A DNA stretch of 64,000 nt, taken from the IMG/VR virus record IMGVR_UViG_3300020050_015720; one strand, 5' to 3'. Position numbers and translations under genes: made by a program. Within the stretch, counting starts at the first letter, position 1; every line of letters begins with the position of its first letter. The notes beneath the pieces are model-generated. The model was not told the origin of the DNA, ran no database searches, and saw only the letters and a list, made by a program, of their open reading frames with translations. Positions 1 through 64,000 of the stretch are shown here, piece after piece. Source of the DNA: a virus. Lineage: Duplodnaviria > Heunggongvirae > Uroviricota > Caudoviricetes.

Positions 1-21
1 GTTTCAAAGGAGAACTTTAGG

Positions 22-366
22 ATGATACTAAAACTCTACCACAACCTAATTTATCGAGAAATTGTTGCCGGAAGAATTGTTAAATTTCCACACGGAGCAG
101 GGCTCTTAGGACTATTTAAACGCCCCACAGGAAAGATAATAGACTATGGACATTACCAAAAGACAGGAGAAAAACGAATTAGAATAAATTTACATTCCGA
201 TGAGTATAGGATAGCCGCAAAGTGGTTCCACGTTAGCCCTGTCTATCTAAGAGGAGTAATGTCCTTCAAATTAAAAAGGCAACAAGCTCGCCGGCTAGCT
301 CAACACATAAAAACAGAGCCAGCAGTTTATAAATATAGAAGTTTAAATGAAAAGCATATCAATTAA
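22..366 (+). CDS. hypothetical protein (114 aa)
   Basis: ATG at 22 and TAA at 364-366. Its end overlaps the start of the next ORF. No recognisable motifs. Confidence 0.5.
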   Translation: MILKLYHNLIYREIVAGRIVKFPHGAGLLGLFKRPTGKIIDYGHYQKTGEKRIRINLHSDEYRIAAKWFHVSPVYLRGVMSFKLKRQQARRLAQHIKTEPAVYKYRSLNEKHIN

Positions 367-1048
367 ATCCGTACTTGCTGGCCTCAGTCTTTCCGTTGAT
401 GATCGTTATTGGAACGAAGCTGTCATGTTAGAGCATGCCGCAAAAGGATTTTTACAAATGAATCTGGAGAGTCGCTACGAAGCTAAGACAGCTATTGTTG
501 AGGTTGTTGAACACAAAGCAACAGCTCCAGAAGATTTAAAGTATATTGTACAAGTACTCGCCATTGATAACAACAAGACATATCGTATGCGCGCTTCTAC
601 AAATACATTTATAACAGGAATATGTGTTGACAGCACACTATGTCTTTGCAATAACTGTACCTATGAATTTCACCTTTCTCCTGGTGGTGTGTTTACTACC
701 AGCTTTAGAACAGGCCAATTGAATATAAGTTATTTAGCAGTACCTGTTGATGAAGATGGTGATATTCTTATCCCTGACGATGAGACTGTAAAAGAGGCCC
801 TTACTCATTATGTACTATATAAGTATTGGCTAGCTAAGGATCTTATGAAAGAAGAGGGAGCCACGCAGAGGGTCAGTTTCCATCTTAGTATGTGGTCAAC
901 TTTATCTAAGAAGGCCCTTAACTTAAATCTTCCTGAACTATCTGTGTTAGAAAATATAAAGAATCAACGTAATAGATTAGTCCCAAGAACACGTGCCTTT
1001 GATGGATTGTTTGGAGGACTAAGTAGTCAAGAAAACATAGGATTCTAA
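347..1048 (+). CDS. hypothetical protein (233 aa)
   Basis: Intact ORF. Its TAA stop overlaps the ATG of the next gene (TAATG at 1046-1050), which suggests translational coupling. Confidence 0.6.
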   Translation: MKSISIKSVLAGLSLSVDDRYWNEAVMLEHAAKGFLQMNLESRYEAKTAIVEVVEHKATAPEDLKYIVQVLAIDNNKTYRMRASTNTFITGICVDSTLCLCNNCTYEFHLSPGGVFTTSFRTGQLNISYLAVPVDEDGDILIPDDETVKEALTHYVLYKYWLAKDLMKEEGATQRVSFHLSMWSTLSKKALNLNLPELSVLENIKNQRNRLVPRTRAFDGLFGGLSSQENIGF

Positions 1049-4000
1049 TGGATAATTTATTTACAAAAGGCCTAAATACGGACTCTCACCCAAAATACCA
1101 AGAAGAAGGATCTTATAGGTTTGCTCTAAATGCGGTGTTAGAAACAACACAAGGCCATCTTCCTTCCATTTCTAGTGAGGGTGGCAACCAAACTTGTTCT
1201 ACAAATTTTACTGGCAACAAGAAGATAATAGGTTCTGTAGTTAACGAACATGATGATGTCATACTGTTTCTATATGATCCATTAGGTCAACACGAAATAG
1301 GAAAATTAAACTCAGCCACCTGCACTTACTCAACGATACTTGTTGCACCATGCCTTAATTTTTCTGATAAGTATCCTATTAATGCTCTGTATAAGCTAAG
1401 AAATGGGTGTGATCCTTATGTCTATTTTACTGATAATCTCAATACCTATAAAGTTCTAAATCTAAACGATCTAGCACAATACGAATTAGGAGGCAGTTAC
1501 TGGTGCCCAAAGATGGATTTCTCAAGAGATTACTTTATCCCTTGCTTTAATCTTTATAAAGGTACAAATAATTCCGGCATAGTTGAGAATGCTGGTGGAC
1601 AGCTGGAGATAGGTGTCTACTATTTTGCAGTTAGGTTTCTGGATAAATATCAGAATGCTACTCAATGGACCATTGTTACCAGACCAGTAGCAATAGCAGA
1701 TGAACCCTATAGTTATCATGGGAGCACAGCAACTGTACACATGTATGATGGGGGATCAAATGTTCCTGATTCAGACTCCTTTGTAAATAAGACCAATAAG
1801 GCCATCTCCTTTCTAATAACAGGTACAGACGATTTATTTGATTACTATCAAGTGGCTGTTATAAAGAGAACAAGCGATGAAGGAGAAATATCTGGTGTTG
1901 ATCTGCTCCATGCTCAGCCATGGATAAATGGTACAGCCGCTTTTCTGTACACAGGAACAGCTGACCAGATAAAAGGTAGTGTGACACTTGACGATATTTT
2001 AACTCCAACAGTTCAAATAAAGAAGATCGCTGCTCAGGCTTTCAACATGGACAAGCTGTTTTTAGCTAATTCATCCAAAGCTTACAAAGACTACACAAAG
2101 TACCAACAGTACGCTTCAAAAATAAAAACTGAATTTGTAAAGGTACCCATCAACTCTGATATAGATTATAAGAGCAAGATGGCTAGTTATTATTTTGGTG
2201 ACGGCTCTCTTATGGAAGATGAGGTCTACCCTTTCGGTATTGTGTATGTATTTAATACTGGCCAAGTTTCTCCTGTATTTTATACTGTAGGAAGAGCCGC
2301 TGATACAGACATTCCAGTAAATGGAGCTAACCCATATATAGGCACTGGGGGTGTTGCTACAGACGGCAATCCTTGGGATACTGGCATAAAGCAATATGGA
2401 GAGGGTACAGTCTATACTAGACGTTGGGGACAAATATCAACAGCTGTACAATATGGTGCCTCCTTAACAGGACTTCCTGGTTACCATGAATCAGATAATG
2501 CTACTTATCCTGACATACCAACTTGTGAGAATTTACCAGATGGTTACTGGGGAAGAGATTGGCACGGGAATCTTATAGTTCCAGGTGTTACCAAAATTCG
2601 TCATCATAGGATGCCAGGAGCCGAAATACGTGATGGGTCTGGCGCTGCTCATGCTTTTAGGACAGGTGTTAAGTTTTCTAATGTAGAATACCCACCAGAC
2701 GAAGACATCGTAGGGCACTACTTTGTTTATGGCGACAGAACCTTTGAGAGGCGAATACTAGCTAAAGGAGCATTTATTCCAATTCATGCAGCCTCAAGAC
2801 AAATACTTGATCCTTCAACAATATCTGCTACTGATTATGTGCCCACTCCACCACCAAATACAGGGATACTGAAAAATCTCTACGCCTTTATTAGCAGTGA
2901 TCTTTTACTAAATGAAAAGACAAGCAGAGGTGCATTTGTTAAGTTCGAGAAGATATATTGGGATGCAAATCAAATAGCAAATAATGCTTCTATTACAGAA
3001 AGCGCACTCCTCCCAGATCAGTTATTAGATCAAAATGATGACTATAAAGGAACAGTAGATGCTACCACACAATTTAGGTATTTCACTAAATATGCTAATC
3101 CCAGTGAAACTAATCTAGTGCATGGTATGCGTACCGACATCTTTTGTCCAAAGTCCTACCCTGGTGCACAAGAAGGCAATGAAGTGTATGAGCCCTTATC
3201 AAATACTACATTTATAAATAATAGTATTAATACAAATTTCCAGATAATTAGGCTCAATTCTGGCGCGGCAGACATACAAAATGCTGGCGGAAATTGGAGA
3301 GGAAAATTGTACTACGGGGCCATCTATCAATATTTAGATGTGTTCTCTAATTTATTTGAGGTGAAATTTAAACGCTTCAATAACTGCTTATCAAGAGAAG
3401 GTTCTCCTAGTACCTCATTTACTATGTATGGTGGAGACACAGCGGTTTCTCGGTTAACAATGGTTGACTTTAACTACCGTCAAACAGGCGTACCGGTATC
3501 AGGAGATAGTGATTCTGTGACTTTGGATTATGATACATATATGTTGTCTTTTCCGACACAAGATACTCTGCTTAATTATGGATTTAGACACGGTTCAAAA
3601 ACTAAAAGAGAATTCTCCTATTTCCAACCAAAGAATCCGCCTACGATGGCTGACAATCACCAGCATCTAAGGAATTACATGAAGCAGAAACTGTACAAGG
3701 TCGCAGACAAATCTTTCGCCTACTACCAAGAACGGTACCTATATAATAAATCTTATTCTTTCTTAGATGGGATAGTTTATGATTACCCAGTTCAATTTGC
3801 TTATCAATATTGTAATATGTGTATTGAAGATCACCCATATAGGGTATATGCTTCCCAAACAGATGACAATGAGAGTTTAGTTGATAAGAGTAGAATTATC
3901 TTACAGAACAATTATACGGATAAAATAGGGGGAACAACTGGACCAATAACTGACTTATTTGTAAATTTTGGACATCTGTATGCTACAACAACTAGATCAG

Positions 4001-5268
4001 TTTACAGATTACCAGTGCAAGCGCAAACGCTCCAAACTGATATAGATAATGTGTATCTAGGTACTGGGGAAGTTTTTAGTATTCCGCCAATGGAACTAAA
4101 GAACAGTAATCTTGCCTTTGCAGGTCAGGCTCATTTCTCATCTAGAATTCAAACGGAATATGGTGCTGCTTATATTGATTCCTTAGCAGGGCACCCGCTA
4201 TTATTAACAGATAAATTAAATGATTTATCCTTAACTGGAATACGTAATTTCTGGCAAGAAAATGGAGAACTTGAGTATCTAAAGCAATTTGAACAGTTAA
4301 CTAGCACAAAGTTTCCATATATATCTCACGCTTCACCTATAGGGGTTGGTTATAAAACAACCTATGATCCCAGGCATAAACGATTATTAGTGCATAAACG
4401 AGATTTCAAGTTGCTACCCCAGTGGACAAACAAGTTTGTTTACTACCCAACTGAATATGATCTTCCAGCACTGTATACTACGCCCGATAAGATATTCTTT
4501 AATGGTCACTCCTTTTACTATAATCCCCCAACAGGTACCGTTCAAAGTATTGATTTTGATAACATAACTTATTTTGAGAATAGGTCTTTCACGTTATCTT
4601 ATTCTTTTATAAATCAACACTGGACTTCTTTTCATTCGTATCTTCCAAACTATTTGTTTGCTAATTCAAATACCTTCTTTACACAAAATGGGTATAGTGA
4701 AATCTACAAACACTTCGATGGAAATTATCAGACTTTTTACGGGTCTAAGTATCCGCACATAATTGATCTCATAGCATTTAAGAATCCAAAAGAAGCGAAG
4801 GTAACCTCTTCAATAGACTACTCGGCTCTGGCTTTTGCAAAAAGTGCAAATACATTAGAAGAATATCCTACGAAAGAAACGTATAATACGGTAATATTCT
4901 ATAACAGCACCCAAAGCACAGGAGAACAACCACTTGTCCAGCCTTCTAATTTTCAGATGGATACTTTTAATACTCTATCCCTAGTCAAGAAGACCGATAG
5001 ACAGTGGCGAATAAACAACATACGCGACCTGACAATCGCACCTACGCAACCTATTTGGGATTCTTCTTGGGCAGCCAAAGCGTCCTCTCCGTTTTCCTAC
5101 ATAGATAAGACAGTTAATTTTTCAAATATAGATCCAGAAAAACCTTTATATGAAAGTGCCCGTTTTAGGGATTACTACTTAGGCGTAAGGTTGTTCTTTA
5201 ATCCAACAGAAGACAGTAAAATAACTTTAGACCTGCTTGGAACACAAATTCAAAATCGTAATCGATAA
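1048..5268 (+). CDS. large virion/tail-associated protein (1406 aa), function unknown
   Basis: 4.2-kb uninterrupted ORF in the structural-type block. TAA stop is fused to the next ATG (TAATG at 5266-5270). No catalytic motif recognised. Confidence 0.75.
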   Translation: MDNLFTKGLNTDSHPKYQEEGSYRFALNAVLETTQGHLPSISSEGGNQTCSTNFTGNKKIIGSVVNEHDDVILFLYDPLGQHEIGKLNSATCTYSTILVAPCLNFSDKYPINALYKLRNGCDPYVYFTDNLNTYKVLNLNDLAQYELGGSYWCPKMDFSRDYFIPCFNLYKGTNNSGIVENAGGQLEIGVYYFAVRFLDKYQNATQWTIVTRPVAIADEPYSYHGSTATVHMYDGGSNVPDSDSFVNKTNKAISFLITGTDDLFDYYQVAVIKRTSDEGEISGVDLLHAQPWINGTAAFLYTGTADQIKGSVTLDDILTPTVQIKKIAAQAFNMDKLFLANSSKAYKDYTKYQQYASKIKTEFVKVPINSDIDYKSKMASYYFGDGSLMEDEVYPFGIVYVFNTGQVSPVFYTVGRAADTDIPVNGANPYIGTGGVATDGNPWDTGIKQYGEGTVYTRRWGQISTAVQYGASLTGLPGYHESDNATYPDIPTCENLPDGYWGRDWHGNLIVPGVTKIRHHRMPGAEIRDGSGAAHAFRTGVKFSNVEYPPDEDIVGHYFVYGDRTFERRILAKGAFIPIHAASRQILDPSTISATDYVPTPPPNTGILKNLYAFISSDLLLNEKTSRGAFVKFEKIYWDANQIANNASITESALLPDQLLDQNDDYKGTVDATTQFRYFTKYANPSETNLVHGMRTDIFCPKSYPGAQEGNEVYEPLSNTTFINNSINTNFQIIRLNSGAADIQNAGGNWRGKLYYGAIYQYLDVFSNLFEVKFKRFNNCLSREGSPSTSFTMYGGDTAVSRLTMVDFNYRQTGVPVSGDSDSVTLDYDTYMLSFPTQDTLLNYGFRHGSKTKREFSYFQPKNPPTMADNHQHLRNYMKQKLYKVADKSFAYYQERYLYNKSYSFLDGIVYDYPVQFAYQYCNMCIEDHPYRVYASQTDDNESLVDKSRIILQNNYTDKIGGTTGPITDLFVNFGHLYATTTRSVYRLPVQAQTLQTDIDNVYLGTGEVFSIPPMELKNSNLAFAGQAHFSSRIQTEYGAAYIDSLAGHPLLLTDKLNDLSLTGIRNFWQENGELEYLKQFEQLTSTKFPYISHASPIGVGYKTTYDPRHKRLLVHKRDFKLLPQWTNKFVYYPTEYDLPALYTTPDKIFFNGHSFYYNPPTGTVQSIDFDNITYFENRSFTLSYSFINQHWTSFHSYLPNYLFANSNTFFTQNGYSEIYKHFDGNYQTFYGSKYPHIIDLIAFKNPKEAKVTSSIDYSALAFAKSANTLEEYPTKETYNTVIFYNSTQSTGEQPLVQPSNFQMDTFNTLSLVKKTDRQWRINNIRDLTIAPTQPIWDSSWAAKASSPFSYIDKTVNFSNIDPEKPLYESARFRDYYLGVRLFFNPTEDSKITLDLLGTQIQNRNR

Positions 5269-7604
5269 TGAAAACAAAATCCCAAAAAAAGTATTTTTCA
5301 GGCGGAGCCATTAGCTCTGTAGTTGGGCTAGCAACAAATGCGGCTCAACAATTATTAAGTGTAAGTAGCTATGAAGCTGACGCAACACAAGATCCCTATA
5401 AAGTGAATTGGGGTAATGTTGTGTCTTCTGGGGGTATAGGGCTAATCTCCGAACTTCTTAAAAAGAAGAAAGATGAAAGACAACGTGCTCAGATGGTGTT
5501 ATCAGCTACTCCAGGAGCATACGCAAATGGCGGCCCTGTTTATAGTCCCACTATCACCAATCCTCCCGTTTCAAATGTTACACCGACTGTTTTGCCTACG
5601 CAACAATTGAGTGTACTAAAAGCCTTAGCTGGCCAATTACAAGTACCAATAGTTAAAAAGGATGGTGTATCAGGACACAGTAAAAGTAAATCAACTTTTA
5701 GAGAAAGGGCATATGGAGGCACATTAGATCAGCAACTTTCTTCTTCGGCAGCTTTAGTTCAGGGGAATCCTCAACAAACTGATGGCAATTACTATCCTAA
5801 TCTAAATGCTAAATTAGACCATGGAGAGGTTGTAAAGAATAGATTTGTTTATTCAAATCAACTAACAGATCCAAAGACAAATCAATCATTTGCATCTTTG
5901 GCTAGATTATCAGAGATTGCTGCGGGTAAAGCAGAGAAAAGACTCAAGACAACTCCTTATGATAGTATTAGTCAGAATACTATCGAATTTGCAAACAAGG
6001 CTAATCAAAGTTTAGCTACCACTCAAGAAGGTGTGGCTACAAGATTAGGGCTAAGAGGAAACACTAATAGTTATGCTACTGGTGGCTCCATGGACCCAGG
6101 TGATCCAGAGTATCCTTATATGCTTGTGGAACAACAAAAAATGGGGTTATATACTGGAACGTATTATGATCCGTATAAGGATCGTTTTTTAAAACGGGAT
6201 AGAATGGGAGAATATTCAGTTATTAGTGATGCTGGCCCAGGATTACGCAATAAGCTTTCAAGAGAAGCGATTGAACAACACAAGCAACAATATCCCATTA
6301 ATGCTCAAACACAACAAGCAAACACACCAAGAATTCAAGAGACAGTAGATTTTGAAGATCCAATAGCCAATTTAAAGAATCAACTTTCTTTTCAGTTGAG
6401 AGAACCAAGTGGACCAACAACTCAATATTCAGCAAAAAATCCCGCTCCATATATGCTTTTAGAAAAACGTAATATGGGATTATATACTGGAAATTACTAT
6501 GATCCATATACAGACAGATTCTTAAAAAGAGATCGCATGGGTGAGTATACCGTTATAGAAGACGCAGGACCAGGGTTACGAAATAAATTAACCCGCGCAG
6601 CTATTGAACAACATAAGCGTAAGTATCCTATGGAGAACACCCAAACTCAATGGAAAGTGCCTGATGGAACGCCCCTGAGTAGCCAAGGGCAGATTATTCC
6701 TTACACTAAAGAGCCTGTAAGTCCTAATACTAAAGAGCCTGTAAGTCCTAATACTAAAGAGCCTGTAAAAGGGGCATTACCACCTACACAAAGTGCAGGG
6801 GTTCCACAATCAAGAGCAAGAACTGTAGCAGAAACTTCTCCAACGAATACTCTTGGAGTACTGCGCATGCCAGAAGATGGAAGTTTGGATAATAGTTTCG
6901 GTGTATTAGCTAATCAAGGATTGACTATGAAACCTTTTGAGCAACTGCCGATGACTAATAATAAAGTAGAGAGTATTAGAAAAACTACAGGAACAACTAG
7001 TCCTTCTGAGGCTTTAAAAGTTCTAAACAATACAACTGGACAACAGAGGACTGGTAGTGCGGAGAAATTTACAATAGGGGATGCTCTTCAGGGTGTTGAA
7101 GTATTGTCTAAATTTGGGCAATTGGCAGGAGGACCAGAAAGAGAAAAAGCTCAATATGACAATACTTCTATAACTAAAAGGATATTTGATCCTACGCAGG
7201 CTTTGTATCAAAGTCAAAGAAGTTTCGATAGCAGTCTTTCTAATTTAGAGGTTGGGTCTATAAATGCTCGTAGGGCTTTTGCTAATAGAATGCTAGCAAC
7301 AAAATTAAATGCTGACAGTCAGGTAGCAACTCAGTACGGACAAATGAATGCTGGAGCTCTAACTGAATATGAGGGAAGAATCTCCAATCAGAGGCGCTAC
7401 AATAATGCGCAAACACAAACAACAAATGAAATAAATGCTCAAAATAGAGCTGCCTATAAGGAAGCCGTAGATACAGCATTTAATTCTCTTGGTAATTTTG
7501 GACAGGCCTTAAATGCCAAGAAACAGGGATACGATCAAATTCAAATTCTAAAAAGTATGTATCCAGAAGTTTATAAAAGAATCCTAAACAGTTATGGCGG
7601 TTAA
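5268..7604 (+). CDS. 778-aa Ser/Thr/Gln/Asn-rich virion-associated protein with internal duplications
   Basis: Intact ORF with low-complexity composition. Contains a duplicated ~62-aa module and a PVSPNTKE tandem repeat. TAA stop. Confidence 0.75.
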   Translation: MKTKSQKKYFSGGAISSVVGLATNAAQQLLSVSSYEADATQDPYKVNWGNVVSSGGIGLISELLKKKKDERQRAQMVLSATPGAYANGGPVYSPTITNPPVSNVTPTVLPTQQLSVLKALAGQLQVPIVKKDGVSGHSKSKSTFRERAYGGTLDQQLSSSAALVQGNPQQTDGNYYPNLNAKLDHGEVVKNRFVYSNQLTDPKTNQSFASLARLSEIAAGKAEKRLKTTPYDSISQNTIEFANKANQSLATTQEGVATRLGLRGNTNSYATGGSMDPGDPEYPYMLVEQQKMGLYTGTYYDPYKDRFLKRDRMGEYSVISDAGPGLRNKLSREAIEQHKQQYPINAQTQQANTPRIQETVDFEDPIANLKNQLSFQLREPSGPTTQYSAKNPAPYMLLEKRNMGLYTGNYYDPYTDRFLKRDRMGEYTVIEDAGPGLRNKLTRAAIEQHKRKYPMENTQTQWKVPDGTPLSSQGQIIPYTKEPVSPNTKEPVSPNTKEPVKGALPPTQSAGVPQSRARTVAETSPTNTLGVLRMPEDGSLDNSFGVLANQGLTMKPFEQLPMTNNKVESIRKTTGTTSPSEALKVLNNTTGQQRTGSAEKFTIGDALQGVEVLSKFGQLAGGPEREKAQYDNTSITKRIFDPTQALYQSQRSFDSSLSNLEVGSINARRAFANRMLATKLNADSQVATQYGQMNAGALTEYEGRISNQRRYNNAQTQTTNEINAQNRAAYKEAVDTAFNSLGNFGQALNAKKQGYDQIQILKSMYPEVYKRILNSYGG
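6115..6637 (+). repeat. diverged tandem duplication of a ~62-aa module (PYML..MGLYTG.YYDPY.DRFLKRDRMGEY.VI.DAGPGLRNKL.R.AIEQHK..YP). Copies lie at about 6115-6300 and 6452-6637.
   Basis: The two peptide segments are roughly 75% identical when read directly from the translation of ORF 5268..7604. Confidence 0.7.
6704..6768 (+). repeat. 24-nt tandem repeat (tactaaagagcctgtaagtcctaa), about 2.7 copies, encoding (T)KEPVSPN repeats
   Basis: Near-perfect direct repeats visible in the sequence at 6704-6727, 6728-6751 and a partial copy at 6752-6768. Confidence 0.85.
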
Positions 7605-9492
7605 TAGATTTTATAAAGGAACACCCTATAAGGGATCATTATATGTTCCTCCTGTTGAGTTTGTTGCCGCAGCTTTGGAAACAGCTCAGAAGCAATACGA
7701 TGTTAACTTCGCTGAAAGTGAAGCATTAAGGAACAAATATGTAAAGGCACTTCCGCAAGATAGAGCCAGAGCTACAGAACTTGAAAAACAGCTTAGAGAT
7801 CGAATTGACCAGGTTGCGACTACTTACGGGGGTGATTATTCACAAGCAACAAAAGAACTGATTGCTTTAAAGAGGGAGGCAAATGATCTATTTTCACCTA
7901 ATGGTGAAGCAGGAGCTATTGAAAGAAACTACTCACAGGTAGAAGACTCCTTAGCCAGAGAAAGAAAACGACTAGCCTCTGGAGAGATAGATTCTGCGCA
8001 ACTTAATCTTCTTCAAAATTACTATGAGAAGCAGGGACCAACTACTTTTGATCCAAATACGCGAAGCTACTCTCAAGTACAAGTGAAGGATCTTCCAAAA
8101 ACTTATGACATTCACAAAGAATTTGAGGAGTATATGAGCAAGGTAAAGCCTAGAACTATGGAAATCTCTGTACTAACAGGGCAGAAAACTATCGATGGTT
8201 ATCACGAATTTAAAAAAGAGAAAGTAACAAAGATAGATCCAAGTGAAGCTGCTGCCGGCTGGAGAGGTAAATTAAATAACGATCTTCAGTTTCTAAGTTA
8301 CGCACAATCTCTTGCGGAATTGTCAGGAACAGACACTAATACCTTTATCGAGGGAGTTGCAAAGCAGTATGAACAGGACGTTATTCCCGCAAGAACAGGA
8401 ATCATAGAATACTCAGGAGCACTTGATTACAAAGAAGACTGGATTCAAAAAGAGAATCTTCGGTTTGCGCATAGTAAAACTTTGAAAGCTATTGAACACC
8501 GAAATGCTTTAAGTCGGATTGACTATAAACATAATCTGGATACGCAAGATCAAACAGAACTAACGCCTAGCGAGTTTACTTTAGGTAAACAGTTAGCACC
8601 TACTTATCCAGAATTAAGTAAAGAAGTGTATCAACCTGCTGGAGGAACATCCTATAGAGATATAGAGACAGGAAAGACAAGAGGCAAAACACAGCCTGCT
8701 ACGTATGCTTATTATATGTCTAATAAAAATACCAACGTTAACAAAGAGATGTTGAAGTCTATAAAAATTGCTAATCCAAATGCCTCGGATAGTGAACTTA
8801 TAGATATGTATAATGTAGCTAGAAAGGATACTAAGTATACTCGAATCCACTATTATCCTTTTAAAACAACTGCGGCACAACAAGAAGAAGCTAATAGATT
8901 ACTTCCTGGGTTAGCTGCTGGTACTTACAGAGTTTATAAGCAAGGCCCCTCAGGAGATATAGTAGAAGTAGAAAATCTTGAGGATAAGATAGAAATAGGC
9001 AGAAATTTGCGAGATAAGGATAATCCTCTAAAGTCAAAGTATCCAGCCGTAGGAAAAGCAATGGGCTTTACTGGTCACGTGCCTTCGGGCTCTACTATCC
9101 TACCCGCACAAGATGCTCTTGGAACTGTTTATTATGTAGCAGAACCAAAGACAAATATTGTACGAGCTAACGAAGAGTTAACTAAAAAGGCTTTTGGCTA
9201 TGTAAAAGACGGTCGTCAAACTGGTGACTATTTTGAAATAGGAGATAAAGCAACTGGAAAAGCTGTAGGACTAGTGGGGGTAACTCACTATGAAAACGGT
9301 GAACCTATGCGTATATTCTACGGGGCTAGAAAAGACGGCAAAGAAGTGAACTTCAATGATCCTCTAACTATTGATGGGCGCATAGCTGAACCACAAGATC
9401 TGGAGCGGCTTCTCTTTGATGATGAAACTATAAAGAAATTGTTTCCAATAAAAACTAAATCAGCTTATGAAGCTGAGTTTATAACACAATAA
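7594..9492 (+). CDS. hypothetical virion-associated protein (632 aa)
   Basis: Intact ORF whose ATG overlaps the end of the previous gene. TAA stop at 9490-9492. Next gene starts 3 nt downstream. Confidence 0.75.
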   Translation: MAVNRFYKGTPYKGSLYVPPVEFVAAALETAQKQYDVNFAESEALRNKYVKALPQDRARATELEKQLRDRIDQVATTYGGDYSQATKELIALKREANDLFSPNGEAGAIERNYSQVEDSLARERKRLASGEIDSAQLNLLQNYYEKQGPTTFDPNTRSYSQVQVKDLPKTYDIHKEFEEYMSKVKPRTMEISVLTGQKTIDGYHEFKKEKVTKIDPSEAAAGWRGKLNNDLQFLSYAQSLAELSGTDTNTFIEGVAKQYEQDVIPARTGIIEYSGALDYKEDWIQKENLRFAHSKTLKAIEHRNALSRIDYKHNLDTQDQTELTPSEFTLGKQLAPTYPELSKEVYQPAGGTSYRDIETGKTRGKTQPATYAYYMSNKNTNVNKEMLKSIKIANPNASDSELIDMYNVARKDTKYTRIHYYPFKTTAAQQEEANRLLPGLAAGTYRVYKQGPSGDIVEVENLEDKIEIGRNLRDKDNPLKSKYPAVGKAMGFTGHVPSGSTILPAQDALGTVYYVAEPKTNIVRANEELTKKAFGYVKDGRQTGDYFEIGDKATGKAVGLVGVTHYENGEPMRIFYGARKDGKEVNFNDPLTIDGRIAEPQDLERLLFDDETIKKLFPIKTKSAYEAEFITQ

Positions 9493-9494
9493 TT

Positions 9495-12400
9495 ATGCCA
9501 GATATAAGTCAATTAATTTCACCGGTCAAACACAAAGCCTATGCCAGACCTCGTAATGAGTTTGGCGGACAACCAATAGGTAGCGCTGACACCTATCTTG
9601 GTAGCTTGCTGGGGAATTACTACGATAAGGGCCTCTTGGATTATGAGAATCAAGCCAATGTCCGATATAATAATCAAGGCTATCCAACAGCAATTGCAAA
9701 CTTCTTAGGGGACTTAGGAGTAAAAACATTGTCTGGTGCACCAACAATAGTAGGCGCTTTTACAGGGCTTGTAGAAGGAAGTGCTAAAGCTCTTTCTGGT
9801 GGAGAGTTTGCTTCTGGATTTGAACATAACCCATTCTTGGATATGGGGAAGGCAATCAGTACCTGGGGTACTGAGCATTTTCCGCACTTTCAAGAGGCAA
9901 ACTTCCATGATAAAAGCTTTTGGGATCAACTATCTTCTCCTGGGCAACTAGCTACGGCTAATGTTGAAACAGTTTCTTTTTTAACTCAGAGCTTTGGATT
10001 AACAGGCTTGTTGGCAAAAGCAGCTACAGGCTCAAGGGTTATCAATGCTTTAGCAAAAGGAAAGTCATTTAGAGATGTCCTATTTAATTCGGGTAGTCAG
10101 AAGCTGGCCAAGATAGCTAGTAATATAGACGAGCTAACATTAAACACATTTTTAACTGTAAATGAATCTGCTCTTGAGGGAATTGATTCTAGGGATCAAG
10201 TAAAGAGGCAACTGGAGGTCGCAAGACAGCGTGGAGAAAATGAATTAACTGACGAACAAATAGCTGATAAAGCTAATCAGTCTTTAACCAATGTTTTTTG
10301 GTTGAACATGGCTACGGCTGGAGTTACAAACAACTTCTTCACAAAACTTGTGAAACCTATATTCAAACCTGGTGTTACTTCTACTAGGATGAATGACTTA
10401 GGACTAGGACTTGCAAAATCTTCGAGTAAGGTTGTTCAGGCCAAGGCTCCTTTGACTGCTGTTGAAAAGTTACTTTATGACCAAGGCAACTCCTATGCTA
10501 ATTTTGCAAAGTCAATTATCACTCAAACTTTTGGAGAGGGCTTAGAAGAAAATCTTCAGTACTCAATTCAAAAAGCAAATGATGCTACCCATAACCATAG
10601 TTCTTTTCTAGACGCTTCTAAAGCTTATATTAAAGATGTTTTAGAAATGGATTTCGCTGATCCAGACAGAGTAAAGGCCGCTGGTCTTGGAGCTATTATA
10701 GGTGGTGGCCAATCTATTGTTGCGGATCTAATTGGTGTAGGATCGGTCTCTCAATCTAGAAATTACCGTCAACGTCAAAAAGACGCCGAGACAAGGTTGA
10801 ATTCGGCTTATACTGATTTCTTCTCAACTGATGTTATAGAGCGTACGCCTGCAAAAAAAGGAAAGCTGGTAGCCAAGCCAAAAGAAGACGGAACACAAGA
10901 GTATTTTAATGAGATAGATGGACAGGTGCAGAAGATTGATGAAACACAGTACCAAGGATTGGCTGCTCAGTATGGAGCAGATCAGGATGGTAACTATGAA
11001 ATAGCTTCTTCTATAGTATTGGGAGATGATGGCCTACCTAAAAAGGATATGGCAAAAGCTTCCGCACTGGCCGCTGACATCACCTATCAAGGAGAATTAG
11101 ATAATTTATTTGATTTAGAAGCTGGCAGACCAAATCCTAATCCATTAAAACTAAAATATTTCCAGCTAGAAAAGTTAAACAATCTGGCCCAAACTGCCTT
11201 CAACTCTGGCACTACAGAACAGCTTATACAGAAGTTAGAAACTTTACAGCAAGCCACAGAAGAACAGGCCCAGGCAATGGGATTTTCAACAGCGAAGGAA
11301 CTACAAGAACAGGTAGATGGTTGGAAAGCACATATTGAAAGATTAGAGCAAAACTTTTTACAAGTAAATAATTCACTTCTATCGCCTACAGACGAGACTA
11401 CATTAAGAGGTTTAAAAGCTTACACAGCTAATGTTGGTGGTAGGATTGTAAATCTAAAAGCTTTATCCGAGGAAATTGGTAAAGAAATAAATGCAGTGTG
11501 GCAACAGGACCCAATTAGGGCTTCAGAAATAGCCACTGCTTTCAACGCTGGTGATATAGATGCTCTTGGTAAGTTTAAAACAAAGGATGCCCTCAATGAG
11601 CAACAGCTTGCTAATCTTCTAACCCAGCAAAAAGAAGCTGAAACAGCTTTGGAAGAACTGGGACAAGTTTATACGAAGCTAATAAAACCTAGCACAGGTT
11701 TTAAAGCCTATAAAGACGCTGTATCTAATAAAGATTTTAGTGGACTTCGAACAGTACGAGAAGGGCTAAAGACTTTATCTTTGGGGGAAGGAGCTACTGA
11801 CAAAACTGTTAATAGTTTCCTAGAGAAAAGGGCCACAGCTATTGAAACTGAAAAGAAGTTAAAGGTTGCAAAGACTTACTTTCAATCAGACGTATTAGCG
11901 GCAACAGTAAGGCTGTCAAATACAGGAAAGGATCTAGCTGATAAAATCGAATCTTTAAATAAAATAACTCAAACCCTTCAGGAAGAAGATCTTTCTATGT
12001 ACGGAGATGAGATAGACTTATTGAAGAATGAGATAGCAGAAGTGGCTGAAACTCTGCAAAAGGAAGAAGAAGCTATTTTAGCGAAACTACCAAATGGTAT
12101 CTCTGTTGAAGAGCTTCTAGAAATGGAAGCAGATGAACTACCTGATAGCATTTTAGCTTTGCTTGATGAATATGATAATATAAAAGCGTTACAGAGTTCT
12201 GCGGCACCTTTGATAAAGGACCAACAGAAAACTTTCGATACTCTTGACGCTAGAAAAACAAGTCCTGATTTCGTAGACAATATTGAAGCTAAGGAGCTCG
12301 CTGCAAAAGAAATAACTCAAGCGGCTGAACGGATTGTTGAGGTAAGTGAATTTGATGGTGAAAAGATATCAGAAGACTACACAGCACTAGAGGCAGTAAA

Positions 12401-15400
12401 GAAACAAATAGCTCATCTTGAAGCACTAGAGAAAATAAATCTTGATTCCCTTGGTAACAATGGTAAACTTATAAAAAGCAATGCTGCTATCCTACTTCCA
12501 AAACTAAGACTTATAAAAACTTTGGTTGAGGAGAATCTTAAGAACAAGGACTTAAAAAATACAAAGGAGAACTTATTCTACGCTGAGGCAACCAATGAAC
12601 TAACGCCAATCCTTACTGAAGATGTTCTAGATCCAGAATTAACTTCAATGGCGGTATTAGATACACTAGCTCAAGAACCTAAGAAAGCTATTGAAATTCA
12701 AGAGGCTTATAGGAAAAAGGCTGAAGAATTCTTACGTTCTATGAAGTTGCTTTGGACAACAGGACTTGGGCCAAGATTAACTGATGAATCTCTTGTTAGA
12801 ATATTAGACAATCCTAGTCGCGGATTTTTAGAAGTACTACGTATATTAGAGGCTAAGGAGAAATTAAATCCTCTACCAAAGCAGAATATAGATCCCTTAG
12901 TCAATTTTAATAAAAACTATGATATTGTTGATTTTAATACTGCTCTTGGTAACTATGTTGGTAACGCAACGAAGGAAGAACTAGCTGCTCTTGTAAAACT
13001 ACAGGCGCAGTTAACAGCTCTGCAACATATTCAATTGGCCGCTGAAGGTGGATTTAACCATGTTGAATTTCTTTCAAAGATCAGGAAGTTCATAAAGAAC
13101 AATCCGCTACTTCCACTACCTTCTTCAGCACAAATCAGGGTTGCTAGGGAATTGGCTACTTTCTTCTCTACCCCAAAAAATTCAGGAAAATTATATTCTG
13201 CTGGCGCAGCTTTAAGAGCTCCAGCGGGAGCAGGAAAATCCTTAGTAGTATCTAAGTTGTTGAAGCACGTGCTAGGCCTAAAGGATGAGGAAATTATTTC
13301 AGCGGCTCCATATCAACTAGCTGCCGAGAACATTGCAGAAAGTCTTGGTAATCCTGACAACACCAACACTATTGAACAAATAATAGCTAAACTAGAGTCC
13401 GATACTCTAGGTAAGGTGAGAACCATCATCATAGACGAAGCTGGGGGTCTTACTATTGAAACCATAAACAAGTTTGCTTCTGCTGTTGCTAAGTACAATA
13501 CTCTAAACGAAGAGGCACAGGTTAAGTATTTGTTTCTATATGACCCAAACCAAGTAACACCAGGAAACGTCGGTAGACCAGCACTAGATCTTGAATTTTA
13601 TGATAACTTTTCAGCTACTGAAACTGAGTATCATAATGGGGATAAAGCGGTAAAAGAGGCATTTGAGACAGGAAGAAGGCCAATAACAGCTGTTACGGGA
13701 TTACCTTTAGTAGAGAACTTGCTACAAATATCACCCTTATCGGCTACTTACAGAGCAGACTTAGATGAGTTAATAGATCTTCAGAATCAATACAAAAGTA
13801 AGGAAGAAGTAGTTGAACATAATTCATCTTCTTCAAAGGATATCTCCTTATCAGCTGAAGAGATAGAGGGCTCATTTGCAGAAACAGGCAACTCTATTGT
13901 AGATAGTTACAAACGTTCTGTAAGAAGCAATCCGGCTAGGACAAGGATTATACTGGTTGGAAGTAAAGCAAAGCAAGCTCAATATCAAGCTTCTCTTCCG
14001 GATGCTACTGTTCTGATGGTACCGGAAGCAGCAGGTATTGTTAGAGACGAGGTTTATGTGGACATTACTAAAGGGGATCAGGTAAATTTTGAGAACGTAG
14101 AAGTATATAATCAGTGGGTATATACAGCTTTATCAAGAGCAAGAAAATATGCACATCTGTCTAATGTCCCAAAGGCTTCCCACATAGTTGACCCAACTAT
14201 AGCAGCACAACCAAAAACTACAAGAACAGCTGAAGAAGTCTTAAAGCTTTTAGATGAACGCATAAAGATTTTAGAAGCATTAACTGATGTTGCTGTTCCT
14301 TCTGAAGAAGCTCCAGTACCAGAAAGTAAGCCTAAAAAGGAGAAAGAAGAAGAGGAAGAAGATATAACTTGGGAAGAAGATATTCCTATAGATACTCCAC
14401 CACAGCAGCCCGTTGTGCAAGGAGCCCATAGACTTCTTCATCCAACTAATGCAACATTTAAGCATGACCAAGGTAGAGACGGCATTAACCCACTAGTTCC
14501 TGGAGAAGTGCTTCAAATCGCCTTAGACCGTACTCCAAAAAAGGATGGTACACCAGCAAGTAGATACGTTATTCTACGAAAACTTGGAGGTGATCTTTTT
14601 GAAAGAATAGCAGTATTAGGAGAATCTGAAAATAGGAGGTTAGAGGAAAATTTAGGGATTTCCCTACAAACACTCCAACCCTCAACACTTTCTTCTACAG
14701 CTACTCCAGGTGTATTTAGGTCTCCTGGTCTTGATAGTATAGAGATCATAAACCAAGCCAGCAGTGCACCTCTCCAATACCTGTACGGTGAAGAGCCAAC
14801 GGAAGATTTTTCCTCTCTTGCAAGAGATGCTAATAGTGGAAAGATAACAGATATCCCTCTTCTGAGAAAGTATTTGAATGAGATGTGGGGTCCTAGTGGT
14901 GATGAGCAATTAGAGAACTATTCAGAAATACTAGCCAATCCTGCAAAGCATGTCACTATAGGCGTGTTTAAGTCTGCAAAGGATCTTGATAGATGGTTTC
15001 CGGATGCTACCTCAATAGAGGATAGACCTCAAATAGGTCCTCCTTATATGATGATACACGGACTACGAACTACAACTGGTAAGGTTGTAAAGACACAGTT
15101 CATTCGTCTCGCTCCAACAGTCTTAAATACAAAGACCACAAATATAGAGCCCCTTGTAAAATTCATAAAGACACTAGAACAATTTGAGAAAGCGTTGGCA
15201 AGTAGTAAATTACCAGGAGCTTACTCTACATTAAAACTAGGGGGCATGGTGGATATTGCTGGGGAGAAGTATTTTCCTTTTCACGAGCTTATCACACACC
15301 TTTCTAATACACACACGGCTCTTGTTGAAGGTAAGGAGGCTACATTGAAATTATCTCCTGCGCCGGCTCTAAATAAGTTGTTTCCCGATGTTGATGGGAA

Positions 15401-18400
15401 GAAGATTCCTAAGAAACTACTAGAGCTTGCATCCGAGTTAGATTTCTTGGTGCATGGTAATATTGAAGCTGGTAAGAGAAGATCCTATAAAGGAGAAGCT
15501 CAACTAATAATGGACTCCATTGGTAGTCAGAATTTAGTAATTACAACACATAATGGTAAGAATATAATTCTAAGAGACTACAAAGTATTAGATGAAGAGA
15601 AGGACGTAAAAGATACCAAGGGTATCAGTTTGCTTGGTCCTATTAAATTTACTAGGAAGAAAGGATTAGCCTATAATCCAAAAATAAACTCTGCGCTACT
15701 AAACCGATTAGAAGCTTATAGGGGTTCTTTAGTAAGAAGGGGAAAAGCCGGCACACCAAGATTTCATTTCATAAATGAGCTCTTAGAGACTCCAGGAAAT
15801 AAACACCTTTCTCCAATAAGCTTAGAGGACTTAAAGGATGTGTTCTTAGAAGGACAGGATAAAACAGGCACCTTTAGTAATATTTCAGAAGGATTTGGAT
15901 TGAGAACTCCTCTACCAAAGAGTTTTGATGTGAGCGCTGAGACAGCCTTAGAGAATCTACCCTTAGAGTTGGTGACTACACATTTTACAGGAGTACGCCA
16001 CACCGTCATAGATGTTGCCTTAGAAGCTGGAGTAACAAGTCCACTTGAGCAAGAACAACAAAGAGTAGAGCGCTCTGAACTAATTCGATTGAAAAGAAGG
16101 ATTGAGGAGTTTTCTAAGGAAACAAGCACTAAAACTATTGAACAAGCCATAACAAAAGAATTTAGCCAGAAGGCTACTGGGGAATTTGTTAGCGGTTTGG
16201 GAGCTATTTCGCTAATTGAAGCTGTCGAAAAATATAGAGAGGCTCACGCTCAAAGCCAATTATATGTAACACAAAATGTTGCTATAATCACTGCCCTAAA
16301 GGACGTCGCAAAACAAGAAAGCACTGCTCTCGATAATATTAAAGCAGATCTTGAAACATCCTTAGATGTCAAAGATACAGGACGAAACCAAGGCGACGTT
16401 GCTTCTAGAGACTTCATTAGAGCTTCTGTTCTTACGAGAATTTTGAATGCTATTAATGAACAAGAGGTATTTACGATTGCAGACTTTGCACGGACGGACT
16501 ATTATTCAGGTAAGAAGTTTGATAGAGCTAGATTTGATAATGACTTAGAAAGCTTGATTTATGAGTTTGAAGCTGACGAAGCTATTGTAAGACAAAAATT
16601 ACAAGAAGTTATAAATCACTACAACACACTTGCACAGCAGGCTGGATTAACCGAGCGTATAACCTATACAGAGCTAGAAGATCTCTACGACATCTTTGAC
16701 CAGTTAATACCTATTAGCTCTGCTCTTAGAAAAAAAGCAAGAGAAGGTTCTGCCTTACCAACTGTGCAGGCTTTTGATGCTGAAAGTTTAGATGTTCCTA
16801 CTGGATTCTCGGATTACTTAGAGAAGTTGGTGGCATTATCTGATTCACCAGCTGAAGAGTTCGAAGATGTATTCCAATCTAATTTCGAATATAGAGATAA
16901 GGTGCTTTCGATAAATCCTGATGATCCCATGGAAGGGGTCACAAAGTTATTGGAAGCAATTCATACTGAACGTTCAAAGAGATTCTTAGGTGAAAATCTT
17001 GGTGAAGAGTTTTCCGACGTAGATGTTGATAATTACGTGGGTAGATTCACAGGAAAAACACCTATTCAATTCTTGAAAAGCCTCTTCTCTAACAAGAAAG
17101 GAGAATTATATCAAATATTGGAATACGGGCAACTTGTCAATGCTAGAGGGGAAACTGTCTGGGGGCTCTATAAAAACGGGATAACTAGCTTTGCTAGATT
17201 AGCAAATGGTAAGATCTCTTCTAGAGTTGTAAGACACGAATTATTTCACAAAGTATTTTGGGAATACCTTACTCCAGCTGAACAGGTGCAGGCTTTAAAT
17301 CTTGCTCGTGAGGTTTATGGGGAATTAGGGGTTGTAGAATTAGAAGAGAAATTAGCCGAGAGTTTTGAGACATTTGTCAAAACAAAGACATCTAATATCT
17401 TTGAGATTCTTTGGAATAAGTTGAAACGTCTTTTAGGATTTACCTATAATAATCTAAGCAGCGTAGAGAATTTCTTTAATCTGATAGATAACAAGGCTTT
17501 CTATTTTAAGCAACGAGAGACACCATTAGTTGAAAGAGCTGCGATGAATCTGCGCTCAGAATTTAATTCTTACACAGAATATCATCAAGCAAAAACATTT
17601 ATTTTAGCTGCTTATTCTGAAATTCAAAGGAATCGGCCGACTACTCGAGTATTGAGTCAAAGTGAAATTCTTGAGTCTGTAGTAGAACGAATGAAGGATT
17701 TTGTAGAAAGTCCTAGTAAGTTTTCAGCAGGCATTACTTATACGCAGGAAGAAGCTGCTCAGCTTAGAGCCACGCTCGCAAAGATCTTAAAAAATGGAGG
17801 TCTTTGGAGAAAGCTTGTAAATCACTACTTTGGACAAACACAAACTAGAGGAGCTGTTCTGAAAGTACTGGATGCAATTAAATTAAAGGATATAGAAGAG
17901 AAAGAAGCTAAACTAGCCGCTCTCTTAGAAGGCGCTCCAGCAGAAGTAGAAGAAGGTAACGAAGAAAATGTTGACACACCAGAGTCGCTAACTTCTGAAC
18001 TTGATGCCCTACGAGCCGAGACATTTGACTCTATGCTTGTTGATCCTCACGTAAAATTAACGGGCGCAATAAAGCAAAGGTTAATCACAATAAAGTACTG
18101 GAAAAACGGTAAAGAAGATTATGCAGACTTAAACAGGGCCTATTCATTTTTGCTAGAACGTATTGCTTCAATTCCTAAGCATTCTATAAGAGGGGCATTG
18201 GAAGCTTTGAAACACAACTTTAAAGAATTCCAAGGAATAAGAAGTAAACCTAATATCCGTTGGGCTACAGGAAACGCTATGTTGAATTTGTTTCACGACA
18301 TAGAGACAAAGTTAGATGCTCCGAACAGACTAAAGAATATTTCTTTTAGAAAAGACGCAACCTTTAAGGGGGTGTATGCGATTTACTCTTTAGATGGTTC

Positions 18401-21400
18401 GTCTGTTGAAGAAGTAACCTTACATACAGCAAAGCAATTTCCTACAAAGTATGGTGTTGAACATCAACAAAGCACTACACACAGCTTCATTGAGCTCTTA
18501 GCTAATAAGGTACGAGTCCCATATAGTTCAGTAGGACAAGCATACTACTTGTTTGAAGATATGGACTTTTTAAAGAGCTTACTGGCAGCTGTAGCATCCT
18601 TGAGAAAAAGTAAGCCATTAGCCTTCATTGAGCGTTGGGATTTTGGTATTTATAAAGTAATAAACTACATAATAAAAGCAGGTGGAGGTAAAAGAGCCCA
18701 TGAAGCTAATCTCCGCTTCTTCTTTAATAAATATGTAGAAACCCGTCTTGAGGCCAAGGAAAAGAAACTCTTTCCTCAGGAATTCATGGACAAACTTTAT
18801 AATACAAATGTAAAAACAATAGAAGAGAAAAGAAGCCTTATAAAGGAGTTTCTTAATCTTATAGATGTCCATAAAAGAATAACAGATGCTTCTGCTAGGA
18901 GTGTTGAGTTATTTTTTGAACGTTTAAAACTTGTTGCTCCAAAATTGCAGGCTGGTTATGCAACAGAGAAGACAGACTACGAAACTGAAGAAGAATATCA
19001 AGAAGCTAGAAGTGGTGAAACTCTGTTAGAAAATGAGGGAAGCTTTATTGATGAATTAACAGATATGTTGAATTCCCACTTTGCTTTAGGTGAAACTCAC
19101 TCCTATACAAGAGGCGACGGTAAAAAAGCTTTTGGATGGATTGATTCTTCCTACCAGACAGATCTACTGACAAGTCTCGAAAATGCTTTACAGGGACGAC
19201 CAGCCAAGAGTTTTGATACTTTTTCTGTACAAAATGGAAAAGTGAAAAGCACCGATCCATTCCTATCTTCTAATATTTTCTTTAACGGTCTAAACACGCT
19301 GTTCTCGTATAATGAACATGATTCATGGAAACAAAAAGGGAATGAGCGCTTCGCTAAATTCCTTCGCAAAGAAAATTTAAATGACTTTAGAAAGCGCCAC
19401 ATAGTAGGTAATTTTATTTCTAGAGTAGCGGCTTCAAGAGGAAAATACTATCAAGCTCTGCCTATTCCATCAAATAGAACGACCATTGCTAATGTAGAGG
19501 TTTCAGTATTAAAAGGAGCACAGATAGATAAAGCTTTACTAGCTATTATCAACGCTCAAAAAAATAGACCTGATCCAAAGTTACTTGGAAATAATCCAAC
19601 ATATGCTAAGAATTACCAATCTTGGAGATTTGCGGGACTGACTGGTTCAACAAAAGATCTTTCAACTACTGAAGCTATTGAGGCAGTAAAGAAACACGTA
19701 ACTACTAAGGTAGCAGAACTATTGCCTGCTTTCATCAGATTACCAGAGAAAAATGCTAAGGTACCTATTTCCGACAAGGATTTAAAAGCTGCGGCTAGCA
19801 TACTGAATATTGGAACTGCTCCCGAATGGAAACGTAACATGAGTGATGAAGAATTAAATAATTATTTTGAAAAAAGAAATCAAATAGTTGAAAAACTAAT
19901 AGAAAGTTTCTACTTTAATTTCATAATAAACCAGTATTCTTTATCTCAAATTATTTATGGTGACGAGGCTTTCTTCGCTAACAAGGAAGAACAAACAAAA
20001 CGTATTCAGATAGTAACTGCTACTGGGGACACTATGCTAATAGATGCTGTACACGGGCTCCCTAAAGAATCCAAAGTATTGGTTGTCGAAGACTTAGTAA
20101 GAGAGATTCCAGAAGACCTAGAAGCTGCTATCAATGCTTCCTACGGAGCTGACTACGAAGCTTCAGATGCTGAAGGATTTATGCTACCAGAGTTCTATGA
20201 AAAGATTGCTTCTGCTTATGGAGCTGATGCTCTTGTTGATACAGTATTAAAGCCCGTATATTTCTCCATAGAAAAGGGTGTTCCAACAGCCGTAAAATAT
20301 TCTGTTAAAGTCTTGACTGACGAACTTGTTGCTGCCTTTCCTCATCTTGCCACCTATAGAGAGGCCATGCGTAATGCGAAAGCAGATCAGATGGTTTTCA
20401 AATCTGGTGTAAAGATTGGTAGACCTGCTAGTCCAGCCAAACTTGGAGAGGATGGTCGAATACATACGAATAGTATATCAGAAGGATCTTTCATTACATT
20501 AAACAATGAGAATCTACGTTTCCAGTTGAACCCAGCCCACAGTGTAGAAACAAGCGTAGCAGCCCCTTCACAGGCTACCGCTATGCAGGACACAAACGGA
20601 GAGAATACACATGAAATTTATGATCTACACTTAGCAAGTGCTACAATCATAGATAATGGTGTTAGGCAAGTCTCAAGAGATTTAAGGCTAACTAGCAAGG
20701 GCACTTTAACAGCTGCTTCTGAAAACTTATTAAGGGCAAAGTTAATTGAAAACCTAGACGGTCTTGATGGAGCAAAGGATGTTTATGAAATTCTAAAAAC
20801 AGAATCCAAAAAACAAAAAGCTTCTTTCAATCTCCCGTTAATAGCTGATCGTGTAGTTTCTAGTATAGGTTCCATGATAACAGCCGCAACAACAGGATTC
20901 AGATTTAAAGGCTCAAAGTTAGTTTTACAAGCGGATCTTGGACCAGTCGAAATTACTAATCCAGACGGTTCGAAAGAAATGCGTAATCTAAAGTGGCGCG
21001 ACTCAGAGGGTTACTGCGAAGTAATCTTACCTGAAGAGTATGCTGCTTATATGACTGTTGGTGATGTTCTTGGGCTCTCTAATGGCTTAGTTGGTTTTAG
21101 GATTCCTACTACTAACTATCACTCATTATTACCAATGAAGGTAGTTGGTTTTTATCCTAAGTCTGCGGCTTCTCAAGGAAACATTATAATCGCCCCTTCT
21201 CTTATAGTATACTACCATGGTTCTGACTATGACGTAGACAGTTTGTTTGTTATTAGAAAAGACTACAATGATATGAAGGAAGCGCTAGATTTAAATACTA
21301 TTTTAAGTAGCGTTGATCCTTCCCATGTTTATAATCCTGATCTTGTAACTCCAGTAGGGGAAGCCTATGGTTACCTAAATGGAAAACCTATCACTATTGA

Positions 21401-21782
21401 AGGAGCAAAATTGCGTGACTATTTGACGTCTAAAGTAGTATCTATCAGTCAACAAATCAATCTGTTAACAAGTCAGATGGCGGGGGCTACCTATGCAGAA
21501 CGAAGCCAGCTGAATGCCAAATTAAAGGATTTAAATGATAAGCTTTCAAAACTAAATGCAACAACTGAAACAGTTGCCAAAAATGACATTGTTCATAACT
21601 TTGCAACTAATCTTCTTGAGATGAAAAATAGAAAGGATCTTTTAACTCCTATCTCATTTGAAGATGTTGTGCGCAATAGGCATAGAATGCAAAAAGAGCT
21701 TTCCAACTTATTAACTGATGATATTAATTCTTCATTCTATAAGAAACTCGCAGAGTCCGGTTTAATTAAAATAAAATGCTAG
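9495..21782 (+). CDS. giant 4095-aa multidomain virion protein. It carries an SF1 helicase-like module, an HExxH motif and a DxDxD motif, and is a candidate virion-packaged RNA polymerase / ejected cargo protein.
   Basis: 12.3-kb ORF with no stop in the standard code. Motifs read from the translation: Walker A APAGAGKS, Walker B IIIDEAGG, YDPNQVTPG (helicase motif III-like) and YTALSRAR (motif VI-like); HELFH; DYDVD near the C-terminus. TAG stop overlaps the next ATG (ATGCTAG). Confidence 0.85.
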   Translation: MPDISQLISPVKHKAYARPRNEFGGQPIGSADTYLGSLLGNYYDKGLLDYENQANVRYNNQGYPTAIANFLGDLGVKTLSGAPTIVGAFTGLVEGSAKALSGGEFASGFEHNPFLDMGKAISTWGTEHFPHFQEANFHDKSFWDQLSSPGQLATANVETVSFLTQSFGLTGLLAKAATGSRVINALAKGKSFRDVLFNSGSQKLAKIASNIDELTLNTFLTVNESALEGIDSRDQVKRQLEVARQRGENELTDEQIADKANQSLTNVFWLNMATAGVTNNFFTKLVKPIFKPGVTSTRMNDLGLGLAKSSSKVVQAKAPLTAVEKLLYDQGNSYANFAKSIITQTFGEGLEENLQYSIQKANDATHNHSSFLDASKAYIKDVLEMDFADPDRVKAAGLGAIIGGGQSIVADLIGVGSVSQSRNYRQRQKDAETRLNSAYTDFFSTDVIERTPAKKGKLVAKPKEDGTQEYFNEIDGQVQKIDETQYQGLAAQYGADQDGNYEIASSIVLGDDGLPKKDMAKASALAADITYQGELDNLFDLEAGRPNPNPLKLKYFQLEKLNNLAQTAFNSGTTEQLIQKLETLQQATEEQAQAMGFSTAKELQEQVDGWKAHIERLEQNFLQVNNSLLSPTDETTLRGLKAYTANVGGRIVNLKALSEEIGKEINAVWQQDPIRASEIATAFNAGDIDALGKFKTKDALNEQQLANLLTQQKEAETALEELGQVYTKLIKPSTGFKAYKDAVSNKDFSGLRTVREGLKTLSLGEGATDKTVNSFLEKRATAIETEKKLKVAKTYFQSDVLAATVRLSNTGKDLADKIESLNKITQTLQEEDLSMYGDEIDLLKNEIAEVAETLQKEEEAILAKLPNGISVEELLEMEADELPDSILALLDEYDNIKALQSSAAPLIKDQQKTFDTLDARKTSPDFVDNIEAKELAAKEITQAAERIVEVSEFDGEKISEDYTALEAVKKQIAHLEALEKINLDSLGNNGKLIKSNAAILLPKLRLIKTLVEENLKNKDLKNTKENLFYAEATNELTPILTEDVLDPELTSMAVLDTLAQEPKKAIEIQEAYRKKAEEFLRSMKLLWTTGLGPRLTDESLVRILDNPSRGFLEVLRILEAKEKLNPLPKQNIDPLVNFNKNYDIVDFNTALGNYVGNATKEELAALVKLQAQLTALQHIQLAAEGGFNHVEFLSKIRKFIKNNPLLPLPSSAQIRVARELATFFSTPKNSGKLYSAGAALRAPAGAGKSLVVSKLLKHVLGLKDEEIISAAPYQLAAENIAESLGNPDNTNTIEQIIAKLESDTLGKVRTIIIDEAGGLTIETINKFASAVAKYNTLNEEAQVKYLFLYDPNQVTPGNVGRPALDLEFYDNFSATETEYHNGDKAVKEAFETGRRPITAVTGLPLVENLLQISPLSATYRADLDELIDLQNQYKSKEEVVEHNSSSSKDISLSAEEIEGSFAETGNSIVDSYKRSVRSNPARTRIILVGSKAKQAQYQASLPDATVLMVPEAAGIVRDEVYVDITKGDQVNFENVEVYNQWVYTALSRARKYAHLSNVPKASHIVDPTIAAQPKTTRTAEEVLKLLDERIKILEALTDVAVPSEEAPVPESKPKKEKEEEEEDITWEEDIPIDTPPQQPVVQGAHRLLHPTNATFKHDQGRDGINPLVPGEVLQIALDRTPKKDGTPASRYVILRKLGGDLFERIAVLGESENRRLEENLGISLQTLQPSTLSSTATPGVFRSPGLDSIEIINQASSAPLQYLYGEEPTEDFSSLARDANSGKITDIPLLRKYLNEMWGPSGDEQLENYSEILANPAKHVTIGVFKSAKDLDRWFPDATSIEDRPQIGPPYMMIHGLRTTTGKVVKTQFIRLAPTVLNTKTTNIEPLVKFIKTLEQFEKALASSKLPGAYSTLKLGGMVDIAGEKYFPFHELITHLSNTHTALVEGKEATLKLSPAPALNKLFPDVDGKKIPKKLLELASELDFLVHGNIEAGKRRSYKGEAQLIMDSIGSQNLVITTHNGKNIILRDYKVLDEEKDVKDTKGISLLGPIKFTRKKGLAYNPKINSALLNRLEAYRGSLVRRGKAGTPRFHFINELLETPGNKHLSPISLEDLKDVFLEGQDKTGTFSNISEGFGLRTPLPKSFDVSAETALENLPLELVTTHFTGVRHTVIDVALEAGVTSPLEQEQQRVERSELIRLKRRIEEFSKETSTKTIEQAITKEFSQKATGEFVSGLGAISLIEAVEKYREAHAQSQLYVTQNVAIITALKDVAKQESTALDNIKADLETSLDVKDTGRNQGDVASRDFIRASVLTRILNAINEQEVFTIADFARTDYYSGKKFDRARFDNDLESLIYEFEADEAIVRQKLQEVINHYNTLAQQAGLTERITYTELEDLYDIFDQLIPISSALRKKAREGSALPTVQAFDAESLDVPTGFSDYLEKLVALSDSPAEEFEDVFQSNFEYRDKVLSINPDDPMEGVTKLLEAIHTERSKRFLGENLGEEFSDVDVDNYVGRFTGKTPIQFLKSLFSNKKGELYQILEYGQLVNARGETVWGLYKNGITSFARLANGKISSRVVRHELFHKVFWEYLTPAEQVQALNLAREVYGELGVVELEEKLAESFETFVKTKTSNIFEILWNKLKRLLGFTYNNLSSVENFFNLIDNKAFYFKQRETPLVERAAMNLRSEFNSYTEYHQAKTFILAAYSEIQRNRPTTRVLSQSEILESVVERMKDFVESPSKFSAGITYTQEEAAQLRATLAKILKNGGLWRKLVNHYFGQTQTRGAVLKVLDAIKLKDIEEKEAKLAALLEGAPAEVEEGNEENVDTPESLTSELDALRAETFDSMLVDPHVKLTGAIKQRLITIKYWKNGKEDYADLNRAYSFLLERIASIPKHSIRGALEALKHNFKEFQGIRSKPNIRWATGNAMLNLFHDIETKLDAPNRLKNISFRKDATFKGVYAIYSLDGSSVEEVTLHTAKQFPTKYGVEHQQSTTHSFIELLANKVRVPYSSVGQAYYLFEDMDFLKSLLAAVASLRKSKPLAFIERWDFGIYKVINYIIKAGGGKRAHEANLRFFFNKYVETRLEAKEKKLFPQEFMDKLYNTNVKTIEEKRSLIKEFLNLIDVHKRITDASARSVELFFERLKLVAPKLQAGYATEKTDYETEEEYQEARSGETLLENEGSFIDELTDMLNSHFALGETHSYTRGDGKKAFGWIDSSYQTDLLTSLENALQGRPAKSFDTFSVQNGKVKSTDPFLSSNIFFNGLNTLFSYNEHDSWKQKGNERFAKFLRKENLNDFRKRHIVGNFISRVAASRGKYYQALPIPSNRTTIANVEVSVLKGAQIDKALLAIINAQKNRPDPKLLGNNPTYAKNYQSWRFAGLTGSTKDLSTTEAIEAVKKHVTTKVAELLPAFIRLPEKNAKVPISDKDLKAAASILNIGTAPEWKRNMSDEELNNYFEKRNQIVEKLIESFYFNFIINQYSLSQIIYGDEAFFANKEEQTKRIQIVTATGDTMLIDAVHGLPKESKVLVVEDLVREIPEDLEAAINASYGADYEASDAEGFMLPEFYEKIASAYGADALVDTVLKPVYFSIEKGVPTAVKYSVKVLTDELVAAFPHLATYREAMRNAKADQMVFKSGVKIGRPASPAKLGEDGRIHTNSISEGSFITLNNENLRFQLNPAHSVETSVAAPSQATAMQDTNGENTHEIYDLHLASATIIDNGVRQVSRDLRLTSKGTLTAASENLLRAKLIENLDGLDGAKDVYEILKTESKKQKASFNLPLIADRVVSSIGSMITAATTGFRFKGSKLVLQADLGPVEITNPDGSKEMRNLKWRDSEGYCEVILPEEYAAYMTVGDVLGLSNGLVGFRIPTTNYHSLLPMKVVGFYPKSAASQGNIIIAPSLIVYYHGSDYDVDSLFVIRKDYNDMKEALDLNTILSSVDPSHVYNPDLVTPVGEAYGYLNGKPITIEGAKLRDYLTSKVVSISQQINLLTSQMAGATYAERSQLNAKLKDLNDKLSKLNATTETVAKNDIVHNFATNLLEMKNRKDLLTPISFEDVVRNRHRMQKELSNLLTDDINSSFYKKLAESGLIKIKC
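13214..14160 (+). other. SF1 (Dda/RecD/Pif1-like) helicase domain embedded in the giant ORF
   Basis: Ordered motifs: GAGKS (about 13220-13243), DEAGG (about 13435-13450), DPNQVTPG (about 13540-13565) and TALSRAR (about 14124-14145). Confidence 0.6.
17235..17249 (+). other. HExxH (HELFH) zincin-like motif inside the giant ORF
   Basis: Single short motif (cac gaa tta ttt cac). No supporting third ligand was identified, so this is weak evidence. Confidence 0.25.
21225..21239 (+). other. DYDVD (DxDxD) motif. Candidate metal-binding catalytic motif of a crAss-type virion RNA polymerase.
   Basis: The sequence 'gac tat gac gta gac' in the context YYHGSDYDVDSLFVIRKDY. DxDxD / DxDGD motifs mark the two-barrel RNAPs (YonO, QDE-1, crAss-like virion RNAP). 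This is inference from the motif alone. Confidence 0.4.
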
Positions 21783-24700
21783 ATTGTAAAATAATTGTAA
21801 ACGAAAAAGAATTCTCTGTAGAGGAATTTAGGGCGTTTGTTTTCGAGAATGGATTAGGGGGCTTAAGTACTGAGCCCCTTTCTCCTCTTGCTGAAACACT
21901 AATAGAACGGTATGATCCATACGCTCAAGAACCTTCTTTATCAGAAGTTTGGGCTGCTCTTGAAAGCCAAAAAAATAACAAAGAAGTTAGGGCTTTTCAA
22001 AGTCAAGAAGAAGTTGATGCCGCTTTAACAGCACAAGGACAATTAACAGACTTCAGTGCTCAAGAACAGATAAGATATAATACCTATTCTGGTATCTCTC
22101 TTACTGGTATTGCGGCCAACTTTGGTAAGATGTTTTCATATCTTCTAAGTACAACTCCAATAGAATCTGTAATTGGTCCTGATAACTTTGTCTATATGGC
22201 AGGCAGTACCGAATTAAATAAGGTTTTAGTAGCAAATAAAGCAGCTACTATAGAAGGCCTAATACAAAAAAATATTGGGTTCAGGATTCAAAAACGAGAA
22301 GCTGTTAGACTAAAAGATATCTTTAAGACCACCGTAAATGGAACAACTATATCTGGATTTTCCAGACTTGATGAAAAACAGAAGAATGTATTTGAAACCA
22401 TAGATACAATAATCAACTTGGCTATTGACAACGTTAAGATGCAAAAACTGCACATATTAGGTATTACTAATAATAATGCTAATTTGTTCTTAACATTTCT
22501 TGGATTTGGCTTTCCGTTGAATACTGTTTCTAGAATATTTAAAACTCCAGCAGTAACTGCCCTAAGTGAGGGTGGGCGTTGGACTTCAGAGAAATTAAGA
22601 AAAGAACTCGTTAAGCTTACGGATGAGCTTATAAAAGATGATAATTGGCAAAACCGCCTTTATGAATTATACCCTGAGCAAGCGGATAAGCTCATAGGAG
22701 CCGTTCAGAAACAGAAGGGCATAAGCATGGCTTTCGGTCGATTATCGATTGAAACCTCAACACTTGATTCCATATACATAGGTAAAACAAGAGGAATCGA
22801 TAGACTTATTTCAGATCTAGTTGTACTTTCAAACCTAAGGAAACTTATCCCAGTAGGAGAAGAATTGTTTACTCATAGCCAGGTGTATAGTTCTTTGCGA
22901 GGATTACCAAACAAACGTTGGAAAGTAGATTCTGTAATAGGAAAGATTGAAAGATATACCAAGTTCGCAGATGAAAGTAACAGGGGTGCTGAACTACAAA
23001 AGGTACTTGTGGAAACACTAGCAGAAACCTTTAGGGAATCAGCAGAATATAAGGCTGCTCTTGAAGAATCAGAGGAAACAGCTGAAAAGCTACTTAAAGA
23101 GAGACTAGATAAGTATAAGGAAAATCCAGATCTATCAGATTTCTATTTTGCTCAGATCAGGGCCACTTTTGTAAACAAAATTCTTAGGAGAAGTTTATCA
23201 AGAAAGATAAAGCCTTCTGATAATTCTGCCTTTGAAAATTCTACACCTCTTAGGCTTCCACACGTGTTAGCCGCTTATAGAGCACTACTTCTTTACAAGA
23301 AGATCTTAGAAAACAGTTTCTTTGTCTATAATCCGATAGTGCAAGGATTTATAAATCGTTTTCTAAATGAGACTAATATATTCACACCGTTCGATCAACT
23401 AGAGAAGACAGATGAGGTTTCAAAAGAATTAATCAAATATCTTAGTGCTGATTTAGACTTTGATGTAAATGGTGTCCCATTCTCCACAAGCGTTCCATCT
23501 GATACTGTTTATCACACAGATAAAAAATCTTATTATGGGAAAGAAGCTTGGGGACAAAAGTTTATTTCTTCAGCCGGTAAGGTCCTGAGTATTGACTCTA
23601 GCAATGAGTTCTTAAATGCCCTAGAGATTATAACAAATAGAGATAAAGTTACAAAACTTCAAATCGTAGCAGACAAGGTAAGTGATGAGGAGATGCTAGA
23701 ACTTATAAGGGAAGACTTTGAAAAGCTTATACATAATAAAGAGGTAATACCAGGAACAGAAACATCTTGGGCTGATTTTGCTCGTGATCTATTTAAATAT
23801 TCGCTTATAAGCGACGGGATGTATTTTGAACGCACTGGATTATCACTTGTATTCCCTGCCGAATGGTCTATTGGTTATTCAAATGCTCAGGACGCAAGAC
23901 TAGAAGCAGTCATACCTAAAGACGATGCTAGAAGTGGTATTAATCTATCTCTTCTAAAAGATGCCTTTACATTTCAAATGCTTCGATCTAGACCCGATTT
24001 GGTTAGGCGCAATGATACTGCTCCAATGACTATTGCAAATGTAAAGATGTCATGGGGAAATAAGAAGATATTCCATGGAACTGCAAATTACGCCGACAAG
24101 AAGATACACTTTGACTTAAAATTTAATGTTCCTTTCTCAGATAATTCTCCTAGATTTATCCGTTTATATGGTAATGAAGTCTACATGTTAAAAAACACTC
24201 CTGGAAGTGAGTACACATACTATGTGCAACTAACAGAGCCAGGGGGTTCTCCTCACTATAGATTTTCTATAAATGATATAGATACTGCCTTTAGTTTGGA
24301 TAAATTAGAGTTTAATGGAAGAATAGTAAATAGATCTAATATACAAGGTAGCACTTTGACCGAAGCTATCGATGGTTACATTCTTGAAAAAGGAGATACA
24401 GTAGCCGCTTTTAATAGGCAAGACGCATCCGGCACAGAATTAACTATCTATGAAGTTACGCACGCAAGGCAGACCGATACTGAATACAGGTACACACTCC
24501 GATTTAAATCGAAGGTTCCATTAACAAAAACCGAGGTAGCTCCAGCTATCAGAAGTCTGGCTGGATCTTTCACATCAAGTAGAACTGGAACAACCGTTGT
24601 TGTAGATAAGATAAAGGAAATAAGGGAGAAGGCACTAAAACGGAATAATGTAATAGTCTCAACTTCAGAAATAGAAGAGGGTATAGTACTACCACTATCC

Positions 24701-25222
24701 CACATTACGAAGGATTCAACTCCTGAAGAAGTTCAAGCTGCGGTAAATAAGTCTATAACGTTATTAAATGAAATTCCTTCTAGTGCTAATGTTTACGTAG
24801 AAAAAGAATTACTAGAACCTCTAACTACTTGGCCTAATGCAAGAAGAGCTCTTGCTAGGCTTGTTTACAAAAAGACAGGTTTTTCTGATAGATACCTACC
24901 AGCAACATTGAATCACGACACTAGATTTAGTGAAGCTCAAAGAAGAGTTGAGTTGAATATACCAAGAGCTCTTGGTAGTGTGGAGGTAACATTCAACGAG
25001 GAAACAAAAGAACATACCATTCCTAGTCTTAGGGAATTTTCGGACGTAGAAGTAGGCCAAGTGGTGTATCTAAAAGAGAACACTTATGGCTACATAACAG
25101 ATGTTTCATCTCAAACCTTCTCTGTTTTAATGTTTGATTCAAAGACATTTTCAGCAATAGAAGATGGAAAATTAACCATGGAAGAATTCACTGAAGCTTA
25201 TAAAAAAATAAATAACTGCTAA
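21776..25222 (+). CDS. hypothetical virion-associated protein (1148 aa)
   Basis: Intact ORF with TAA stop. Confidence 0.75.
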   Translation: MLDCKIIVNEKEFSVEEFRAFVFENGLGGLSTEPLSPLAETLIERYDPYAQEPSLSEVWAALESQKNNKEVRAFQSQEEVDAALTAQGQLTDFSAQEQIRYNTYSGISLTGIAANFGKMFSYLLSTTPIESVIGPDNFVYMAGSTELNKVLVANKAATIEGLIQKNIGFRIQKREAVRLKDIFKTTVNGTTISGFSRLDEKQKNVFETIDTIINLAIDNVKMQKLHILGITNNNANLFLTFLGFGFPLNTVSRIFKTPAVTALSEGGRWTSEKLRKELVKLTDELIKDDNWQNRLYELYPEQADKLIGAVQKQKGISMAFGRLSIETSTLDSIYIGKTRGIDRLISDLVVLSNLRKLIPVGEELFTHSQVYSSLRGLPNKRWKVDSVIGKIERYTKFADESNRGAELQKVLVETLAETFRESAEYKAALEESEETAEKLLKERLDKYKENPDLSDFYFAQIRATFVNKILRRSLSRKIKPSDNSAFENSTPLRLPHVLAAYRALLLYKKILENSFFVYNPIVQGFINRFLNETNIFTPFDQLEKTDEVSKELIKYLSADLDFDVNGVPFSTSVPSDTVYHTDKKSYYGKEAWGQKFISSAGKVLSIDSSNEFLNALEIITNRDKVTKLQIVADKVSDEEMLELIREDFEKLIHNKEVIPGTETSWADFARDLFKYSLISDGMYFERTGLSLVFPAEWSIGYSNAQDARLEAVIPKDDARSGINLSLLKDAFTFQMLRSRPDLVRRNDTAPMTIANVKMSWGNKKIFHGTANYADKKIHFDLKFNVPFSDNSPRFIRLYGNEVYMLKNTPGSEYTYYVQLTEPGGSPHYRFSINDIDTAFSLDKLEFNGRIVNRSNIQGSTLTEAIDGYILEKGDTVAAFNRQDASGTELTIYEVTHARQTDTEYRYTLRFKSKVPLTKTEVAPAIRSLAGSFTSSRTGTTVVVDKIKEIREKALKRNNVIVSTSEIEEGIVLPLSHITKDSTPEEVQAAVNKSITLLNEIPSSANVYVEKELLEPLTTWPNARRALARLVYKKTGFSDRYLPATLNHDTRFSEAQRRVELNIPRALGSVEVTFNEETKEHTIPSLREFSDVEVGQVVYLKENTYGYITDVSSQTFSVLMFDSKTFSAIEDGKLTMEEFTEAYKKINNC

Positions 25223-25410
25223 TGATTTGTCCAAATAAAAATAGTGCGGAATGAAAAGAACTAGTAGCAAAATATGGAGAAGATCTAGCGCTAATTAAAT
25301 TTCATCAACAGCCCACCGAAATAGTCTCCCCCATAAGAGATAAAATTGCAAATGAGGTTGGAAGAGATCTTGAATATTATACTAAAAAGTATACTGACTA
25401 TTTAGGTGAT

Positions 25411-28400
25411 GTGGCAGATTTCTCTGGTGTTGTAGATCTTTTTGCGGCCAGATTTGACGGCTTAGATGCTAAGATAGATGGAGACATCGTACGCACGTCT
25501 AGTGGTACAATGGCTTTATTTCCTCCAACAAAAGAAGAGATAATTGCTACAACCGCCTTTTCCACTGGGTACACAAAAGAAGATCTAGAGAACGTACTTG
25601 TTAATTTATCAAAGAAGTTTGGATTTCCTTTTGAAACTATAAATGCCCCAGCGATAAAATGGAAAGGTAAATTCGTTCAGAGAAACGGTCAAATGTTAGT
25701 AATGGTAAACACTGCCCATGCTACAAAGGATACGCCTTTTCACGAATATTATCACCCCTTTGTAAATCTTTTGAGATTACAGAAGCCAGAAACATTTAAG
25801 GTTATATTAGATTCGGCTAATTCAAGAGATACTTCAAATCCTGAAGAAGTTGTTACAGATTATCTTGCTAGACTAGCAGTAAAGAACCCAACTTCTTTTT
25901 ATCTCAGTTATTTTCTACAATTTGTTAGAGATCTTCTTGGATTAAAAAATTCTTTAACTGCTTATTCAACCGTAGCGGATTTAAGGGGAAGAGCCCCAAT
26001 AGATGTAAGTGCTAGCGAACTTCCAGAGGCTTATCAGAGATTAGATGAAGTGGCTGATATGATGAAGAAGAAGTTTCCTGGGCAAGCTTCAGAAACACCT
26101 GACTACATTGCGGAACTATTAAAAGAATCAGCTAAGTATTCAACATCTGACACTAGTTCTTTTTACCAAGATGAGAGTGGTACTGATATTGCTAAACGTC
26201 TCACTGCCTTTATAGGCGACAAGTTATTTGGAGAATTCTCTAAGAAAGCAAGACGGTTCATGGATACTCCGGCTGAAGGGGCAGCTAAGAATTTCTATAA
26301 ACAGCGCGGAATAAACATTGATAAAATTGCTCCTAAAGATGTAACCCAATCTATAACTATCGGAGGAAATACCTATTCGTTTACAGAGATTGTTGCAGGA
26401 TTTGAAGAACGTTTTAAAGGAGCTAGATTAATTGGTAAATTAGTTCACGCATATATCTATTACAGACTGGAAGATAATGCGACCGAGAAGGCTAAAATTA
26501 AGCAACTTGCTGTTGGATATGCTCAAGAATTAGGTGAACCTTATACTACACTAGAAGCTCATCCACGCCTAAGTAAGATCCACGATAATTTTCAAAACAT
26601 ATTGGACGCTTCTGGTGTTATGATAGATACTACAGGTACAAAGGGCATTCCAAGATCTAAGCAGGACAAAGCTGCTCCAGAGATTGGTTTGGTATCAAAG
26701 TATCTAACTGATGCAGATGGAAATAAGTTGGGAACCACAGCGGATGGATTATTTGTCCATCAAAATGGAGATGTTACACTTCTTGACTGGAAAACCGGTA
26801 ATCTTACTAGTGATATGAGCACACCATATCTTATGGATTATGGTGATAAGTATGGTATAAATGATTCTAAATTATCAAAGGGTTATTTGGAACTAACCTA
26901 CCGTGCTATCATGTTAAAGGAAAAATTTCCTAACATGAAGTTTAGATCTATAAAGCTCGTGAAGGTAGACTACAAGGGGAAAGCAACTATAATGGAGCTA
27001 GACATCCAGCCGTATTTGTACACTATAGGAGACTACTACAAGCAAACTAATCCGGAGATTTATAACAAGTTAAAGGAAGCTAAGTTGTTAGAGGCGTCTT
27101 CCTATAAGGGTGAGGCTACCAGTATAATTGAGCTTCAGGATAGTATTTCTCATTTATCCACAAAGGAGAAACACCTTTATTTAAAAGAGAAATTAGGCAT
27201 CTTGCATGAGGGGAAGACAAAATCTGAAATTCAGAGTGATCCTAATATTAGAGTGCTGTCAAAGAAATATAGTGACGCCATACTCGAGCTAGAAAAGGAC
27301 GCCGCAACAGATCTGAACAGTAAATCAGAGGATCTCTCGTCTTTCTGGCAATTTAAGAACTTTTCAGATATTTCTAATCCAAAAGTCCAGACACTTCATA
27401 AGATAATTATGGATGCTAAGGCAAAGACACAGAAATATCTATTAGGAATAGAATCAGAACATGATAAGCTGTACCAAGCTGCCCTTAATAAAGAAGACCA
27501 AAGTTTACTCAAGAAGATACTTCTTGGTGGAGCAGCTGTTGCTAATGTGTATGGACTTTTCACATTTTCTCCACTATGGTTTGTCGGTAGTATTATTTCC
27601 CATAAGCTCTTATCAAGAGCCATGAACACCACAACAAAGAATCACTTTGCATTTATGTGGAGAGAATCTTCCGACTTAGAGCGTGGTGGGTACTATCTAA
27701 ATTTGCAGGATACTTATTTGAAAGATGGTGTAGAAGTGCCGCTTACACAGGCTCAAAAAAATTATAGGAGTTTTGTGTATTCTACTATGAAAAATGAGTA
27801 TGATAACTTTGCAAATACAGTAGTAGGATATAAGTTTGATAATCCATCGGTTCCATTATTCAGATATGAAAAGTTGGGCATACCTCAAACATTACCAGAA
27901 GATTTCCTGCCTAGGATACCAAAGCCTTTGGCTGAACTTCGTGAAGAAGAGGCTTTCTATGCTGGCGGTTTTGGATTTAAAACTGTTGTAGGACAGAGCG
28001 TAAAAAGAAACCTAACTAATTTCTTGGAGGATGCTTACACAAAAGAATCAGATGGTCTACCTCTGAAGTATTTTAAACATAGCGGGTCCTCTATAGTCAG
28101 TGATGTAAACCATAGTTGGAATGTTGATGCTTCTTTTAAGTATTTCATGGCTTCTTTGAAGGCGAAGGAGAGTTTGGATCCGGTATACGATATTGCGATG
28201 GGCGTCTATAATGGTCTTCAAGAAGATAAGGACGAGGCAGGAAAACCTCGTTATGATCGACTGGTAAAATGGTTAGATTCTCAAATTACTTTACAGGTTC
28301 TAGGGGATACAACTAAGGATAGTGTTTCTGCTAAAAAGATTACTCTAAAGGCTAATAAACTTACAGAAAAACTCACGGACATCCCCGAAGGGACGCCCAT

Positions 28401-29745
28401 AGTAGTGTCTCAGGATAGAATACTCCGAGCACTAAAGACTTCTGTAACATACTCTGTGCTTTCTTTTAAAGTGTGGTCTCCTATTCGTAACGCAGTTATG
28501 ATTGCAGCAGCCAATACTACGCAATCAACTAGGGGACTTGTTAACAAACTTATGTCCAACATCTTAGGAGTTCCACCAGAGTCATTTGAAACCATCAATA
28601 TAGATGGGGGAAGAGTAGCCTTAAGAGATTACATGAAAGCAAAGCTTTTAGGACAAGAAGATGACTCAAAACTCTGGAACATAGCAAAGAACTTTGATTG
28701 GTTGCCAGACAATTATCCATTTGAAGTAAACGATGATAGACTAGTTCACCAAATATCAAAGCTAAATGGTACAACTAACGCCTTCTTGTTCTACCAAGTT
28801 GGTGAAACATTTGGTGCTCTTTGGCAGCTAGCTGGGTTAATGAAGTCTATTAAAGTAAAAGATGCTTCAGGTAAAGAAGTCACATTGTGGGATGCCTACG
28901 ATAACAAAGGTAATTGGACCATAGGAGAACGAGGACAAGTCCTTCAAGCTGATGGTAGCTATGCTTCCCTAAAGGAATTAACTTCACTTGAAGTTAAGTC
29001 TCTAAAAAGAGCCTATGAGAAACTGAATGGTTCTTATCGTAAAGAAGAAAAGACAGCAATAGAAGTAAGCGTACTTGGTGATTTTGTTATGCAGTTTCAC
29101 AAGTATTTTTACCAGTACCTAAAGGTTTTATTTGCTGCTCCATACAAAGACATCACTGTGGGTAAGTATGTACTGACGGGCCAAAAACCTGATGGTATGC
29201 CTGTCTATCAATGGCACTCTGAAGTTATGGAAGGTCAATTACGTGTTCTTGTAGCTTCTATCTTTGCAGCTCTATCTGGAAAAGGTAAACAGTATCTAAC
29301 GGAAGAGAATCTTGGAGAAAATACATTGAAAGGGCACAGAGCTAGAGCTTTAGCTGGACTTTTGAATACATTTGGATGGTTTACGCTACTACTAGTACTA
29401 TTCAAGGTTGGATTAGACGACGATGAAGAAAAGTCTTATGTTGGCAGGTCTATAAAAAGAACTATTTTAGATTTAACTCGTGGAGCTCATTTAACTGATC
29501 TTGTAGATACAGCTTTAAAGCCAATTGTGGCCATTGACAAAATGGGTAAGACATCTATTGCTCTGTTTGACTTAATGGCTTCACCAGTTACTGGGAACAC
29601 TGATAGAGACGGTTGGCCCCAAGGCTTAAAGACAGTTGCTAGAGCAGTGCCATTTACTGCCGGATCACTACAGATAGCAGACGTTCTTTCTAAGGATGCT
29701 GAAGACAGTGAATATTTATTTGGGATAATACCCGTGCGCCCATAG
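25411..29745 (+). CDS. hypothetical large virion protein (1444 aa) with a C-terminal hydrophobic segment
   Basis: The ORF begins with GTG at 25411 (first ATG is at about 25507). TAG stop at 29743-29745. The segment LLNTFGWFTLLLVLFKV is hydrophobic. This is the last gene of the plus block. Confidence 0.7.
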   Translation: MADFSGVVDLFAARFDGLDAKIDGDIVRTSSGTMALFPPTKEEIIATTAFSTGYTKEDLENVLVNLSKKFGFPFETINAPAIKWKGKFVQRNGQMLVMVNTAHATKDTPFHEYYHPFVNLLRLQKPETFKVILDSANSRDTSNPEEVVTDYLARLAVKNPTSFYLSYFLQFVRDLLGLKNSLTAYSTVADLRGRAPIDVSASELPEAYQRLDEVADMMKKKFPGQASETPDYIAELLKESAKYSTSDTSSFYQDESGTDIAKRLTAFIGDKLFGEFSKKARRFMDTPAEGAAKNFYKQRGINIDKIAPKDVTQSITIGGNTYSFTEIVAGFEERFKGARLIGKLVHAYIYYRLEDNATEKAKIKQLAVGYAQELGEPYTTLEAHPRLSKIHDNFQNILDASGVMIDTTGTKGIPRSKQDKAAPEIGLVSKYLTDADGNKLGTTADGLFVHQNGDVTLLDWKTGNLTSDMSTPYLMDYGDKYGINDSKLSKGYLELTYRAIMLKEKFPNMKFRSIKLVKVDYKGKATIMELDIQPYLYTIGDYYKQTNPEIYNKLKEAKLLEASSYKGEATSIIELQDSISHLSTKEKHLYLKEKLGILHEGKTKSEIQSDPNIRVLSKKYSDAILELEKDAATDLNSKSEDLSSFWQFKNFSDISNPKVQTLHKIIMDAKAKTQKYLLGIESEHDKLYQAALNKEDQSLLKKILLGGAAVANVYGLFTFSPLWFVGSIISHKLLSRAMNTTTKNHFAFMWRESSDLERGGYYLNLQDTYLKDGVEVPLTQAQKNYRSFVYSTMKNEYDNFANTVVGYKFDNPSVPLFRYEKLGIPQTLPEDFLPRIPKPLAELREEEAFYAGGFGFKTVVGQSVKRNLTNFLEDAYTKESDGLPLKYFKHSGSSIVSDVNHSWNVDASFKYFMASLKAKESLDPVYDIAMGVYNGLQEDKDEAGKPRYDRLVKWLDSQITLQVLGDTTKDSVSAKKITLKANKLTEKLTDIPEGTPIVVSQDRILRALKTSVTYSVLSFKVWSPIRNAVMIAAANTTQSTRGLVNKLMSNILGVPPESFETINIDGGRVALRDYMKAKLLGQEDDSKLWNIAKNFDWLPDNYPFEVNDDRLVHQISKLNGTTNAFLFYQVGETFGALWQLAGLMKSIKVKDASGKEVTLWDAYDNKGNWTIGERGQVLQADGSYASLKELTSLEVKSLKRAYEKLNGSYRKEEKTAIEVSVLGDFVMQFHKYFYQYLKVLFAAPYKDITVGKYVLTGQKPDGMPVYQWHSEVMEGQLRVLVASIFAALSGKGKQYLTEENLGENTLKGHRARALAGLLNTFGWFTLLLVLFKVGLDDDEEKSYVGRSIKRTILDLTRGAHLTDLVDTALKPIVAIDKMGKTSIALFDLMASPVTGNTDRDGWPQGLKTVARAVPFTAGSLQIADVLSKDAEDSEYLFGIIPVRP

Positions 29746-29762
29746 ACGCGCAGAAAAAGTTA

Positions 29763-29800
29763 GGCCCCTTCCCACCATAACGGTGAGGAGGGGCTTTTTT
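29763..29800. terminator. imperfect hairpin with flanking A/T tracts between the convergent gene blocks, possibly a bidirectional intrinsic terminator
   Basis: The sequence aaaaag ggccccttcccacc ataac ggtgaggaggggc tttttt. The stem is GC-rich and imperfect (~10 of 13 positions pair), and A/T tracts lie on both sides. Confidence 0.6.
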
Positions 29801-30528
29801 CATTCTTCATATTTTTTGCACGCTTCTTTTAGTGAGAAGTTGTGGATGGCCTCTTGAATCTCCTTTTGATTGTAGAAAGCGGTTCCTTTTAATCGTACGA
29901 ACAATGTGTCGGCATATTCTGCCTCTGCATTCGCTTCAAGCGTGGCCAGTGTAGGTCCAAACTGCCTCACTATTTTTTCTTCAGTTATACATAGCGCGCG
30001 ATTTCGAAAATCTTGCAGGCAATCTGGGTGGATTTGGTTTACAATGTGACAATGAAAAGGTCCATCGATGTCACAGAGAGCAAGAGCCTCAAAGAGCTCC
30101 TCCATCTGTTTTAATGAAAGCTTAAAAGTTTTGGAGGATACTTTTTCAAATGTAACGATTAATTGTGTTACACCACACACATCGGGTAACTCTGTGATAT
30201 TTGAGACTACGAGATTTTGAGATAGACGGTACCTGATTGATTGAGATTTCCAATAAGTATATACGTCTTTTCCATATTGGACAGAGGCACCTAGCAAATT
30301 GGCAATTTCTTCAGGCCCAACAAAAATTGTTGTGTACAGGTCGTCATATACTGGTAGTGCTTCAAGGGGCTCGTCAGCTGGTAACACTTCTTCATATATC
30401 GGGTGCACCTCTTCAGGATATTCTGTAACTGGTGTTTTTTCAGGGACTACAGGGGATGCCCCATCAATAATTTTATCAATAGCAGCGTGACTGGTTGTGG
30501 TGTCAAAATCAATAGGATAATGTGGCAT
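29800..30528 (-). CDS. hypothetical protein (242 aa, acidic)
   Basis: ORF ending in TGA that abuts the terminator. If TGA is read through it would extend 28 codons into the hairpin, up to TAA at 29716. Confidence 0.5.
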   Translation of the reverse strand: MPHYPIDFDTTTSHAAIDKIIDGASPVVPEKTPVTEYPEEVHPIYEEVLPADEPLEALPVYDDLYTTIFVGPEEIANLLGASVQYGKDVYTYWKSQSIRYRLSQNLVVSNITELPDVCGVTQLIVTFEKVSSKTFKLSLKQMEELFEALALCDIDGPFHCHIVNQIHPDCLQDFRNRALCITEEKIVRQFGPTLATLEANAEAEYADTLFVRLKGTAFYNQKEIQEAIHNFSLKEACKKYEE

Positions 30529-31083
30529 GAATTAGTTATTTAAAAGTGAAAAAAATACCTCCCCCATTACACTTTTGTAACGAGAGAGGTTGGGAAAGAA
30601 TATTTCGACCTTAGTTCTTTAAGAGAGGTTCCTAACTCTTTTGCTAAGAATACCTCTCAATTCTGGATTAGTTGCTATGGTACCTAATATTATAACTTTG
30701 GAGGATTAAAACGGCCAAATTCAAGCCAGTATAAAATCTCTGATCGAAAGATTAGCAAGCAAAGCAATATGGTAGCTCCAATAAATCCAAAGACCTTTAG
30801 GGTAGTGAAATGAAAAGCTACCAAAACGAGTACCAGACAAAAAAGTAGGAGAATTAGTCCTCTTGAAAAGACTCTAAGCATAGTAATGTGTGTTTGCGAT
30901 TGATATGCTGGATAGAAACCTTTACTGGAGTTATGACCAAGATCACGTAAAGAAATAAAGCCGAATCTCTATCTAATAATTCAACCGTGGGTGAATGAAA
31001 ATGTGTTAAAAAATGTTGAATAAATTTAGGAGCGTCTTCTGGATTTCCTAATTTGAGGTTTGTGAGTAAGTCCGTTACAAGAT

Positions 31084-31392
31084 TCATATAACAGGCTTTA
31101 AAGATTCTTGGTACTTTTCCTCCCAAAGTTGGAGGTAGTTAAATTCGTATTCTTCCCAGAAAGCATCAATACGCTCAAGGGCTTCCATGAAATTTCCTTC
31201 AATCACAAGTACTCGAGTCAAGTATCCCAACAGAATATGTTTGAATACAAGTATATTAGTGACTGCGGGATTCTTTTTGCGCCAAGCCATGTAAAGATTC
31301 TCGGCATAATTTACGTGTTTTTGGATTTCCTCACTTAGAGATTTGGGTGGAGCAGGATTACTCCAACTAGCGATGGTAGATGAGTTTTGCAT
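31084..31392 (-). CDS. hypothetical protein (102 aa)
   Basis: ORF ending in TGA. No motifs. Confidence 0.35.
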   Translation of the reverse strand: MQNSSTIASWSNPAPPKSLSEEIQKHVNYAENLYMAWRKKNPAVTNILVFKHILLGYLTRVLVIEGNFMEALERIDAFWEEYEFNYLQLWEEKYQESLKPVI

Positions 31393-31450
31393 AAATTAAT
31401 AATTGGGAGACTCCGAAGAATCTCCCATCCTCAACATTCTGTGTGAAAAC

Positions 31451-32428
31451 TTATTGGCTAAGCAAGAAATTATTTAGCGACCCTTGCACAAAGACTTTGT
31501 TTGGGGAATTTGCTAGAGCTATCCAAGCATTGTAGGAATAGTCCAACTCCAACTTTTTTAAAAACTGCGGCGAATAAGCTTGAGATTCCAGATCAATTTT
31601 CTGCTTAGTAAGTTTCATAAGCTCAATTTCGGCCTTGGTATTTTCCATTGCAGCGACAGTCTTTTTTGTCTTCTCCTGTTCTAATAGCCTAGCATTTATG
31701 GCTGCTTGAAGTGTTGGATCAACGGAGATTTCAACGGAAAATTGTTTTAACTCCGTACCGTAAACATCGTCTATCCTCTTACGAAGACGCTCCTCCATGA
31801 TAGAGTAATAGTGTCCTCGATTTGATAGTAAAGTATCAGATACAGTGTTTTGTACTATTTGGCGACAAGACTCAACTGTTTCTTTTAGAATTGTCTGCGC
31901 CAAGGCTTCTTGGAAGTCTCTCCCATCCTTGTAGGCACTGAATTGAAGAGCAAACTTCTTACAGGCCTCGTCCGATCGAATTAATGCACAAAGAACACTT
32001 GGATCAACAAAAACTCCTACACCATCTTTACAGTACATTTGAATTGGCTCTACATGAACAGGAAAATTAGTTGCAGGAAACTGCAATGACCAGCTGGATT
32101 TTGAAAACCAATCAATAGGAAATTTACCCATAACTAATGAATAGTCGTCTATGCTTTTCCCGTAGTTTTCTACCCACACACCAATCTTGTCAGATGCCAC
32201 ATAGTCACAACTTTGCATGCAAAGAAGAAAGATTGGTAGCATGATCCAAGCTTTGATTTCACGGTAATATCGAATGATAAGTCCAATAAAAACAATGCCC
32301 AGAAGATGAGGCAAATAAGCAGCTATACCATAGAATTCAGGTGAAACTGCCATCCTTTGCCAGATCATCACGAGAATAAACCCAAGGAAGAAGACAGTGA
32401 AAAGTTTAAATAATGATTTTGGTTGCAT
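31451..32428 (-). CDS. membrane-anchored protein with an SPFH/band-7-like region and a coiled-coil tail (about 325 aa)
   Basis: Likely start is MQPKSLFKLFTVFFLGFILVMIW (ATG at 32426-32428), which looks like an N-terminal TM segment. The C-terminal half is rich in coiled-coil and resembles the stomatin/HflK family. TAA stop. Confidence 0.4.
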   Translation of the reverse strand: MQPKSLFKLFTVFFLGFILVMIWQRMAVSPEFYGIAAYLPHLLGIVFIGLIIRYYREIKAWIMLPIFLLCMQSCDYVASDKIGVWVENYGKSIDDYSLVMGKFPIDWFSKSSWSLQFPATNFPVHVEPIQMYCKDGVGVFVDPSVLCALIRSDEACKKFALQFSAYKDGRDFQEALAQTILKETVESCRQIVQNTVSDTLLSNRGHYYSIMEERLRKRIDDVYGTELKQFSVEISVDPTLQAAINARLLEQEKTKKTVAAMENTKAEIELMKLTKQKIDLESQAYSPQFLKKLELDYSYNAWIALANSPNKVFVQGSLNNFLLSQ

Positions 32429-32487
32429 AATAGTATGATTTTGAATGTTGAAGAAATTGAAAATAATGTATCTCCCCAAAGTGTTGC

Positions 32488-32805
32488 CTACAACTCTGGC
32501 TTTGATTCGATGGTTAAGGCGTACTCCATAGGGACAGCCTCGTTCCAATTAGAAACACGCTCATCTAGGTCTGCCTTTTCTTCGGCGGTTAGTTGATGAT
32601 AGGGCAGCTCGCGCGGAGTTAGTTCAAAAAGTTTTCCAGAAGGACGATGGAGCATAATCATGCGATCTAACCGCTTCCCATTCTTCATCTGGTATCGGCA
32701 ATTTGTCACGGTGATAGCATCGAATTGTTCATCAAACCCCAACTGGTCTTCTGTATATTCCATTTCGGAATTCAAATCACTGATTATTTCAGATGGTATA
32801 TTCAT
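32488..32805 (-). CDS. hypothetical protein (105 aa)
   Basis: Intact ORF with TAG stop. Confidence 0.5.
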   Translation of the reverse strand: MNIPSEIISDLNSEMEYTEDQLGFDEQFDAITVTNCRYQMKNGKRLDRMIMLHRPSGKLFELTPRELPYHQLTAEEKADLDERVSNWNEAVPMEYALTIESKPEL

Positions 32806-32825
32806 TTTATTTGTTGTGAGAAGTT

Positions 32826-32864
32826 AATAAAAAACCCCCAACCCAGTGTTACCTAGATTGGGGG
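32826..32864 (-). terminator. hairpin-plus-T-tract candidate intrinsic terminator for minus-strand transcripts
   Basis: A 7-bp stem (CCCCCAA / TTGGGGG) with a 16-nt loop. On the minus strand it is followed by TTTTTTATT. Confidence 0.55.
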
Positions 32865-32941
32865 CATGTTTTTCGTTCAATTGCAGACTAGACTGTCTAT
32901 CAACAACAGCACTACAATGTTTATTTGGTGAATGAGACCTC

Positions 32942-33400
32942 CTATCTTGTAGATTTGTTATGGGAGTTTTTAGATAATAAGTAAAGATCTACATTTATAG
33001 ACGCAAGGTCATCCGCTGTTAAAGTTTCGGGTTTCCATGTTGACATCTTTTGCTTCATCTTTTCAAGGATAATAGCCTTATTATCAGCATCTACAGCTGT
33101 TGATTTTTTGTGGTCCTCATAATAAGTGTAGGCCTGGGTTAGAAATCTTCCGAAGGACGGTGAAGAATGAGCAATTGCTCTACGAATAACTTCGCGTCTT
33201 CCCAACGTCTTTTCTTCCTCGATTCTTGTGAGGTCTGTTTCTGTAATACCTAGGACCTTTAAAGCCTCTTCCCTTTGAGATTGGGTTTGGCTAATTAGCG
33301 CTCAGCGCTCAGGACTGAAGAAACGCTGAAGTATCCCTATATATTTTGCTCCTTCGCTATAAAGAGACCTTAGCACTTCTTTGTTTTGTTTCTGGTACAT
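32942..33400 (-). CDS. hypothetical protein (about 152 aa) with one in-frame TGA (33302-33304)
   Basis: ORFs 33302..33499 and 32942..33205 are in the same frame and separated only by TGA. The likely ATG is at 33398-33400. TAG stop. Confidence 0.45.
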
Positions 33401-33911
33401 AACCGTATAATTCATTTCTGGCAAATGGTTTCGAATACACTTCTGCATCTTCAGGGAGAGAGACACCCTTTTTCTCCCACTCTTGTCGCCAAAGCTCACT
33501 CTTATCGAAAATTAACCGATTCCCGTAGAGTGAGTGACTAGGATCTGCTGGGAAGTATTTGTTCACCACTTTTCTATCCGCTTCTGAATACTTACCTTCC
33601 AAAATTTTAAAGGTGTATCCCTCTTTAACCTCCTTCGGTAACCGAAATACGAAGATACGTTTGGCCTTCTGCGGCTCGTACATCTCCACAAAGCTAGGGT
33701 GGCTCTGAAAGTATTCGGTTAGGGTTTGCGGAATTGTTTCGTTGTATTCGAGCAGAATAAAATCTCCGCTCTTTCAGTTCTTGTATTCCTCTCTATGACT
33801 GTCTCCAGAGTATGTGCTAAGGTAATATGCCGGATCATACATGTTTATTGGCGCCTTTTGCTTTAGCCCTAAGACAGGAGTGAGGAATAATGCTGTTATA
33901 GTGTGTTTCAT
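33357..33911 (-). CDS. secreted protein with signal peptide (about 184 aa), one in-frame TGA (33774-33776)
   Basis: Reading upstream of ORF 33357..33689 through the TGA gives an N-terminus MKHTITALFLTPVLGL, which is signal-peptide-like. TAG stop. Confidence 0.5.
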
Positions 33912-33912
33912 G

Positions 33913-34938
33913 CTAATTAGCAAAGACCTTTAGTGGTATTTGCCCATTATTTTCGTGAATTTCTTTTGGATATACCCATAGGTCATTTTTACTGTACCAT
34001 AGGTAATCATCTAACAATTGATATATTCCTTTGTAGTATTTTCCATCGACGAAACCACCCTCTAATCCACAATTTCTTTCATGCTGAGTGGTTGTATATA
34101 TTAATGCAGGACTTGTGGATGATGTCTTTGTTTCTGCAACAATGAATACAAAATCCTTTATAATGTAACCCTCATCAATATACTGAAGAACAGGACTCTC
34201 TTTTGTCCTTATAGCAAGATCGTAAAGAGCTGCTTGAGTGTAGTAACCAAAAGTTAAGTAACTTTGTGGAAAGTCATAAACAGATTTTCCAGTTGTCTTT
34301 AAGTCAAATGGTTCTATTGTCCTGTTTTTATGGTTTAGTCTTATCCCGTCAAGCAAGGCCTTGAATTCCTGGCCTTCAAGTTCAAAATAGATAGGAACCT
34401 GATGTAATAGTTCCTCTGTTATTCCGGATTTTACAAAATAAGGCTTTGCAAAAGGAGAGGCCAGTATTAACTCTGTCGCTTTAATTGCGGCCTCGTGCTC
34501 GTCTTTTGAGAGCACTGTTATATCCTTAGGATCAGACTGAGTGTAGTAGTACTCAACAGCGTCTGGTGTACTTCAAAACTTTTTTATCACCCAATCTCTA
34601 GACATTTTATATCCAGATGCCCAATAAGCCATCTCATAATCCTCGGCCGGAGAGTCCACTTGTATCCCCTTTGGTAAAGCTTCCACAAAACTTCCCATGA
34701 ATCCATAGGGCTTGTTTATAGTGAGGACCTTGAAACGTTTCTCCCAAGAGGTAGGATCGGTAAGTAAACAGTCAACGGCTGAACCTATTCTCAGTGCTGG
34801 GCTGTTTCACTCATATAGTTCTGGATTATCCCTTTTTAATTTTGCTGCTCTTGGATTTTGAAGGCTTTTTAGCAGACTGTTGGAAATCCTTGGTGATTTG
34901 TAATATTCTTCTATAGGATCTTTGATCTCGTTTTCCAT
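33913..34938 (-). CDS. PD-(D/E)XK family exonuclease (RecB/Cas4-like fold, QxxxY motif), about 341 aa, two in-frame TGA (34573-34575 and 34807-34809)
   Basis: ORF 33913..34515 continues in-frame upstream to an ATG at 34936-34938 if TGA is translated. Motifs: an N-terminal ISNSLLKSL segment, DLK and GYYTQAALY (QxxxY). Confidence 0.7.
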
Positions 34939-34972
34939 TTAATCATTCTTTTATAATTTCCACACAAACAGC

Positions 34973-35311
34973 TACTTGAGCTTGATTGCCAGGCATTAGG
35001 AGTATTATTTTCTTGTTTCTATATAAATACTTAAAGAGCTTTCATCTCAAATCAAAGTCAGGTCTTCTTAGTCCTTTCGTTTCTATTACTCAATCCTCAC
35101 CCATAAAGTCTGGGCTGTATATGATGTTCTTGTAGGATGATTTCTTTTCAACAAGGCCTTTTTTTGTTTTTTCAATGTTTAGACCTTTGAAAAGGAAAGC
35201 AGGCACTAATTCGATCGCTCTTTCGTAATCAAACTGAATACCTGCCTCCTCTAATAGCACTCAACAATATTTTTCAAGGTCATTTCTGCCCTTCTGATTA
35301 TTTTTTTCCAT
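34973..35311 (-). CDS. small PD-(D/E)XK nuclease-like protein (about 112 aa) with three in-frame TGA (35042, 35090, 35261)
   Basis: This region has no standard-code ORF. Read with TGA as sense it forms a single frame: MEKNNQKGRNDLEKYC*VLLEEAGIQFDYERAIELVPAFLFKGLNIEKTKKGLVEKKSSYKNIITAPDFMGED*VIETKGLRRPDFDLR*KLFKYLYENKKIILLMPGNQAQ (* = TGA). It carries a PD...(E)xK-like core. TAG stop at 34973. Confidence 0.5.
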
Positions 35312-36026
35312 TCAATGCTTTGTTTAGCATGTCTGCATAGCCCCTTATAGCAATAATGTCGCTGGGGCGAAGCATGGTTTCAATGTTGGCTATCAGCATT
35401 TCTTCTTTCGGCGTCTGAATCAAGGTCACATGACCATAATCCAATCCAATTTCATCAACACTGTTTTTGGCCATAGCAAAGGCGGCATCCCTGTCCCAAG
35501 CAGACGGAATACTATGTGATAGCACACCATTGGATGTCTGTTTTGTTCCCAGATTTAATGCTCTACCAGCCGCGTTTGGGATAACGTGCACTTGCGCACT
35601 TTGGTATCCCTGTGGAAGCTTCAACAAGGATCCCCCCGGAAGTTCTGCTGCTCCTATAAGAGCCAGAATTTCTGCGTAGTCCCCAATCTCTTTTGCCAAA
35701 GACTCGGCTATTTCCATAATGATGAAATCTTCCAAAGACTCATAGAATTCCTCAAAAGAAGAAAGATCGAACATTCCATCAGTAATGAAGGCTGTTTTTG
35801 GTGCATGATCTGGGACAACGTATCCTTCTGCTGCTAAATGGAGAAGTAGCGCCTCTTTGTCTTGAGTAAGGCGAACACTTGGTGGCGGATTAATGTGGAC
35901 TTTTTGAATGTGCTCTGGAGGAAATCGTGAGTCCTCAAAACAGCCACTTATGTTGTAAGCAGGGTTGAGCATCTGCTGGTTGATGTTCGGGTACTTTGCC
36001 CGTGTTTTCTGATCGAATTTTACCAT
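35298..36026 (-). CDS. hypothetical protein (242 aa), possibly a Rossmann-like nucleotide-processing enzyme
   Basis: Intact ORF with TAA stop. Its ATG overlaps the stop of the uracil-DNA glycosylase gene. No confident family assignment. Confidence 0.55.
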   Translation of the reverse strand: MVKFDQKTRAKYPNINQQMLNPAYNISGCFEDSRFPPEHIQKVHINPPPSVRLTQDKEALLLHLAAEGYVVPDHAPKTAFITDGMFDLSSFEEFYESLEDFIIMEIAESLAKEIGDYAEILALIGAAELPGGSLLKLPQGYQSAQVHVIPNAAGRALNLGTKQTSNGVLSHSIPSAWDRDAAFAMAKNSVDEIGLDYGHVTLIQTPKEEMLIANIETMLRPSDIIAIRGYADMLNKALNGKK

Positions 36027-36721
36027 CGTATTTTATTTTTTAAACTTGAATTAATTATTTCAAAAAACCTCTTGTCCTTGAATAGATGGTAAGAGAAAGG
36101 AGATGGGTGGGCTCCCTTCACTATGACATGGCGTGGATTTATCTTTGGTTCAAAGGCGTGAGCTTTTGTCCCCCAAAGTACCCATACGATCTGGTCACGC
36201 TTATTTAGTACCTTTATGACTTCCTCGGTAAAGGGAGCCCATATAGGCACATGACTCAAGGGTTCCTTGCTTACAACAGTTAATGCTGTGTTTAAAAGGA
36301 GCACCCCCTGTGAAGGAAGGTGCTCCAAATAACTCAACACATTCTCTGTAGCCTGGGTTTCCCCGCAATCCTTCACTATCTCCTTCAGAATATTCCTAAG
36401 AGATGGGGAGGGACGTTTCGTTTTTGAATTGTCGAAAGCTATTCCTGTAGCGGAACCATCGTGGTAAGGATCTTGGCCAATAATAACTACTCTAACGGTA
36501 TTGTATGGGGTCTCTTTGAAAGCCCTGAAAACGTTTGATAGAGTAGAAGGATATATAGTCTGTTTTTTGCTCTCCGGTGATTCCAGGTTACGTATTTCCA
36601 GCCTTTCCTTTTCGGCCTTTAGATAAGGGATGATTTTCTCCTTGAAGTAATCGAAAGCCCCACTTAAAGGTGTTAACCAAGACTCCCCAACAAAATTGGA
36701 GAGATTGTCGTGCTTTGTCAT
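36020..36721 (-). CDS. ung: uracil-DNA glycosylase (family 1)
   Basis: Carries the diagnostic GQDPYH motif (IIGQDPYHDGSATGIAF) and a C-terminal HPSP motif (KGAHPSPFSY). ATG and TAA are intact. Confidence 0.9.
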   Translation of the reverse strand: MTKHDNLSNFVGESWLTPLSGAFDYFKEKIIPYLKAEKERLEIRNLESPESKKQTIYPSTLSNVFRAFKETPYNTVRVVIIGQDPYHDGSATGIAFDNSKTKRPSPSLRNILKEIVKDCGETQATENVLSYLEHLPSQGVLLLNTALTVVSKEPLSHVPIWAPFTEEVIKVLNKRDQIVWVLWGTKAHAFEPKINPRHVIVKGAHPSPFSYHLFKDKRFFEIINSSLKNKIRW

Positions 36722-37099
36722 TTATTGGTAAAGTATCGAATCTACTATGATTCGTTGTGAATAAGGGGTCTCTTCAATTAACATTATGATGGTACTGTCC
36801 GGGCAATCCATCTCATCACAGGTTGTAAAGCACTGTGTTTTAAAGTGTTTCTTCGCTTCTTCTAAGTTCACTGTCTCAATATGGTTTGAAAAACTCATAC
36901 TAATTGAGTCCTTCGCAAATTCTACAATATCTATTCGATATGATTTTGGACTGCTTCTAACCACTTCTTGCAATTCTTCGATGGCTTTGGTTGTTTTCGC
37001 TATTTCAGGTACTAGTGCGGCCACTCCGATAGACAGACCTACGCAGAGGGTAATAATTACCAGGTTCAATTTTTCAAGTCTACTTAAGTTCTTAAGCAT
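36722..37099 (-). CDS. small membrane protein (125 aa)
   Basis: N-terminal hydrophobic segment LVIITLCVGLSIGVAALV. TAA stop. Confidence 0.5.
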   Translation of the reverse strand: MLKNLSRLEKLNLVIITLCVGLSIGVAALVPEIAKTTKAIEELQEVVRSSPKSYRIDIVEFAKDSISMSFSNHIETVNLEEAKKHFKTQCFTTCDEMDCPDSTIIMLIEETPYSQRIIVDSILYQ

Positions 37100-38037
37100 T
37101 TGGATAATAGTTTTTTTATTTTTCTGTTTGTTTGGACAACTCCAAAGTGTTTTTGGTAATCCGAAATATCCTTAAACACTGGATCTAAGTGTATGTTTGG
37201 AAGCTTCAGACGAAGCGATAATTTATTTGCAAACGTCACTCCGGCCGCGTCTCCGTCTAGGAAGATAACGATCTTTTTGAACCGTTTTCTTAGACCCGTT
37301 ATGTACGGAGCAATGGTTTCGTAGGAATCAGAACTAAGACCATACCCTTCCCCGTTTAGGGCCACAGCATTAAAACCATGCTGCTTTAAGACCATTATAT
37401 CCTTTATAGAAGATGTGATAAACAGTAGTTGTCCTCTCTGAGGTAATTGGTACAATCCTCCAATATCTTCCGCTGTGGCATTTCCACCTCATTTCTTTTG
37501 CTTATCAGGGCTGAGTGGTCGGTAAAGTTTTATTCTACCAGAAATGAACTTATAGGCAAAGAGAGGATTTTGTTTACTGCTACGTCCTACAAACGATTCA
37601 TTTTTATAGAGACTCTTTACTATAAAGCAGTATTTTGCTACTATTGTTTTTGGTATTCTGTACCTTTTCCAATAGTGCATACCATCCTCAATATCCCCAG
37701 GAATAAAGGAGAATACAGGTTTCTCGGGTTTATCTTCGACCTCTTGATCTTGGAACAAATGGGCATCCTTTTCAATCTTGGCAATTGCTTCGGAATAAGA
37801 TAGTCCAAATTTTTCTTTAACAAAATCAATTAGCGTATATTTTTTTCCAGTGCCAAAGTCTACAAATAGCGGAGTATTTGAATTTCCAATTCAAAATGAA
37901 CATGTTGGATTCTTGTCTCCTCTTAGCGGATTCTTATAATGTCGACCAAAGACTATTTCTGAATTCAAATAATACCCAAAAGCACCTAGGACACTAATCC
38001 TTTGAAGTATGTTCGTGTGTTCCTTTGCCTTTAGCAT
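37084..38037 (-). CDS. DNA primase (CHC2-like zinc-binding region plus Toprim domain), about 317 aa, two in-frame TGA (37489-37491 and 37891-37893)
   Basis: ORFs 37084..37455 and 37489..37758, plus the upstream region to an ATG at 38035, lie in one frame separated only by TGA. Motifs: KNPLRGDKNPTCSF*IGNSN (zinc-finger-like) and the Toprim motif VIFLDGDAAG. TAA stop. Confidence 0.7.
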
Positions 38038-38377
38038 CTCTATGAATTGTGACTTTTGTGATTGTTTTCGCCTTGTAAACTTCGATTAAATAGCATTCAA
38101 TCTGACTATGTGCATCGAGCCTAAAGGTTTTATTGAAAGCTACGTGTTGACGACTTACGTAACACCGCTCATTTTTTTCGTTGATAAAATCAGCTGAAAA
38201 TTCAGCAACCATAACCTCTTCTAGGAGATCAGGTGAAGAAGCAAGTACTGCCTGCAATTTGGCAAGATGCTTGAAATAGTATTCTAGTGTTAACATAAGA
38301 TAAATAAAAAAAGGGGTAGCAGATTGTAGCCTACTACCCCTAGATTTTAGCTCTGTAAAAACCTCATTTCTACCCAA
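37994..38377 (-). CDS. hypothetical protein (127 aa)
   Basis: Intact ORF with TAG stop. Overlaps the primase start. Confidence 0.45.
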   Translation of the reverse strand: MGRNEVFTELKSRGSRLQSATPFFIYLMLTLEYYFKHLAKLQAVLASSPDLLEEVMVAEFSADFINEKNERCYVSRQHVAFNKTFRLDAHSQIECYLIEVYKAKTITKVTIHRDAKGKGTHEHTSKD

Positions 38378-38414
38378 CCACGCCTAACGGTGGTAATTGT
38401 GATTAGTGAGCTAC

Positions 38415-39005
38415 TTAGACCAATGACTCTAAGTCCTCTGAAGAGGCACTGCCTGCGGCGTTCGACTTGGCAGCACGCTTCATTTCCATTTCGGAGATTG
38501 CCGCATTATCATCCTTTGATAACTTTAGGCCTGTTTCACTCCCTGGGTTGTGCCGCTCTACATACCTTGAGTAAGGCAACTCGGGATACATTTTCTCCTT
38601 ATAGTCTGGAATTACTTTCAGATTAACAGGTACATTTTTATGTGCACCTAAAAGAAGAGCTGCTTTCGCAACAAACTCCTTATAATCTGTAGCCTCGAAG
38701 GTCTCGACGATCTCTGGTCCGAGAAATACTAGCATCAAATCAGTGATTTGACCTAGGTTACGTTTTTGCTCCCTGTTATATGCGTCCTGAATAGTTTCGC
38801 CATCCTTCGGCTTACTACCAGTAGGCATGAACAGCCTTTTGTGGATTGCTCTCCCAGTGGTTGGCTCGGAGAACAGGATATCTGTCCAAGTTTGATCTGT
38901 GACAAGGCCACTGAAAACTACGGTTCCTTCGTGAATTCCTACTGGAATCTTTGTGCCACCTGTGCCGTTGTCACTGTTCAAAAATAGTTTTGCTTGTAAA
39001 CTCAT
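38415..39005 (-). CDS. hypothetical protein (196 aa) with an acidic C-terminal tail, possibly DNA-binding
   Basis: Intact ORF with TAA stop. C-terminus ends ...SASSEDLESLV. No confident family assignment. Confidence 0.5.
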   Translation of the reverse strand: MSLQAKLFLNSDNGTGGTKIPVGIHEGTVVFSGLVTDQTWTDILFSEPTTGRAIHKRLFMPTGSKPKDGETIQDAYNREQKRNLGQITDLMLVFLGPEIVETFEATDYKEFVAKAALLLGAHKNVPVNLKVIPDYKEKMYPELPYSRYVERHNPGSETGLKLSKDDNAAISEMEMKRAAKSNAAGSASSEDLESLV

Positions 39006-39010
39006 TTCGT

Positions 39011-39358
39011 TTAATTTTCTGCTGCAATTACAGCGGTTCGAACATTCTCTAGATTATTTTCAATTTTGCTTGGAAACACGTCCATAACTGAACGAGCTTC
39101 ATTGGTACCATCACTTTTGGTTATCAACTCATAGTTGAAATTACCATCAGCTCCAGCACTTATCTTTGTGTATAAATTATAAGATAGAAAGGCATTCAAG
39201 TTAATCTTTGAAAGCTTCTTTCCATTGACCATAGTACGATAATGGGTAATACCATTTACGTCATAGGCCTCGCAATGCGCTAATACGAATACTACAAAAT
39301 CATCACGCTTAATTTCACGTATTAACTTATATAGATTTCATACTTCTACAGCTAGCAC
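39011..39358 (-). CDS. hypothetical protein with one in-frame TGA (39338-39340); start uncertain
   Basis: ORF 39011..39232 extends upstream in-frame through the TGA. There is no ATG before the TAG at 39401, so GTG at 39356 is a possible start. Confidence 0.35.
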
Positions 39359-39658
39359 TATTCCCCATATTTCTATGGGGCGTGGATCATATCTTCTTTG
39401 CTAAGATTCTGCGCTTATACTAGTATCTTTTAGTGTGTAAACACAATTGCAAAGTCCTGCCATTTCGGGCTTTAAAAGTCGCCCTACTCCCCTTCGGAGG
39501 GATGATCTCTGAACGTTCCCCTGTTCGGGGCTTCGCTGCTGATTGTCCAATTCTATTATTTTTTAACTTATCAAGCTTGCCTTTATTTCAAAGCTACTTT
39601 GTAGTATAATAAACTCTAAGGATATTCCAGCAATTAGACAGGTACCGGACCTAACCTA

Positions 39659-39976
39659 TTGATCCGCCCACTTATCTCTTGAAGGAGATTCTAGGATAGC
39701 CATCTCTTCTGTTGTCATCATAGCATTTATAGTGTCTATAACAATACAGTTGATATCTTGGCGTGTCTCACTAACAGCCTTTACCACTTTATATATTGTT
39801 GTGGGATCGGCCGTCTTCGCGTAGTTTTTATTTTCCGCATTATAAGCGTTCTTTCATCCTTTCCAAGAGAGACCTTTTCCATCCGCATCAATGTAGTAAG
39901 TGCTCTTCGGGTCTAAGAAACGTGCTCCTGTAGTTTTACCTGTTGCAGGTAGTCCTGTTATTTGTACTAAGTTCAT
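39659..39976 (-). CDS. small P-loop NTPase / nucleotide-kinase-like protein (about 105 aa) with one in-frame TGA (39854-39856)
   Basis: Not in the ORF track. Hand translation: MNLVQITGLPATGKTTGARFLDPKSTYYIDADGKGLSWKG*KNAYN...DKWADQ with TAG stop at 39656. Walker A is GLPATGKT. The ATG lies 2 nt after the TAA of the upstream gene. Confidence 0.5.
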
Positions 39977-39978
39977 AA

Positions 39979-40977
39979 TTATAAATCTACTTCTTCTAGT
40001 TTATAGTGTGCAAAATTCTCAGCCAAAGCAATTACCCCAGGCTTTCCGAATCTTTCTTTTATGAGGTGCCAATAGACCATGTGTCTACTAGGCTCCTTTG
40101 GGTATACTAATGGTCAGCCATTTGGAAACTGAGTTCTTGGGGGCCCGTAACCTTTTTCTACACCATTTATGGTTCGCTTCATACCATTTACTGTTATAGG
40201 TCTATGGGACACTAAAACATAGTCTGACGTATGGTAAACAGACGAAGCAGCAAATATGTCATTTCTATTTGGGAAATGGTATAACGGATTTTCTACACGT
40301 TCAACCCGTTCGATATCCCTGTTTAATTGGCCCAAACTAATAATGAGGCAACGTAGGCCTATATGAGCACAATATTTTTTTATATCATTCAAGACATCCA
40401 TCAAAGCATCTACAATCTCTTTCTCGTTGTCACCTGTTCTACCTTTTGTCAAAAGTATGTGGTCAATTGTGATTACTAATCCTAGATTCTTTGAGAGCAA
40501 CTGCCTCTCTGATATAAAGGTTAGAATAGTTTCCTGTATTTGGGATGGTGTGCCAGGATTGTCAACGTAATAAACTGGAACAGAATTTCGCTTCTCTAAC
40601 GCTTTTTCTACCTCATCAAATGCTTCTTTAGACAATGGGCTAGCCGCAGAATACAATTCCTTTATAGTGTACTTTCCTAAAGAAGACACATAACGAGCTA
40701 GCTGATCTTCAATTAGCATCTCAAATTCAAAGGAAAGAATCTCAAAATCAGGTTTATTAAGATCAATAAAATCTTTCTTTAGTTGCTCAAGGATTGTAGA
40801 TTTTCCAGAGCCCGACTGCCCCACAATCGTAAATATTCTTCCTCAGTCAATGCCTCCCATAAGCACAGAGTTCAGTTTAGAAAATGAAGTCTTCAAGGAT
40901 TTTATCTCGCCACTCTGTCTCTTCTTTATGTATTCTAAGGTTGAGTTAACTCCATAACTAATGTGTCTATATTCCAT
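39979..40977 (-). CDS. DnaB-like replicative helicase (RecA-fold C-terminal domain), about 332 aa, two in-frame TGA (40114-40116 and 40843-40845)
   Basis: ORF 40114..40824 starts directly at Walker A (GQSGSGKST). The upstream in-frame extension through TGA reaches an ATG at 40975. Walker B is LVITIDH, and a DnaB-like C-terminal motif (NDIFAASSVYHTSDYVL) is present. Downstream read-through of the TGA at 40114 adds 45 protein-like codons to TAA at 39979. Confidence 0.65.
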
Positions 40978-41534
40978 TATAACAATCCATTATCTTCTTC
41001 TAAAGTATATACAGGAAAAACTATGTTTTCATATTCCTTATCTCTTAACCAATTGACTGAAGCTTTCATGTATTTAAAAGGGTTGGAAAGAGATGGAGAC
41101 TCTTTCTTATTTTTTATCTCTATTTCAAGAGCTTCCTGTAGTTCAGGAGCAGACAGACTATTTAATGCTAACAAATATTGCGCATAGGTTTCCTTTTTGT
41201 TCTGCCTTAATTTTCTTGTTTCTCCAAATCGATCTCACTTATCGGACGCTGGGAAGGTTTTCCAGAACAACTCAAAATCTTCTGTGTAAGTAGCTGTGGC
41301 TTCGTTAGGCAGGAGGGTTAAGTAGCGTGAGAGAAAAACGTGACCAGCATCCAACAAGTGTGTTTCTGTGCAAAGTTTTTGGGAGATTAGATTTTCTATT
41401 ATCAAGTTTTCTTCGATACTCGGTTGTGTTAACTCTCCCGTGCTTAGGTACCACAGCACGAGGTATGATTCGACCGAGATCCTGTCTTCTTTCAATTGCC
41501 TGTATATAGGCAGCGTTAAGGGTAATTGAGACAT
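40977..41534 (-). CDS. hypothetical protein (about 185 aa) upstream of the helicase; possible replisome organiser/loader. One in-frame TGA (41235-41237).
   Basis: ORFs 41235..41534 and 40977..41174 share a frame across the TGA. The joined product reads ...ASDK*DRFGETRKLRQNKKETYAQYLLALNSLSAPELQEALE... Confidence 0.45.
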
Positions 41535-41820
41535 AATTTAAAATATGTTTTGAGTAGTGTATCTGCTTTGTGTCTGCATATTCCTCATTGACTTCTAAGG
41601 ACATTTCTGTGCTATCAAAGTATTCCTGTATCCGCTCCATTAATTGGGTTGCATCCCAAATACATTGAAAATAAGATAAATAAGGAAAGGAATGCAATAG
41701 TAGATGTGACCGCCCCTTTTGAGTGTAACGAATAGAGAAAATAACGCTATAAGAGTCTGCCCAAAAGGTTGTTTGCAGGTCTTTTGTTTTTAGTGTGCCG
41801 GAGAATATTCGTTTTTCCAT
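41305..41820 (-). CDS. hypothetical protein (171 aa) overlapping the previous gene by about 230 nt in another frame
   Basis: Standard ORF from ATG at 41818 to TAA at 41305. The long overlap suggests either a frameshift (real or error) or an overlapping gene. Confidence 0.35.
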   Translation of the reverse strand: MEKRIFSGTLKTKDLQTTFWADSYSVIFSIRYTQKGRSHLLLHSFPYLSYFQCIWDATQLMERIQEYFDSTEMSLEVNEEYADTKQIHYSKHILNYVSITLNAAYIQAIERRQDLGRIIPRAVVPKHGRVNTTEYRRKLDNRKSNLPKTLHRNTLVGCWSRFSLTLLNPPA

Positions 41821-42122
41821 TATTCTGTAGTAGGGTATGTTCCACTAGAGCTGCTACACATAAAGATAGCTTCACAATCTTGTTCTTGAAATAATCTGTA
41901 CAGCGCCCTTATACTTGATTTTAGAAGTACGTGGTAGTCATAGGAACGCTGACCTTCAAAAGCTATTGTTTCACCAGCAAAGTAATATAAGGTAATTGAA
42001 GCACGAAATAATTCCTCCTCTTCTTCTATCTCTACTAATCCGCCAATCTTTCCATAGGCGTTTCTATAGTGCATGACCATCCGAAAGTATTCATTGGGAA
42101 TTTTATTGTTTGTCTTCAGCAT
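41820..42122 (-). CDS. hypothetical protein (about 100 aa)
   Basis: ATG at 42120-42122 and TAA at 41820. Confidence 0.45.
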   Translation of the reverse strand: MLKTNNKIPNEYFRMVMHYRNAYGKIGGLVEIEEEEELFRASITLYYFAGETIAFEGQRSYDYHVLLKSSIRALYRLFQEQDCEAIFMCSSSSGTYPTTE

Positions 42123-42351
42123 ATGCAAGGGCTTTTTCGATTAGATCAAACAAAGATAACATAGGCCCAAAGGTTTTACTATGATAATACGAATTATTTT
42201 TATTCCGTAAAGAGAGTTTTGCTCCGTAACGCTGTAGCCCGTCTGCGGCCCTAGTCCTGGTTTTATACAGAGACAATTTCGCATATACTTCACCATGCGC
42301 CTTTGTTAGCTCTATCTGGGCTAAAAATCTATGAGATTTGTCCGTCGGCAT
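42103..42351 (-). CDS. hypothetical protein (82 aa)
   Basis: Intact ORF from ATG to TAA. Confidence 0.45.
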   Translation of the reverse strand: MPTDKSHRFLAQIELTKAHGEVYAKLSLYKTRTRAADGLQRYGAKLSLRNKNNSYYHSKTFGPMLSLFDLIEKALAYAEDKQ

Positions 42352-42553
42352 AGCTATGAAATTTTCTTATGACGTCGAGTAAAGTAGTGTGCATGTTATG
42401 GGTTACCACTAATTTTTGGCGCTCCAGCACACGATCGTTCTGTAATATGATATAATATAAGTGAATCTCTTTCCCACTAGACTCAAATATATGCAACTTT
42501 AAATCAAAATTTCCAGAAGAGTGTATCCCTTTATACATCAAGGTTCCCATCAA
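42329..42553 (-). CDS. hypothetical protein (74 aa)
   Basis: Intact ORF with TAG stop. Confidence 0.4.
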   Translation of the reverse strand: MMGTLMYKGIHSSGNFDLKLHIFESSGKEIHLYYIILQNDRVLERQKLVVTHNMHTTLLDVIRKFHSYADGQIS

Positions 42554-43700
42554 TTAAACTGGTTGAAGGTAAAAGAGCAAAAAGTTCTTGCTTGGCTATT
42601 TCTGGCGACACGTTTTCTCTTACAGAAAGAACCTTTGAGTCCCCAGTTGACCAATATACCAGGGTAAATTTTCCAGTATCGTCCTTATAAAAGCGTAGGG
42701 TGTGTGCCTCGAGTTTCATAACTAACGGTGGATATCCCCCACCATATTTTGAACAGCATTCACAAATGTAATTACTGTCCGTGTCGAAATACTGTGCCAC
42801 TACATATTCTGGAATCAATGTAAGATCAATAAGAATGTACTGTCCACAAGATTCACATATCTCTTCCTTATGACGAATAACCGCTGTATTAGCTTCAAAA
42901 TTATCAGTACGCGCCTTATATAGTTGGCGCATATCGTGTCCAGCATAATGGAGTTTTCGTGAATCACTTGTTAACAGATCATACGTGCAAGCTCCACACA
43001 TATGCTTAAATAAGGTACCATTTTGCGTCCTAACTTCGTCTTCAAAGTTTGTAATCAAATAGTTTCCATCGCAAACAGGACAAATAGCTACTTCTGTAAA
43101 TGTTTCTACGTAGTCCTCGATAGTTCCTACTCTGAATTGCTTCAATTCATCCTCAATGAGTTTTACACAAGACAAGCATATAAGCACCTTACCACCATCA
43201 AGCCAATTTTGAGTGGCTCCCATAGGAGTATCTATCTCGTGACAAAACTCCTTCGTGTAAGGATCAGATACATTTATACGTTGTTGCACCTTACAGAAAA
43301 TACAAGCTAATTTTTTTTCCTTTGCGTTTGGCTCAATCTCCTCATTTAGGTGTTGATAATGCTCATAAGTGTGGTCAGGGAAAACCCCCTGCGACACAAA
43401 TGTTTGTATGTCATTAAACAGACCTATGGTTTTCGTATTTGTGCCACTTCTTAGTTTTGCTTCGATTTTATTATCACAATCATCACAGATAAATACTCCT
43501 GGAACACGTTCTGGTGTTTCACCACCACCTAAAGGGTAATGAAATAAAGGAATATAAGTATGCTGATTTAAACAAAAAACACATTGCTCTTCACAAGCCT
43601 GACCTACTCGGTGTTCGTCGAGTTGGCTCGGAAGCAATGCTCCCCTCATCCTTATATACTGCGTAAGCCGGTTTGCACCTCGGCCAAATGGTTTAGCCAT
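42531..43700 (-). CDS. Cys-rich multi-zinc-ribbon protein (389 aa)
   Basis: At least eight CxxC pairs are spread across the protein (CEEQC, CDDC, CIFC, CLSC, CPVC, CGAC, CESC, CECC). ATG and TAA are intact. Confidence 0.6.
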   Translation of the reverse strand: MAKPFGRGANRLTQYIRMRGALLPSQLDEHRVGQACEEQCVFCLNQHTYIPLFHYPLGGGETPERVPGVFICDDCDNKIEAKLRSGTNTKTIGLFNDIQTFVSQGVFPDHTYEHYQHLNEEIEPNAKEKKLACIFCKVQQRINVSDPYTKEFCHEIDTPMGATQNWLDGGKVLICLSCVKLIEDELKQFRVGTIEDYVETFTEVAICPVCDGNYLITNFEDEVRTQNGTLFKHMCGACTYDLLTSDSRKLHYAGHDMRQLYKARTDNFEANTAVIRHKEEICESCGQYILIDLTLIPEYVVAQYFDTDSNYICECCSKYGGGYPPLVMKLEAHTLRFYKDDTGKFTLVYWSTGDSKVLSVRENVSPEIAKQELFALLPSTSLIDGNLDV

Positions 43701-44836
43701 ATTGGTGTTAATTTAGAATTGATGAATTTTTTCTCTATCCAAGTCTTCTCCACAGTTCCGATCGTGTACAAATTAAAAAATATAGGCGTTTTACCTTCTT
43801 CAGGGCGAATAATCCTGCTTAGCTGTTGACGATTTGTTAATAACGTTGATACTCCTGAAGCACAGATTCCGCCAAATACTCTTGGCACATCTAAGCCTTC
43901 ATTTAAAGCGTCAACAGCAATTAATCTTGTTTTATCCCCAGCACTAAAAGCCTTTAAAACTTGTTCTCTTTGGGATGTTTTTTGCTTTGAATGGTACACA
44001 ACACTGTTTGGTACTTGTGTAGCTATTTTCTCCGCAAAGGCAGTTGTTTTTGTGAAAATGATCCACTTTGCACTCGGGGGATATTTCTCCAATATTGAAA
44101 TTACTGCGCCTATTTTTGCAGGGTTTTCGTACAAGACTTGCTTGCGCATAGTCATACTTGCCCAGTAAGCATTACAGGCCATTTGCACCTCTTTTTCAAA
44201 GTTTCGATGTTGAGCTGCTCTGGCTAATTCAAATATAGATGAATACTCTCTAAGATGAAATTGCTCACTCCTAAATCGAGTAAGTTTTATTATGCTCTGA
44301 GTGAATTTACTGTCAAAAACTTTATACTTTCCAGCAACTTCTTTACTAAGGGGAACAGCAAGATTGTATATTTGAGCCTTTGGTGCAAGGCCCTCATCAA
44401 TAGCGCCAGATAACTCTTTTTCGTACACAGTTGGGGCAATCCTCTCCAAAAAGCTAACGTATTCTGGGTCTTCTGGTAGTGTGGCGGTTAAACACAAAAG
44501 AGCCCTTGTCTTTATATTTGTGAACAATCTTCTGTACTCTTTTGAAAGAGCCCGATGCACCTCATCTACTATAACTAAATCATACTCACCTTCATGGAGA
44601 TAAGCACTCTTTAAGCACATGTATGTGACATCGGGCCCAACAACAACATTTTTTCACTGGTCCAATATTGGTCTACGAGAAGTAACTATCAATGTTCGTG
44701 GTGTTCCTAAAGCTTCAAAAGCCATAAGTCCACAACGAGTTTTGCCGCCTCCCGTATAAATTAATATGGTTCCCCAGTTATTTGCATCTTTTCAGGCCTG
44801 AACAGCTTCAGCCTGCATCTTATCTCTCTTATCCAT
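43652..44836 (-). CDS. SF2 helicase (DEVH-box; UvsW / type III Res-like), about 394 aa, two in-frame TGA (44654-44656 and 44792-44794)
   Basis: ORF 43652..44620 contains VIVDEVH (motif II) and later motifs. The upstream in-frame region through two TGA contains motif I (LIYTGGGKTRCG) and an ATG at 44834. TAA stop. Confidence 0.7.
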
Positions 44837-45446
44837 TATCTACTTGACATTTTGTGCACCAACCGTGGTTATCTGCAACAAGTGTGTTTTCAGAACAATT
44901 TGTACAAACTCCTCGCTCTAAATTTATTTTACATTTATGGCAGAATGAATCATATTGGCTCGCAGTTGACAGTGTTTGACCACAGCCGTGGCACACTCTT
45001 TGTGTACGTCTTGAAGCTAAGCTAACACATTCATCACAAAAAGCGGCTCCCCGTATGACAGGTTTTCCACAAGACTTGCAGCGTTTTGGTGGTTGCACGT
45101 TGTACCTGTTAAAACAATTCATGCAGAGACCCTCATTGTTAAGGTGAGACAGAATTCCGCATTCCAGGCATTTTTGCACTTTTGTGCTAGCAGGACGAAA
45201 TACTTCAAGATTTTTACAGTCTTCACAAAGTAAACTATTGTTAGCATATTCTTCAATCACCGAAGAACAATTACTGCATGTCTTCTTTAAGTTTCTAGTC
45301 TCAAAGCATCGTGCACATATTCTCGTTACTATCTTTTCTGGTTTTTCTATTCTGTAATAGCAGCTTTCACAACAAGCGTACTTATCACGAACAAAACCAA
45401 GCCAGGTTATTGTATGACAAATCTGGCATTCGTCTTGTAATCCCAC
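44829..45446 (-). CDS. multi-zinc-ribbon protein (205 aa)
   Basis: About ten CxxC pairs. TAA stop. Confidence 0.6.
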   Translation of the reverse strand: MGLQDECQICHTITWLGFVRDKYACCESCYYRIEKPEKIVTRICARCFETRNLKKTCSNCSSVIEEYANNSLLCEDCKNLEVFRPASTKVQKCLECGILSHLNNEGLCMNCFNRYNVQPPKRCKSCGKPVIRGAAFCDECVSLASRRTQRVCHGCGQTLSTASQYDSFCHKCKINLERGVCTNCSENTLVADNHGWCTKCQVDNG

Positions 45447-45538
45447 AAGCCAAGGAGGGCGTGAGAAGGTGTGGATTAATTCAAGGCCAATATTGCCGTG
45501 TATTCCCCCACACCACTCACAACTAGGTTCTCCTCGGC

Positions 45539-46636
45539 TTACATCTTTTTTGCTGCTTTAGGCAGAGTTAAGCCGCCCTTAGTCCATTTAGTAACCAAGG
45601 CTTGAAATTGAGTACGTAAACCAGCCTTAGCTTGAGGAGACGAGTTTCTTGCTGATTCATATTTCACGAGCAAATCCATAGCTTCCGCTAAGTTAGCAAC
45701 CGTATTTTGTTGGGTGCTTTTGTCATGAATATACGGAAACAGTTTCTCAGAAAATGAAGCAACAACATCTTTATCAAGTTCAGCATAAGTCAACAGTTTA
45801 CCTATCAAATCTTTTGCTTTCCTTGCTTCTTCAGTTATGTCATCTTTTGGCTTCTTGTCCTTTGCGTCATCTTTTGCTTTTGAATCCTTAGCGGGTGCAT
45901 CAACAACCAAATCAAATAAGTTGCCTAGCAAAGCATGATTTACACCTTTATGGGTTAGAGCCAGCATTAATACCGTTAGGATTTCCCAGAAGGTAATTAG
46001 GATGTGAAAGGCTGTCAAACCTAATGAAGTCACCATACCCGTTTTAAGGGAATCATATGGGGCATAGTTAGCCGGAAGCTTATTCAACGCTATCACATAG
46101 TCTAAGTACGCTTGAGGTTTAAATCCCAAACCAACTTGAAAACTTGCCCACCATACTTCAAGTTGAACTCCCTGATGAAGAGCATTTGTCATAGCCATAA
46201 GATTGTAGATAGGCGATCCAATGGTCAAAACCAAACTTACACCACTCAGCATAAAAGTTGTGCTAGCCAAGCCCAGCCAAATGCCTAGGGGTCTTTTTGT
46301 TGTTATTACGGATATGAAACTTCCAAAGTATTTTGTCATGGCGAAGGCACCAAAAGCGCCTACCATTGCCATTGCTATGTGACTGCCCATACGAGCAGCT
46401 ACGTTCATGTTTTCTTCTTGAACTGAACCCAGGAGAGCTGCTTCTGCAAGCATAGCTGAAGCCTGGAAAACAATAAAGTATGTCAGAGAATATTTAATAA
46501 AGGAACGAACAAGAATTACTCCTGGTTCAAGCCCCGCATTTTCAGGATCTTTTTTTGCTTTTTGATATCCAAAGTAGCTTACGACGCCAAGTAATCCGGC
46601 GACCATAATGTAAATAAACGTGGCTTCTAATGTCAT
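45539..46636 (-). CDS. polytopic inner-membrane protein (365 aa)
   Basis: Several hydrophobic helices and a Lys/Asp-rich loop. ATG at 46634, TAA at 45539. Confidence 0.6.
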   Translation of the reverse strand: MTLEATFIYIMVAGLLGVVSYFGYQKAKKDPENAGLEPGVILVRSFIKYSLTYFIVFQASAMLAEAALLGSVQEENMNVAARMGSHIAMAMVGAFGAFAMTKYFGSFISVITTKRPLGIWLGLASTTFMLSGVSLVLTIGSPIYNLMAMTNALHQGVQLEVWWASFQVGLGFKPQAYLDYVIALNKLPANYAPYDSLKTGMVTSLGLTAFHILITFWEILTVLMLALTHKGVNHALLGNLFDLVVDAPAKDSKAKDDAKDKKPKDDITEEARKAKDLIGKLLTYAELDKDVVASFSEKLFPYIHDKSTQQNTVANLAEAMDLLVKYESARNSSPQAKAGLRTQFQALVTKWTKGGLTLPKAAKKM

Positions 46637-46644
46637 TATTTTTT

Positions 46645-48522
46645 TCAGTGTGTACTATCTTCCGCAACAGCGGGAACAGCTATGGTTAAGAATTTGTTAA
46701 CAGCCTCGCTGCAAGAGCGCTCTAGCGCTAAACTTACAGCCTTTTTCTTCCACTCTGCACATTCCACTACATATTCATCGTGCGCAAATATCACAATATC
46801 GAATCCAATCTTTTTTGAGCGTTGCCTTAAATATATTCCGGCTTGCTTTGCTACGTCAGCAGCAGTAGCTTGGATCGGTATGTTCTGTGCCCAACGTTGA
46901 ATTTTTGCCTCTAACATTCTACAATCTCGTACCACATGTGGATGTGGTTCCCAACCTCTCCGTGTAAAGGTCTCTATATGGGCCTTCATGGTTTTATACT
47001 TATCAAAGAAAGGAATATAACTTCTTCTCTTAGTTAATTCGTTTGCCACTATGTACCCATTCTCTTTTGCGAGTTGCCCTTGTCTATCGAAATAGGGTCT
47101 TAGCTTTGGAAATCCCTTATAAACCTTCTCTATCAGCTCTTTTCCTCGTTTCAAAGGAATCCTATACTTTTCGTAAAGTGTTCCAGCACCACCCCCATAG
47201 GCAATACTGAAGTTAATATTCTTAGCTAACCTTCGTTCTTCTGAATCCTTCTGTAAGGTTGGATCTTCAAAGGCCAATCTGGCGGTCGCTAAGTGGTAGT
47301 CTCCATCATTATCAAAGGCAGCTCTAAAGTTTACATCTCCACATTTATCAGCTAGAATTCTTGCTTCAATGTTTGAGAAGTCGGCCCCAACAAATACATT
47401 TCCCTCTTCAGCTTGGAAAGCGGAGCGGTAAATTGCGCCGCGCTTTATATTCTGGATATTCGGATTTGTAGAGGATGTCCTACCCGTACGCATTATCTGC
47501 ATAAAAGAAGAATGAACCCTATTGGATATGGGATTTACATGCTTTAAAAACATTTCCCCATATACAGACGACTCTTTCGCGGACTCCTTATAAGATAGGT
47601 AACTACCAATTATGGGATCTTTCTTTATCTGCTTTTCTAATACTTGTCTAGCAACAGATTCCTTTATCGCGCCCGTCTTTTTGTCTATGATGGATGTGTC
47701 CACCCCGAAAGACTGCATTATTGGTAGAACTTGTCTCCAACTATTTCAGTTTACGGGGGCATAAGCAGAAAGCATTTCTCTAAGCTTTTCAGTAGCAAGC
47801 AATGTTTGACGATAATTGTCTAACCATTGCTTCTGATTTAGAAACACACCAACTAATTCCATATCTCCCAGAACCTTCAAATATTCATTTTCTAACTCGA
47901 TTGTCGCTTCGAGATTATCCTTGGTTATTTGTACTTGTTGAGCCAGATATGTTCTGTATGTGGCCTCAACGTCGAGAGCCGCATATAATAATTGAGCTAA
48001 GCTAAACGGGGTGTCACCTTGTTTTGTAAATGATTTTTGTAGCTCTTTTGTTATCGTAGGGAGAAATAAATTCCCTTGGCTACTATAAAAATCTATGCCA
48101 ACGCGCCTATGAGAAACTTGGGCTAGTCCATACCAGCCTTTTCGTATGCCCTCAAAACTTCCGCAGTCCAAGACTTGCTCTGCTAGCATAGTATCAAATA
48201 CATCACTCAGTTCCACCCCATAGTTCTGCTTTATGACCTGGTAATCATACTTCAGGTTGTGCCCAATAATGGGTCTTTTTATTATTTCTTTTAGGAGCTT
48301 GGTGGGATCTTTTACACGTGTGTCAATAAGATACTGCACATGCGCATTTCCGAACTGTAGTAATACTACCTTTTGAGCTAAGATGTTATCTAATCCTCCG
48401 GTAGTCTCGGTGTCTAGAGCAATAGGGCCAGTTCATTCCCGTATTGCCTTAGTAATATCTAGCCCTGAGCAAGGAGAGATTTTACTATCTCTCACGACTC
48501 ACATAGACGGCCGTATATCCAT
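46645..48522 (-). CDS. polA: family A DNA polymerase with 3'-5' exonuclease domain (about 625 aa), three in-frame TGA (47746-47748, 48433-48435, 48499-48501)
   Basis: Exo I motif (ALDTETTGG) appears only after read-through of the TGA at 48433. Exo III motif is YAALD. Polymerase motifs are A (GADFSNIEARILA), B (RRLAKNINFSIAYG) and C (VIFAHDEYVV). The exo and pol ORFs (47746..48339 and 46645..47718) are in the same frame and separated by a single TGA. The protein ends in His at TGA 46645. Confidence 0.8.
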
Positions 48523-49706
48523 TTTTCGTTCTTTTTATGCCTGTTTGAACTAGTTCTCCAGCACTTGGTTCCCCAGAAGGTGCTTTTTTTTCTTGTACCG
48601 TGGTTACGGGTTCTTGTGTCAATGTTTTTAGAGACCGGACAATCTTTGGAAAGTTATCAACGGTTCTCGTTACGATGGCCCCAATAAGAGCCGAAAAGAT
48701 TACAGTTATCATAAGTTGGAATTAGGGAGAAGTATTACCCTCTCCCAATCCCGTTAAATATTCATGTGGATGTGGTCACCCGTTGCGTTCTTATTAAAGA
48801 AGCAATATTGTGCTGCTTGAGGATGATCTAGGTACTTTCGGACCTTTTTACTTCCTGGAGCCCCTTCAATATAAAGGGTAATATCGTGTTCGGTTAACCA
48901 TCTTGTACCTTCTTCTGATATCAAAAAAGCAATTAACTCTTCATCTCAAGCTAAATCAATAGCCTTGCCGTGATAGTGGCGAGACGATGAGTCATTGTAT
49001 CTTTTTACACTTGTTACCTTAGCTTTTGGCCCAGAATATGTTGAAAGTACGTAAGCAAAATCTTTACTTATGGTTGTATCAACAGGGGTGTAAAGTAGAA
49101 ATCCAAAGAAGTTGCCTTGCGTACAAAGGCCTGTTTTCCGATTCTTTCACTTACGCGATTGATACGGATGGGTTTCTCTCAATCGAATTATTTCTTCCTG
49201 TAAGGAATCGACTTTTTGAGAAAGAGAATCAGCCCGCACAGTTTGTATGGTTTGCTCTGTTTTTAAAATCTCGATTTGTGTGTTATTTTTCACAAACAAA
49301 AATCCACAGAGACTCATAAAACCAATTATAGCAAGGCTTTTAAGTATTGTTTCCAAAATAAATATATTAATGTGAAAAGACCGGTCACTTAGAGGTTCCG
49401 GGTAGTAGCCTATTTAGTAGCAAAGCCGCAAAGCTTTGTCTAAACACCTCAATTCGGCTCTTTGAAGAGTTAAGTTGTTGTGTTCCATAGGATCAAACAA
49501 CTCGTAATAAACCTCTTCAGATGGAGACAAGTCCCCAATAATCTTACCATTAGAGATAATGGCTTTTTTAAAAAAGAGGGCCTTTCCTAGCCTATTACTA
49601 GACCATTTAAGTCCTTCTATTGTATACGAAACATTCAGAGGCTGTTTGTCTTTGACTCTTCTAAGTACTCAGAAGCGGTCTCTAACATATGCCGCTAGCG
49701 ATTTGT

Positions 49707-50261
49707 TCATACTAAAACAAGGGCCGGTTCTACTTCCTCTCCGCCATCCGGCCTTGGCAAGAGAGCCTCTGCAAATTCACAAAGGTCTTCATTTATACTA
49801 AAATTCAATAAACCACCACAATAGGGGCCCACGAAGTTGTTAGTATTTGTATCTACATTTGGGAGTTTAGTGGCTCCCCAGGATAATCCGTCAGCTCCAA
49901 AGATTAGGTTTCCCTTACAGACCTCAGCAAAGATAAGAAAACTTGAAGTCCCTATGCCGAGAATGGGCATTTTCTTCTTTACATAGTAATGCAAAAAATT
50001 TAACCTAAAGTACTCAAGGCCTGGATCTTGTGGCGGGAATATAGGAGGAAACTTTGTTTTCACATACTCCATGTTCACATTCAACCCAGCAGTATCTGGA
50101 ATAAGTATCACCGCATTCGGGTTATATATCTTCGTGTAGGGCTGCAGTTTTTCTACATACCATTCTTCCCTTTGAAATAGGGTCTTTATTTGGTGAACCT
50201 GCGTTAAATATTGGCTTCCGCTAGGTTCAAAGAGTAATAACGTTTTAGAAGTCGATAGCAT
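49707..50261 (-). CDS. hypothetical protein (184 aa)
   Basis: ATG at 50259. Ends at TGA, and read-through adds 3 codons before TAG. Confidence 0.5.
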   Translation of the reverse strand: MLSTSKTLLLFEPSGSQYLTQVHQIKTLFQREEWYVEKLQPYTKIYNPNAVILIPDTAGLNVNMEYVKTKFPPIFPPQDPGLEYFRLNFLHYYVKKKMPILGIGTSSFLIFAEVCKGNLIFGADGLSWGATKLPNVDTNTNNFVGPYCGGLLNFSINEDLCEFAEALLPRPDGGEEVEPALVLV

Positions 50262-50822
50262 TTACGCAACGCTTTTTTATAGGCTTCAGATCGATTTGCG
50301 TCATATACGACACATAACCCCAAAGTTGCCTGGTGTAATTCTACCCGATGAATGATCTTGCGATTACAGACGATAGTCTCGGATATGCGGATTCGCAAGG
50401 TACTCGAGAGCTTGTCGACGAATTCGCCGTATGTCCTCCAACCTTGGTTTTGGTACGGGAATGGAATATCTTTCCACTCGGTAATGGATGGGAGACCCAA
50501 TTTCACGATGGCCTTTTCGCTTATTTCCATTCTTGACTTGTTTTCTGAGGAGTTTTAGTTTGTACAGATCTTTGGTGTATAGATCAGTGGCACAAATTAA
50601 GGCCAATTTTTCTTTTGTAGAGAGTTGAATAGAAAAATTCTTTCTCGTCTTGTTGTTGTAAACACTATCAAGCAATTGGTTGTAGGCTTGTTTCTCAAGA
50701 CGTGTCATCTCTCTCTTACTTCTCCTTTGCTTCTCTTCAGGGGTCCCCGAGTAATAGTCCTCTATTCCTTCTGGGTCTGGGTAACGCCAGCGGACATACT
50801 GAGCCATAGCTATTCGCTTCAT
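50204..50822 (-). CDS. hypothetical gene region where two overlapping frames (50364..50822 and 50204..50530) suggest a frameshift
   Basis: Two protein-like ORFs overlap by 167 nt in different frames. The junction is unresolved. Confidence 0.3.
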
Positions 50823-51172
50823 TTTTTCTTAACGGCTGGTTTAGGTTTAACTACTGGTTTCACTGGAGCTTTCTTAGCTACTGTGGGTATTGTGGGGTTA
50901 CACTGTTGTGTGACTGTGTAACTATGCAACGAATCCCCTTTTATCAGTACTTCAAGCACTATTCGCAAATTCTCACAATGCGGTTTTGCGTTTAGCTCTG
51001 GGAGGCGCAAACTTAGTACACTATGGTCCCAAGTAACCGTTTGTGAGGGTTCAATCTCGATTGTTGGGATGGTGTCTGTTGGACGAATTGGAAGCTCATA
51101 AGCTTCGTCGCCAGGATCTCCGCATGAGAGTGCAAAGATACTAAATAATAACGCGATTGTCAAGTATTTCAT
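50819..51172 (-). CDS. putative lipoprotein (117 aa)
   Basis: Signal peptide with a lipobox-like LSC (MKYLTIALLFSIFALSCGD) and a Pro/Lys-rich C-terminal tail. Confidence 0.5.
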   Translation of the reverse strand: MKYLTIALLFSIFALSCGDPGDEAYELPIRPTDTIPTIEIEPSQTVTWDHSVLSLRLPELNAKPHCENLRIVLEVLIKGDSLHSYTVTQQCNPTIPTVAKKAPVKPVVKPKPAVKKK

Positions 51173-51668
51173 TAAAAAATTTTAGTTTAGAAATATCTTT
51201 TTGTGGGATTGGTAATCTAGCTCTCCAATGAGGAGCGAGTGATTTTTTACGACTTTTGGTTATAGGGGAATAATCTTTTGCTAAAATTTGTCTCTTTTCT
51301 GTGCTAGAGAACAAAGCAAAAGCTTCAGTTCTTTGATATAGATGTGGATGTAACCAATCAAAATAATCTTCAAGACTCCAAGTGCATGCACTGTGAGAAG
51401 GCAGGCTTGGGTCAAATATATCTATGGGTAAGGACAATGCAGCCGCGTTTGTTTTAATTAATTCGTTTACTACATTAAATATTGTCTCAATATTATGTAT
51501 GCCAAGCAGTACATACTGCTTTTCTGTTGTCTCGGTTATCAGTTTTATTGCCGGCTCAGGATTTCCTGACGTTAGTTCGTATCCCCAGTCAATAATAGCT
51601 TCTTTAGCGTGCAGGGTTTTTATACGTTGGTTTCCATCATTTGATAGATGGTGGATCGTTAATTTCAT
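51141..51668 (-). CDS. hypothetical protein (175 aa)
   Basis: Intact ORF. Confidence 0.5.
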   Translation of the reverse strand: MKLTIHHLSNDGNQRIKTLHAKEAIIDWGYELTSGNPEPAIKLITETTEKQYVLLGIHNIETIFNVVNELIKTNAAALSLPIDIFDPSLPSHSACTWSLEDYFDWLHPHLYQRTEAFALFSSTEKRQILAKDYSPITKSRKKSLAPHWRARLPIPQKDISKLKFFNEILDNRVII

Positions 51669-52480
51669 GGCTTCTCTATTAAATAAGTTGGAAAGTACGC
51701 TAAAGTAAGGTCCTCAAACACTACTATAACGTATGCTTCTTTCTGAATCTGCCTAGCGTCGTTGTTTGGTAAAATTAGAGATGATACGTATCTTCCAATA
51801 TTTTCAGTATCAAATGTATCGTAAAGAATAAATCCACGAATACGCCCTTTCCCGCAGAGAGTAGAGCCTTTTAAGGATTCTAAATGAGCTAAAAATTCTC
51901 TATAGTTATCACCCCATTTTTGACTTGTAAAAGTTCTAGTTTCTTCTTTACCATTAATAGGCGTAAGAGTGTATTCACCATTAGCGTAAAAATTTTCAGC
52001 TATGCGTAATCTGCACTTCTCTCCTGAAAGCCTATGAGTACAAAGTTGTGTGGCCTGAAGTCCAACTATACAGCCAGGATGACTAAATGGAAGATGTTCC
52101 GGCCGCATATAACTACGTTCACCCAAAGCTCCTAGGCCTAGGGGATAATAAGAAAAATCTAGAATAAGGTGGCTATGATTTAGGTATTCATTAGTTTTTA
52201 ACCAAATTTTTCCTCCTTTTGTTTCGTATTGTGTAAAAACTCCCGTATTTATATAAGCAACCGCTTGGGTTACAAACGACTGCTCTGTATTTGTGTCTGG
52301 GAATCTTCTAGTCCTTTTTGTGCCCATCGGAGCACCAACATCTATTGGGTCTCCAGCTTTTAATGTCATAGCAGAAAAAATTAGGAGAAGAGGGTTGAGC
52401 TCTTCTCCTAGGTGATAACCAAAAAGTTGTATAAAATATGGTCTTTTACAGCGACAAAGCTTTCTCCAGCTTTTCGGCAA
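51665..52480 (-). CDS. hypothetical protein (271 aa)
   Basis: Intact ORF. No confident motif. Any resemblance to thymidylate synthase was weak and is not asserted. Confidence 0.5.
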   Translation of the reverse strand: MPKSWRKLCRCKRPYFIQLFGYHLGEELNPLLLIFSAMTLKAGDPIDVGAPMGTKRTRRFPDTNTEQSFVTQAVAYINTGVFTQYETKGGKIWLKTNEYLNHSHLILDFSYYPLGLGALGERSYMRPEHLPFSHPGCIVGLQATQLCTHRLSGEKCRLRIAENFYANGEYTLTPINGKEETRTFTSQKWGDNYREFLAHLESLKGSTLCGKGRIRGFILYDTFDTENIGRYVSSLILPNNDARQIQKEAYVIVVFEDLTLAYFPTYLIEKP

Positions 52481-53843
52481 ATTGGAGTTTCTTACCTAGA
52501 CCAAAAACTCCTCCCAAAGTCATGGATTCTCCCTCTTTCAAAGGATCCCATTTCAAATCAGGATACTTAGCAACCAGTGCGTTGTATAATTTCGCAGTTT
52601 GTTCGACCGACAGAAGACCAATTTCAACGGTTAGGTCCATACGACCTTGGCGTACAAGTGTTTCGTCAACCACGTGACCAGAGTCAATTGTGCCCGCAAG
52701 GACGAAAGACAACTGAGGTTGGTCCACAATGCCTTCAATTGCGCTGTTTAAGTCCGCAATGAGTTTTGCCGGAATGCCGGATACCTCATCAATGAACACA
52801 ACAACCCCTCCTTTGTCGGAGTTTCGAACCAAGTCAGCAAAGGGTGCTGACGAAGTCTCCAACAACTTCTCTAGGGCACCTACGGTAACGGTTGCTACCT
52901 TTTGACCACATTCATTGGCCTTGTGCGCTAACAGTCGAAGGAGACGGCTCTTACCAGTACCAGCTTTACCTAAAAAGGCAATACGCACAGGAACATTTTC
53001 TTTCCACTGTTGTCCAATGGTTTCTAGTAGCCTGCGCACCGGAACCAACTTTGGCGTTGTCTCTTTGGTTTGTAGGACAGGATAACATAAATCCAGTATT
53101 GGTGCCTCCACGGGAACAACTGGCATCGTGCCATAGGTCCACGTTTTGCTTTTGTCATTGTACGACCACACAGCCATCATGCTTTTGTCAAATACCTTTG
53201 GCAGGTACTTTACACGCAGTTCGGCAGAATTGGCCACACGCTGACAAAGAGCCATTGTGTCAAGCGGGCAATCTCCCTGGCAGTCCTTCGGTGTGTAAAT
53301 CTTGAGACCCTTAATTACTGATACAAAATCTTTGTCCCTGGCATAAGGGACAAATTTTTCTGAATCTTCGATAGCTGAAAGCGGAGCCCAATCAGTAATA
53401 AATTCTAAGATTACCGTGTCCGAGAGATTTTCGGTTCCCGACGCAGTTTCGATTTTGAATAATTGCGAACGTCCACTGTCATCGGCAAATGGATCTTCCG
53501 GTGATTCGTGCAGTATCTCTTCGGTTATCTGCCCGTTGGTAGTTTTCAAGAATTCAAGGAGAAATAATTCCAGTGGGACGTTTCTGGCGTTCGATAGGAT
53601 GAGTGTGTTCCAAATTTCCATTTTCAGTAACGAGCTGACTGCCGCTTCTTTTCTGGAAAACCTTGCGCCAAGTTTTTTGATGAGTTCCTCCAACAATGAA
53701 TTTGTTTCCTGGTGTAAGGCCGTTGTGACTTCTTGATGAATGGTCGTCGATTCATTTACCTTTAAGGTAATTTTGTAATAGAGGACCATCAAAATAATAA
53801 TAACGGCAACCGTTATCATAATCAGCCATAGCATAAGTTGCAT
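52446..53843 (-). CDS. membrane-anchored classical AAA+ ATPase (465 aa)
   Basis: N-terminal TM helix (LWLIMITVAVIIILMVLYY), Walker A (GKAGTGKS), Walker B (VVVFIDEV) and an arginine-finger region VRQGRMD, comparable to the AAA RPGRFD motif. Confidence 0.7.
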   Translation of the reverse strand: MQLMLWLIMITVAVIIILMVLYYKITLKVNESTTIHQEVTTALHQETNSLLEELIKKLGARFSRKEAAVSSLLKMEIWNTLILSNARNVPLELFLLEFLKTTNGQITEEILHESPEDPFADDSGRSQLFKIETASGTENLSDTVILEFITDWAPLSAIEDSEKFVPYARDKDFVSVIKGLKIYTPKDCQGDCPLDTMALCQRVANSAELRVKYLPKVFDKSMMAVWSYNDKSKTWTYGTMPVVPVEAPILDLCYPVLQTKETTPKLVPVRRLLETIGQQWKENVPVRIAFLGKAGTGKSRLLRLLAHKANECGQKVATVTVGALEKLLETSSAPFADLVRNSDKGGVVVFIDEVSGIPAKLIADLNSAIEGIVDQPQLSFVLAGTIDSGHVVDETLVRQGRMDLTVEIGLLSVEQTAKLYNALVAKYPDLKWDPLKEGESMTLGGVFGLGKKLQFAEKLEKALSL

Positions 53844-53869
53844 ATAGATTTTAGTTTAATTGTTAACAA

Positions 53870-54065
53870 AAATTCCCTCCCCGTCCTAAGGCGGTACCAG
53901 TCCTTACTACTTATCCCGAGAATACCAGGTCCCAGCCGCTGATGGAGCAGCCAGAAAGATATGTGGGGACCTTTGCGAGGATCCGCGCGGTCAGGCCAAA
54001 TTCGGGGGAAGGGAACACTCCCAGTGAAGCAAAACCCTAGAGACGGGAGACATCCCACGGGGCAG
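53870..54065 (-). ncRNA. GC-rich (about 58-60%) structured island, candidate small RNA or regulatory element upstream of the AAA+ gene
   Basis: Sharp local GC excess against the AT-rich background, with several short G/C runs that could pair. The only ORF across it (53822..54058, 78 aa) looks like a translation artefact. No known RNA family was recognised. Confidence 0.3.
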
Positions 54066-54068
54066 ATC

Positions 54069-54569
54069 TTAATTTAGGTCGCGAGCAATAATAGCTCGTA
54101 ATTTCGTCGTGTAAAGAGGATCTTCAGCATATCTACAACCCTTGCAGTGTGGCAAGTGATCTAGTAACCATAAGTAATCATCCTCTGTCTCGATTTTGTA
54201 TTTTTTACGAGCCAAACGGAGAATCATTTTTTGGTACTTCAAGTATTCTGCCAAAGACAGTGCTGCATTTTTGTAAGCCGAATGCCCTGCGCGCACCTCT
54301 GTAGAATAGGTCCTATCTTTTCTCTTCTTCATACCAAAAACATTTTTATTATGTTGGTAAATATCAGAAGTAAAAGAACCTGTTTCTAGGATCATCTGAC
54401 TTATCACTACTCTTGGGAATTCAAATCCTTGGGACTCCATTTTTCTAAAGAGATTCTCCCAACTTGTTTCGCCATAAGCACTGAATTGTGCAGGCTCTTC
54501 ACTAGTTCTTCCAAAAAGTAAAATGGCGGCGAGAAAAACTAGCCCCACTCGAAATACGAACTTGAGCAT
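54069..54569 (-). CDS. secreted glucosaminidase-domain protein (peptidoglycan hydrolase family, 166 aa)
   Basis: Signal peptide followed by SQMILETGSFTSDIYQHNKNVFGMK, which resembles the mannosyl-glycoprotein endo-beta-N-acetylglucosaminidase / FlgJ-type motif. Confidence 0.55.
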   Translation of the reverse strand: MLKFVFRVGLVFLAAILLFGRTSEEPAQFSAYGETSWENLFRKMESQGFEFPRVVISQMILETGSFTSDIYQHNKNVFGMKKRKDRTYSTEVRAGHSAYKNAALSLAEYLKYQKMILRLARKKYKIETEDDYLWLLDHLPHCKGCRYAEDPLYTTKLRAIIARDLN

Positions 54570-54854
54570 TTACTTTCCGATTTAAATTTTTTAAACGTGA
54601 GAGCCCAGTTGCTATTTGCACTAAGGAAAATATTTCTAGCTCTATAATTATAGAACCAAAATATTCCCCCTTGCTAGAGGACTCTAGGTTAAACCGTCTA
54701 AGTCTCTCACCTGTATGCAGCATGGCCTGTATTGTTTCCTTTAACTCGTCTTGATTTGTGATTGCCCTTGACTGGTTATCACTAACAGGAATTTTAAGAA
54801 TCAGCACACTTCTGTTTGCCCCCGTTTGCAGCTGTAACTTACCATGCAGTAATA

Positions 54855-55478
54855 TCATAGCACCGGTGTATTGGTGAAGGCAATAATTTTTTGCTGCAAG
54901 ATTTCAGCATCATACACCGCAAGAGCAGCTTTGGGCAGTACTGTCTTGTGATCGATCCGTACATCCTTGCCGGTTCTGGAAGCGAGTTTGATCTCATTTA
55001 CCAAGATGCCGGCAGTGCAAATAGCCGTAGCACTCTGCGTATAGTAAACCTCCCCATTCCGCAAGATTTGCATTTTCAAATCTTGCATGTAGACAATCTG
55101 TAGTACGCTGCGCTCAATGGATTCTCCCCCTATAACGATGGAGACACGTTGCTCGATAACTTGTACGCTTTTTTCAAATGAAATATTGCGTACCCAAATC
55201 TCACCATTATGGAAATACAGTTCGCCGGTAGCGCACCATTCCCCATTCTTTGCGCTGGAGGCCTCGACAAAAACAGCCAATTCAGCTGAATCAGCTTTTA
55301 CGGCTATTACTTTTTCCTCCAATTTGGCTCCAGCACCACGATGAGTACACCGCATAGTTAGATATGGATTATTATCACCAATGCCAACTCGTAGCGCGCT
55401 GGGTATGTAGTAGGATTTGTCATCAGAAAATTGAATCTGATTTTGGCCCCACTCTGTGGTTAACATTTTTAAACTCAT
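54855..55478 (-). CDS. hypothetical protein (207 aa)
   Basis: Intact ORF. Confidence 0.5.
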   Translation of the reverse strand: MSLKMLTTEWGQNQIQFSDDKSYYIPSALRVGIGDNNPYLTMRCTHRGAGAKLEEKVIAVKADSAELAVFVEASSAKNGEWCATGELYFHNGEIWVRNISFEKSVQVIEQRVSIVIGGESIERSVLQIVYMQDLKMQILRNGEVYYTQSATAICTAGILVNEIKLASRTGKDVRIDHKTVLPKAALAVYDAEILQQKIIAFTNTPVL

Positions 55479-55542
55479 TTTTAATTGGTTGAAGGGGGCA
55501 GAGGGTTACTCCGCCCCCATGAACAATAATGTTTCGTTTCTT

Positions 55543-56265
55543 CTACACCTCAACGGCAATTTCTGCCTCTTCGATGGCTGCTGGGATTTCAGCTTCGACA
55601 GAATTTGCCTTCAAAATGGTGTCAGCAATGGCAAGGGTAGCGTTTACCAAAGCTTCAGCTTGAGCATCAGCTGCCTCCCGAGCTTGATCCAACGCAGTTC
55701 GAAGGTTTTTGGAATGTTCCAGGGCAGTTTTGGCACTTACCAGTGCATCATTCATTTGCGCTGGTAACACATTCACTGGTGTTTTCGCAGCAACAATGGC
55801 GTTATCCGCCGGTACAGGCGTTTGTTCAGGTACGGCCTCTTCTTCGGTAACTTCTGGGGCATCTTGAGATTCTTCAGTTACCAGGGTTTGGAGTTCTTCT
55901 TCCGTTGCAGGTACTGGTGCCTCATAAGTGAGGCCGGCTTCACGAAGAGTGGAAATAGCAAGCTCCTGAGCTTCTGGACTTTTGTCTTCGTGATACATGG
56001 TCACGGCGTCCTGAATTTCTTTCAGGTTATCCACAGTAATCTCTGGGGTACCAGAAAATGGCATTTCTGTCAAATCACTTTGCAGCACCAGGGAGGCAAA
56101 CTTGTGGCGGATGGTAGGCCAGTTGGCCAGTGCGTAATAGGGCTTGTCTACTTCCGTTGGTATGCCTGCACGCTCATTGTTTAGCGCAGCGATAACAACT
56201 GGAAGATTGGCTTCAGGAGAGAGGCCTAGCTCTTCTCGGGTAAATTCATACTTTTTGGTACTCAT
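55543..56265 (-). CDS. acidic Ala/Glu-rich protein (240 aa)
   Basis: Intact ORF with a low-complexity acidic C-terminal half. Confidence 0.5.
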   Translation of the reverse strand: MSTKKYEFTREELGLSPEANLPVVIAALNNERAGIPTEVDKPYYALANWPTIRHKFASLVLQSDLTEMPFSGTPEITVDNLKEIQDAVTMYHEDKSPEAQELAISTLREAGLTYEAPVPATEEELQTLVTEESQDAPEVTEEEAVPEQTPVPADNAIVAAKTPVNVLPAQMNDALVSAKTALEHSKNLRTALDQAREAADAQAEALVNATLAIADTILKANSVEAEIPAAIEEAEIAVEV

Positions 56266-56544
56266 TTATATTGTTGTTTAATAGTGAAAAATCGATTTTT
56301 AATATTCCACCAGAAATATTATTATATCTGGCAGCTTTTTGGTTTTCGGCTGGGGTTAGGTACAGAGTTTCGGTTTTTGGTTTAAAATGCTCGCTTTCAA
56401 TTAATGAGGCTTCAACTAATATTGTTGGCACACCTTCGGTCGGTTGTGTGTGGGTTAATACCCATAAAACACCGTCAGGAGTACGAAATCCAGGACGATA
56501 CTTGGCACAAGAACTGAAGGTGTTCAGATATGTGAACAGTTCAA

Positions 56545-57675
56545 TCATGTTATAGATTTATACATGGTATAATCCCCGCCACTAGCTTTACAAAGAACAC
56601 TCAAGTCTTTGTTGAATTCACCCAAACTTAATGCATGAACTGGAGCAGCGGGTTTCATTTCTCCAGGGGGATCCTCACCATCATTTATTATGAGTATGCG
56701 TGTGTCCACAGGAACTTTAAAGGTTCCAAACATTCCTTTTTGCAAATCAGTAATGACTTTGGGTAGTATGTGATTTAGATAAGTGTTTCCACCAGAACCA
56801 TCTGTCACAATTTTTTTAAACTCATTAACGCTATGGGCATTTTTTAGTTCAAAGGCCGGACCAAGTGAATACTCAAATGGAGCGATTAATAACCTTAAGC
56901 TTTCTTTTTCAACCTCTTTAAATAGCGACTCTAAAATAGCAGTTAGTTTTGGCACACGTGTGTCAGCACTCATAGAGCCAGAATCATCTAACAAAATAAC
57001 CATTGTTTTGAGATCTTGTTTTGAGCGCAGAGGAAATTTACCAATCAATTGTCTTTGAGCAAGCATTAACTCAAACACGTCGTCATCAACACACAGCTGT
57101 TTAGGGATTACGCGAGCAATCTCCTCTAGTCTGCGGATTCTTCTAAAGTGAACGGCACTCTTGGGTTTACCCTCAACTTTTTTACTATTCGTTTGTTGTT
57201 TAGCAAACACCATGGCTCCACTTTGCTTGATGTATTCTGGAACCTCGTCTACAGCGCCAAAAGGAAGAGAATAACCCTGAAAAAAGTTTCTGATACTTTC
57301 TCCACCCTTATGTCCCCCAGGAAGCATCATTTCTTTTTCAGCTTCGGCTTCCTCAATGGCCTCTTTTACAGCTTTTTCAAATTCTTCTTGAGAAGAATCT
57401 TTATGCTGCTTTATCATATACTGTTCTGCAAGAACTCTTGCTAGTGTATAGACATCTCCTTTTACCTTACTTCCAGCAATAGCCATATCGAGTGCCATGC
57501 TTTTCGTAGACTTCCCACCGCTTACCTGCATTGCTACTGAATATGGATCATTATCCATTGTTAAATGACTCGCAACAGCAGCTGCCGTGGTCAGATAACC
57601 TGTGGAAATGTAATGGTTGGCCTTTTCTGCAGCTTTTTTTAGGAGCTCAGGATCTAGGTTATAAGCTTGGTTCAT
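56545..57675 (-). CDS. von Willebrand factor A (VWA) domain protein (376 aa), partner of the upstream MoxR-like ATPase
   Basis: MIDAS motif DxSxS (VILLDDSGSMSADTR) with downstream T and D ligands. Its ATG overlaps the stop of the AAA gene (ATGA). Confidence 0.7.
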   Translation of the reverse strand: MNQAYNLDPELLKKAAEKANHYISTGYLTTAAAVASHLTMDNDPYSVAMQVSGGKSTKSMALDMAIAGSKVKGDVYTLARVLAEQYMIKQHKDSSQEEFEKAVKEAIEEAEAEKEMMLPGGHKGGESIRNFFQGYSLPFGAVDEVPEYIKQSGAMVFAKQQTNSKKVEGKPKSAVHFRRIRRLEEIARVIPKQLCVDDDVFELMLAQRQLIGKFPLRSKQDLKTMVILLDDSGSMSADTRVPKLTAILESLFKEVEKESLRLLIAPFEYSLGPAFELKNAHSVNEFKKIVTDGSGGNTYLNHILPKVITDLQKGMFGTFKVPVDTRILIINDGEDPPGEMKPAAPVHALSLGEFNKDLSVLCKASGGDYTMYKSIT

Positions 57676-58709
57676 AATTTTGGGATTTCTGTTGCATTTG
57701 CAACTTTTTGAACGTGGTCCTTTAACAGCTGTGAAAGATTCATGGCTGTATTTCGCATACGGTCAGTGTAGACACCCGTTGTTGGGATCCCCTTTATGTT
57801 TTCAAGAGCGCTCTTAGCCTTTCCAAAATGAGCAATAAAATTTGGATCGTTTCGTTCGAAGGCAAATTTTGCTTGAAGAGCTAGACTTTCGGCTTCTTCC
57901 AAGTCTCTTACAAAAGGAACCAAAGCCATCATCTTCTTTAGCTCCTCATACACTTCTGGCTTCTCATGCATGTCATCGAAAGTCTCAACACCACTTAAAC
58001 CTTCAAACTTGATAAGGTCTTGGAAGGCTAGCGCTTCCCTCGGTGCCATTGGGTAATTCATTTGATGGCATTTTTCAAGCATAGCCGCCACAAGTTTGTC
58101 AGGTCGACCTAAATGGGTTAAATAAGCATCCCAGGTGGTAATGTCATACTTGCTCCATTCTACATGAGCTCTGTGTGGAAAACGTTTCAAAAGCGCTTTG
58201 TAACTGTCGACCTCACCCGCCCATTCAACTGGATTGTGATTTGTGCAGATGAACATCGACTGTAATTTTACTGGGGAACAAACATTGTTGATGCAAAGTA
58301 CTTTTGACATCAATGGCTGCTTCATGGTTTCGAGCACGTACGGGGGAGCGTCCAAGCCTTCCTCCAATATGGCGTACTCCTTCTCCATATATATCGTATG
58401 CTCCAATTGGTAGTTGATAGTACCGTCTTCTCGGTACCGTTTCAAGTCCAAGGCACCAACAAAGGGTTCTGTAGGCATTTCCATGCCGCCGTTTGTCTGG
58501 TACACCTGCTGGTAGAACGCAACCTCACCCAAATAGAGTTTCAGGGCCGTTTCGACAATACCAGATTTTGCATGGCCAGGTGGACCATACAGAATACAGT
58601 TTTGTTTTAGTGCCAAGGCACGTATGACCGCATTTATGGCAGGGTCACTTTGGAAGTACCTCTGCTGTAATTCAGCTTTCACTTCCGTTAATTCCATGTT
58701 TATCTTCAT
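57672..58709 (-). CDS. MoxR-like AAA+ ATPase (345 aa)
   Basis: Walker A ILYGPPGHAKSG, a Walker B/DExx-like region (AILEEGLDAPP), and FICTNHNP, which resembles the MoxR 'ATQNP' sensor motif. Confidence 0.7.
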   Translation of the reverse strand: MKINMELTEVKAELQQRYFQSDPAINAVIRALALKQNCILYGPPGHAKSGIVETALKLYLGEVAFYQQVYQTNGGMEMPTEPFVGALDLKRYREDGTINYQLEHTIYMEKEYAILEEGLDAPPYVLETMKQPLMSKVLCINNVCSPVKLQSMFICTNHNPVEWAGEVDSYKALLKRFPHRAHVEWSKYDITTWDAYLTHLGRPDKLVAAMLEKCHQMNYPMAPREALAFQDLIKFEGLSGVETFDDMHEKPEVYEELKKMMALVPFVRDLEEAESLALQAKFAFERNDPNFIAHFGKAKSALENIKGIPTTGVYTDRMRNTAMNLSQLLKDHVQKVANATEIPKL

Positions 58710-58723
58710 GTTTTAAAATTTAG

Positions 58724-58789
58724 GGGTGTGGGACGGATTCGAACCTTCTATAAGTATATAATACCTATAATCACCATTAGAACCACACC
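58724..58789 (-). tRNA. tRNA-like element (about 66 nt) with canonical T-arm and acceptor stem but a compressed D/anticodon region
   Basis: Minus strand reads GGTGTGG...GAAGG TTCGAAT CCGTC CCACACC C. The acceptor halves are perfectly complementary. The middle 32 nt are AT-rich, and the only 5-bp stem I could place gives an anticodon loop ATTATAT (UAU?). No UCA anticodon is present. Confidence 0.35.
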
Positions 58790-58808
58790 TTAGGGGGATT
58801 TTGTAAGC

Positions 58809-59612
58809 CTAATCATACTTAGTTAGGTTATACCGTTTGATTACACTAATTAGTGTATTAGCATAACTTTTATCCGTTGCATAACCTACTTGCTTTAATC
58901 CTTGGGCCCAACGAACGTAGTCGCGTCCGTATTTCTTTAATTTTGCATATCGTCCCGATGACAACAGCTTTGAATGGGCTTCCCAGCTTTGTGCAGGAGA
59001 TTTGAACTTCAAAAAGAAGTCTTTGTGGGTATCGTCCTTATGATTGGTACAATGCCCCTTACCACACTTTTTTGAAAAACACTTCATGCCAAAATGATTG
59101 TTGTTTTGCACCGCTAATTTACTAGTTCCTGCTCTCGATTCAATCAGACCTTGTGCTAAACTGATACTTGCGGGTACTCCATGTTTTCTCCAACCAGCCT
59201 GTGCCGCAGCTTTGTACTTCTGAATATACGCCTGCGCCTGCGTTTTGTAAGCGGTTAAATTCTTTGCCGGAGCTGGTTCTGGTGGATTTTCATCCAGAGT
59301 TTCTTTCTCTCCTACAAATACCGAAGTTTGCGGAATTTCGGGTACAATCTCTTCTTCTGCGTCAGCCTTCTCACTTGAAGCTTGAACGACAGGTACAATG
59401 ATTGTTTTTGGTGGGTTGGTATTTATACTCACCCAAGCACCTATGGTCATAGCGCACATAAGGGTTAATCCAAGGAACACGCCAACGTTGGCCTTTTGAA
59501 TGCCCGACAATCTTTGAAAGATTGCAACAGTAGCATACAACCAATGGACAAACGTCGGTACTGCCTTTTCTTCGGTTGATTTCGACGACGTAATTTTGAT
59601 AATTTGTTTCAT
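58809..59612 (-). CDS. membrane-anchored glucosaminidase-family peptidoglycan hydrolase (267 aa)
   Basis: N-terminal TM segment, an Ala/Pro-rich linker, and a C-terminal domain with LAQGLIESRAGTSKLAVQNNNHFGMK plus a Cys/His cluster. TAG stop. Confidence 0.65.
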   Translation of the reverse strand: MKQIIKITSSKSTEEKAVPTFVHWLYATVAIFQRLSGIQKANVGVFLGLTLMCAMTIGAWVSINTNPPKTIIVPVVQASSEKADAEEEIVPEIPQTSVFVGEKETLDENPPEPAPAKNLTAYKTQAQAYIQKYKAAAQAGWRKHGVPASISLAQGLIESRAGTSKLAVQNNNHFGMKCFSKKCGKGHCTNHKDDTHKDFFLKFKSPAQSWEAHSKLLSSGRYAKLKKYGRDYVRWAQGLKQVGYATDKSYANTLISVIKRYNLTKYD

Positions 59613-59760
59613 ATGTAAAATTTAAAGATGAAAAGAATGAGTAGACTCAAGAACTTCCCTAGTGTGGACAAAACTAGCGCCGAAGTAAATTAAGTACTAC
59701 CCTAAGAACACAAACATCTTTATGCTTGAATTCTCGATAGTCCGGTTGATTACAGTATTT

Positions 59761-60045
59761 TTAACTTCCAAGTTTATCCACCGCCTCTTCTTTCTCGAGG
59801 GCCTTTAGTAACTCAAGGTAATTTTGGTAACGGTCATATGCCGCCTCCACAGAGGACAGAAAGGTGGATTTGTTTTGGTCGAGGGCAATCTCTAGTTGAT
59901 AGAGCGCCTTCTTTTTTGCCAATTGTTTTTTCGTGAGACGAGGCCTCAGTCCTCTAAGGATAAGCGTAATTCCAACAACAAAACAAACGGCAAGAATGCC
60001 GACCATGGCGGGATTTTCAATTATTGTCTGTGGAATCTGTTCCAT
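59761..60045 (-). CDS. small single-pass membrane protein (94 aa), possibly holin/spanin-like
   Basis: N-terminal TM helix (MVGILAVCFVVGITLIL) followed by a charged coiled-coil tail. Sits next to the hydrolase. Confidence 0.35.
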   Translation of the reverse strand: MEQIPQTIIENPAMVGILAVCFVVGITLILRGLRPRLTKKQLAKKKALYQLEIALDQNKSTFLSSVEAAYDRYQNYLELLKALEKEEAVDKLGS

Positions 60046-60475
60046 AGTTGAAATTTAGACCGAACCGTGTCACCTCGATGAGGGCGGTTAAGCCGGTTAA
60101 AAGATCGAATTTACCGCTGGGAGCGTAAAAAGCTACCCAGGCATCAATGACATCAGCGTGTTCACTCTCAGGAAAGTATTTTCCTACGGTGATGAATTCT
60201 TCGGCAGGTGCAGCCAAAATCCTGGCTTTTACCTCAGAAACCTCGTCAATGAGGTCTTGCATTTGGCGGGGTACGCGTACTGCGAGCGAGTTTAACTCTT
60301 TTTTTGCCTCATTTATCGCTTTAGACACGTCTTTTGTGCACGTTCTGTTTGCGCAGGCATATTGAATGTTAAGCACCAAACGATTACGCAGATACGTAAT
60401 GTTTCTGAGTGGTTCTTGAATGAAGTTTTGGGGTTGCTTAGCTCCCCAAGCTGTTATGAGGCTTGTCTCATACAT
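60017..60475 (-). CDS. hypothetical protein (152 aa)
   Basis: Intact ORF. Confidence 0.45.
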   Translation of the reverse strand: MYETSLITAWGAKQPQNFIQEPLRNITYLRNRLVLNIQYACANRTCTKDVSKAINEAKKELNSLAVRVPRQMQDLIDEVSEVKARILAAPAEEFITVGKYFPESEHADVIDAWVAFYAPSGKFDLLTGLTALIEVTRFGLNFNYGTDSTDNN

Positions 60476-60896
60476 GGTAGTAGATTTACGGTGTAAAGGT
60501 TAAAAGTTGAAAATTTGGCAACACCTCAATTTATTTCGTATCTTTGTGTATTGGCCAGGAAAGAGAGCAATCCTGGATCAGCCAAGCAGTAGGTTTGAAT
60601 AGCCTAACACGAGGTGGCTCAGAAGTCGGATTTCTCTTTTTTTGAGGTTTTCTCCGATACCAATAAGAACTAGATAAAGAATATAAATTTGTAGTGATCT
60701 GTAGAAGAGGTAGGTTGTATTACCTAAAAACTCTCCTAGTACGTATTCAATCGTGGCGTTCAGCTGTCTTACGATAAAGCAGTTTCCTTCTACAGTGGGT
60801 TTACTATCGCACTGCTACAAAAACAAATCTTTATTATGAAACAAACAGTCAATCCGACAGGTAGCCTTGGAATGGGCTAGGGGATTGGTATGCACA

Positions 60897-61244
60897 TCAG
60901 GCAACTGATAGGTTCAACACCTTATCAGCATAATCTACCGCAGCTTCGCGGTCTATAGCATAGAATGATTTTGGGTTTGACCAACTAGTGTTAATCAATA
61001 CCTCCTCAGTCGTAATACACCAAAAATTATAGTCAGCTCCATTAGAAGCTTCAAATTTCCGCTGTAGTTGGTCAAAGTCAATCAAGATACCCTTGTCTAG
61101 CCAGTAATGGATAGAGTTCCAGATTAACCTGGAAGCTGCGTCATTCATCATTTTTAGCACTACAATAGCGCCAAGAACAGTGAATGTATTCTTCTGGTAG
61201 ATCTGGCTTAAAGCTTCGGTTCTGACTTTTTGTAGGGCATCCAT
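60897..61244 (-). CDS. hypothetical protein (115 aa)
   Basis: Intact ORF. Confidence 0.45.
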   Translation of the reverse strand: MDALQKVRTEALSQIYQKNTFTVLGAIVVLKMMNDAASRLIWNSIHYWLDKGILIDFDQLQRKFEASNGADYNFWCITTEEVLINTSWSNPKSFYAIDREAAVDYADKVLNLSVA

Positions 61245-61900
61245 AGTACATTAGTGTATAGGCGTGAAATTTGTTGGAGGATGTCTACAGCGTAAGGGTT
61301 ATCAGAGCCCCTTAATTCGCGTTCTAAGACACTTTTATAGGTGGCAAGGGTATCTACCGCTGAATAGTCCAAAAGTAGCTCAGAAACGAAACTACGCATC
61401 TCTGGAGTGAAATTAGCAATGAGTTGTACCCTGGTAACTGTAAAAGCATATTTGGCGGCCCTAATATTGAAGTTTAGGTGCTTATTTGCGAAGCGTTCAA
61501 GCGTCACAACATCCTTATTAAAAGGAGATTTGGTACTTTCTCGAATATAGGTATCGAGTAGATTATACCGTAAATCCTCCATTTTAATGAAGGCAGCTTC
61601 AGATGTTAGTGTTGCATACAGAAGACCTCCAGTACCTTCTGGATAGCTTATGTACAAGTACGGAGCTGGTTGCCCATTTACTGTTGTGTACAACTTAGGT
61701 AGCCGGATGTAACCAGAAGGTACTGAGGTTGTGGCTAAGTTATACAGCATGTAGATGGCAAAGGGCATGAATGGGATGAGTATTATTAATATTGTGCTCA
61801 TAAGTTGTTCAAATATTTGCGGTAATTGAAAAGAAATCTTCCTAGAACACTGGCGTAATGATGCCCAAAAGGATACGTTCCAAACGCTTGGGATGCCCAT
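61208..61900 (-). CDS. hypothetical protein (230 aa)
   Basis: Intact ORF. Its 5' end overlaps the next ORF, so the start is probably internal. Confidence 0.4.
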   Translation of the reverse strand: MGIPSVWNVSFWASLRQCSRKISFQLPQIFEQLMSTILIILIPFMPFAIYMLYNLATTSVPSGYIRLPKLYTTVNGQPAPYLYISYPEGTGGLLYATLTSEAAFIKMEDLRYNLLDTYIRESTKSPFNKDVVTLERFANKHLNFNIRAAKYAFTVTRVQLIANFTPEMRSFVSELLLDYSAVDTLATYKSVLERELRGSDNPYAVDILQQISRLYTNVLWMPYKKSEPKL

Positions 61901-62541
61901 TCAGCATAAGTTGCCCTAGTACCAGACATCTGGACACGATGCTTTCGCATAATATGTACCAGATGTACGCGATCTTTTGGATCAAATAACTCTGGAAGTT
62001 GAAGAGCATCCATAGACCAGTCGAAAAATGGTCGGTTCGCATCAGGCTTAAAGGCAGTGTCTTTAAACAATCCAAAGATCGCAAAACGTTTTGGTAGAAC
62101 CGTGTTATAATAGTACATGTCTAGAATTAGTACTTTTACTTCGGTTGGAAGCATCCCCCTGAGTACTTTGTTCCGTTTATTGTATAGGTAGTGCCCATTA
62201 GGCCCTTGTGCAATATAACGTGTTTCATCCAGTTTTATCCACTTATGATAATCGTTTGCGTAACGATCAACAAGTAATTGGAAAATCCAGAAGAAGCTAA
62301 TTACTGGCCAAAGCAGCAATAGTATAGTTGCGCCAGCAATATCTGAAATGGCAAATGGCTTGTAGAACCAATTTGCTCCGAAATTCAGAATTGCCTCCTT
62401 GTACAATCGGGCGAAATTCACAAAGCTTTCACCAGGACATCTTAGAGTAGGGTCGTGTATTCTGTCACCTATTACAACAAGAGAGGCCATCAGTAATAGA
62501 CCAAATGACGCGTATACTAACAATATCAGTGCTAAAATCAT
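61798..62541 (-). CDS. integral membrane protein (247 aa)
   Basis: Two to three hydrophobic helices at the N-terminus. Confidence 0.5.
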   Translation of the reverse strand: MILALILLVYASFGLLLMASLVVIGDRIHDPTLRCPGESFVNFARLYKEAILNFGANWFYKPFAISDIAGATILLLLWPVISFFWIFQLLVDRYANDYHKWIKLDETRYIAQGPNGHYLYNKRNKVLRGMLPTEVKVLILDMYYYNTVLPKRFAIFGLFKDTAFKPDANRPFFDWSMDALQLPELFDPKDRVHLVHIMRKHRVQMSGTRATYAEWASQAFGTYPFGHHYASVLGRFLFNYRKYLNNL

Positions 62542-62559
62542 TTTAAAGAATTTAAAAGG

Positions 62560-62802
62560 TTAACTCAAAAATCTCCAGAGAACATAAAGCGCAAATACAG
62601 CCAATAAAATTACAAGAAAGGATACTTTTCCTTGATTTTGTTGATTCGCGTAATGTGTCTTTGGATCTCTTGAGCCTGAATTGATTGTGTTTCGCATGTA
62701 CCCTCGGGTTCTTAGCCTATACGAGTGATAGGCTAAGAAAACACCGAAAGAAAGGAACAATGCTAAAACACCGACAGCAAATGCGTCAGGTTGTTGTTCC
62801 AT
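62560..62802 (-). CDS. small membrane protein (80 aa)
   Basis: Two hydrophobic helices. Confidence 0.4.
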   Translation of the reverse strand: MEQQPDAFAVGVLALFLSFGVFLAYHSYRLRTRGYMRNTINSGSRDPKTHYANQQNQGKVSFLVILLAVFALYVLWRFLS

Positions 62803-63257
62803 GGTTCAAAAGCGATTTTTAAGTATGGATTACCCATCGAAAGGATGGTGTTTCCGCACTGGGTGACAGTAAGATGGTATTCTCCAAGCCTTTCATAGCA
62901 AACAACTTGGTACTCTGGTGAATTATCACACGATCCATAATTGTACCAGTACTTATGAATACCAATGGCACGATCATATGCTTCACCGAGCAATGATGGC
63001 TCGGCGATGGAAGTCTTGTACAGGTACAGATCCATTGAACCTGTCTGTACGTCGAGTGCAAACAAGGTATTTTGGATGACAGGTTGTGGAAGATTCGCAG
63101 CACGCTGCGTCCATGGAATACGGTAGGCTTCCCGCAGAGAACTTTGTTCTGGATTCATTCCGGTAATTGAATAGTCCACCGAATAGGTGAGACTTTGTGC
63201 GGGCAGGAAGGCAGTGAGCATTAGGCCCAATAGGCAAAAGATGAATTTTTGTTGCAT
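62763..63257 (-). CDS. secreted protein with signal peptide (164 aa)
   Basis: Signal-peptide-like N-terminus MQQKFIFCLLGLMLTAFLPAQS. Its ATG overlaps the TAA of the upstream gene. Confidence 0.5.
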   Translation of the reverse strand: MQQKFIFCLLGLMLTAFLPAQSLTYSVDYSITGMNPEQSSLREAYRIPWTQRAANLPQPVIQNTLFALDVQTGSMDLYLYKTSIAEPSLLGEAYDRAIGIHKYWYNYGSCDNSPEYQVVCYERLGEYHLTVTQCGNTILSMGNPYLKIAFEPWNNNLTHLLSVF

Positions 63258-63646
63258 TATAAGGATGGTTGTGATTTGTACTTCTTCACCAAGGCTTCTG
63301 CCTCAGTGGTAAGTTGTTTGATTGTTTGCTGTTCTTTGAACTGTTTTTCTCTTTGGGCCTTTCGGCGTTTACGAGCGGCATTTCTGTCAGCTCGTTCAGT
63401 GGAGGATAGTCTTTTCAGACTTCGGCGCTTTTGTTCAGCTTGCTGTAAGATTACAGCGTTTTCACAGGTATTTCTCGCTTCTAAAGCTTTTTCAGCCTTA
63501 GCTTTGAGAGTCGTAACCAGGTCTGCAATCTCAAGTTGAGAGACACGCTTTCCTTTTGATAACGGAAGGACGACTTTATTGTAATAAACACTCTCCGCGT
63601 CCTTTTGCAGGAGAGGGCATTTTGAAAACTTTGGGTATTTAATCAT
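63257..63646 (-). CDS. basic coiled-coil protein (129 aa)
   Basis: Lys/Arg-rich helical C-terminal half. TAA stop. Confidence 0.5.
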   Translation of the reverse strand: MIKYPKFSKCPLLQKDAESVYYNKVVLPLSKGKRVSQLEIADLVTTLKAKAEKALEARNTCENAVILQQAEQKRRSLKRLSSTERADRNAARKRRKAQREKQFKEQQTIKQLTTEAEALVKKYKSQPSL

Positions 63647-63661
63647 TGATGTGTTGTTTAC

Positions 63662-63698
63662 AAAGAAAAAGAGGCCCTATCATTGCGACAGAGCCTCT
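63662..63698 (-). terminator. candidate intrinsic terminator (minus strand)
   Basis: A 6-bp stem (AGAGGC / GCCTCT) with a 17-nt loop. On the minus strand it is followed by TTTTTCTTTG. Confidence 0.5.
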
Positions 63699-63724
63699 AA
63701 ACATGACCACCTTCAATTTTTCAA

Positions 63725-63940
63725 TCACTTTTTTGGGCCTCCTCGTTTCTTAGCTTTTGGAGATCGCAGGTGTTTTCGGTTTGTGTTTTTCCAAGCTTCT
63801 CGCAGTTCTAATCGAACCATGTTTTTGGCAATATTAGCTTGAAATTTACGATTAGCCTGTTGTTCCCAAGCTTCAATTGCTTCCTGGGTCTGTTCAATTC
63901 TTGGGTTTTCCCAAATAGCTCTGTAGCGGAGATCGCGCAT
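63725..63940 (-). CDS. small basic protein (71 aa)
   Basis: Ends at TGA immediately before the terminator hairpin. Lys/Arg-rich C-terminus. Confidence 0.45.
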   Translation of the reverse strand: MRDLRYRAIWENPRIEQTQEAIEAWEQQANRKFQANIAKNMVRLELREAWKNTNRKHLRSPKAKKRGGPKK

Positions 63941-64000
63941 ATCATGTTTCGTTAAAGGTTAAAGAAAAATCCTGGGCAAGTTTCCCTACCCAGGAAGTGT

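What the first reader, a model, noticed from the sequence alone, without database searches (positions are those of the whole stretch)
1..64000. TGA usage is confined to the minus-strand (replication/accessory) block; the 29.7-kb plus-strand block has no TGA at all
The eight plus-strand genes (about 9,900 codons, including a 4095-aa ORF) contain no in-frame TGA and all terminate with TAA or TAG. Minus-strand genes use TGA for a substantial share of presumed Trp positions. In recoded crAss-like and other phages described so far, the reassigned stop is enriched in late or structural genes. Here the DNA polymerase, primase and helicases need read-through instead, so the described model of a 'suppressor switches on late genes' does not fit this genome. 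It may indicate a host that natively reads TGA as sense, or a different regulatory logic in which structural genes are kept decodable without the suppressor.
Basis: partly seen in the sequence, partly recalled or inferred. Interest (0 to 1): 0.85.

Follow-up and report, generated by a model that had tools for sequence, protein, structure and literature searches.

The report
Phage uses TGA three different ways
This ~102-kb crAss-like phage brings its own tRNA that reads the stop codon TGA as tryptophan, yet uses TGA as a stop in its first genes, as tryptophan in its enzymes, and almost never in its virion proteins, which reverses the gene bias reported for other recoded phages.

Summary
The seven complete plus-strand ORFs (9,743 codons, 69 TGG) have no in-frame TGA and end in TAA or TAG. 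However, the last giant gene really starts at ATG 25222 and carries one conserved in-frame TGA at codon 11 (25252..25254).

The minus strand is not uniform. TGA encodes Trp only in the replication block (29.7-49.4 kb; 20-25 TGA against 54 TGG). In the upstream block (49.7-64 kb and beyond) it is a stop: 13 of 33 genes, five with ATGA start/stop overlaps.

I rebuilt the ~102-kb genome from near-identical metagenome contigs.
- Portal, capsid, tail, ring and cargo genes (24 genes, 15,908 codons) hold 1 TGA against 125 TGG, and none ends in TGA.
- The large terminase needs two TGA read-throughs, and homing-endonuclease ORFs also carry TGA.
- The phage encodes a tRNA-Trp-like UCA suppressor that ARAGORN missed. 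In one strain it is split by a group I intron.

A host that natively reads TGA is not supported. The early-to-later code switch still fits. What differs is which genes carry the recoded codon: enzymes, with a bias towards the 5' end of genes, rather than virion proteins. Relatives show the same trend more weakly. I rate it a new variant of a known kind, of moderate interest.

The parts
1..366 (+). 3' end of a 148-aa virion-module gene; no TGA; stop TAA
   Evidence: L001 9574..10020 is the full gene.
347..1048 (+). crAss tail ring protein 1 (233 aa); 0 TGA, 3 TGG; stop TAA
   Evidence: Pfam PF24228, E = 1.2e-28; codon counts.
1048..5268 (+). Virion structural protein (1406 aa); 0 TGA, 15 TGG; stop TAA
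   Evidence: phrog_15100, E = 4e-92. tblastn finds Flavobacterium and Cellulophaga phage structural proteins. Counts.
5268..7604 (+). Cargo-protein-1-like gene (778 aa), length-variable between strains (660/778/917 aa); 0 TGA; stop TAA
   Evidence: Weak PF25725 hit; strain comparison.
7594..9492 (+). 632-aa virion-block gene; 0 TGA; stop TAA
9495..21782 (+). Giant 4095-aa gene with an AAA_30 domain; 0 TGA, 22 TGG; stop TAG
21776..25222 (+). 1148-aa gene; 0 TGA; stop TAA followed directly by TGA
25222..29745 (+). Re-annotated last giant gene (~1507 aa). It starts at ATG 25222 in a TAATG overlap, not at GTG 25411. Stop TAG.
   Evidence: The N-terminal 63 aa align with the homologue in relative L136.
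25252..25254 (+). The only sense TGA of the plus block: codon 11 of the last giant gene (NSAEwKELV), at the same site in the relative (NSQEwKDLV)
29716..49356 (-). Replication/enzyme block: 25 ORFs, 5,808 codons. TGA is read as Trp: 25 in-frame TGAs (20 clearly internal) against 54 TGG. All ORFs end in TAA or TAG.
   Evidence: Pfam domains span the TGA sites.
46636..48522 (-). Family A DNA polymerase (628 aa). TGA at aa 8, 30, 259, 626 (48499-48501, 48433-48435, 47746-47748, 46645-46647).
   Evidence: PF00476, E = 2.9e-63, over residues 254-620, plus PF01612. Sites aa 8, 259 and 626 align with Trp (TGG) in relative L012, and aa 30 aligns with a TGA.
43652..44836 (-). SF2 helicase (394 aa); TGA at aa 15 and 61
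   Evidence: ResIII and Helicase_C domains; positions.
39979..40977 (-). DnaB-like helicase (332 aa); TGA at aa 45 and 288
   Evidence: PF03796 over residues 28-266; positions.
37084..38037 (-). Toprim primase (317 aa); TGA at aa 49 and 183
   Evidence: Weak Toprim hits. The aa 49 TGA is at the same site in the relative (CSFwIGN and CSFwKSK), and aa 183 aligns with TGG.
33913..34938 (-). PD-(D/E)XK exonuclease-like protein (341 aa); TGA at aa 44 and 122
   Evidence: PF12684 over residues 19-252.
48754..49356 (-). First TGA-sense gene of the minus unit: a 200-aa protein with an N-terminal membrane helix and H-x6-D / H-x-H motifs, a possible LAS-type peptidase or endolysin. TGA at aa 70 and 137.
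   Evidence: Sequence read directly. No Pfam hit, so the function is inferred.
34826..35311 (-). 161-aa ORF (weak DUF1064 hit) with four in-frame TGAs and no TGG
   Evidence: The homologue in the relative also has 4 TGAs.
39363..39691 (-). Group I intron splitting a P-loop ATPase gene (exons 39976..39656 and 39358..39011, each with one TGA)
   Evidence: Rfam RF00028, 64.4 bits, E = 7.9e-14.
49707..64000 (-). Upstream ('early', inferred) part of the minus unit. TGA is used as a terminator and never as an internal codon. With the 6 kb beyond the window: 33 genes, 75 TGG, stops 15 TAA / 13 TGA / 5 TAG. Includes MoxR-like AAA (57672..58709), a vWA-like protein (56545..57675), glucosaminidases and an AAA ATPase.
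   Evidence: The C-termini match the relative's TAA/TAG ends.
57672..57675 (-). ATGA overlap: TGA stop of the MoxR-like gene and ATG of the next gene. The same motif occurs at 56545-56548, 54855-54858 and 51665-51668.

Best explanation
The window is about 63% of a ~102-kb crAss-like phage genome. The phage reassigns UGA to tryptophan with its own tRNA-Trp-like UCA suppressor. That gene lies outside the window, 4.5 kb upstream of the terminase gene.

Suppression competes with the host's release factor 2 (inferred), so UGA is an unreliable stop and a costly sense codon. The genome reflects this in three ways.

1. The roughly 20 kb of small genes at the start of the minus-strand unit are translated before the suppressor accumulates (timing inferred). 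They use TGA freely as a stop, often with TAA or TAG close behind.
2. Enzymes needed in small amounts carry in-frame TGA. These are PolA, primase, helicases, nucleases, a putative peptidase, the large terminase and homing endonucleases. TGA sits preferentially near the 5' end of these genes, so failed read-through wastes little. Full-length product depends on the suppressor.
3. Proteins made in bulk, or made very long, as virion components have been kept almost free of TGA in both roles. These include portal, capsid, tail, ring, cargo and giant proteins. As a stop it would be read through when they are made. As a sense codon it would lower yield and produce truncated subunits.

Shown: TGA = Trp, the suppressor gene, and the three usage classes with their statistics. 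Inferred: the timing of the blocks, incomplete suppression, and selection on cost.
For: TGA encodes Trp:
- In TerL and portal alignments of about 25 relatives each, TGA columns hold W in 111 and 169 of the other residues. The remainder are mostly F, Y and other hydrophobic residues in TerL; portal's non-W minority also includes Q.
- PolA, primase and TerL sites align with TGG or with a shared TGA in relatives.
- Pfam and PHROG matches run across TGA sites. TerL matches phrog_6681 at E = 3.5e-101 in one stretch, residues 5-728.

Suppressor:
- L089 4904..5000 folds as a cloverleaf with anticodon loop CUUCAAA, G73 and an encoded CCA.
- Its acceptor stem (AGGGGUG/CACCCUU) and anticodon arm match the design of E. 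coli tRNA-Trp, whose sequence I verified.
- Orthologous tRNA(UCA) genes lie upstream of TerL in relatives.

Three usage classes:
- Virion module: 1 TGA against 125 TGG, and 0 of 24 genes stop at TGA.
- Replication block: 20-25 TGA against 54 TGG.
- Early block: 0 internal TGA against 75 TGG, and 13 of 33 genes stop at TGA, five in ATGA overlaps.
- Fisher's tests: virion against replication p = 5e-9; TGA stops in the plus unit (1/50) against the early block (13/33) p = 1e-5.

TGA is costly:
- Its share of Trp codons is 0.27-0.32 even in the replication block, where other NNA codons have shares of 0.58-0.66.
- TGA is 5'-biased. Its median relative position is 0.35, against 0.64 for TGG (Mann-Whitney p = 0.0025). 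Twelve of 28 TGAs lie in the first 61 codons, against 9 of 77 TGGs (p = 0.0015).
- The only TGA in the 29.7-kb block is at codon 11.

Clade trend:
- In 18 recoded loci, TGA/TGG is 43/89 in TerL, 27/350 in virion genes and 1/84 in the capsid gene (p = 1e-11).

Strand bias is ruled out. TerL, the HNH ORFs and codon 11 of the giant gene are on the plus strand, and the early block on the minus strand has no sense TGA.
Against: - There are no expression or proteomic data. 'Early', 'middle' and 'late' are inferred from gene order, polarity and function.
- The 85-kb relative is not TGA-free in its virion genes: tail fibres 10 TGA/18 TGG, ring protein 1 has 1, the 1406-aa homologue 2/21, and the last giant gene 1/14. 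Avoidance is therefore quantitative and lineage-dependent. The near-zero value in this phage could partly reflect history, such as a low overall level of recoding or exchange of tail genes.
- The small non-virion plus-strand genes (26 genes, 39 TGG) also lack TGA. Expression level alone does not obviously explain this.
- The 5'-bias test used my own start-codon calls and a cut-off chosen after the fact. The clade-level tests count related sequences as independent.
- The tRNA scores below Rfam's gathering thresholds and was missed by ARAGORN. Its function and charging are not demonstrated.
Confidence: 0.55

Rival explanations
1. Deliberate gating. The in-frame TGAs are regulatory switches. They hold back replication enzymes, the terminase, a lysis-type peptidase and the last giant protein until the suppressor tRNA is expressed. 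Virion genes are left ungated. This is the Borges-type code-switch model with a different set of gated genes.
For: - TGA lies at identical sites in relatives with 45-63% protein identity: PolA aa 30, primase aa 49, codon 11 of the giant gene, and TerL alignment columns 26 and 258.
- TGAs cluster near the 5' ends of genes.
- The first TGA-sense gene follows directly after the last TGA-stop gene, at about 49.4-49.7 kb.
- TerL is the most recoded late gene across the clade.
Against: - Shared sites can be simple inheritance, or repeated TGG-to-TGA change at conserved Trp codons.
- Close relatives have TerL without any TGA (L093, 84% identical), so the gate is dispensable.
- The TGA share is below the neutral NNA share, as expected for a tolerated but costly codon.
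- This reading overlaps with the best explanation and is not exclusive of it.
Confidence: 0.3
2. The host natively decodes UGA as an amino acid (code 4 or 25). The phage simply mirrors its host, and the plus block lacks TGA by chance or by history.
For: - ARAGORN finds no tRNA in the window or in the composite genome.
- Only 35% of TGA-recoded phages have a detectable suppressor, according to Borges et al..
Against: - A tRNA(UCA) gene is present, and relatives have orthologues.
- Thirteen of 33 early genes end in TGA, five of them in ATGA overlaps.
- TGA accounts for 0.8% of Trp codons in 15.9k virion codons and about 30% elsewhere, against roughly 60% expected if it were neutral.
- Many clade members, some from the same samples, use the standard code.
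- The nearest cultured relatives infect Flavobacterium and Cellulophaga. By general knowledge these use code 11.
Confidence: 0.03
3. Mosaic history or mutational bias. The replication block was acquired from a recoded phage, or strand-specific G-to-A pressure created TGA on one strand only.
For: - The strand split seen inside the window.
- Tail and fibre genes are known to exchange between phages. Fibre-domain homologues are widespread.
Against: - Plus-orientation TerL, the HNH ORFs and codon 11 of the giant gene carry TGA, while the minus-strand early block has none.
- NNA/NNG ratios and GC content are similar in all classes.
- The replication and virion modules are collinear on the same 85-kb contig in the relative, which shows the same trend.
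Confidence: 0.07
4. Artefact. The TGAs are sequencing or assembly errors, pseudogenes, or programmed frameshift or selenocysteine sites.
For: None beyond the fragmented code-11 ORFs.
Against: - Contigs 99-100% identical to the window occur in several independent metagenomes.
- TGA aligns with conserved Trp in dozens of relatives.
- The reading frame is kept across every TGA.
Confidence: 0.01

Closest known systems
Stop-codon-recoded gut phages with a mid-infection code switch (Borges et al. 2021/2022: Agate, Jade, crAss-like and others)
   Same: A phage that probably infects a standard-code host. It encodes a suppressor tRNA. One set of genes is compatible with the standard code and another needs read-through. 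TGA is abandoned as a terminator in genes expressed after the switch.
   Different: [quoted passage not shown] Here replication enzymes and the terminase are recoded and the virion module is 0.8% TGA. Here too the early genes still use TGA heavily as a stop (39%), rather than TGA stops having been lost before recoding.
TGA-to-Trp Zeta crAss-like phages (Yutin et al. 2021; phage Lera, PMC12386605)
   Same: crAss-like genome architecture, TGA read as Trp, a tRNA(UCA), TGA in TerL and helicase, and many introns and homing endonucleases.
   Different: [quoted passage not shown] The equivalents here (ring protein 1 and the 1406-aa protein) have none. This phage belongs to an environmental lineage whose nearest cultured relatives are Flavobacterium and Cellulophaga phages.
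Codon-usage tuning to expression level and to phage tRNAs (for example T4 late genes)
   Same: A codon that is decoded inefficiently is avoided in highly expressed late genes and tolerated in low-abundance enzymes.
   Different: Here the rare codon is a stop codon whose failure truncates the protein. The same codon is a genuine terminator in another gene class of the same genome.
Group I introns in bacterial tRNA anticodon loops (cyanobacterial tRNA-Leu(UAA) type; named from general knowledge)
   Same: A group I intron interrupts the anticodon loop of a tRNA gene (L081 14057..14249; RF00028, 50 bits).
   Different: The host gene is a phage opal-suppressor tRNA. The intron carries an HNH ORF and is present or absent between strains that are 99.9% identical.

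Membership tests
TGA-to-Trp recoded (code 4-like) phage with its own suppressor | In-frame TGA in conserved genes at positions where homologues have Trp | tested here: met
   W is by far the commonest residue aligned with TGA. Domains span the TGA sites.
TGA-to-Trp recoded (code 4-like) phage with its own suppressor | Phage-encoded tRNA with anticodon UCA | tested here: met
   L089 4904..5000: cloverleaf, loop CUUCAAA, G73, CCA end, Trp-like acceptor stem. Orthologues are present in relatives. Its scores are below Rfam's gathering thresholds, and its function is not shown.
TGA-to-Trp recoded (code 4-like) phage with its own suppressor | TGA not used as a terminator in genes expressed under the alternative code | tested here: met
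   None of the 24 virion genes and none of the 25 replication-block ORFs needs TGA as its stop. The early block is the exception, at 13 of 33.
Late-gene code-switch pattern (Borges/Yutin) | Recoded codons enriched in structural and lysis genes relative to replication genes | tested here: not met
   Virion genes have 1 TGA/125 TGG and the replication block 20/54, p = 5e-9. A possible lysis-type peptidase (48754..49356) does carry 2 TGAs, but its function is only inferred.
Late-gene code-switch pattern (Borges/Yutin) | A block of genes compatible with the standard code that is expressed first | tested here: inconclusive
   The 49.7-64 kb block uses TGA only as a stop. This fits the model, but the expression timing is inferred from position only.
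Crassvirales / crAss-like phages | crAss-type capsid, portal, TerL and ring proteins, plus a block of giant cargo genes | tested here: met
   PF24228 and PF25702 for the ring proteins, and PF23898 for the capsid. phrog_6681 (TerL), phrog_6547 (portal) and phrog_11589 (major head protein). The virion RNA polymerase was not specifically identified.
Phage of a host with a native UGA-sense code (e.g. Mollicutes) | TGA used genome-wide at or above the neutral NNA share and never as a stop | tested here: not met
   The TGA share is 0-0.32 against an NNA share of about 0.6. Thirteen TGA stops occur, some in ATGA overlaps.

The most novel reading that the evidence does not exclude
UGA acts here as a graded translational attenuator rather than a timing switch. 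A partially efficient phage tRNA-Trp(UCA) is itself controlled in some strains by a self-splicing intron. It sets a fixed, low yield for enzymes (polymerase, primase, helicases, terminase and the last injected giant protein) relative to virion proteins. TGA is placed near the 5' end of genes so that aborted products are short. One genome would thus use one codon as a stop, as an attenuated Trp and as a forbidden codon, depending on the required stoichiometry.
Probability: 0.2. Interest if true: 0.75.

Novelty: new variant of a known kind. Interest (0 to 1): 0.55.

Why it matters
Stop-codon recoding in phages is currently explained as a way to hold back structural and lysis genes until late in infection. 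This phage, and more weakly its clade, has the opposite gene bias while keeping the other hallmarks: its own suppressor and a first gene block compatible with the standard code. This suggests that where recoded codons accumulate is set by how well each gene tolerates incomplete read-through, and not only by a late-gene switch.

The genome offers three internal controls for one codon (stop, sense, avoided). The competing ideas could therefore be tested by transcriptomics, ribosome profiling or proteomics once a host is found.

There are practical consequences too. Single-code gene callers mis-annotate such genomes whichever code they use. ARAGORN missed the suppressor, so reports of recoded phages 'without a suppressor' may be undercounting.

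Tried and rejected
- Megablast of the window against GenBank phages found nothing.
- The single metagenome-contig scan, with a tail-fibre protein as query, returned only distant fibre-domain hits and none of the phage's own contigs.
- A viral-contig scan with the 4095-aa protein found nothing.
Protein ids from the listing of cluster members were accepted, which allowed me to walk around the genome. One id, P0006, was not on record.
- ARAGORN found no tRNA in any piece of this genome. Relaxed ARAGORN settings gave only implausible calls.
- I first took the tRNA-like element at L081 16246..16352 for the suppressor. It has a perfect acceptor stem and T arm and shares CTTCA with the relatives' tRNAs. 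However, its anticodon arm (GCCCU/UCAUACC/AGGGU) does not present UCA canonically. I dropped it once the real tRNA(UCA) was found at L089 4904..5000. Its role remains unknown.
- The tRNA-like hit at L005 3158..3222 has a CAU anticodon loop and a poor acceptor stem, so it is not a suppressor.
- I rejected strand or mutational bias, a native code-4 host, and sequencing error (see the rival explanations).
- An 'assembly-poison only' explanation is weakened, because the small non-virion plus-strand genes also avoid TGA and the relative tolerates TGA in its tail fibres.
- The promoter/terminator scan at the boundary between TGA-stop and TGA-sense genes (48.3-51.3 kb) gave nothing above the shuffled background.
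- I did not identify the sample environments or the host.

Full report
**What the window is.** The plus strand from 1 to 29,745 carries a crAss-like virion block. It comprises tail ring protein 1 (PF24228, E = 1.2e-28), a 1406-aa virion structural protein (phrog_15100, E = 4e-92), a cargo-1-like protein, and giant genes of 4095, 1148 and about 1500 aa. The minus strand from 29,716 to 64,000 carries small genes followed by a replication module. The window has no near relative among GenBank phages. The nearest cultured relatives, by a structural protein at 28% identity, are Flavobacterium and Cellulophaga phages.

**Checking the observation in the window.** The seven complete plus-strand ORFs (9,743 codons) contain 69 TGG and no in-frame TGA. 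They end in TAA five times and TAG twice. On the minus strand, reading TGA as sense restores several genes:
- a 628-aa family A polymerase
- an SF2 helicase
- a DnaB-like helicase
- a Toprim primase
- a PD-(D/E)XK nuclease

Pfam domains run across the TGA sites. Two corrections are needed.

*First correction.* The last giant gene does not start at GTG 25411. An ATG at 25222 overlaps the preceding stop (TAATG). The 63 residues it adds are conserved in a relative that is 45% identical (MICPNKNSAEwKELV against MCPNKNSQEwKDLV). They contain TGA at codon 11 (25252..25254), at the same site in both genomes. So the plus block has one sense TGA among 70 Trp codons.

*Second correction.* The minus strand is heterogeneous. 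Sense TGAs occur only between 29,716 and 49,356 (25 TGAs, 20 of them clearly internal, against 54 TGG). Upstream of 49.7 kb, TGA appears only as the terminator of standard-code ORFs. Four of these sit in ATGA stop/start overlaps inside the window.

**Rebuilding the rest of the genome.** Exact-protein look-ups recovered contigs 99-100% identical to the window from several JGI, ENA and Logan samples. One is a 102,154-nt contig. Together they close a circular map.

A divergent intergenic region lies about 6 kb beyond window position 64,000. From there the minus unit runs through about 20 kb of small genes (the 'early' block, a label inferred from position) into the replication block.

The plus unit runs in this order:
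- small genes
- a tmRNA
- a tRNA
- a GroEL-type chaperonin (Cpn60)
- TerL
- portal
- capsid
- tail fibres
- ring proteins
- the giant genes of the window

PHROG hits support these assignments: TerL E = 3.5e-101, portal 9e-108, major head protein 6e-60 and chaperonin 7e-132.

**Census of TGA use across the genome**:

| Gene class | Genes | Codons | Sense TGA | TGG | Stops |
|---|---|---|---|---|---|
| Virion module (portal to last giant gene) | 24 | 15,908 | 1 | 125 | 17 TAA, 7 TAG, 0 TGA |
| Small plus-unit genes plus chaperonin | 26 | 2,967 | 0 in called ORFs (one or two ambiguous) | 39 | 19 TAA, 6 TAG, 1 TGA |
| TerL | 1 | 748 | 2 | 7 | TAA |
| Replication block | 25 | 5,808 | 20-25 | 54 | TAA or TAG only |
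| Early block | 33 | 5,511 | 0 | 75 | 15 TAA, 13 TGA, 5 TAG |

- Two homing-endonuclease ORFs in plus orientation carry 4 and 2 TGAs.
- Fisher's test of virion genes against the replication block gives p = 5e-9.
- Fisher's test of TGA stops in the plus unit (1/50) against the early block (13/33) gives p = 1e-5.

The quantitative contrast nevertheless stands.

**TGA means tryptophan.** A scan with TerL found 40 related loci at 44-100% identity. In alignments of TerL and portal, columns holding TGA in one genome hold W in most of the others, and several of these columns are invariant W. In PolA, sites aa 8, 259 and 626 align with TGG in the 85-kb relative, and aa 30 aligns with a TGA. The first primase TGA is shared with the relative and the second aligns with TGG.

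**The suppressor tRNA.** ARAGORN finds no tRNA anywhere in this genome. It does find tRNA(UCA) genes 2.4-3.4 kb upstream of TerL in six relatives. Following an intron hit in relative L100 led to L089 4904..5000. This element has these features:
- a seven-pair acceptor stem, AGGGGUG/CACCCUU
- a D arm
- an anticodon arm CUAGU-CUUCAAA-ACUAG, giving anticodon UCA
- a long variable arm
- a T arm
- discriminator base G73 and an encoded CCA end

The best Rfam model is tRNA-Sec at 26.7 bits, below its gathering threshold.

The acceptor stem and anticodon arm closely match the design of E. coli tRNA-Trp, which has AGGGGCG...CGCCCCUGCCA and loop CUCCAAA. I verified that sequence. That A1-U72 and G73 are Trp identity elements rests on my general knowledge.

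In the strain identical to the window's right end (L081), the same gene is interrupted after CUUCAAA by a 718-nt group I intron (RF00028, 50 bits). The intron carries an HNH ORF.

**What the pattern implies.** A host that natively reads UGA is very unlikely, for four reasons:
- the phage carries its own suppressor;
- the early block uses TGA stops, some in ATGA overlaps;
- standard-code relatives occur in the same samples;
- TGA is under-used even where it is allowed, at 0.27-0.32 of Trp codons against 0.58-0.66 for other NNA codons in the same block.

Strand or mutational bias is excluded by TerL, the HNH ORFs and codon 11 on the plus strand, and by the TGA-free coding of the early block on the minus strand.

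Virion genes never terminate in TGA. This argues that they are translated while TGA is being read through, so the early-to-later code switch proposed for recoded phages still fits. The difference lies in which genes hold the recoded codon. My preferred reading is that suppression is incomplete. TGA is then tolerated in low-abundance enzymes and purged from abundant or very long virion proteins.

Two observations support this:
- TGA sits nearer the 5' end of genes than TGG does. Median relative positions are 0.35 and 0.64 (Mann-Whitney p = 0.0025), and 12 of 28 TGAs against 9 of 77 TGGs lie in the first 61 codons.
- The sole TGA in 29.7 kb of giant genes is at codon 11.

A deliberate gating role for these TGAs remains possible. 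It is favoured by sites shared across distant relatives.

**Relatives and limits.** Across 18 recoded loci the TGA/TGG counts are 43/89 in TerL, 27/350 in virion genes and 1/84 in the capsid gene (p = 1e-11). These loci are not phylogenetically independent.

The 85-kb relative has the same layout: early block, replication block and TerL with five TGAs. It is not TGA-free in virion genes, however:
- tail fibres: 10 TGA against 18 TGG
- ring protein 1: 1 TGA
- the 1406-aa homologue: 2 against 21
- the last giant gene: 1 against 14
- head genes: 0 against 28

Pooling its enzymes against its virion genes still gives p = 8e-4. The near-total avoidance seen in this window is therefore the extreme of a trend across the clade, not a fixed rule.

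Timing, suppression efficiency and tRNA charging are all inferred. The host is unknown.

**Comparison with the literature.** Yutin et al. (PMC7886860) report recoding in crAss-like phages 'mostly in late genes', with suppressors sometimes undetectable. Borges et al. report structural and lysis genes recoded in all clades, and replication genes variably so. Lera, a TGA-recoded Zeta crAss-like phage, has TGA in its muzzle and ring proteins, TerL, RNA polymerase and helicase. Two further literature searches found no description of a recoded phage with virion genes spared and replication genes recoded. I therefore class this as a new variant of a known kind.

Noticed in passing
L089 4904..5000; L081 14040..14880: The opal-suppressor tRNA gene is intron-less in one strain. 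In a 99.9%-identical strain it is split in its anticodon loop by a 718-nt group I intron carrying an HNH ORF. Relative L100 has the same split gene. ARAGORN misses both forms.
   Followed up: yes
L081 13119..13380 (= L089 3992..4252), outside the window: The phage encodes a tmRNA (Rfam 76 bits, E = 1e-28) with an unusually long predicted tag peptide. An HNH-type ORF with four in-frame TGAs is inserted at its 3' end, followed by a duplicated copy of the tmRNA 3' end (about L081 13920..13945). The relative L120 also has a tmRNA, next to its tRNA(UCA).
   Followed up: partly
L081 16246..16352 (= L089 ~6397..6503): A second tRNA-like element of 107 nt sits in a 600-nt non-coding gap. It has a perfect 7-bp acceptor stem and T arm, a long extra arm, and an anticodon arm GCCCU/UCAUACC/AGGGU in which UCA is displaced. 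Its function is unknown.
   Followed up: partly
L005 3158..3222 (-), about 6.8 kb beyond the window end: A degenerate tRNA-like sequence (Rfam tRNA, 29 bits) with a Met-type CUCAUAU anticodon loop, no D arm and three mismatches in the acceptor stem.
   Followed up: partly
window 39363..39691 (-): A group I intron (64.4 bits, E = 7.9e-14) splits a P-loop (Sak4/AAA-like) ATPase gene into exons 39976..39656 and 39358..39011.
   Followed up: partly
L085 877..4225: In a strain about 95% identical, the capsid gene is in three pieces. The intervening sequences carry an HNH ORF (two TGAs) and a LAGLIDADG ORF, and there is a group I intron hit at 3682..3824. The 102-kb strain has an intact 498-aa capsid gene.
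   Followed up: partly
window 5268..7604 (+): The cargo-1-like gene varies in length between near-identical strains (660, 778 and 917 aa). A non-aligning central segment is flanked by sequence that is 98-99% identical.
   Followed up: no
L005 6825..6881 (+), outside the window: A borderline pistol ribozyme hit (35.6 bits against a gathering threshold of 34.5) lies between two small early-block genes.
   Followed up: no
L089 7921..9525: The phage encodes a GroEL-type chaperonin (534 aa; phrog_5725, E = 7e-132) just upstream of TerL. It is conserved across the clade.
   Followed up: no
window 49707..64000 (-) and relative L012: TGA terminators of early-block genes are often followed closely by TAA or TAG: TGA-TAG and TGA-TAG-TAG in the relative, and 1-6 codons downstream in several genes here. 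These look like back-up stops against later read-through.
   Followed up: partly
L081 10300..10600: An uncalled small ORF with a T5orf172/GIY-YIG-like C-terminal motif (...GEWFTL...) sits in a 770-nt gap. It is followed by about 400 nt of apparently structured non-coding sequence with no Rfam match.
   Followed up: no

What the first reader, a model, noticed from the sequence alone, without database searches (positions are those of the whole stretch)
9495..21782. 4095-aa single ORF that combines an SF1 helicase module, an HExxH motif and a C-terminal DxDxD (DYDVD) motif
Giant virion proteins of crAss-like phages include a multisubunit-like RNA polymerase that is ejected into the host, and its catalytic loop is a DxDxD-type motif. 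Here a complete Dda/RecD-like helicase motif set (GAGKS, DEAGG, DPNQ, SRAR) lies at about aa 1240-1560 of the same polypeptide. DYDVD is at aa 3911-3915. A fusion of helicase and putative RNAP in one 12.3-kb gene, flanked by five other ORFs of 632-1444 aa, is an unusual cargo architecture.
Basis: partly seen in the sequence, partly recalled or inferred. Interest (0 to 1): 0.7.

Follow-up and report, generated by a model that had tools for sequence, protein, structure and literature searches.

The report
Helicase fused to split crassvirus virion RNAP
This 12.3-kb gene of a crAss-like phage joins a DNA-unwinding motor and a protease-like module to the catalytic core of the RNA polymerase that such phages inject into their host, which may explain how that polymerase obtains the single-stranded DNA it needs.

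Summary
In detail: ORF 9495-21782 encodes 4095 aa and carries every motif named, at the stated positions.

Three corrections:
- The polymerase is incomplete in this ORF. The trigger-loop motif, and probably the bridge helix, lie in the next ORF (21776-25222). In many relatives that ORF is fused in frame.
- The architecture is not unique. At least 14 metagenomic cluster representatives of 4200-6400 aa share the order helicase, HExxH, DFDxD.
- The HExxH module is a conserved domain with an invariant downstream Glu, but it matches no known family. A second HExxH, equivalent to gp65's, lies in ORF 25411-29745.

The N-terminus resembles gp67. I found no paper describing a helicase in this gene block, and the two model crassviruses lack one. 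The likely role, supplying single-stranded template to the polymerase, is inferred.

The parts
9495..21782 (+). Giant ORF of 4095 aa: gp67-like head, SF1B helicase, HExxH domain and two-barrel RNAP core
   Evidence: colinear homologs in L003 (44% identity), L006 (38%) and P0032-P0084 (27-29%)
9642..11711 (+). N-terminal module (aa 50-739) similar to the phi14:2 virion protein gp67
   Evidence: hhalign E 4e-5, prob 70%; bridging BLASTP through P0084, which matches gp67 at 5e-29 and the window at 6e-11
10677..10748 (+). Glycine-zipper-like hydrophobic segment (aa 395-418, AAGLGAIIGGGQSIVADLIGVGSV)
   Evidence: hydropathy scan; function not tested
13041..14204 (+). SF1B (Dda/RecD/Pif1-like) helicase domain, aa ~1183-1570
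   Evidence: Pfam AAA_30 2e-10, AAA_19 7e-7, PHROG 325 2.6e-9; Foldseek top hits RecD, Pif1, RecD2 and Dda; motifs conserved in 18 of 18 sequences
13227..13241 (+). Helicase motif I (Walker A, GAGKS)
   Evidence: GxGK[ST] in 18/18
13434..13448 (+). Helicase motif II (Walker B, DEAGG)
   Evidence: DE in 18/18
13542..13553 (+). Helicase motif III (DPNQ)
   Evidence: Gln in 18/18
14001..14060 (+). Helicase motif V region (VPEAAGIVRDEVYV)
14133..14144 (+). Helicase motif VI (SRAR, within YTALSRAR)
   Evidence: weak Pfam UvrD_C_2 match at E 0.019
14295..14384 (+). Acidic low-complexity linker after the helicase (aa 1601-1630)
16902..17774 (+). Conserved HExxH domain (aa 2470-2760) with invariant H2581, E2582, H2585 and E2618; a gluzincin-like signature with no known family
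   Evidence: invariant in 10-20 sequences; no Pfam or PDB match; homologous stretch in the cr50_1 giant ORF at aa 1665-1753
19017..21674 (+). RNAP-homologous region (aa 3175-4060). From aa 3462 on it aligns to gp66 853-1508, which covers both DPBBs, the connector and the catalytic loop
21093..21128 (+). GFRIPTTNYHS motif of the second barrel, aligned to gp66 GYRIPNQGQSS
21225..21239 (+). Catalytic metal-binding loop DYDVD, aligned to gp66 1361-DFDID-1365
   Evidence: gp66 Asp-to-Ala mutants are inactive (preprint 10.1101/2020.03.07.982082)
21776..25222 (+). ORF-1148: the second RNAP polypeptide, equivalent to gp66's C-terminal part. Its ATG overlaps the giant ORF's stop codon
   Evidence: fused in frame behind the RNAP core in P0032, P0040, P0043, P0047 and others; bridges P0089, P0084 and P0099 map it to gp66 ~1420-1750; junction conserved in L005
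22037..22150 (+). Candidate bridge helix (ORF-1148 aa 88-125, against gp66 1525-1568)
   Evidence: weak colinear hhalign hit, E 0.02; inferred
22394..22438 (+). Trigger-loop-region motif ETIDTIINLAIDNVK (ORF-1148 aa 207-221), matching gp66 DTISAFLNAFVDNAK inside the trigger loop 1598-1636
   Evidence: hhalign E 2.6e-4; motif conserved ~250-410 aa after the catalytic loop in nearly all relatives
25411..29745 (+). ORF-1444: probable gp65 ortholog (RNAP-associated protein), with its own HExxH (HEYYH, nt 25741-25755)
   Evidence: in P0065 and P0088 a gp65-like HExxH stretch is followed by ORF-1444-like sequence in the same chain. The evidence is weak
347..1048 (+). Crassvirus tail ring protein 1 (context marker)
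   Evidence: Pfam CrAss_Ring_1, E 1e-28
1048..5268 (+). Large virion structural protein (1406 aa)
   Evidence: phrog_15100, E 4e-92; closest are Flavobacterium and Cellulophaga crAss-like phages at 28% identity
5268..7604 (+). Probable cargo protein 1 (778 aa)
   Evidence: Pfam crAss_CARG1 at E 1.4e-4, below the gathering score
7594..9492 (+). 632-aa ORF in the position of cargo protein 2; no family match
   Evidence: assigned by position only

Best explanation
WHAT IT IS (shown by homology). The gene encodes the main 'transcription cargo' protein of an uncultured crAss-like phage of an environmental Bacteroidota-phage lineage. It is a chain of modules.
- aa 50-739: a head related to the phi14:2 virion protein gp67.
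- aa ~1183-1570: an SF1B helicase with all ATPase and translocation motifs intact.
- aa 1601-1630: an acidic linker.
- aa ~2470-2760: a conserved HExxH...E domain.
- aa ~3175-4060: the catalytic core of a gp66-type two-barrel RNA polymerase, with both double-psi barrels, the connector and the Mg-binding loop DYDVD.

The polymerase is not complete in this chain. The trigger-loop segment, and probably the bridge helix, are in the next, translationally coupled ORF (21776-25222). The active enzyme must therefore be a heterodimer of the two products. In many relatives the two are one chain.

HOW IT MOST LIKELY WORKS (inferred).
1. As in phi14:2 and crAss001, these proteins are packed in the capsid, extruded ahead of or with the DNA, and refold in the cytoplasm.
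2. gp66 alone transcribes single-stranded DNA well and double-stranded DNA hardly at all.
3. I propose that the fused helicase supplies that single-stranded template. An SF1B motor moves 5'->3' on one strand, the same physical direction in which an RNA polymerase moves along the other (template) strand. A tethered helicase on the non-template strand could therefore open the entering genome for the polymerase, with no promoter melting.
4. The HExxH module may cut the chain into working pieces or remove an inhibitory segment. That step is the least supported.
For: RNAP core:
- tblastn against phages hits phi14:2 g066 at 2e-10.
- BLASTP gives 1e-15, with DYDVD opposite DFDID.
- hhalign gives 98.8%, E 1e-16, over 555 columns, gp66 853-1508.
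- Foldseek puts 6vr4 first at 7e-16, followed by QDE-1 and RDR2.

Split polymerase:
- ORF-1148 is fused in frame after the core in at least 14 giant proteins.
- Three bridging proteins map it to gp66 ~1420-1750.
- A deep-profile hhalign hit covers gp66 1593-1664 at E 2.6e-4.
- The motif xIDxxxNxAxDNxK is shared with gp66's trigger loop.
- The stop/start overlap is conserved in L005.

Helicase:
- Pfam and PHROG hits and SF1B-only top fold hits.
- Motifs I, II, III, V and VI are conserved in 18 of 18 sequences down to 25% identity, which argues for a working ATPase.

Virion context:
- CrAss_Ring_1, structural and cargo genes lie directly upstream.
- The N-terminus is gp67-like. gp65, gp66 and gp67 are virion proteins by mass spectrometry in the phi14:2 record.

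Need for single-stranded template:
- gp66 did not transcribe double-stranded M13, was weak on native phi14:2 DNA and was strong on single-stranded or denatured DNA.
- No early-promoter motif was found.
- QDE-1 needs the helicase QDE-3.

Second, differently placed fusion: the cr50_1 giant ORF has a Dda-like helicase after its RNAP core.

Ejection and refolding model: Bayfield et al. 2023, PMC10172136.
Against: - No experiment bears on this phage. Packaging, cleavage, helicase activity and polarity, and any helicase-RNAP coupling are all inferred.
- The helicase model is poor (pLDDT 53). Only domain 1A is confident, and the stretch between motifs III and IV (~125 aa) is unmodelled. Pfam support for domain 2A is sub-threshold (UvrD_C_2, E 0.019).
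- The model crassviruses work without such a helicase. phi14:2 gp65, gp66 and gp67 and a crAss001-type block have none by Pfam. It is therefore not essential to the mechanism in general, and host factors may do the job.
- About 1900 residues and a possible protease separate the helicase from the RNAP core. The modules may be separated after cleavage and act independently.
- The HExxH domain has no detectable relative of known function.
- The bridge-helix assignment rests on a weak hit (E 0.02).
Confidence: 0.55

Rival explanations
1. Polyprotein of convenience. The fusion only guarantees co-packaging and fixed stoichiometry of several ejected proteins. After cleavage, possibly by the embedded HExxH domain, the helicase and the polymerase act separately, and the helicase serves replication or recombination start-up, not transcription.
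For: The phi14:2 paper already proposes that fused versions are cleaved polyproteins. Gene boundaries fall at different module junctions in different lineages: phi14:2 has three genes, the window splits after the catalytic loop, and P0065 has everything in one 6403-aa chain. An acidic linker follows the helicase. A conserved HExxH domain lies in the chain.
Against: The helicase keeps the same place relative to the HExxH and RNAP modules in at least 15 diverged clusters. A second lineage (cr50_1) also attached a Dda-like helicase to its RNAP protein, which suggests a functional link to transcription. The genome has its own replication helicase (SF2, 43652-44620) and PolA in the replication module.
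Confidence: 0.25
2. Genome-internalisation motor. The ejected helicase acts as an ATP-driven DNA translocase that pulls the ~100-kb genome into the cell, as transcription does for T7. The RNAP is a passenger on the same ejected protein.
For: SF1B helicases are single-stranded DNA translocases (general knowledge). The protein is in the ejection/cargo block and has a gp67-like head with a hydrophobic glycine-zipper-like segment. Cargo proteins leave ahead of the DNA in the crAss001 model.
Against: SF1B enzymes need a single-stranded 5' tail and unwind the duplex; they do not reel it in. Nothing in the sequence suggests anchoring at the channel. Crassviruses without the helicase internalise similar genomes.
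Confidence: 0.12
3. Counter-defence or roadblock remover. The injected helicase strips host proteins, R-loops or defence nucleases from the incoming DNA, as Dda displaces proteins ahead of forks.
For: The helicase has Dda-like family affinity. It would be delivered at the most vulnerable stage of infection. This is inference only.
Against: No defence-related domain or PADLOC-type context was examined or seen. The conserved order with the RNAP points to transcription instead.
Confidence: 0.06
4. Artefact. The long ORF is an assembly chimera or a chance open frame, and the motifs are coincidental.
For: A single DxDxD is expected by chance about 0.7 times in 4095 aa, and one of the two present (DVDVD 2508) is indeed chance.
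Against: Full-length colinear homologs come from independent samples and assemblers: L003, L004, L005, L006 and 15+ cluster representatives. All functional motifs are conserved. Fold matches are significant.
Confidence: 0.01

Closest known systems
phi14:2 gp66, the virion-packaged two-barrel DNA-dependent RNA polymerase of crAss-like phages (PDB 6VR4)
   Same: The region from gp66 853 to 1508 is homologous: both double-psi barrels, the connector and the catalytic DxDxD loop (DYDVD against DFDID). The GxRIP motif and the DLxTPIxF motif are shared. Both lie in the virion cargo gene block downstream of the tail ring and structural genes, and both have a gp67-like and a gp65-like partner.
   Different: Here the core is the C-terminal fifth of a 4095-aa chain that also carries a gp67-like head, an SF1B helicase and an HExxH domain. 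The trigger-loop region, and probably the bridge helix, are on a separate polypeptide (ORF-1148), so the enzyme is not single-subunit. Identity is only ~23%. No counterpart of gp66's N-terminal 850 residues, which include the cleft-blocking domain, was detected.
Giant ORF of uncultured phage cr50_1 (MT774375; Suoliviridae), annotated 'DNA helicase'
   Same: One huge ORF (4774 aa) in the same genomic position holds an HExxH stretch homologous to the window's (aa 1665-1753), a gp66-like RNAP core with GSDFDID (aa 3152-3158) and an SF1B/Dda-like helicase.
   Different: Its helicase is at the C-terminal end (aa 4249-4720), after the polymerase. It resembles T4-type Dda (tblastn ~1e-15), whereas the window's helicase has no tblastn match in 50,697 phage records. 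The two helicases share only superfamily-level similarity (27% identity over 132 columns, hhalign E 1e-7). No ORF-1148-like sequence was recognisable.
QDE-1 with QDE-3 (Neurospora RNA-silencing polymerase and its RecQ-type helicase)
   Same: It is a two-barrel polymerase of the same structural class that prefers single-stranded DNA and depends on a helicase. QDE-1 is the second-best structural match of the model.
   Different: QDE-3 is a separate SF2 (RecQ) protein, not a fused SF1B domain. The system is eukaryotic and cellular, not virion-delivered. The analogy is functional, not a family relationship.
T4 Dda, RecD/RecD2 and Pif1 (SF1B helicases)
   Same: Motifs I, Ia, II, III, V and VI are shared. 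Pfam AAA_30/AAA_19 match, and these are the best fold matches.
   Different: The domain is embedded in a 4095-aa virion-block protein. It is very divergent, with a best PDB sequence hit to Pif1 at E 0.012. The accessory pin and SH3 domains could not be resolved.
Split large subunits of cellular RNAPs (cyanobacterial/plastid beta' split into RpoC1 and RpoC2). Recalled from general knowledge, not tested here
   Same: The chain is broken between the catalytic-Asp barrel and the bridge-helix/trigger-loop part.
   Different: The lineage and sequence are unrelated. Here the split is a recent, clade-specific event, with the two parts fused in sister lineages.

Membership tests
crAss-like virion RNAP (gp66 family, two-barrel RNAP) | Catalytic DxDxD (DFDxD-type) loop aligned with gp66 1361-1365 | tested here: met
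   DYDVD 3911-3915 aligns to DFDID. HGSD[YF]D[VI]D is conserved across relatives.
crAss-like virion RNAP (gp66 family, two-barrel RNAP) | Two double-psi beta-barrels joined by a connector in one chain | tested here: met
   [not shown]
crAss-like virion RNAP (gp66 family, two-barrel RNAP) | Bridge helix and trigger loop in the same polypeptide (single-subunit enzyme) | tested here: not met
   The giant ORF ends at about gp66-equivalent 1540. The trigger-loop motif is in ORF-1148 aa 207-221. The enzyme here is a two-chain variant.
crAss-like virion RNAP (gp66 family, two-barrel RNAP) | Packaged in the virion and ejected; transcribes early genes; rifampicin-resistant | not testable with these tools
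   Inferred from the gene's position in the cargo block and from homology to proteins found in virions by mass spectrometry.
SF1B helicase (Dda/RecD/Pif1) | Motifs I, II and III of RecA-like domain 1A, with a profile match | tested here: met
   AAA_30 at 41 bits against a cut-off of 27, AAA_19 at 30 against 25.1, PHROG 325 at 2.6e-9. The motifs are invariant in 18 of 18 sequences.
SF1B helicase (Dda/RecD/Pif1) | Second RecA-like domain 2A with motifs IV, V and VI | tested here: inconclusive
   Motif V-like and VI-like blocks are conserved in all relatives. Pfam UvrD_C_2 reaches only E 0.019, below its cut-off, and the model of this part is below pLDDT 50.
SF1B helicase (Dda/RecD/Pif1) | 5'->3' polarity, with pin and SH3 accessory domains | not testable with these tools
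   The SF1B assignment rests on the best profile and fold neighbours.
Zincin / gluzincin metalloprotease | HExxH plus a third ligand downstream | tested here: met
   H2581, E2582, H2585 and E2618 are invariant in the family alignment. This is motif-level evidence only.
Zincin / gluzincin metalloprotease | Profile or fold similarity to a known metalloprotease family | tested here: not met
   No Pfam match for any of 10 members (best DUF5700 at E 0.056, one member only) and no PDB match. No similarity to gp65's HExxH region. I do not file it as a member.
Crassvirales | Signature structural genes (tail ring, muzzle and cargo proteins) and gene order | tested here: met
   CrAss_Ring_1 at 1e-28, a sub-threshold crAss_CARG1 match, and phrog_15100 at 4e-92. 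The nearest cultured relatives are Flavobacterium and Cellulophaga crAss-like phages. TerL, portal and MCP are outside the window and were not tested.
phi14:2 gp67-like virion protein | Sequence homology to the gp67 N-terminal region | tested here: met
   hhalign E 4e-5, prob 70%. Transitive BLASTP links run through P0084, P0065 and P0059. The strength is moderate.

The most novel reading that the evidence does not exclude
A clade of crassviruses delivers a self-contained 'unwind-and-transcribe' machine. An SF1B helicase is covalently tethered to the virion RNA polymerase. It loads on the entering genome end and feeds single-stranded template to a polymerase that cannot open duplex DNA itself, so early transcription needs neither promoters nor host factors. 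A second lineage (cr50_1) attached a Dda-like helicase at the other end of its RNAP protein, which would make this a recurrent solution. It would also mirror the QDE-1/QDE-3 pairing in eukaryotic RNA silencing, which has been proposed to descend from such a phage enzyme.
Probability: 0.35. Interest if true: 0.8.

Novelty: new variant of a known kind. Interest (0 to 1): 0.6.

Why it matters
The virion RNA polymerase of crAss-like phages, the most abundant phages of the human gut and common in the environment, has one known in-vitro weakness. It transcribes single-stranded DNA but barely touches double-stranded DNA, and no early promoters have been found. How it starts on an injected duplex genome is an open question.

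A conserved, apparently active helicase built into the same protein in a whole clade gives a concrete and testable hypothesis for that step. It also provides natural material for the test: the helicase-plus and helicase-less lineages, and fused against split polymerases.

The naturally split enzyme marks a tolerated break point just after the catalytic barrel, which is useful for expression and structural work on these very large proteins.

On the practical side, these proteins are unnamed in public sources, and one GenBank giant ORF is labelled only 'DNA helicase'. In the sister genomes, annotation is also broken up by TGA recoding.

Tried and rejected
- A full-length search of the 4095-aa protein in the 5.8-billion-protein database timed out. 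I used segments instead.
- megablast of the gene against phages found no match.
- HMMER never linked this protein to gp66: phmmer of the whole protein against PDB, a family profile against PDB and three local iterations for ORF-1148 all failed. 6VR4 is in the library. BLAST, HH-suite and two fold-comparison methods do find the link, so I treat the HMMER misses as a sensitivity limit for long, gap-rich alignments.
- tblastn of the helicase segment and of the HExxH segment against 50,697 phage genomes found nothing.
- ORF-1148 against gp66, gp65, gp67 and cr50_1 gave nothing by BLASTP or with a 3-sequence profile. The question was solved only after an exhaustive phmmer search gave 99 relatives, bridging proteins and a deep profile.
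- The helicase profile against PDB gave only Pif1, at E 0.012. NCBIfam gave only sub-threshold RecD and TraA hits.
- The AlphaFold model of the helicase is poor (pLDDT 53). I used it only for the consistent SF1B ranking of hits.
- The HExxH family matched nothing in Pfam or PDB.
- I considered and rejected four ideas. (1) The second DxDxD (DVDVD 2508) is not functional, because it is not conserved. (2) Stop-codon recoding does not change the giant ORF's boundaries. (3) The giant/ORF-1148 boundary is not a sequencing frameshift, because it is conserved in L005 with an overlapping ATG. (4) The ORF is not an assembly chimera.
- Yutin et al. 2018, the source for the zincin and polyprotein statements, is not in the held library, and Fig. 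3 of Yutin et al. 2021 cannot be viewed. I therefore cannot exclude that a helicase box is drawn there. The texts I could search do not mention one in the transcription block.
Full report
**1. The observation**

The ORF at 9495..21782 (+) is real and encodes 4095 aa.
- GAGKS at 1245-1249
- DEAGG at 1314-1318
- DPNQ at 1350-1353
- SRAR at 1547-1550
- HELFH at 2581-2585
- DYDVD at 3911-3915

Five further large ORFs (1406, 778, 632, 1148 and 1444 aa) flank it on the same strand.

A DxDxD alone is weak evidence. About 0.7 are expected by chance in a protein of this size, and a second one (DVDVD 2508-2512) is not conserved in the closest relative. What makes the named motifs meaningful is their conservation in relatives and their alignment to characterised proteins, described below.

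**2. Context**

- The first ORF of the window is a crassvirus tail ring protein (Pfam CrAss_Ring_1, E 1e-28).
- The next is a large virion structural protein (phrog_15100, E 4e-92).
- The 778-aa ORF has a sub-threshold cargo-protein-1 match.
- The nearest cultured relatives of the structural protein are crAss-like phages of Flavobacterium and Cellulophaga, at about 28% identity.
- The gene has no near-identical DNA among 50,697 phage records.
- The minus-strand half of the window holds replication genes (PolA, an SF2 helicase) and an endolysin.

The giant gene therefore sits where phi14:2 has g067-g066-g065 and crAss001 has its cargo and RNAP-associated genes.

**3. The polymerase core**

- tblastn with the C-terminal 927 aa hits phi14:2 g066, annotated 'catalytic RNA polymerase subunit', at E 2e-10. 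It also hits the 'putative RNA polymerase' genes of many Bacteroides crassviruses.
- BLASTP against gp66 gives E 1e-15 over window aa 3465-3924 and gp66 856-1374. GFRIPTTNYHS falls opposite GYRIPNQGQSS, and HGSDYDVD opposite TGSDFDID.
- A profile of the window segment and ten relatives at 41-55% identity aligns to gp66 853-1508 with HH-suite probability 98.8% and E 1e-16.
- According to the gp66 paper, 1361-DFDID-1365 is the catalytic motif and each Asp-to-Ala mutant is inactive. The connector between the two barrels is 1095-1238, the bridge helix is 1529-1559 and the trigger loop is 1598-1636. The aligned region therefore covers both barrels, the connector and the catalytic loop.
- An AlphaFold2 model of aa 3400-4095 (pLDDT 66.8) finds 6VR4 first by Foldseek (E 7e-16). 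QDE-1 (about 1e-4) and RDR2 follow, and generic double-psi barrel proteins and multisubunit RNAP chains come lower.
- HMMER-based searches against PDB missed this link although 6VR4 is in the library. I regard that as a sensitivity limit.

**4. The polymerase is split**

Only 184 residues follow DYDVD in the giant ORF, against about 815 in gp66. The HH alignment runs to DLLTPISFEDV opposite DLITPIDFPHV (gp66 about 1498-1508), so the ORF ends near gp66-equivalent 1540.

Direct comparisons of the next ORF (21776-25222, 1148 aa) with gp66 failed. An exhaustive phmmer search of that ORF found 99 relatives.

- In at least 14 of them the homologous region is the C-terminal part of 4200-6400-aa proteins. 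Upstream these carry, in order, a Walker A, an HExxH and a DFDxD, and they are colinear with the window's giant protein. In P0040, giant residue 4091 abuts ORF-1148 residue 7.
- Three single-chain relatives align to both gp66 and ORF-1148. They place ORF-1148 aa ~180-350 opposite gp66 ~1575-1745 (P0089, P0084 and P0099).
- An 81-sequence profile of ORF-1148's first 480 residues aligns aa 200-269 to gp66 1593-1664 (E 2.6e-4). Colinearly and weakly, it aligns aa 88-125 to gp66 1525-1568 (E 0.02).
- The motif T[ILM]D[ST]xxN[LA]A[ILV]DN[VT]K lies 250-410 residues after the catalytic loop in nearly all relatives. It matches gp66 DTISAFLNAFVDNAK inside the published trigger loop. In the window it is at ORF-1148 aa 207-221.
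- The boundary is not an error. The giant ORF ends ...G(L/I)I(K/Q)(I/L)KC* in the window, L005 and L006. In the window and L005 the next ATG overlaps the stop codon.

The window phage thus makes its polymerase from two translationally coupled genes, broken between the catalytic barrel and the bridge-helix/trigger-loop part.

**5. The helicase**

- Pfam AAA_30 (E 2e-10, 41 bits against a cut-off of 27) and AAA_19 (7e-7) cover aa 1238-1336. UvrD_C_2 touches motif VI below threshold (E 0.019). PHROG 325 'Dda-like helicase' gives 2.6e-9.
- The segment has only two close relatives in the 5.8-billion-cluster database and none among deposited phages.
- The distant giant proteins all have the domain. 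In 18 sequences, down to 25% identity:
  - motif I (GxGK[ST]), motif II (DE) and the motif III Gln are invariant;
  - an R[ST]R..I[IV]V block is conserved;
  - motif V (xxG...EVY[VI]) and motif VI (YTAx[ST]R[AG]) are conserved.
- That is the pattern of an enzyme under selection for ATP hydrolysis and translocation.
- The AlphaFold model is poor (pLDDT 53; domain 1A at 70-90). Even so, its best structural matches are exclusively SF1B enzymes: RecD, Pif1, RecD2, Dda, Dna2 and herpesvirus UL5.

**6. The HExxH module and the other parts**

- HELFH lies in a ~290-aa domain conserved in 19 relatives. H2581, E2582, H2585 and E2618 are invariant; E2618 sits 33 residues downstream, in EExLAExF.
- The same stretch occurs in the cr50_1 giant ORF (BLASTP 2e-5).
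- The signature looks like that of gluzincins, but no Pfam or PDB family matches. I treat 'protease' as an inference.
- It is not the zincin domain that the literature assigns to gp65. That one (HEIMH at gp65 aa 245) corresponds in position to a second HExxH in the window (HEYYH, ORF-1444 aa 111). Chains such as P0065 and P0088 carry both.
- The giant protein's aa 50-739 resemble gp67 (hhalign E 4e-5; transitive BLASTP through P0084, P0065 and P0059).
- A glycine-zipper-like hydrophobic segment (aa 395-418) and an acidic linker after the helicase (aa 1601-1630) complete the picture.

**7. Distribution and novelty**

- The order gp67-like head, helicase, HExxH, RNAP core is shared by the window, L003, L004 and L006 and by at least 14 cluster representatives at under 50% mutual identity. 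Several lie on 95-106-kb contigs, and all are unnamed or 'hypothetical'.
- phi14:2 gp65, gp66 and gp67 and the three RNAP-associated proteins of a crAss001-type genome have no helicase domain by Pfam.
- One deposited genome, cr50_1 (Suoliviridae), has a 4774-aa ORF annotated only as 'DNA helicase'. It contains the HExxH stretch, a gp66-like core with GSDFDID, and a Dda-like helicase at its C-terminal end (AAA_30, E 5e-21).
- That helicase resembles T4-type Dda and is not shared with other deposited crassviruses. It is related to the window's only at superfamily level.
- Fused 'polyproteins' and a zincin domain in this block are known.
- I found no text describing a helicase there. Two sources could not be checked: the 2018 paper and a figure in the 2021 paper.
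- I therefore rate the finding as a new variant of a known kind.

**8. Mechanism**

Shown by homology:
- a two-chain gp66-type polymerase;
- an intact SF1B helicase in the same polypeptide as the polymerase core;
- location in the virion cargo block.

Inferred:
- Packaging, ejection and refolding occur as in phi14:2 and crAss001.
- The helicase provides the single-stranded template that gp66-type enzymes need. gp66 did not transcribe double-stranded M13, was weak on native phage DNA and was strong on single-stranded or denatured DNA. No early promoter motif was found.
- From general helicase and RNAP knowledge, a 5'->3' motor on the non-template strand travels in the same direction as a polymerase reading the template 3'->5'. 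The geometry is therefore compatible with co-directional coupling.

Rivals, weighed in the structured fields:
- a polyprotein of convenience whose modules act independently after cleavage;
- a genome-internalisation motor;
- a counter-defence helicase.

None is excluded by sequence analysis.

**9. Side findings**

- The sister genomes read TGA as sense. All in-frame stops in their giant genes are TGA: 5 in L003, 2 in L004 and 8 in L006, with more in the downstream genes. Two of L003's four internal TGAs lie opposite Trp in the window protein.
- The window's virion block has no TGA in about 9,800 codons. Its PolA and SF2 helicase genes, however, are interrupted by in-frame TGAs that restore full-length proteins when read as sense.
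- No tRNA genes are present in the window or in the fetched loci.

Noticed in passing
L003 (nt 6698-16381), L004 (1179, 4287), L005 (2415, 9659), L006 (884-20936): In all four sister contigs the giant gene and its two downstream genes are interrupted only by in-frame TGA codons (5, 2, 2 and 19 respectively) and terminate at TAA. Two of L003's four internal TGAs align with Trp in the window protein. These phages evidently read TGA as Trp (code-4-like), so gene callers have chopped their giant proteins into fragments.
   Followed up: yes
window 46636-48534 (-) and 43652-44839 (-): The window's PolA is called as separate exonuclease (47746-48339) and polymerase (46645-47718) ORFs, divided by one in-frame TGA at 47746-47748 (context ...SAYAPVN[TGA]NSWRQV...). 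The SF2 helicase frame has two more (44654-56 and 44792-94). The window phage probably also decodes TGA as sense, yet its virion block has 0 TGA in ~9,800 codons (69 TGG). That is the opposite of the usual 'late genes recoded' pattern.
   Followed up: partly
window 25411-29745 (+), HEYYH at 25741-25755: There is a second HExxH motif in the cargo block, in the 1444-aa ORF. It matches in position the HEIMH of phi14:2 gp65, the zincin-like 'RNAP-associated protein'. The block therefore carries two unrelated HExxH modules. With TGA read as sense, this ORF's frame would open at 25216, abutting the previous stop, instead of at the GTG at 25411.
   Followed up: partly
L001 (MT774375.1 cr50_1) 7264-21588: The 4774-aa ORF annotated only as 'DNA helicase' also contains a gp66-like RNAP core (GSDFDID at aa 3152-3158) and the HExxH stretch (aa 1665). 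The public annotation hides the virion RNA polymerase of this Suoliviridae genome.
   Followed up: yes
P0065 (6403 aa, Logan contig of 26.8 kb); P0088 (4279 aa): In P0065 the whole block is one polypeptide: gp67-like head, helicase, HExxH, RNAP core, ORF-1148-like part, gp65-like HExxH and ORF-1444-like part. P0088 has the same order without a recognisable helicase. Gene boundaries in this block are highly fluid between lineages.
   Followed up: partly
L006 12364-13068: Between the giant gene and the ORF-1148 homolog, L006 has ~700 nt with small ORFs that is absent from the window and L005, where the two genes overlap. It may be an insertion or an N-terminal extension readable only with TGA as sense.
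   Followed up: no
window 17016-17030: A second DxDxD (DVDVD, aa 2508-2512) is not conserved in the closest relative. It is a chance match and shows that the bare motif is not diagnostic.
   Followed up: yes
window 10677-10748: A glycine-zipper-like hydrophobic segment (AAGLGAIIGGGQSIVADLIGVGSV) lies in the gp67-like head. It could be a membrane-inserting element of an ejection protein. Its conservation was not examined.
   Followed up: no
window 45539-46636 (-) and 42531-43700 (-): Two 365-389-aa ORFs lie directly adjacent to the PolA and SF2-helicase pieces, in different frames, and have no family match. They might be further gene fragments, or intron or mobile-element ORFs of the kind reported in crassvirus replication genes. 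They were not examined.
   Followed up: no
[not shown]
   Followed up: yes

What the first reader, a model, noticed from the sequence alone, without database searches (positions are those of the whole stretch)
29716..29802. Block-terminal ORFs end at TGA directly followed by hairpins, so TGA may still terminate in some contexts
ORF 29800-30528 and ORF 63725-63940 both end in TGA abutting hairpin-plus-U-tract structures. Read-through would extend them 28 and 16 codons through the stems. polA, the MoxR ATPase, DnaB and 49707-50261 also 'end' at TGA, with 3-45 codon extensions before TAA or TAG. If TGA is fully reassigned these tails are real. If suppression is partial or context-dependent, TGA could act both as a stop and as a sense codon.
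Basis: inference. Interest (0 to 1): 0.5.

Follow-up and report, generated by a model that had tools for sequence, protein, structure and literature searches.

The report
TGA stop-and-sense split by gene block
In this crAss-like phage TGA is an ordinary stop codon in some gene blocks, including almost certainly one and probably the other of the two hairpin-flanked genes, and a tryptophan codon in the DNA-replication block, a known kind of mixed-code phage genome with an unusual distribution.

Summary
The sequence facts hold. Minus-strand ORF 30528-29800 ends in TGA 5 nt before a strong hairpin, and ORF 63940-63725 ends in TGA 26 nt before another. Read-through would add 28 and 16 codons.

The hairpins are ordinary intrinsic terminators. 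The one at 29764-29794 is shared with the convergent late gene. They do not decide how TGA is read. The gene block does.
- Block A (49707-63940 and beyond) and block C (29716-33356) use TGA as a stop. They have seven ATGA stop/start overlaps, no internal TGA, and no gain in coding density under code 4.
- Block B (33357-49710, replication) uses TGA as Trp. It has 23 sense TGAs and coding density rises from 0.79 to 0.92.
- The structural plus-strand block has no TGA at all.

A relative has TAA at exactly the codon where ORF 63940-63725 has TGA, and its tail carries frameshifting indels. For ORF 30528-29800 the evidence is weaker but points the same way.

Of the other genes listed, the polA and DnaB tails are real coding sequence with conserved Trp. 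The MoxR and 49707-50261 TGAs are stops.

Mixed-code crAss-like phages are already known. What is unusual here is that the replication genes are recoded while the structural genes are not, and that no suppressor tRNA was found.

The parts
29803..30528 (-). ORF1, 242 aa. It has no relatives outside this phage lineage and is the last gene of the minus-strand block.
   Evidence: One protein cluster at 90% identity or more among 5.8 billion sequences. No Pfam or PHROG hit.
29800..29802 (-). TGA that ends ORF1, judged to be a functional stop.
   Evidence: Kept in all 12 relatives. Block C has 14 TGG and 0 sense TGA, plus an ATGA stop/start overlap at 31084-31087.
29716..29799 (-). The 27-codon post-TGA tail plus TAA, judged not to be coding.
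   Evidence: It runs through the terminator stem and overlaps the last 8 sense codons and the TAG stop of the convergent gene. All 3 substitutions seen among relatives are non-synonymous in the tail frame and synonymous in the plus-strand gene.
29764..29794 (.). Bidirectional intrinsic terminator hairpin between the convergent blocks.
   Evidence: Folds at -24.1 kcal/mol (minus strand) and -26.3 (plus strand); 0 of 200 shuffles fold as well. Identical in all relatives. T6 on the plus strand, A5 then CTAACTTTTT on the minus strand.
25411..29745 (+). Convergent late gene (1444 aa) ending in TAG 29743-29745, served by the same terminator.
63728..63940 (-). ORF2, 71 aa, a small basic protein of unknown function.
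63725..63727 (-). TGA that ends ORF2, a true stop.
   Evidence: The L031 homolog reads ...CCA AAA AAG TAA at the same codon.
63677..63724 (-). The 15-codon post-TGA tail plus TAG, non-coding.
   Evidence: Two 1-nt indels relative to L031. CAA becomes TAA in L006 and L007. It contains two further in-frame TGAs.
63670..63698 (-). Intrinsic terminator after ORF2.
   Evidence: 13 pairs followed by TTTTT. The 81-nt stretch containing it folds at -21.2 kcal/mol. The stem is kept in relatives through a G.U change.
63970..63995 (-). Terminator-like hairpin about 30 nt upstream of the ORF2 start codon.
   Evidence: -19.9 kcal/mol, z -5.4.
30557..30590 (-). Terminator-like hairpin about 29 nt upstream of the ORF1 start codon.
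   Evidence: -21.7 kcal/mol, z -4.8.
49707..63940 (-). Block A: standard code, TGA is a stop.
   Evidence: 25 genes: 12 TGA stops, 0 internal TGA, 61 TGG, and 6 ATGA overlaps counting the one at 49707-49710. Coding density 0.835 under code 11 and 0.825 under code 4. TGA stops are conserved in L031 while the downstream TAA/TAG is lost in 3 genes.
33357..49710 (-). Block B: the replication module, TGA is Trp.
   Evidence: 23 sense TGAs against about 45 TGG. All stops are TAA or TAG. Coding density rises from 0.792 to 0.924 under code 4. TGA in the window corresponds to TGG in relatives at 34575 and at DnaB codon 288.
49707..49710 (-). ATGA junction at the border of blocks A and B.
   Evidence: The TGA stop of gene 49707-50261 overlaps the ATG of the 98-aa ORF 49414-49710.
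49669..49671 (-). Sense TGA (codon 14 of ORF 49414-49710), 35 nt downstream of the TGA stop at 49707-49709.
   Evidence: The homolog L030 882-1193 (58% identity, E 6e-45) has TGA at the aligned position.
46636..48522 (-). polA, with sense TGAs at 47748-47746 and 46647-46645 among others. Its WKK tail is real.
39979..40977 (-). DnaB-like helicase, with sense TGAs at 40845-40843 and 40116-40114. Its 44-aa tail is real.
57672..58709 (-). bpMoxR-type ATPase, ending at a TGA that overlaps the ATG of the vWA gene 56545-57675.
22..29745 (+). Block D: structural genes with no TGA at all.
   Evidence: 9850 codons, 70 TGG, 0 in-frame TGA, stops only TAA or TAG. The same holds for 16 further structural genes outside the window. 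CrAss_Ring_1 and CrAss_Ring_2 Pfam hits.

Best explanation
The window comes from a crAss-like phage of about 100 kb whose genome is divided into gene blocks that treat TGA differently.

- Block A (49707-63940, continuing beyond the window) and the small distal block C (29716-33356) follow the standard code, so TGA terminates there.
- Block B (33357-49710) holds the replication genes and needs TGA read as Trp.
- The plus-strand structural block D avoids TGA entirely.

Both focal ORFs lie in standard-code blocks. Their TGAs are stops, the tails are untranslated, and the hairpins are Rho-independent terminators. The hairpin at 29764-29794 works in both directions between the convergent blocks.

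Shown: the block pattern, Trp identity, the real polA and DnaB tails, the ATGA overlaps, TAA at the ORF2 codon in a relative, and indels in the ORF2 tail.

Inferred: the blocks are expressed under different decoding states, with an unidentified UGA suppressor acting after block A. Structural genes avoid TGA because decoding is then ambiguous. Block A stops tolerate leakage because many are followed closely by TAA or TAG.
For: Block pattern
- Coding density under code 4 rises only in block B: A 0.835 to 0.825, B 0.792 to 0.924, C 0.767 to 0.760, D 0.993 to 0.999.
- In block A every in-frame TGA lies 1-38 codons from the code-4 end. In block B they are spread through the genes.
- There are seven ATGA stop/start overlaps in the window (57675, 56548, 54858, 51668, 50822, 49710, 31087) and none in blocks B or D, which use TAATG junctions instead.

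TGA is Trp in block B
- DnaB TGA-45 aligns with an invariant W.
- The DnaB tail carries the invariant WHxIKERFG motif.
- TGA in the window corresponds to TGG in relatives at 34575 and at DnaB codon 288.
- The polA alignments run continuously across the TGA.

ORF2
- L031 has TAA at the same codon and two indels in the tail.

Block A stops
- The TGAs are conserved in L031, while the TAA/TAG that would end a code-4 reading is lost in three genes.
- The tails contain 9 further TGAs in 238 codons (3.8%). That is close to the off-frame density of 2.8% and far from the 0.42% seen in block B coding sequence (Poisson P 1e-6).

ORF1
- Block C has 14 TGG and 0 sense TGA. I calculate P = 0.004 for this at block B's usage (0.67 to the 14th power, counts).
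- The three tail substitutions among relatives are all non-synonymous in the tail frame and synonymous in the convergent gene.
- The tail's TAA lies about 36 nt beyond the terminator's T-tract.

Relatives
- L029 and L030 show the same architecture. The terminal gene of L030 ends TAA, then an A-tract, a hairpin and a T-tract.
Against: - For ORF1 every available relative is close. All keep the TGA, the frame and the TAA, so there is no TAA/TAG replacement and no indel test.
- All three ORF1 tail substitutions fall in the 8 codons that overlap the plus-strand gene, whose constraint alone could explain them.
- The ORF1 context (TGAAAAAAG) closely resembles that of a sense TGA in polA, so if a suppressor is active when ORF1 is translated, read-through should occur.
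- No suppressor tRNA was found in about 100 kb of composite genome. The decoding switch is therefore assumed, not shown.
- The expression timing of the blocks is inferred from gene order and content only.
- The TGA stop at 49709 and the sense TGA at 49671 sit 35 nt apart at a translationally coupled junction. That fits simultaneous ambiguous decoding better than a clean temporal switch.
Confidence: 0.78

Rival explanations
1. Ambiguous, partial suppression. A UGA suppressor of moderate efficiency is present whenever these genes are translated, so every TGA is a leaky stop. ORF1 and ORF2 then each yield a major short product and a minor extended one. Ribosomes that read through ORF1 run into the terminator and, on terminated transcripts, reach the 3' end without a stop.
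For: - A TGA stop and a sense TGA lie 35 nt apart at the coupled junction at 49710.
- Structural genes avoid TGA both as stop and as sense codon: 0 of 24 stops and 0 of more than 90 Trp codons. This fits a codon that is costly in either role.
- 6 of 14 TGA stops have TAA or TAG within 3 codons, against 8 of 51 after TAA/TAG stops and a 12% random expectation (binomial P 0.004).
- The phage encodes a tmRNA (76 bits), which could rescue ribosomes stalled on stop-less transcripts.
Against: - The enrichment of backup stops is not significant in the rank test (P 0.10).
- polA has at least two, and up to four, sense TGAs, which would cut its yield sharply under weak suppression.
- No suppressor was identified.
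- Nothing suggests that the extended products have a function.
- This view overlaps with the best explanation rather than excluding it.
Confidence: 0.15
2. TGA is fully reassigned to Trp throughout the genome. All post-TGA tails, including those of ORF1 and ORF2, are real C-terminal extensions, and the terminator stems lie inside coding sequence.
For: - TGA is clearly Trp in the replication genes.
- The ORF1 tail keeps its frame and its TAA in all relatives.
Against: - There are seven ATGA overlaps.
- L031 has TAA at the ORF2 codon and frameshifting indels in the tail.
- The code-4 stop is lost in three block A genes in L031 while the TGA is kept.
- Tail TGA density matches off-frame sequence.
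- Coding density does not rise in blocks A and C.
Confidence: 0.04
3. Structure-dependent decoding. The hairpin just downstream of the TGA decides the outcome, either by favouring release over suppression or, as with a SECIS element or a viral read-through signal, by directing insertion of an amino acid.
For: A stable hairpin begins 5 nt after the ORF1 TGA.
Against: - The ORF2 hairpin is 26 nt away.
- Twelve other TGA stops have no adjacent hairpin.
- The hairpins have the A-tract, stem and T-tract form of terminators and sit at the ends of transcription units, including after TAA in relative L030.
- No SECIS or other cis-regulatory family reached its Rfam threshold in the window.
Confidence: 0.03

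Closest known systems
crAss-like (Crassvirales) phages with block-wise mixed genetic codes: TGA read as Trp, or TAG read as Gln, in part of the genome (Yutin et al. 2021, PMC7886860; Borges et al. 2021 preprint, 10.1101/2021.08.26.457843; Pfennig et al. Mgcod preprint, 10.1101/2022.06.29.495998)
   Same: - The genome is crAss-like.
- In-frame TGA stands for Trp in one block, while another block uses TGA as a stop.
- Some blocks are 'dual-coded', meaning they give nearly the same proteins under either code.
[quoted passage not shown]
   Different: - The published pattern places recoding in late structural and lysis genes, with replication genes standard or variable. Here it is inverted: the replication module is recoded and the 24 structural genes examined contain no TGA at all.
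- The code border between blocks A and B is not at a strand switch. It is inside one strand, at a 4-nt ATGA overlap.
- No suppressor tRNA was found in about 100 kb.
Bidirectional Rho-independent terminators between convergent genes
   Same: A GC-rich stem flanked by an A-tract on one side and a T-tract on the other, placed between two converging stop codons (TAG 29745 and TGA 29800). It is conserved in relatives.
   Different: Nothing unusual. The minus-strand U-tract is interrupted (CUAACUUUUU), so termination is probably weaker in that direction.
Programmed UGA read-through or selenocysteine insertion directed by a downstream structure (bacterial SECIS elements, viral read-through signals)
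   Same: A UGA codon followed within a few nucleotides by a stable stem-loop (site 1 only).
   Different: - The extension is not conserved.
- There is no Rfam SECIS match.
- The structure has terminator features.
- The second site has a different spacing.

Membership tests
Stop-codon-recoded phage with block-specific code (code 4 / code 11) | In-frame TGA inside conserved genes, aligned with Trp in homologs | tested here: met
   DnaB TGA-45 aligns with an invariant W. TGA in the window corresponds to TGG in relatives at 34575 and at DnaB codon 288. polA domains are joined across a TGA.
Stop-codon-recoded phage with block-specific code (code 4 / code 11) | Coding density and ORF length rise under the alternative code in the recoded block only | tested here: met
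   Block B rises from 0.792 to 0.924. Blocks A, C and D are unchanged.
Stop-codon-recoded phage with block-specific code (code 4 / code 11) | Another block in which the same codon works as a stop | tested here: met
   12 of 25 block A genes end in TGA. Block A has 6 ATGA overlaps, counting the junction at 49707-49710, and block C has one more at 31084-31087. L031 has TAA at the ORF2 codon. The TGAs are conserved while the downstream TAA/TAG is lost.
Stop-codon-recoded phage with block-specific code (code 4 / code 11) | Recoding concentrated in late structural and lysis genes (published pattern) | tested here: not met
   24 structural genes have 0 TGA. Recoding is in the replication module plus one candidate cell-wall peptidase gene (48754-49356; this function is my reading of an HxxGxAxD motif, and it has no Pfam or PHROG hit).
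Stop-codon-recoded phage with block-specific code (code 4 / code 11) | Phage-encoded suppressor tRNA with anticodon UCA | tested here: inconclusive
   None was found by ARAGORN or Rfam in the window plus about 39 kb of flanking genome. Only degenerate tRNA-like elements turned up, none with a UCA anticodon. A small stretch of the genome may remain unsampled.
Rho-independent terminator | GC-rich stem-loop followed by a U-tract, downstream of a stop codon | tested here: met
   The plus-strand reading of site 1 and site 2 are canonical. The minus-strand reading of site 1 has a 5-nt spacer before U5.
Rho-independent terminator | Transcripts actually end there | not testable with these tools
   This needs 3'-end mapping of phage transcripts.
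Crassvirales | Signature structural proteins | tested here: met
   Precomputed Pfam hits for CrAss_Ring_1 and CrAss_Ring_2 and Crass_capsid.
SECIS-directed or structure-directed UGA recoding | A conserved structure at fixed spacing, with a conserved downstream coding extension | tested here: not met
   The spacing is 5 nt at one site and 26 nt at the other. The tails are not conserved. No Rfam hit.

The most novel reading that the evidence does not exclude
TGA is truly ambiguous in this phage lineage. It is read as a stop and as Trp on the same polycistronic message: the TGA stop at 49709 and the sense TGA at 49671 are 35 nt apart. The phage achieves this without a canonical suppressor tRNA, for example by weakening host RF2 or by using an unconventional tRNA-like RNA. 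The recoding pattern is inverted, throttling or gating the replication genes rather than the lysis genes. The phage's own tmRNA clears ribosomes that read through TGA stops into terminator-truncated transcripts such as ORF1's.
Probability: 0.2. Interest if true: 0.7.

Novelty: new variant of a known kind. Interest (0 to 1): 0.4.

Why it matters
Annotation: neither a single genetic code nor a per-strand code gives correct genes here.
- polA, DnaB, the primase, the nucleases and several small ORFs must be read with TGA as Trp.
- ORF1, ORF2, MoxR and the rest of blocks A and C must be stopped at TGA.
- The border between the two codes lies inside one strand, at a 4-nt overlap.

Biology: published models tie phage stop-codon recoding to late and lysis genes. 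A lineage represented by the window phage and relatives L029 and L030 instead recodes its replication module and purges TGA from its structural genes. That suggests recoding can gate a different stage of infection. It also offers a test case for how ambiguous decoding shapes codon usage.

Tried and rejected
- A megablast of 20 kb against the phage collection found nothing.
- Scans of viral contigs with ORF1 and with MoxR found no relatives.
- The first metagenome scan found nothing. The second found only one relative at 32% identity.
- A search of solved structures with DnaB did not reach the tail.
- PHROG and Pfam searches gave no function for ORF1, ORF2 or the block C genes.
- The hunt for a suppressor tRNA across about 100 kb, using ARAGORN at default and relaxed settings with and without introns, and Rfam, gave no UCA anticodon.
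- The Bacteroidota -7 promoter motif TAnnTTTG occurs at the chance rate on the minus strand, so it did not mark the block borders.
- The base after TGA differs only weakly between sense and stop TGAs (A12 G6 C1 T1 against A8 T5 G1).
- Selenocysteine was rejected: no SECIS hit, and the TGA/TGG swaps point to Trp.
- A code-25 reading (Gly) was rejected on the invariant Trp at DnaB codon 45.
- A host that uses code 4 was rejected because TGA clearly terminates genes in block A.
Full report
**What is there**

The window holds two convergent gene blocks. Eight very large plus-strand ORFs occupy 22-29745. A long run of minus-strand genes occupies 29716-64000. Precomputed Pfam hits on the plus-strand genes (CrAss_Ring_1, CrAss_Ring_2, and Crass_capsid further upstream) identify a crAss-like phage. 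Near-identical contigs of 88-102 kb exist in several JGI metagenomes.

- ORF 30528..29803 ends at TGA 29802-29800. Five A's follow, then a 13-pair hairpin at 29794-29764, then CTAACTTTTT. TAA follows 27 sense codons after the TGA, 28 added codons counting the TGA.
- ORF 63940..63728 ends at TGA 63727-63725. The in-frame continuation is LKN-TGA-RWSCLEALSQ-TGA-TAG. Its hairpin at 63698-63670 is followed by T5.

Three points need correcting.
- ORF 63940-63725 is not block-terminal. The same-strand block continues about 6 kb beyond the window (L002).
- Its hairpin starts 26 nt after the TGA.
- The site 1 hairpin is a bidirectional terminator. Its perfect U-tract serves the plus-strand gene that ends at TAG 29745.

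**TGA is a Trp codon in the replication genes**

polA:
- Read with TGA as sense, polA (46636-48522) becomes one protein. The Pfam exonuclease domain covers residues 31-192 and the polymerase domain covers 254-620. The polymerase match and the alignment to Taq polymerase both run straight across TGA-259.
- TGA-626 lies three codons from the end. From my own knowledge of the family, it sits where Pol I enzymes have a conserved Trp.
- It is kept as TGA at the same place in relative L030, whose DnaB is about 60% identical.

DnaB (39979-40977):
- Dozens of homologs of 320-340 residues cover 98-100% of the TGA-as-Trp translation.
- In a 17-sequence alignment, TGA-45 falls on an invariant Trp (GIDW) and TGA-288 falls on W, L or Y.
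- The 44 residues after TGA-288 include the invariant W-H-x-I-K-E-R-F-G.

Direct swaps: window TGA 34575 is TGG in three relatives. DnaB codon 288 is W in the 83%-identical P0016.

So the polA and DnaB tails are real, and the amino acid is Trp rather than Gly or Sec.

**TGA is a stop elsewhere, and the split follows gene blocks**

I listed every in-frame TGA within TAA/TAG-delimited ORFs.
- From 49707 to 63940 (block A), every TGA lies 1-38 codons from the end.
- From 33357 to 49710 (block B), TGAs are scattered through the genes.

Coding density under code 4 compared with code 11 rises only in block B:

| Block | Code 11 | Code 4 |
|---|---|---|
| A | 0.835 | 0.825 |
| B | 0.792 | 0.924 |
| C (29716-33356) | 0.767 | 0.760 |
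| D (plus strand) | 0.993 | 0.999 |

Seven TGA stops overlap the next gene's ATG as ATGA, at 57675, 56548, 54858, 51668, 50822, 49710 and 31087. Blocks B and D never do this and use TAATG junctions instead.

In the roughly 90%-identical lineage L031, every block A TGA stop is conserved. The TAA or TAG that would end a code-4 reading is lost in three genes: 61788 TAA to TTA, 59956 TAG to TGG, and 54743 TAA to TGA.

The 14 post-TGA tails together hold 9 further TGAs in 238 codons, or 3.8%. That is close to the off-frame density of 2.8% and far from the 0.42% seen in block B coding sequence (Poisson P 1e-6).

Block D has 9850 codons with 70 TGG, no in-frame TGA and no TGA stop. The same holds for 16 more structural genes outside the window.

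Relatives L029 and L030, about 60% identical in DnaB, repeat the architecture.

**The two focal ORFs**

ORF2 (63940-63725) lies in block A.
- In L031 its homolog ends ...GGT GGT CCA AAA AAG TAA, exactly where the window has TGA.
- L031 also carries an extra 83-aa gene. That gene's 3' end is the homolog of the window's post-TGA region and differs from it by two 1-nt indels.
- In L006 and L007 the tail codon CAA is TAA.

ORF1 (30528-29800) lies in block C.
- Block C has 14 TGG and no sense TGA. I calculate P = 0.004 for this at block B's one-third TGA usage.
- Two of its seven genes end in TGA, one of them through an ATGA overlap.
- ORF1 has no homologs beyond one cluster at 90% identity or more. 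All 12 relatives keep the TGA, the hairpin and the TAA.
- The only three substitutions in the tail are non-synonymous in the tail frame and synonymous in the convergent gene. They all fall in the 8 overlapping codons, so this is weak support.
- The tail's TAA lies about 36 nt beyond the T-tract. A transcript terminated there has no in-frame stop other than the TGA (sequence).
- In L030 the analogous terminal gene, which is not homologous, ends TAA, then an A-tract, a hairpin and a T-tract.

I put the TGA-is-a-stop reading at about 95% for ORF2 and about 75-80% for ORF1.

**The other listed genes**

- MoxR (57672-58709; bpMoxR and AAA_5 domains) ends at a TGA that overlaps the ATG of a vWA-domain gene. 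It is a stop.
- Gene 49707-50261 ends at a TGA that overlaps the ATG of a 98-aa ORF (49414-49710). Its homolog in L030 ends in TAG one base before the next ATG. It is a stop.
- That 98-aa ORF has a TGA at codon 14, conserved as TGA in its 58%-identical L030 homolog (E 6e-45). A TGA stop and a sense TGA therefore lie 35 nt apart at what looks like a translationally coupled junction.

**How it most likely works**

This section is inference. Blocks A and C give essentially the same proteins under either code. Block B needs UGA suppression. Block D is neutral to the code.

The simplest model has a UGA-decoding activity appear after block A is expressed. Structural genes avoid TGA because it is then costly both as a stop and as a sense codon.

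Six of 14 TGA stops have TAA or TAG within three codons, against 8 of 51 after TAA/TAG stops (binomial P 0.004 against a 12% null; rank test P 0.10). This hints at selection for backup stops.

Local context does not separate stop from sense. The fourth base is A12 G6 C1 T1 for sense TGAs and A8 T5 G1 for stop TGAs. The ORF1 context closely resembles a polA sense context. The hairpins therefore play no evident decoding role.

**What is missing**

No tRNA was found in the window or in about 39 kb of flanking genome, which together make up nearly the whole genome. Relaxed searches gave only degenerate tRNA-like elements, none with a UCA anticodon. How UGA is decoded is unknown.

**Comparison with the literature**

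Mixed-code crAss-like genomes, dual-coded blocks and imperfect agreement with suppressor tRNAs are all described (PMC7886860; 10.1101/2022.06.29.495998). Those papers and Borges et al. place recoding in late structural and lysis genes, with replication genes standard or variable. Here the distribution is inverted, and one code border lies within a strand.

The finding is therefore an instance of a known phenomenon with an unusual layout. The hairpin-context hypothesis itself is not supported.

Noticed in passing
L024 13119-13380 (+), same phage genome outside the window; also L025 6668-6929, L026 5084-5344, L033 4475-4735, L034 3753-4013: The phage encodes a tmRNA (Rfam RF00023, 76 bits against a threshold of 47, E 1e-28). 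The acceptor stem has a G3.U pair. ARAGORN predicts an unusually long tag, DNSYEPALMAPKNSTRFVPQEVELEVVSAVYA. It may matter for rescuing ribosomes that read through TGA stops.
   Followed up: partly
L024 about 13380-13946: The last 25 nt or so of the tmRNA (AAGGGTTCGACTCCCTTCATCTCCA) are duplicated about 540 nt downstream. The intervening ORF has four in-frame TGAs and no TGG, and is followed by an HNH-domain gene. The HNH gene is called in L024, L025, L026 and L034, and is not called in L033. This looks like a mobile element inserted into the tmRNA 3' end.
   Followed up: partly
window 39363-39691 (-): A group I intron (Rfam RF00028, 64.4 bits against a threshold of 50) splits an AAA_24-like gene (39011-39976). 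The gene is intact (219 aa) in relative L030.
   Followed up: partly
L024 3683-3739 (-), upstream part of block A beyond the window end: A borderline Pistol self-cleaving ribozyme hit (35.6 bits against a threshold of 34.5) in an intergenic gap.
   Followed up: no
window 58723-58788 (-); L024 7245-7407 (+); L024 16246-16352 (+): Three degenerate tRNA-like elements.
- A 66-nt element with a UAU anticodon loop lies between the glucosaminidase and MoxR genes.
- A tRNA-Ile(GAU)-like gene has an insert of about 83 nt (Rfam tRNA score 29 bits for its 3' part).
- A 107-nt element has an 8-bp acceptor stem, a T-arm and a long extra arm (weak tmRNA-like hit, 22.5 bits).
None has a UCA anticodon.
   Followed up: partly
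window 22-29745 (+), plus L008 2052-10020 and L033 10913-19504: 24 structural genes, covering more than 15,000 codons, contain no TGA either as a stop or as a sense codon. Every Trp is TGG.
   Followed up: yes
window 63970-63995 and 30557-30590 (-); also 32834-32865: Strong terminator-like hairpins with T-tracts sit 29-30 nt upstream of the start codons of ORF2, ORF1 and ORF 32488-32805. These small genes are therefore bracketed by hairpins on both sides. The role of the upstream hairpins, whether terminators of the preceding unit or 5'-leader structures, is unknown.
   Followed up: no
L031 4400-4651, compared with window 63646-63727: An 83-aa, probably membrane-associated gene is present in the L031 lineage and absent from the window. 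The junction lies at the AAAAAG-T(A/G)A motif, so the window's ORF2 appears to have taken over the stop codon and terminator of the missing gene.
   Followed up: partly
window 5268-7604 (+): This gene is 778 aa in the window, 660 aa in L008 and L010, and 917 aa in L009, although the flanking genes are about 99% identical. It is a hypervariable structural gene, perhaps a host-recognition protein.
   Followed up: no
L025 11319-12923 (+): The phage encodes a Cpn60/GroEL-like chaperonin (534 aa), just upstream of the packaging and capsid genes.
   Followed up: no
L024 about 7200 and about 11005; window 49935, 51140 and 42158 (-): The octamer TATCTTTG, which fits the Bacteroidota -7 promoter motif TAnnTTTG, precedes transcription units in the divergent region. 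It also occurs inside gene 49707-50261, 225 nt upstream of the border between blocks A and B. It may mark a promoter for the recoded block.
   Followed up: no
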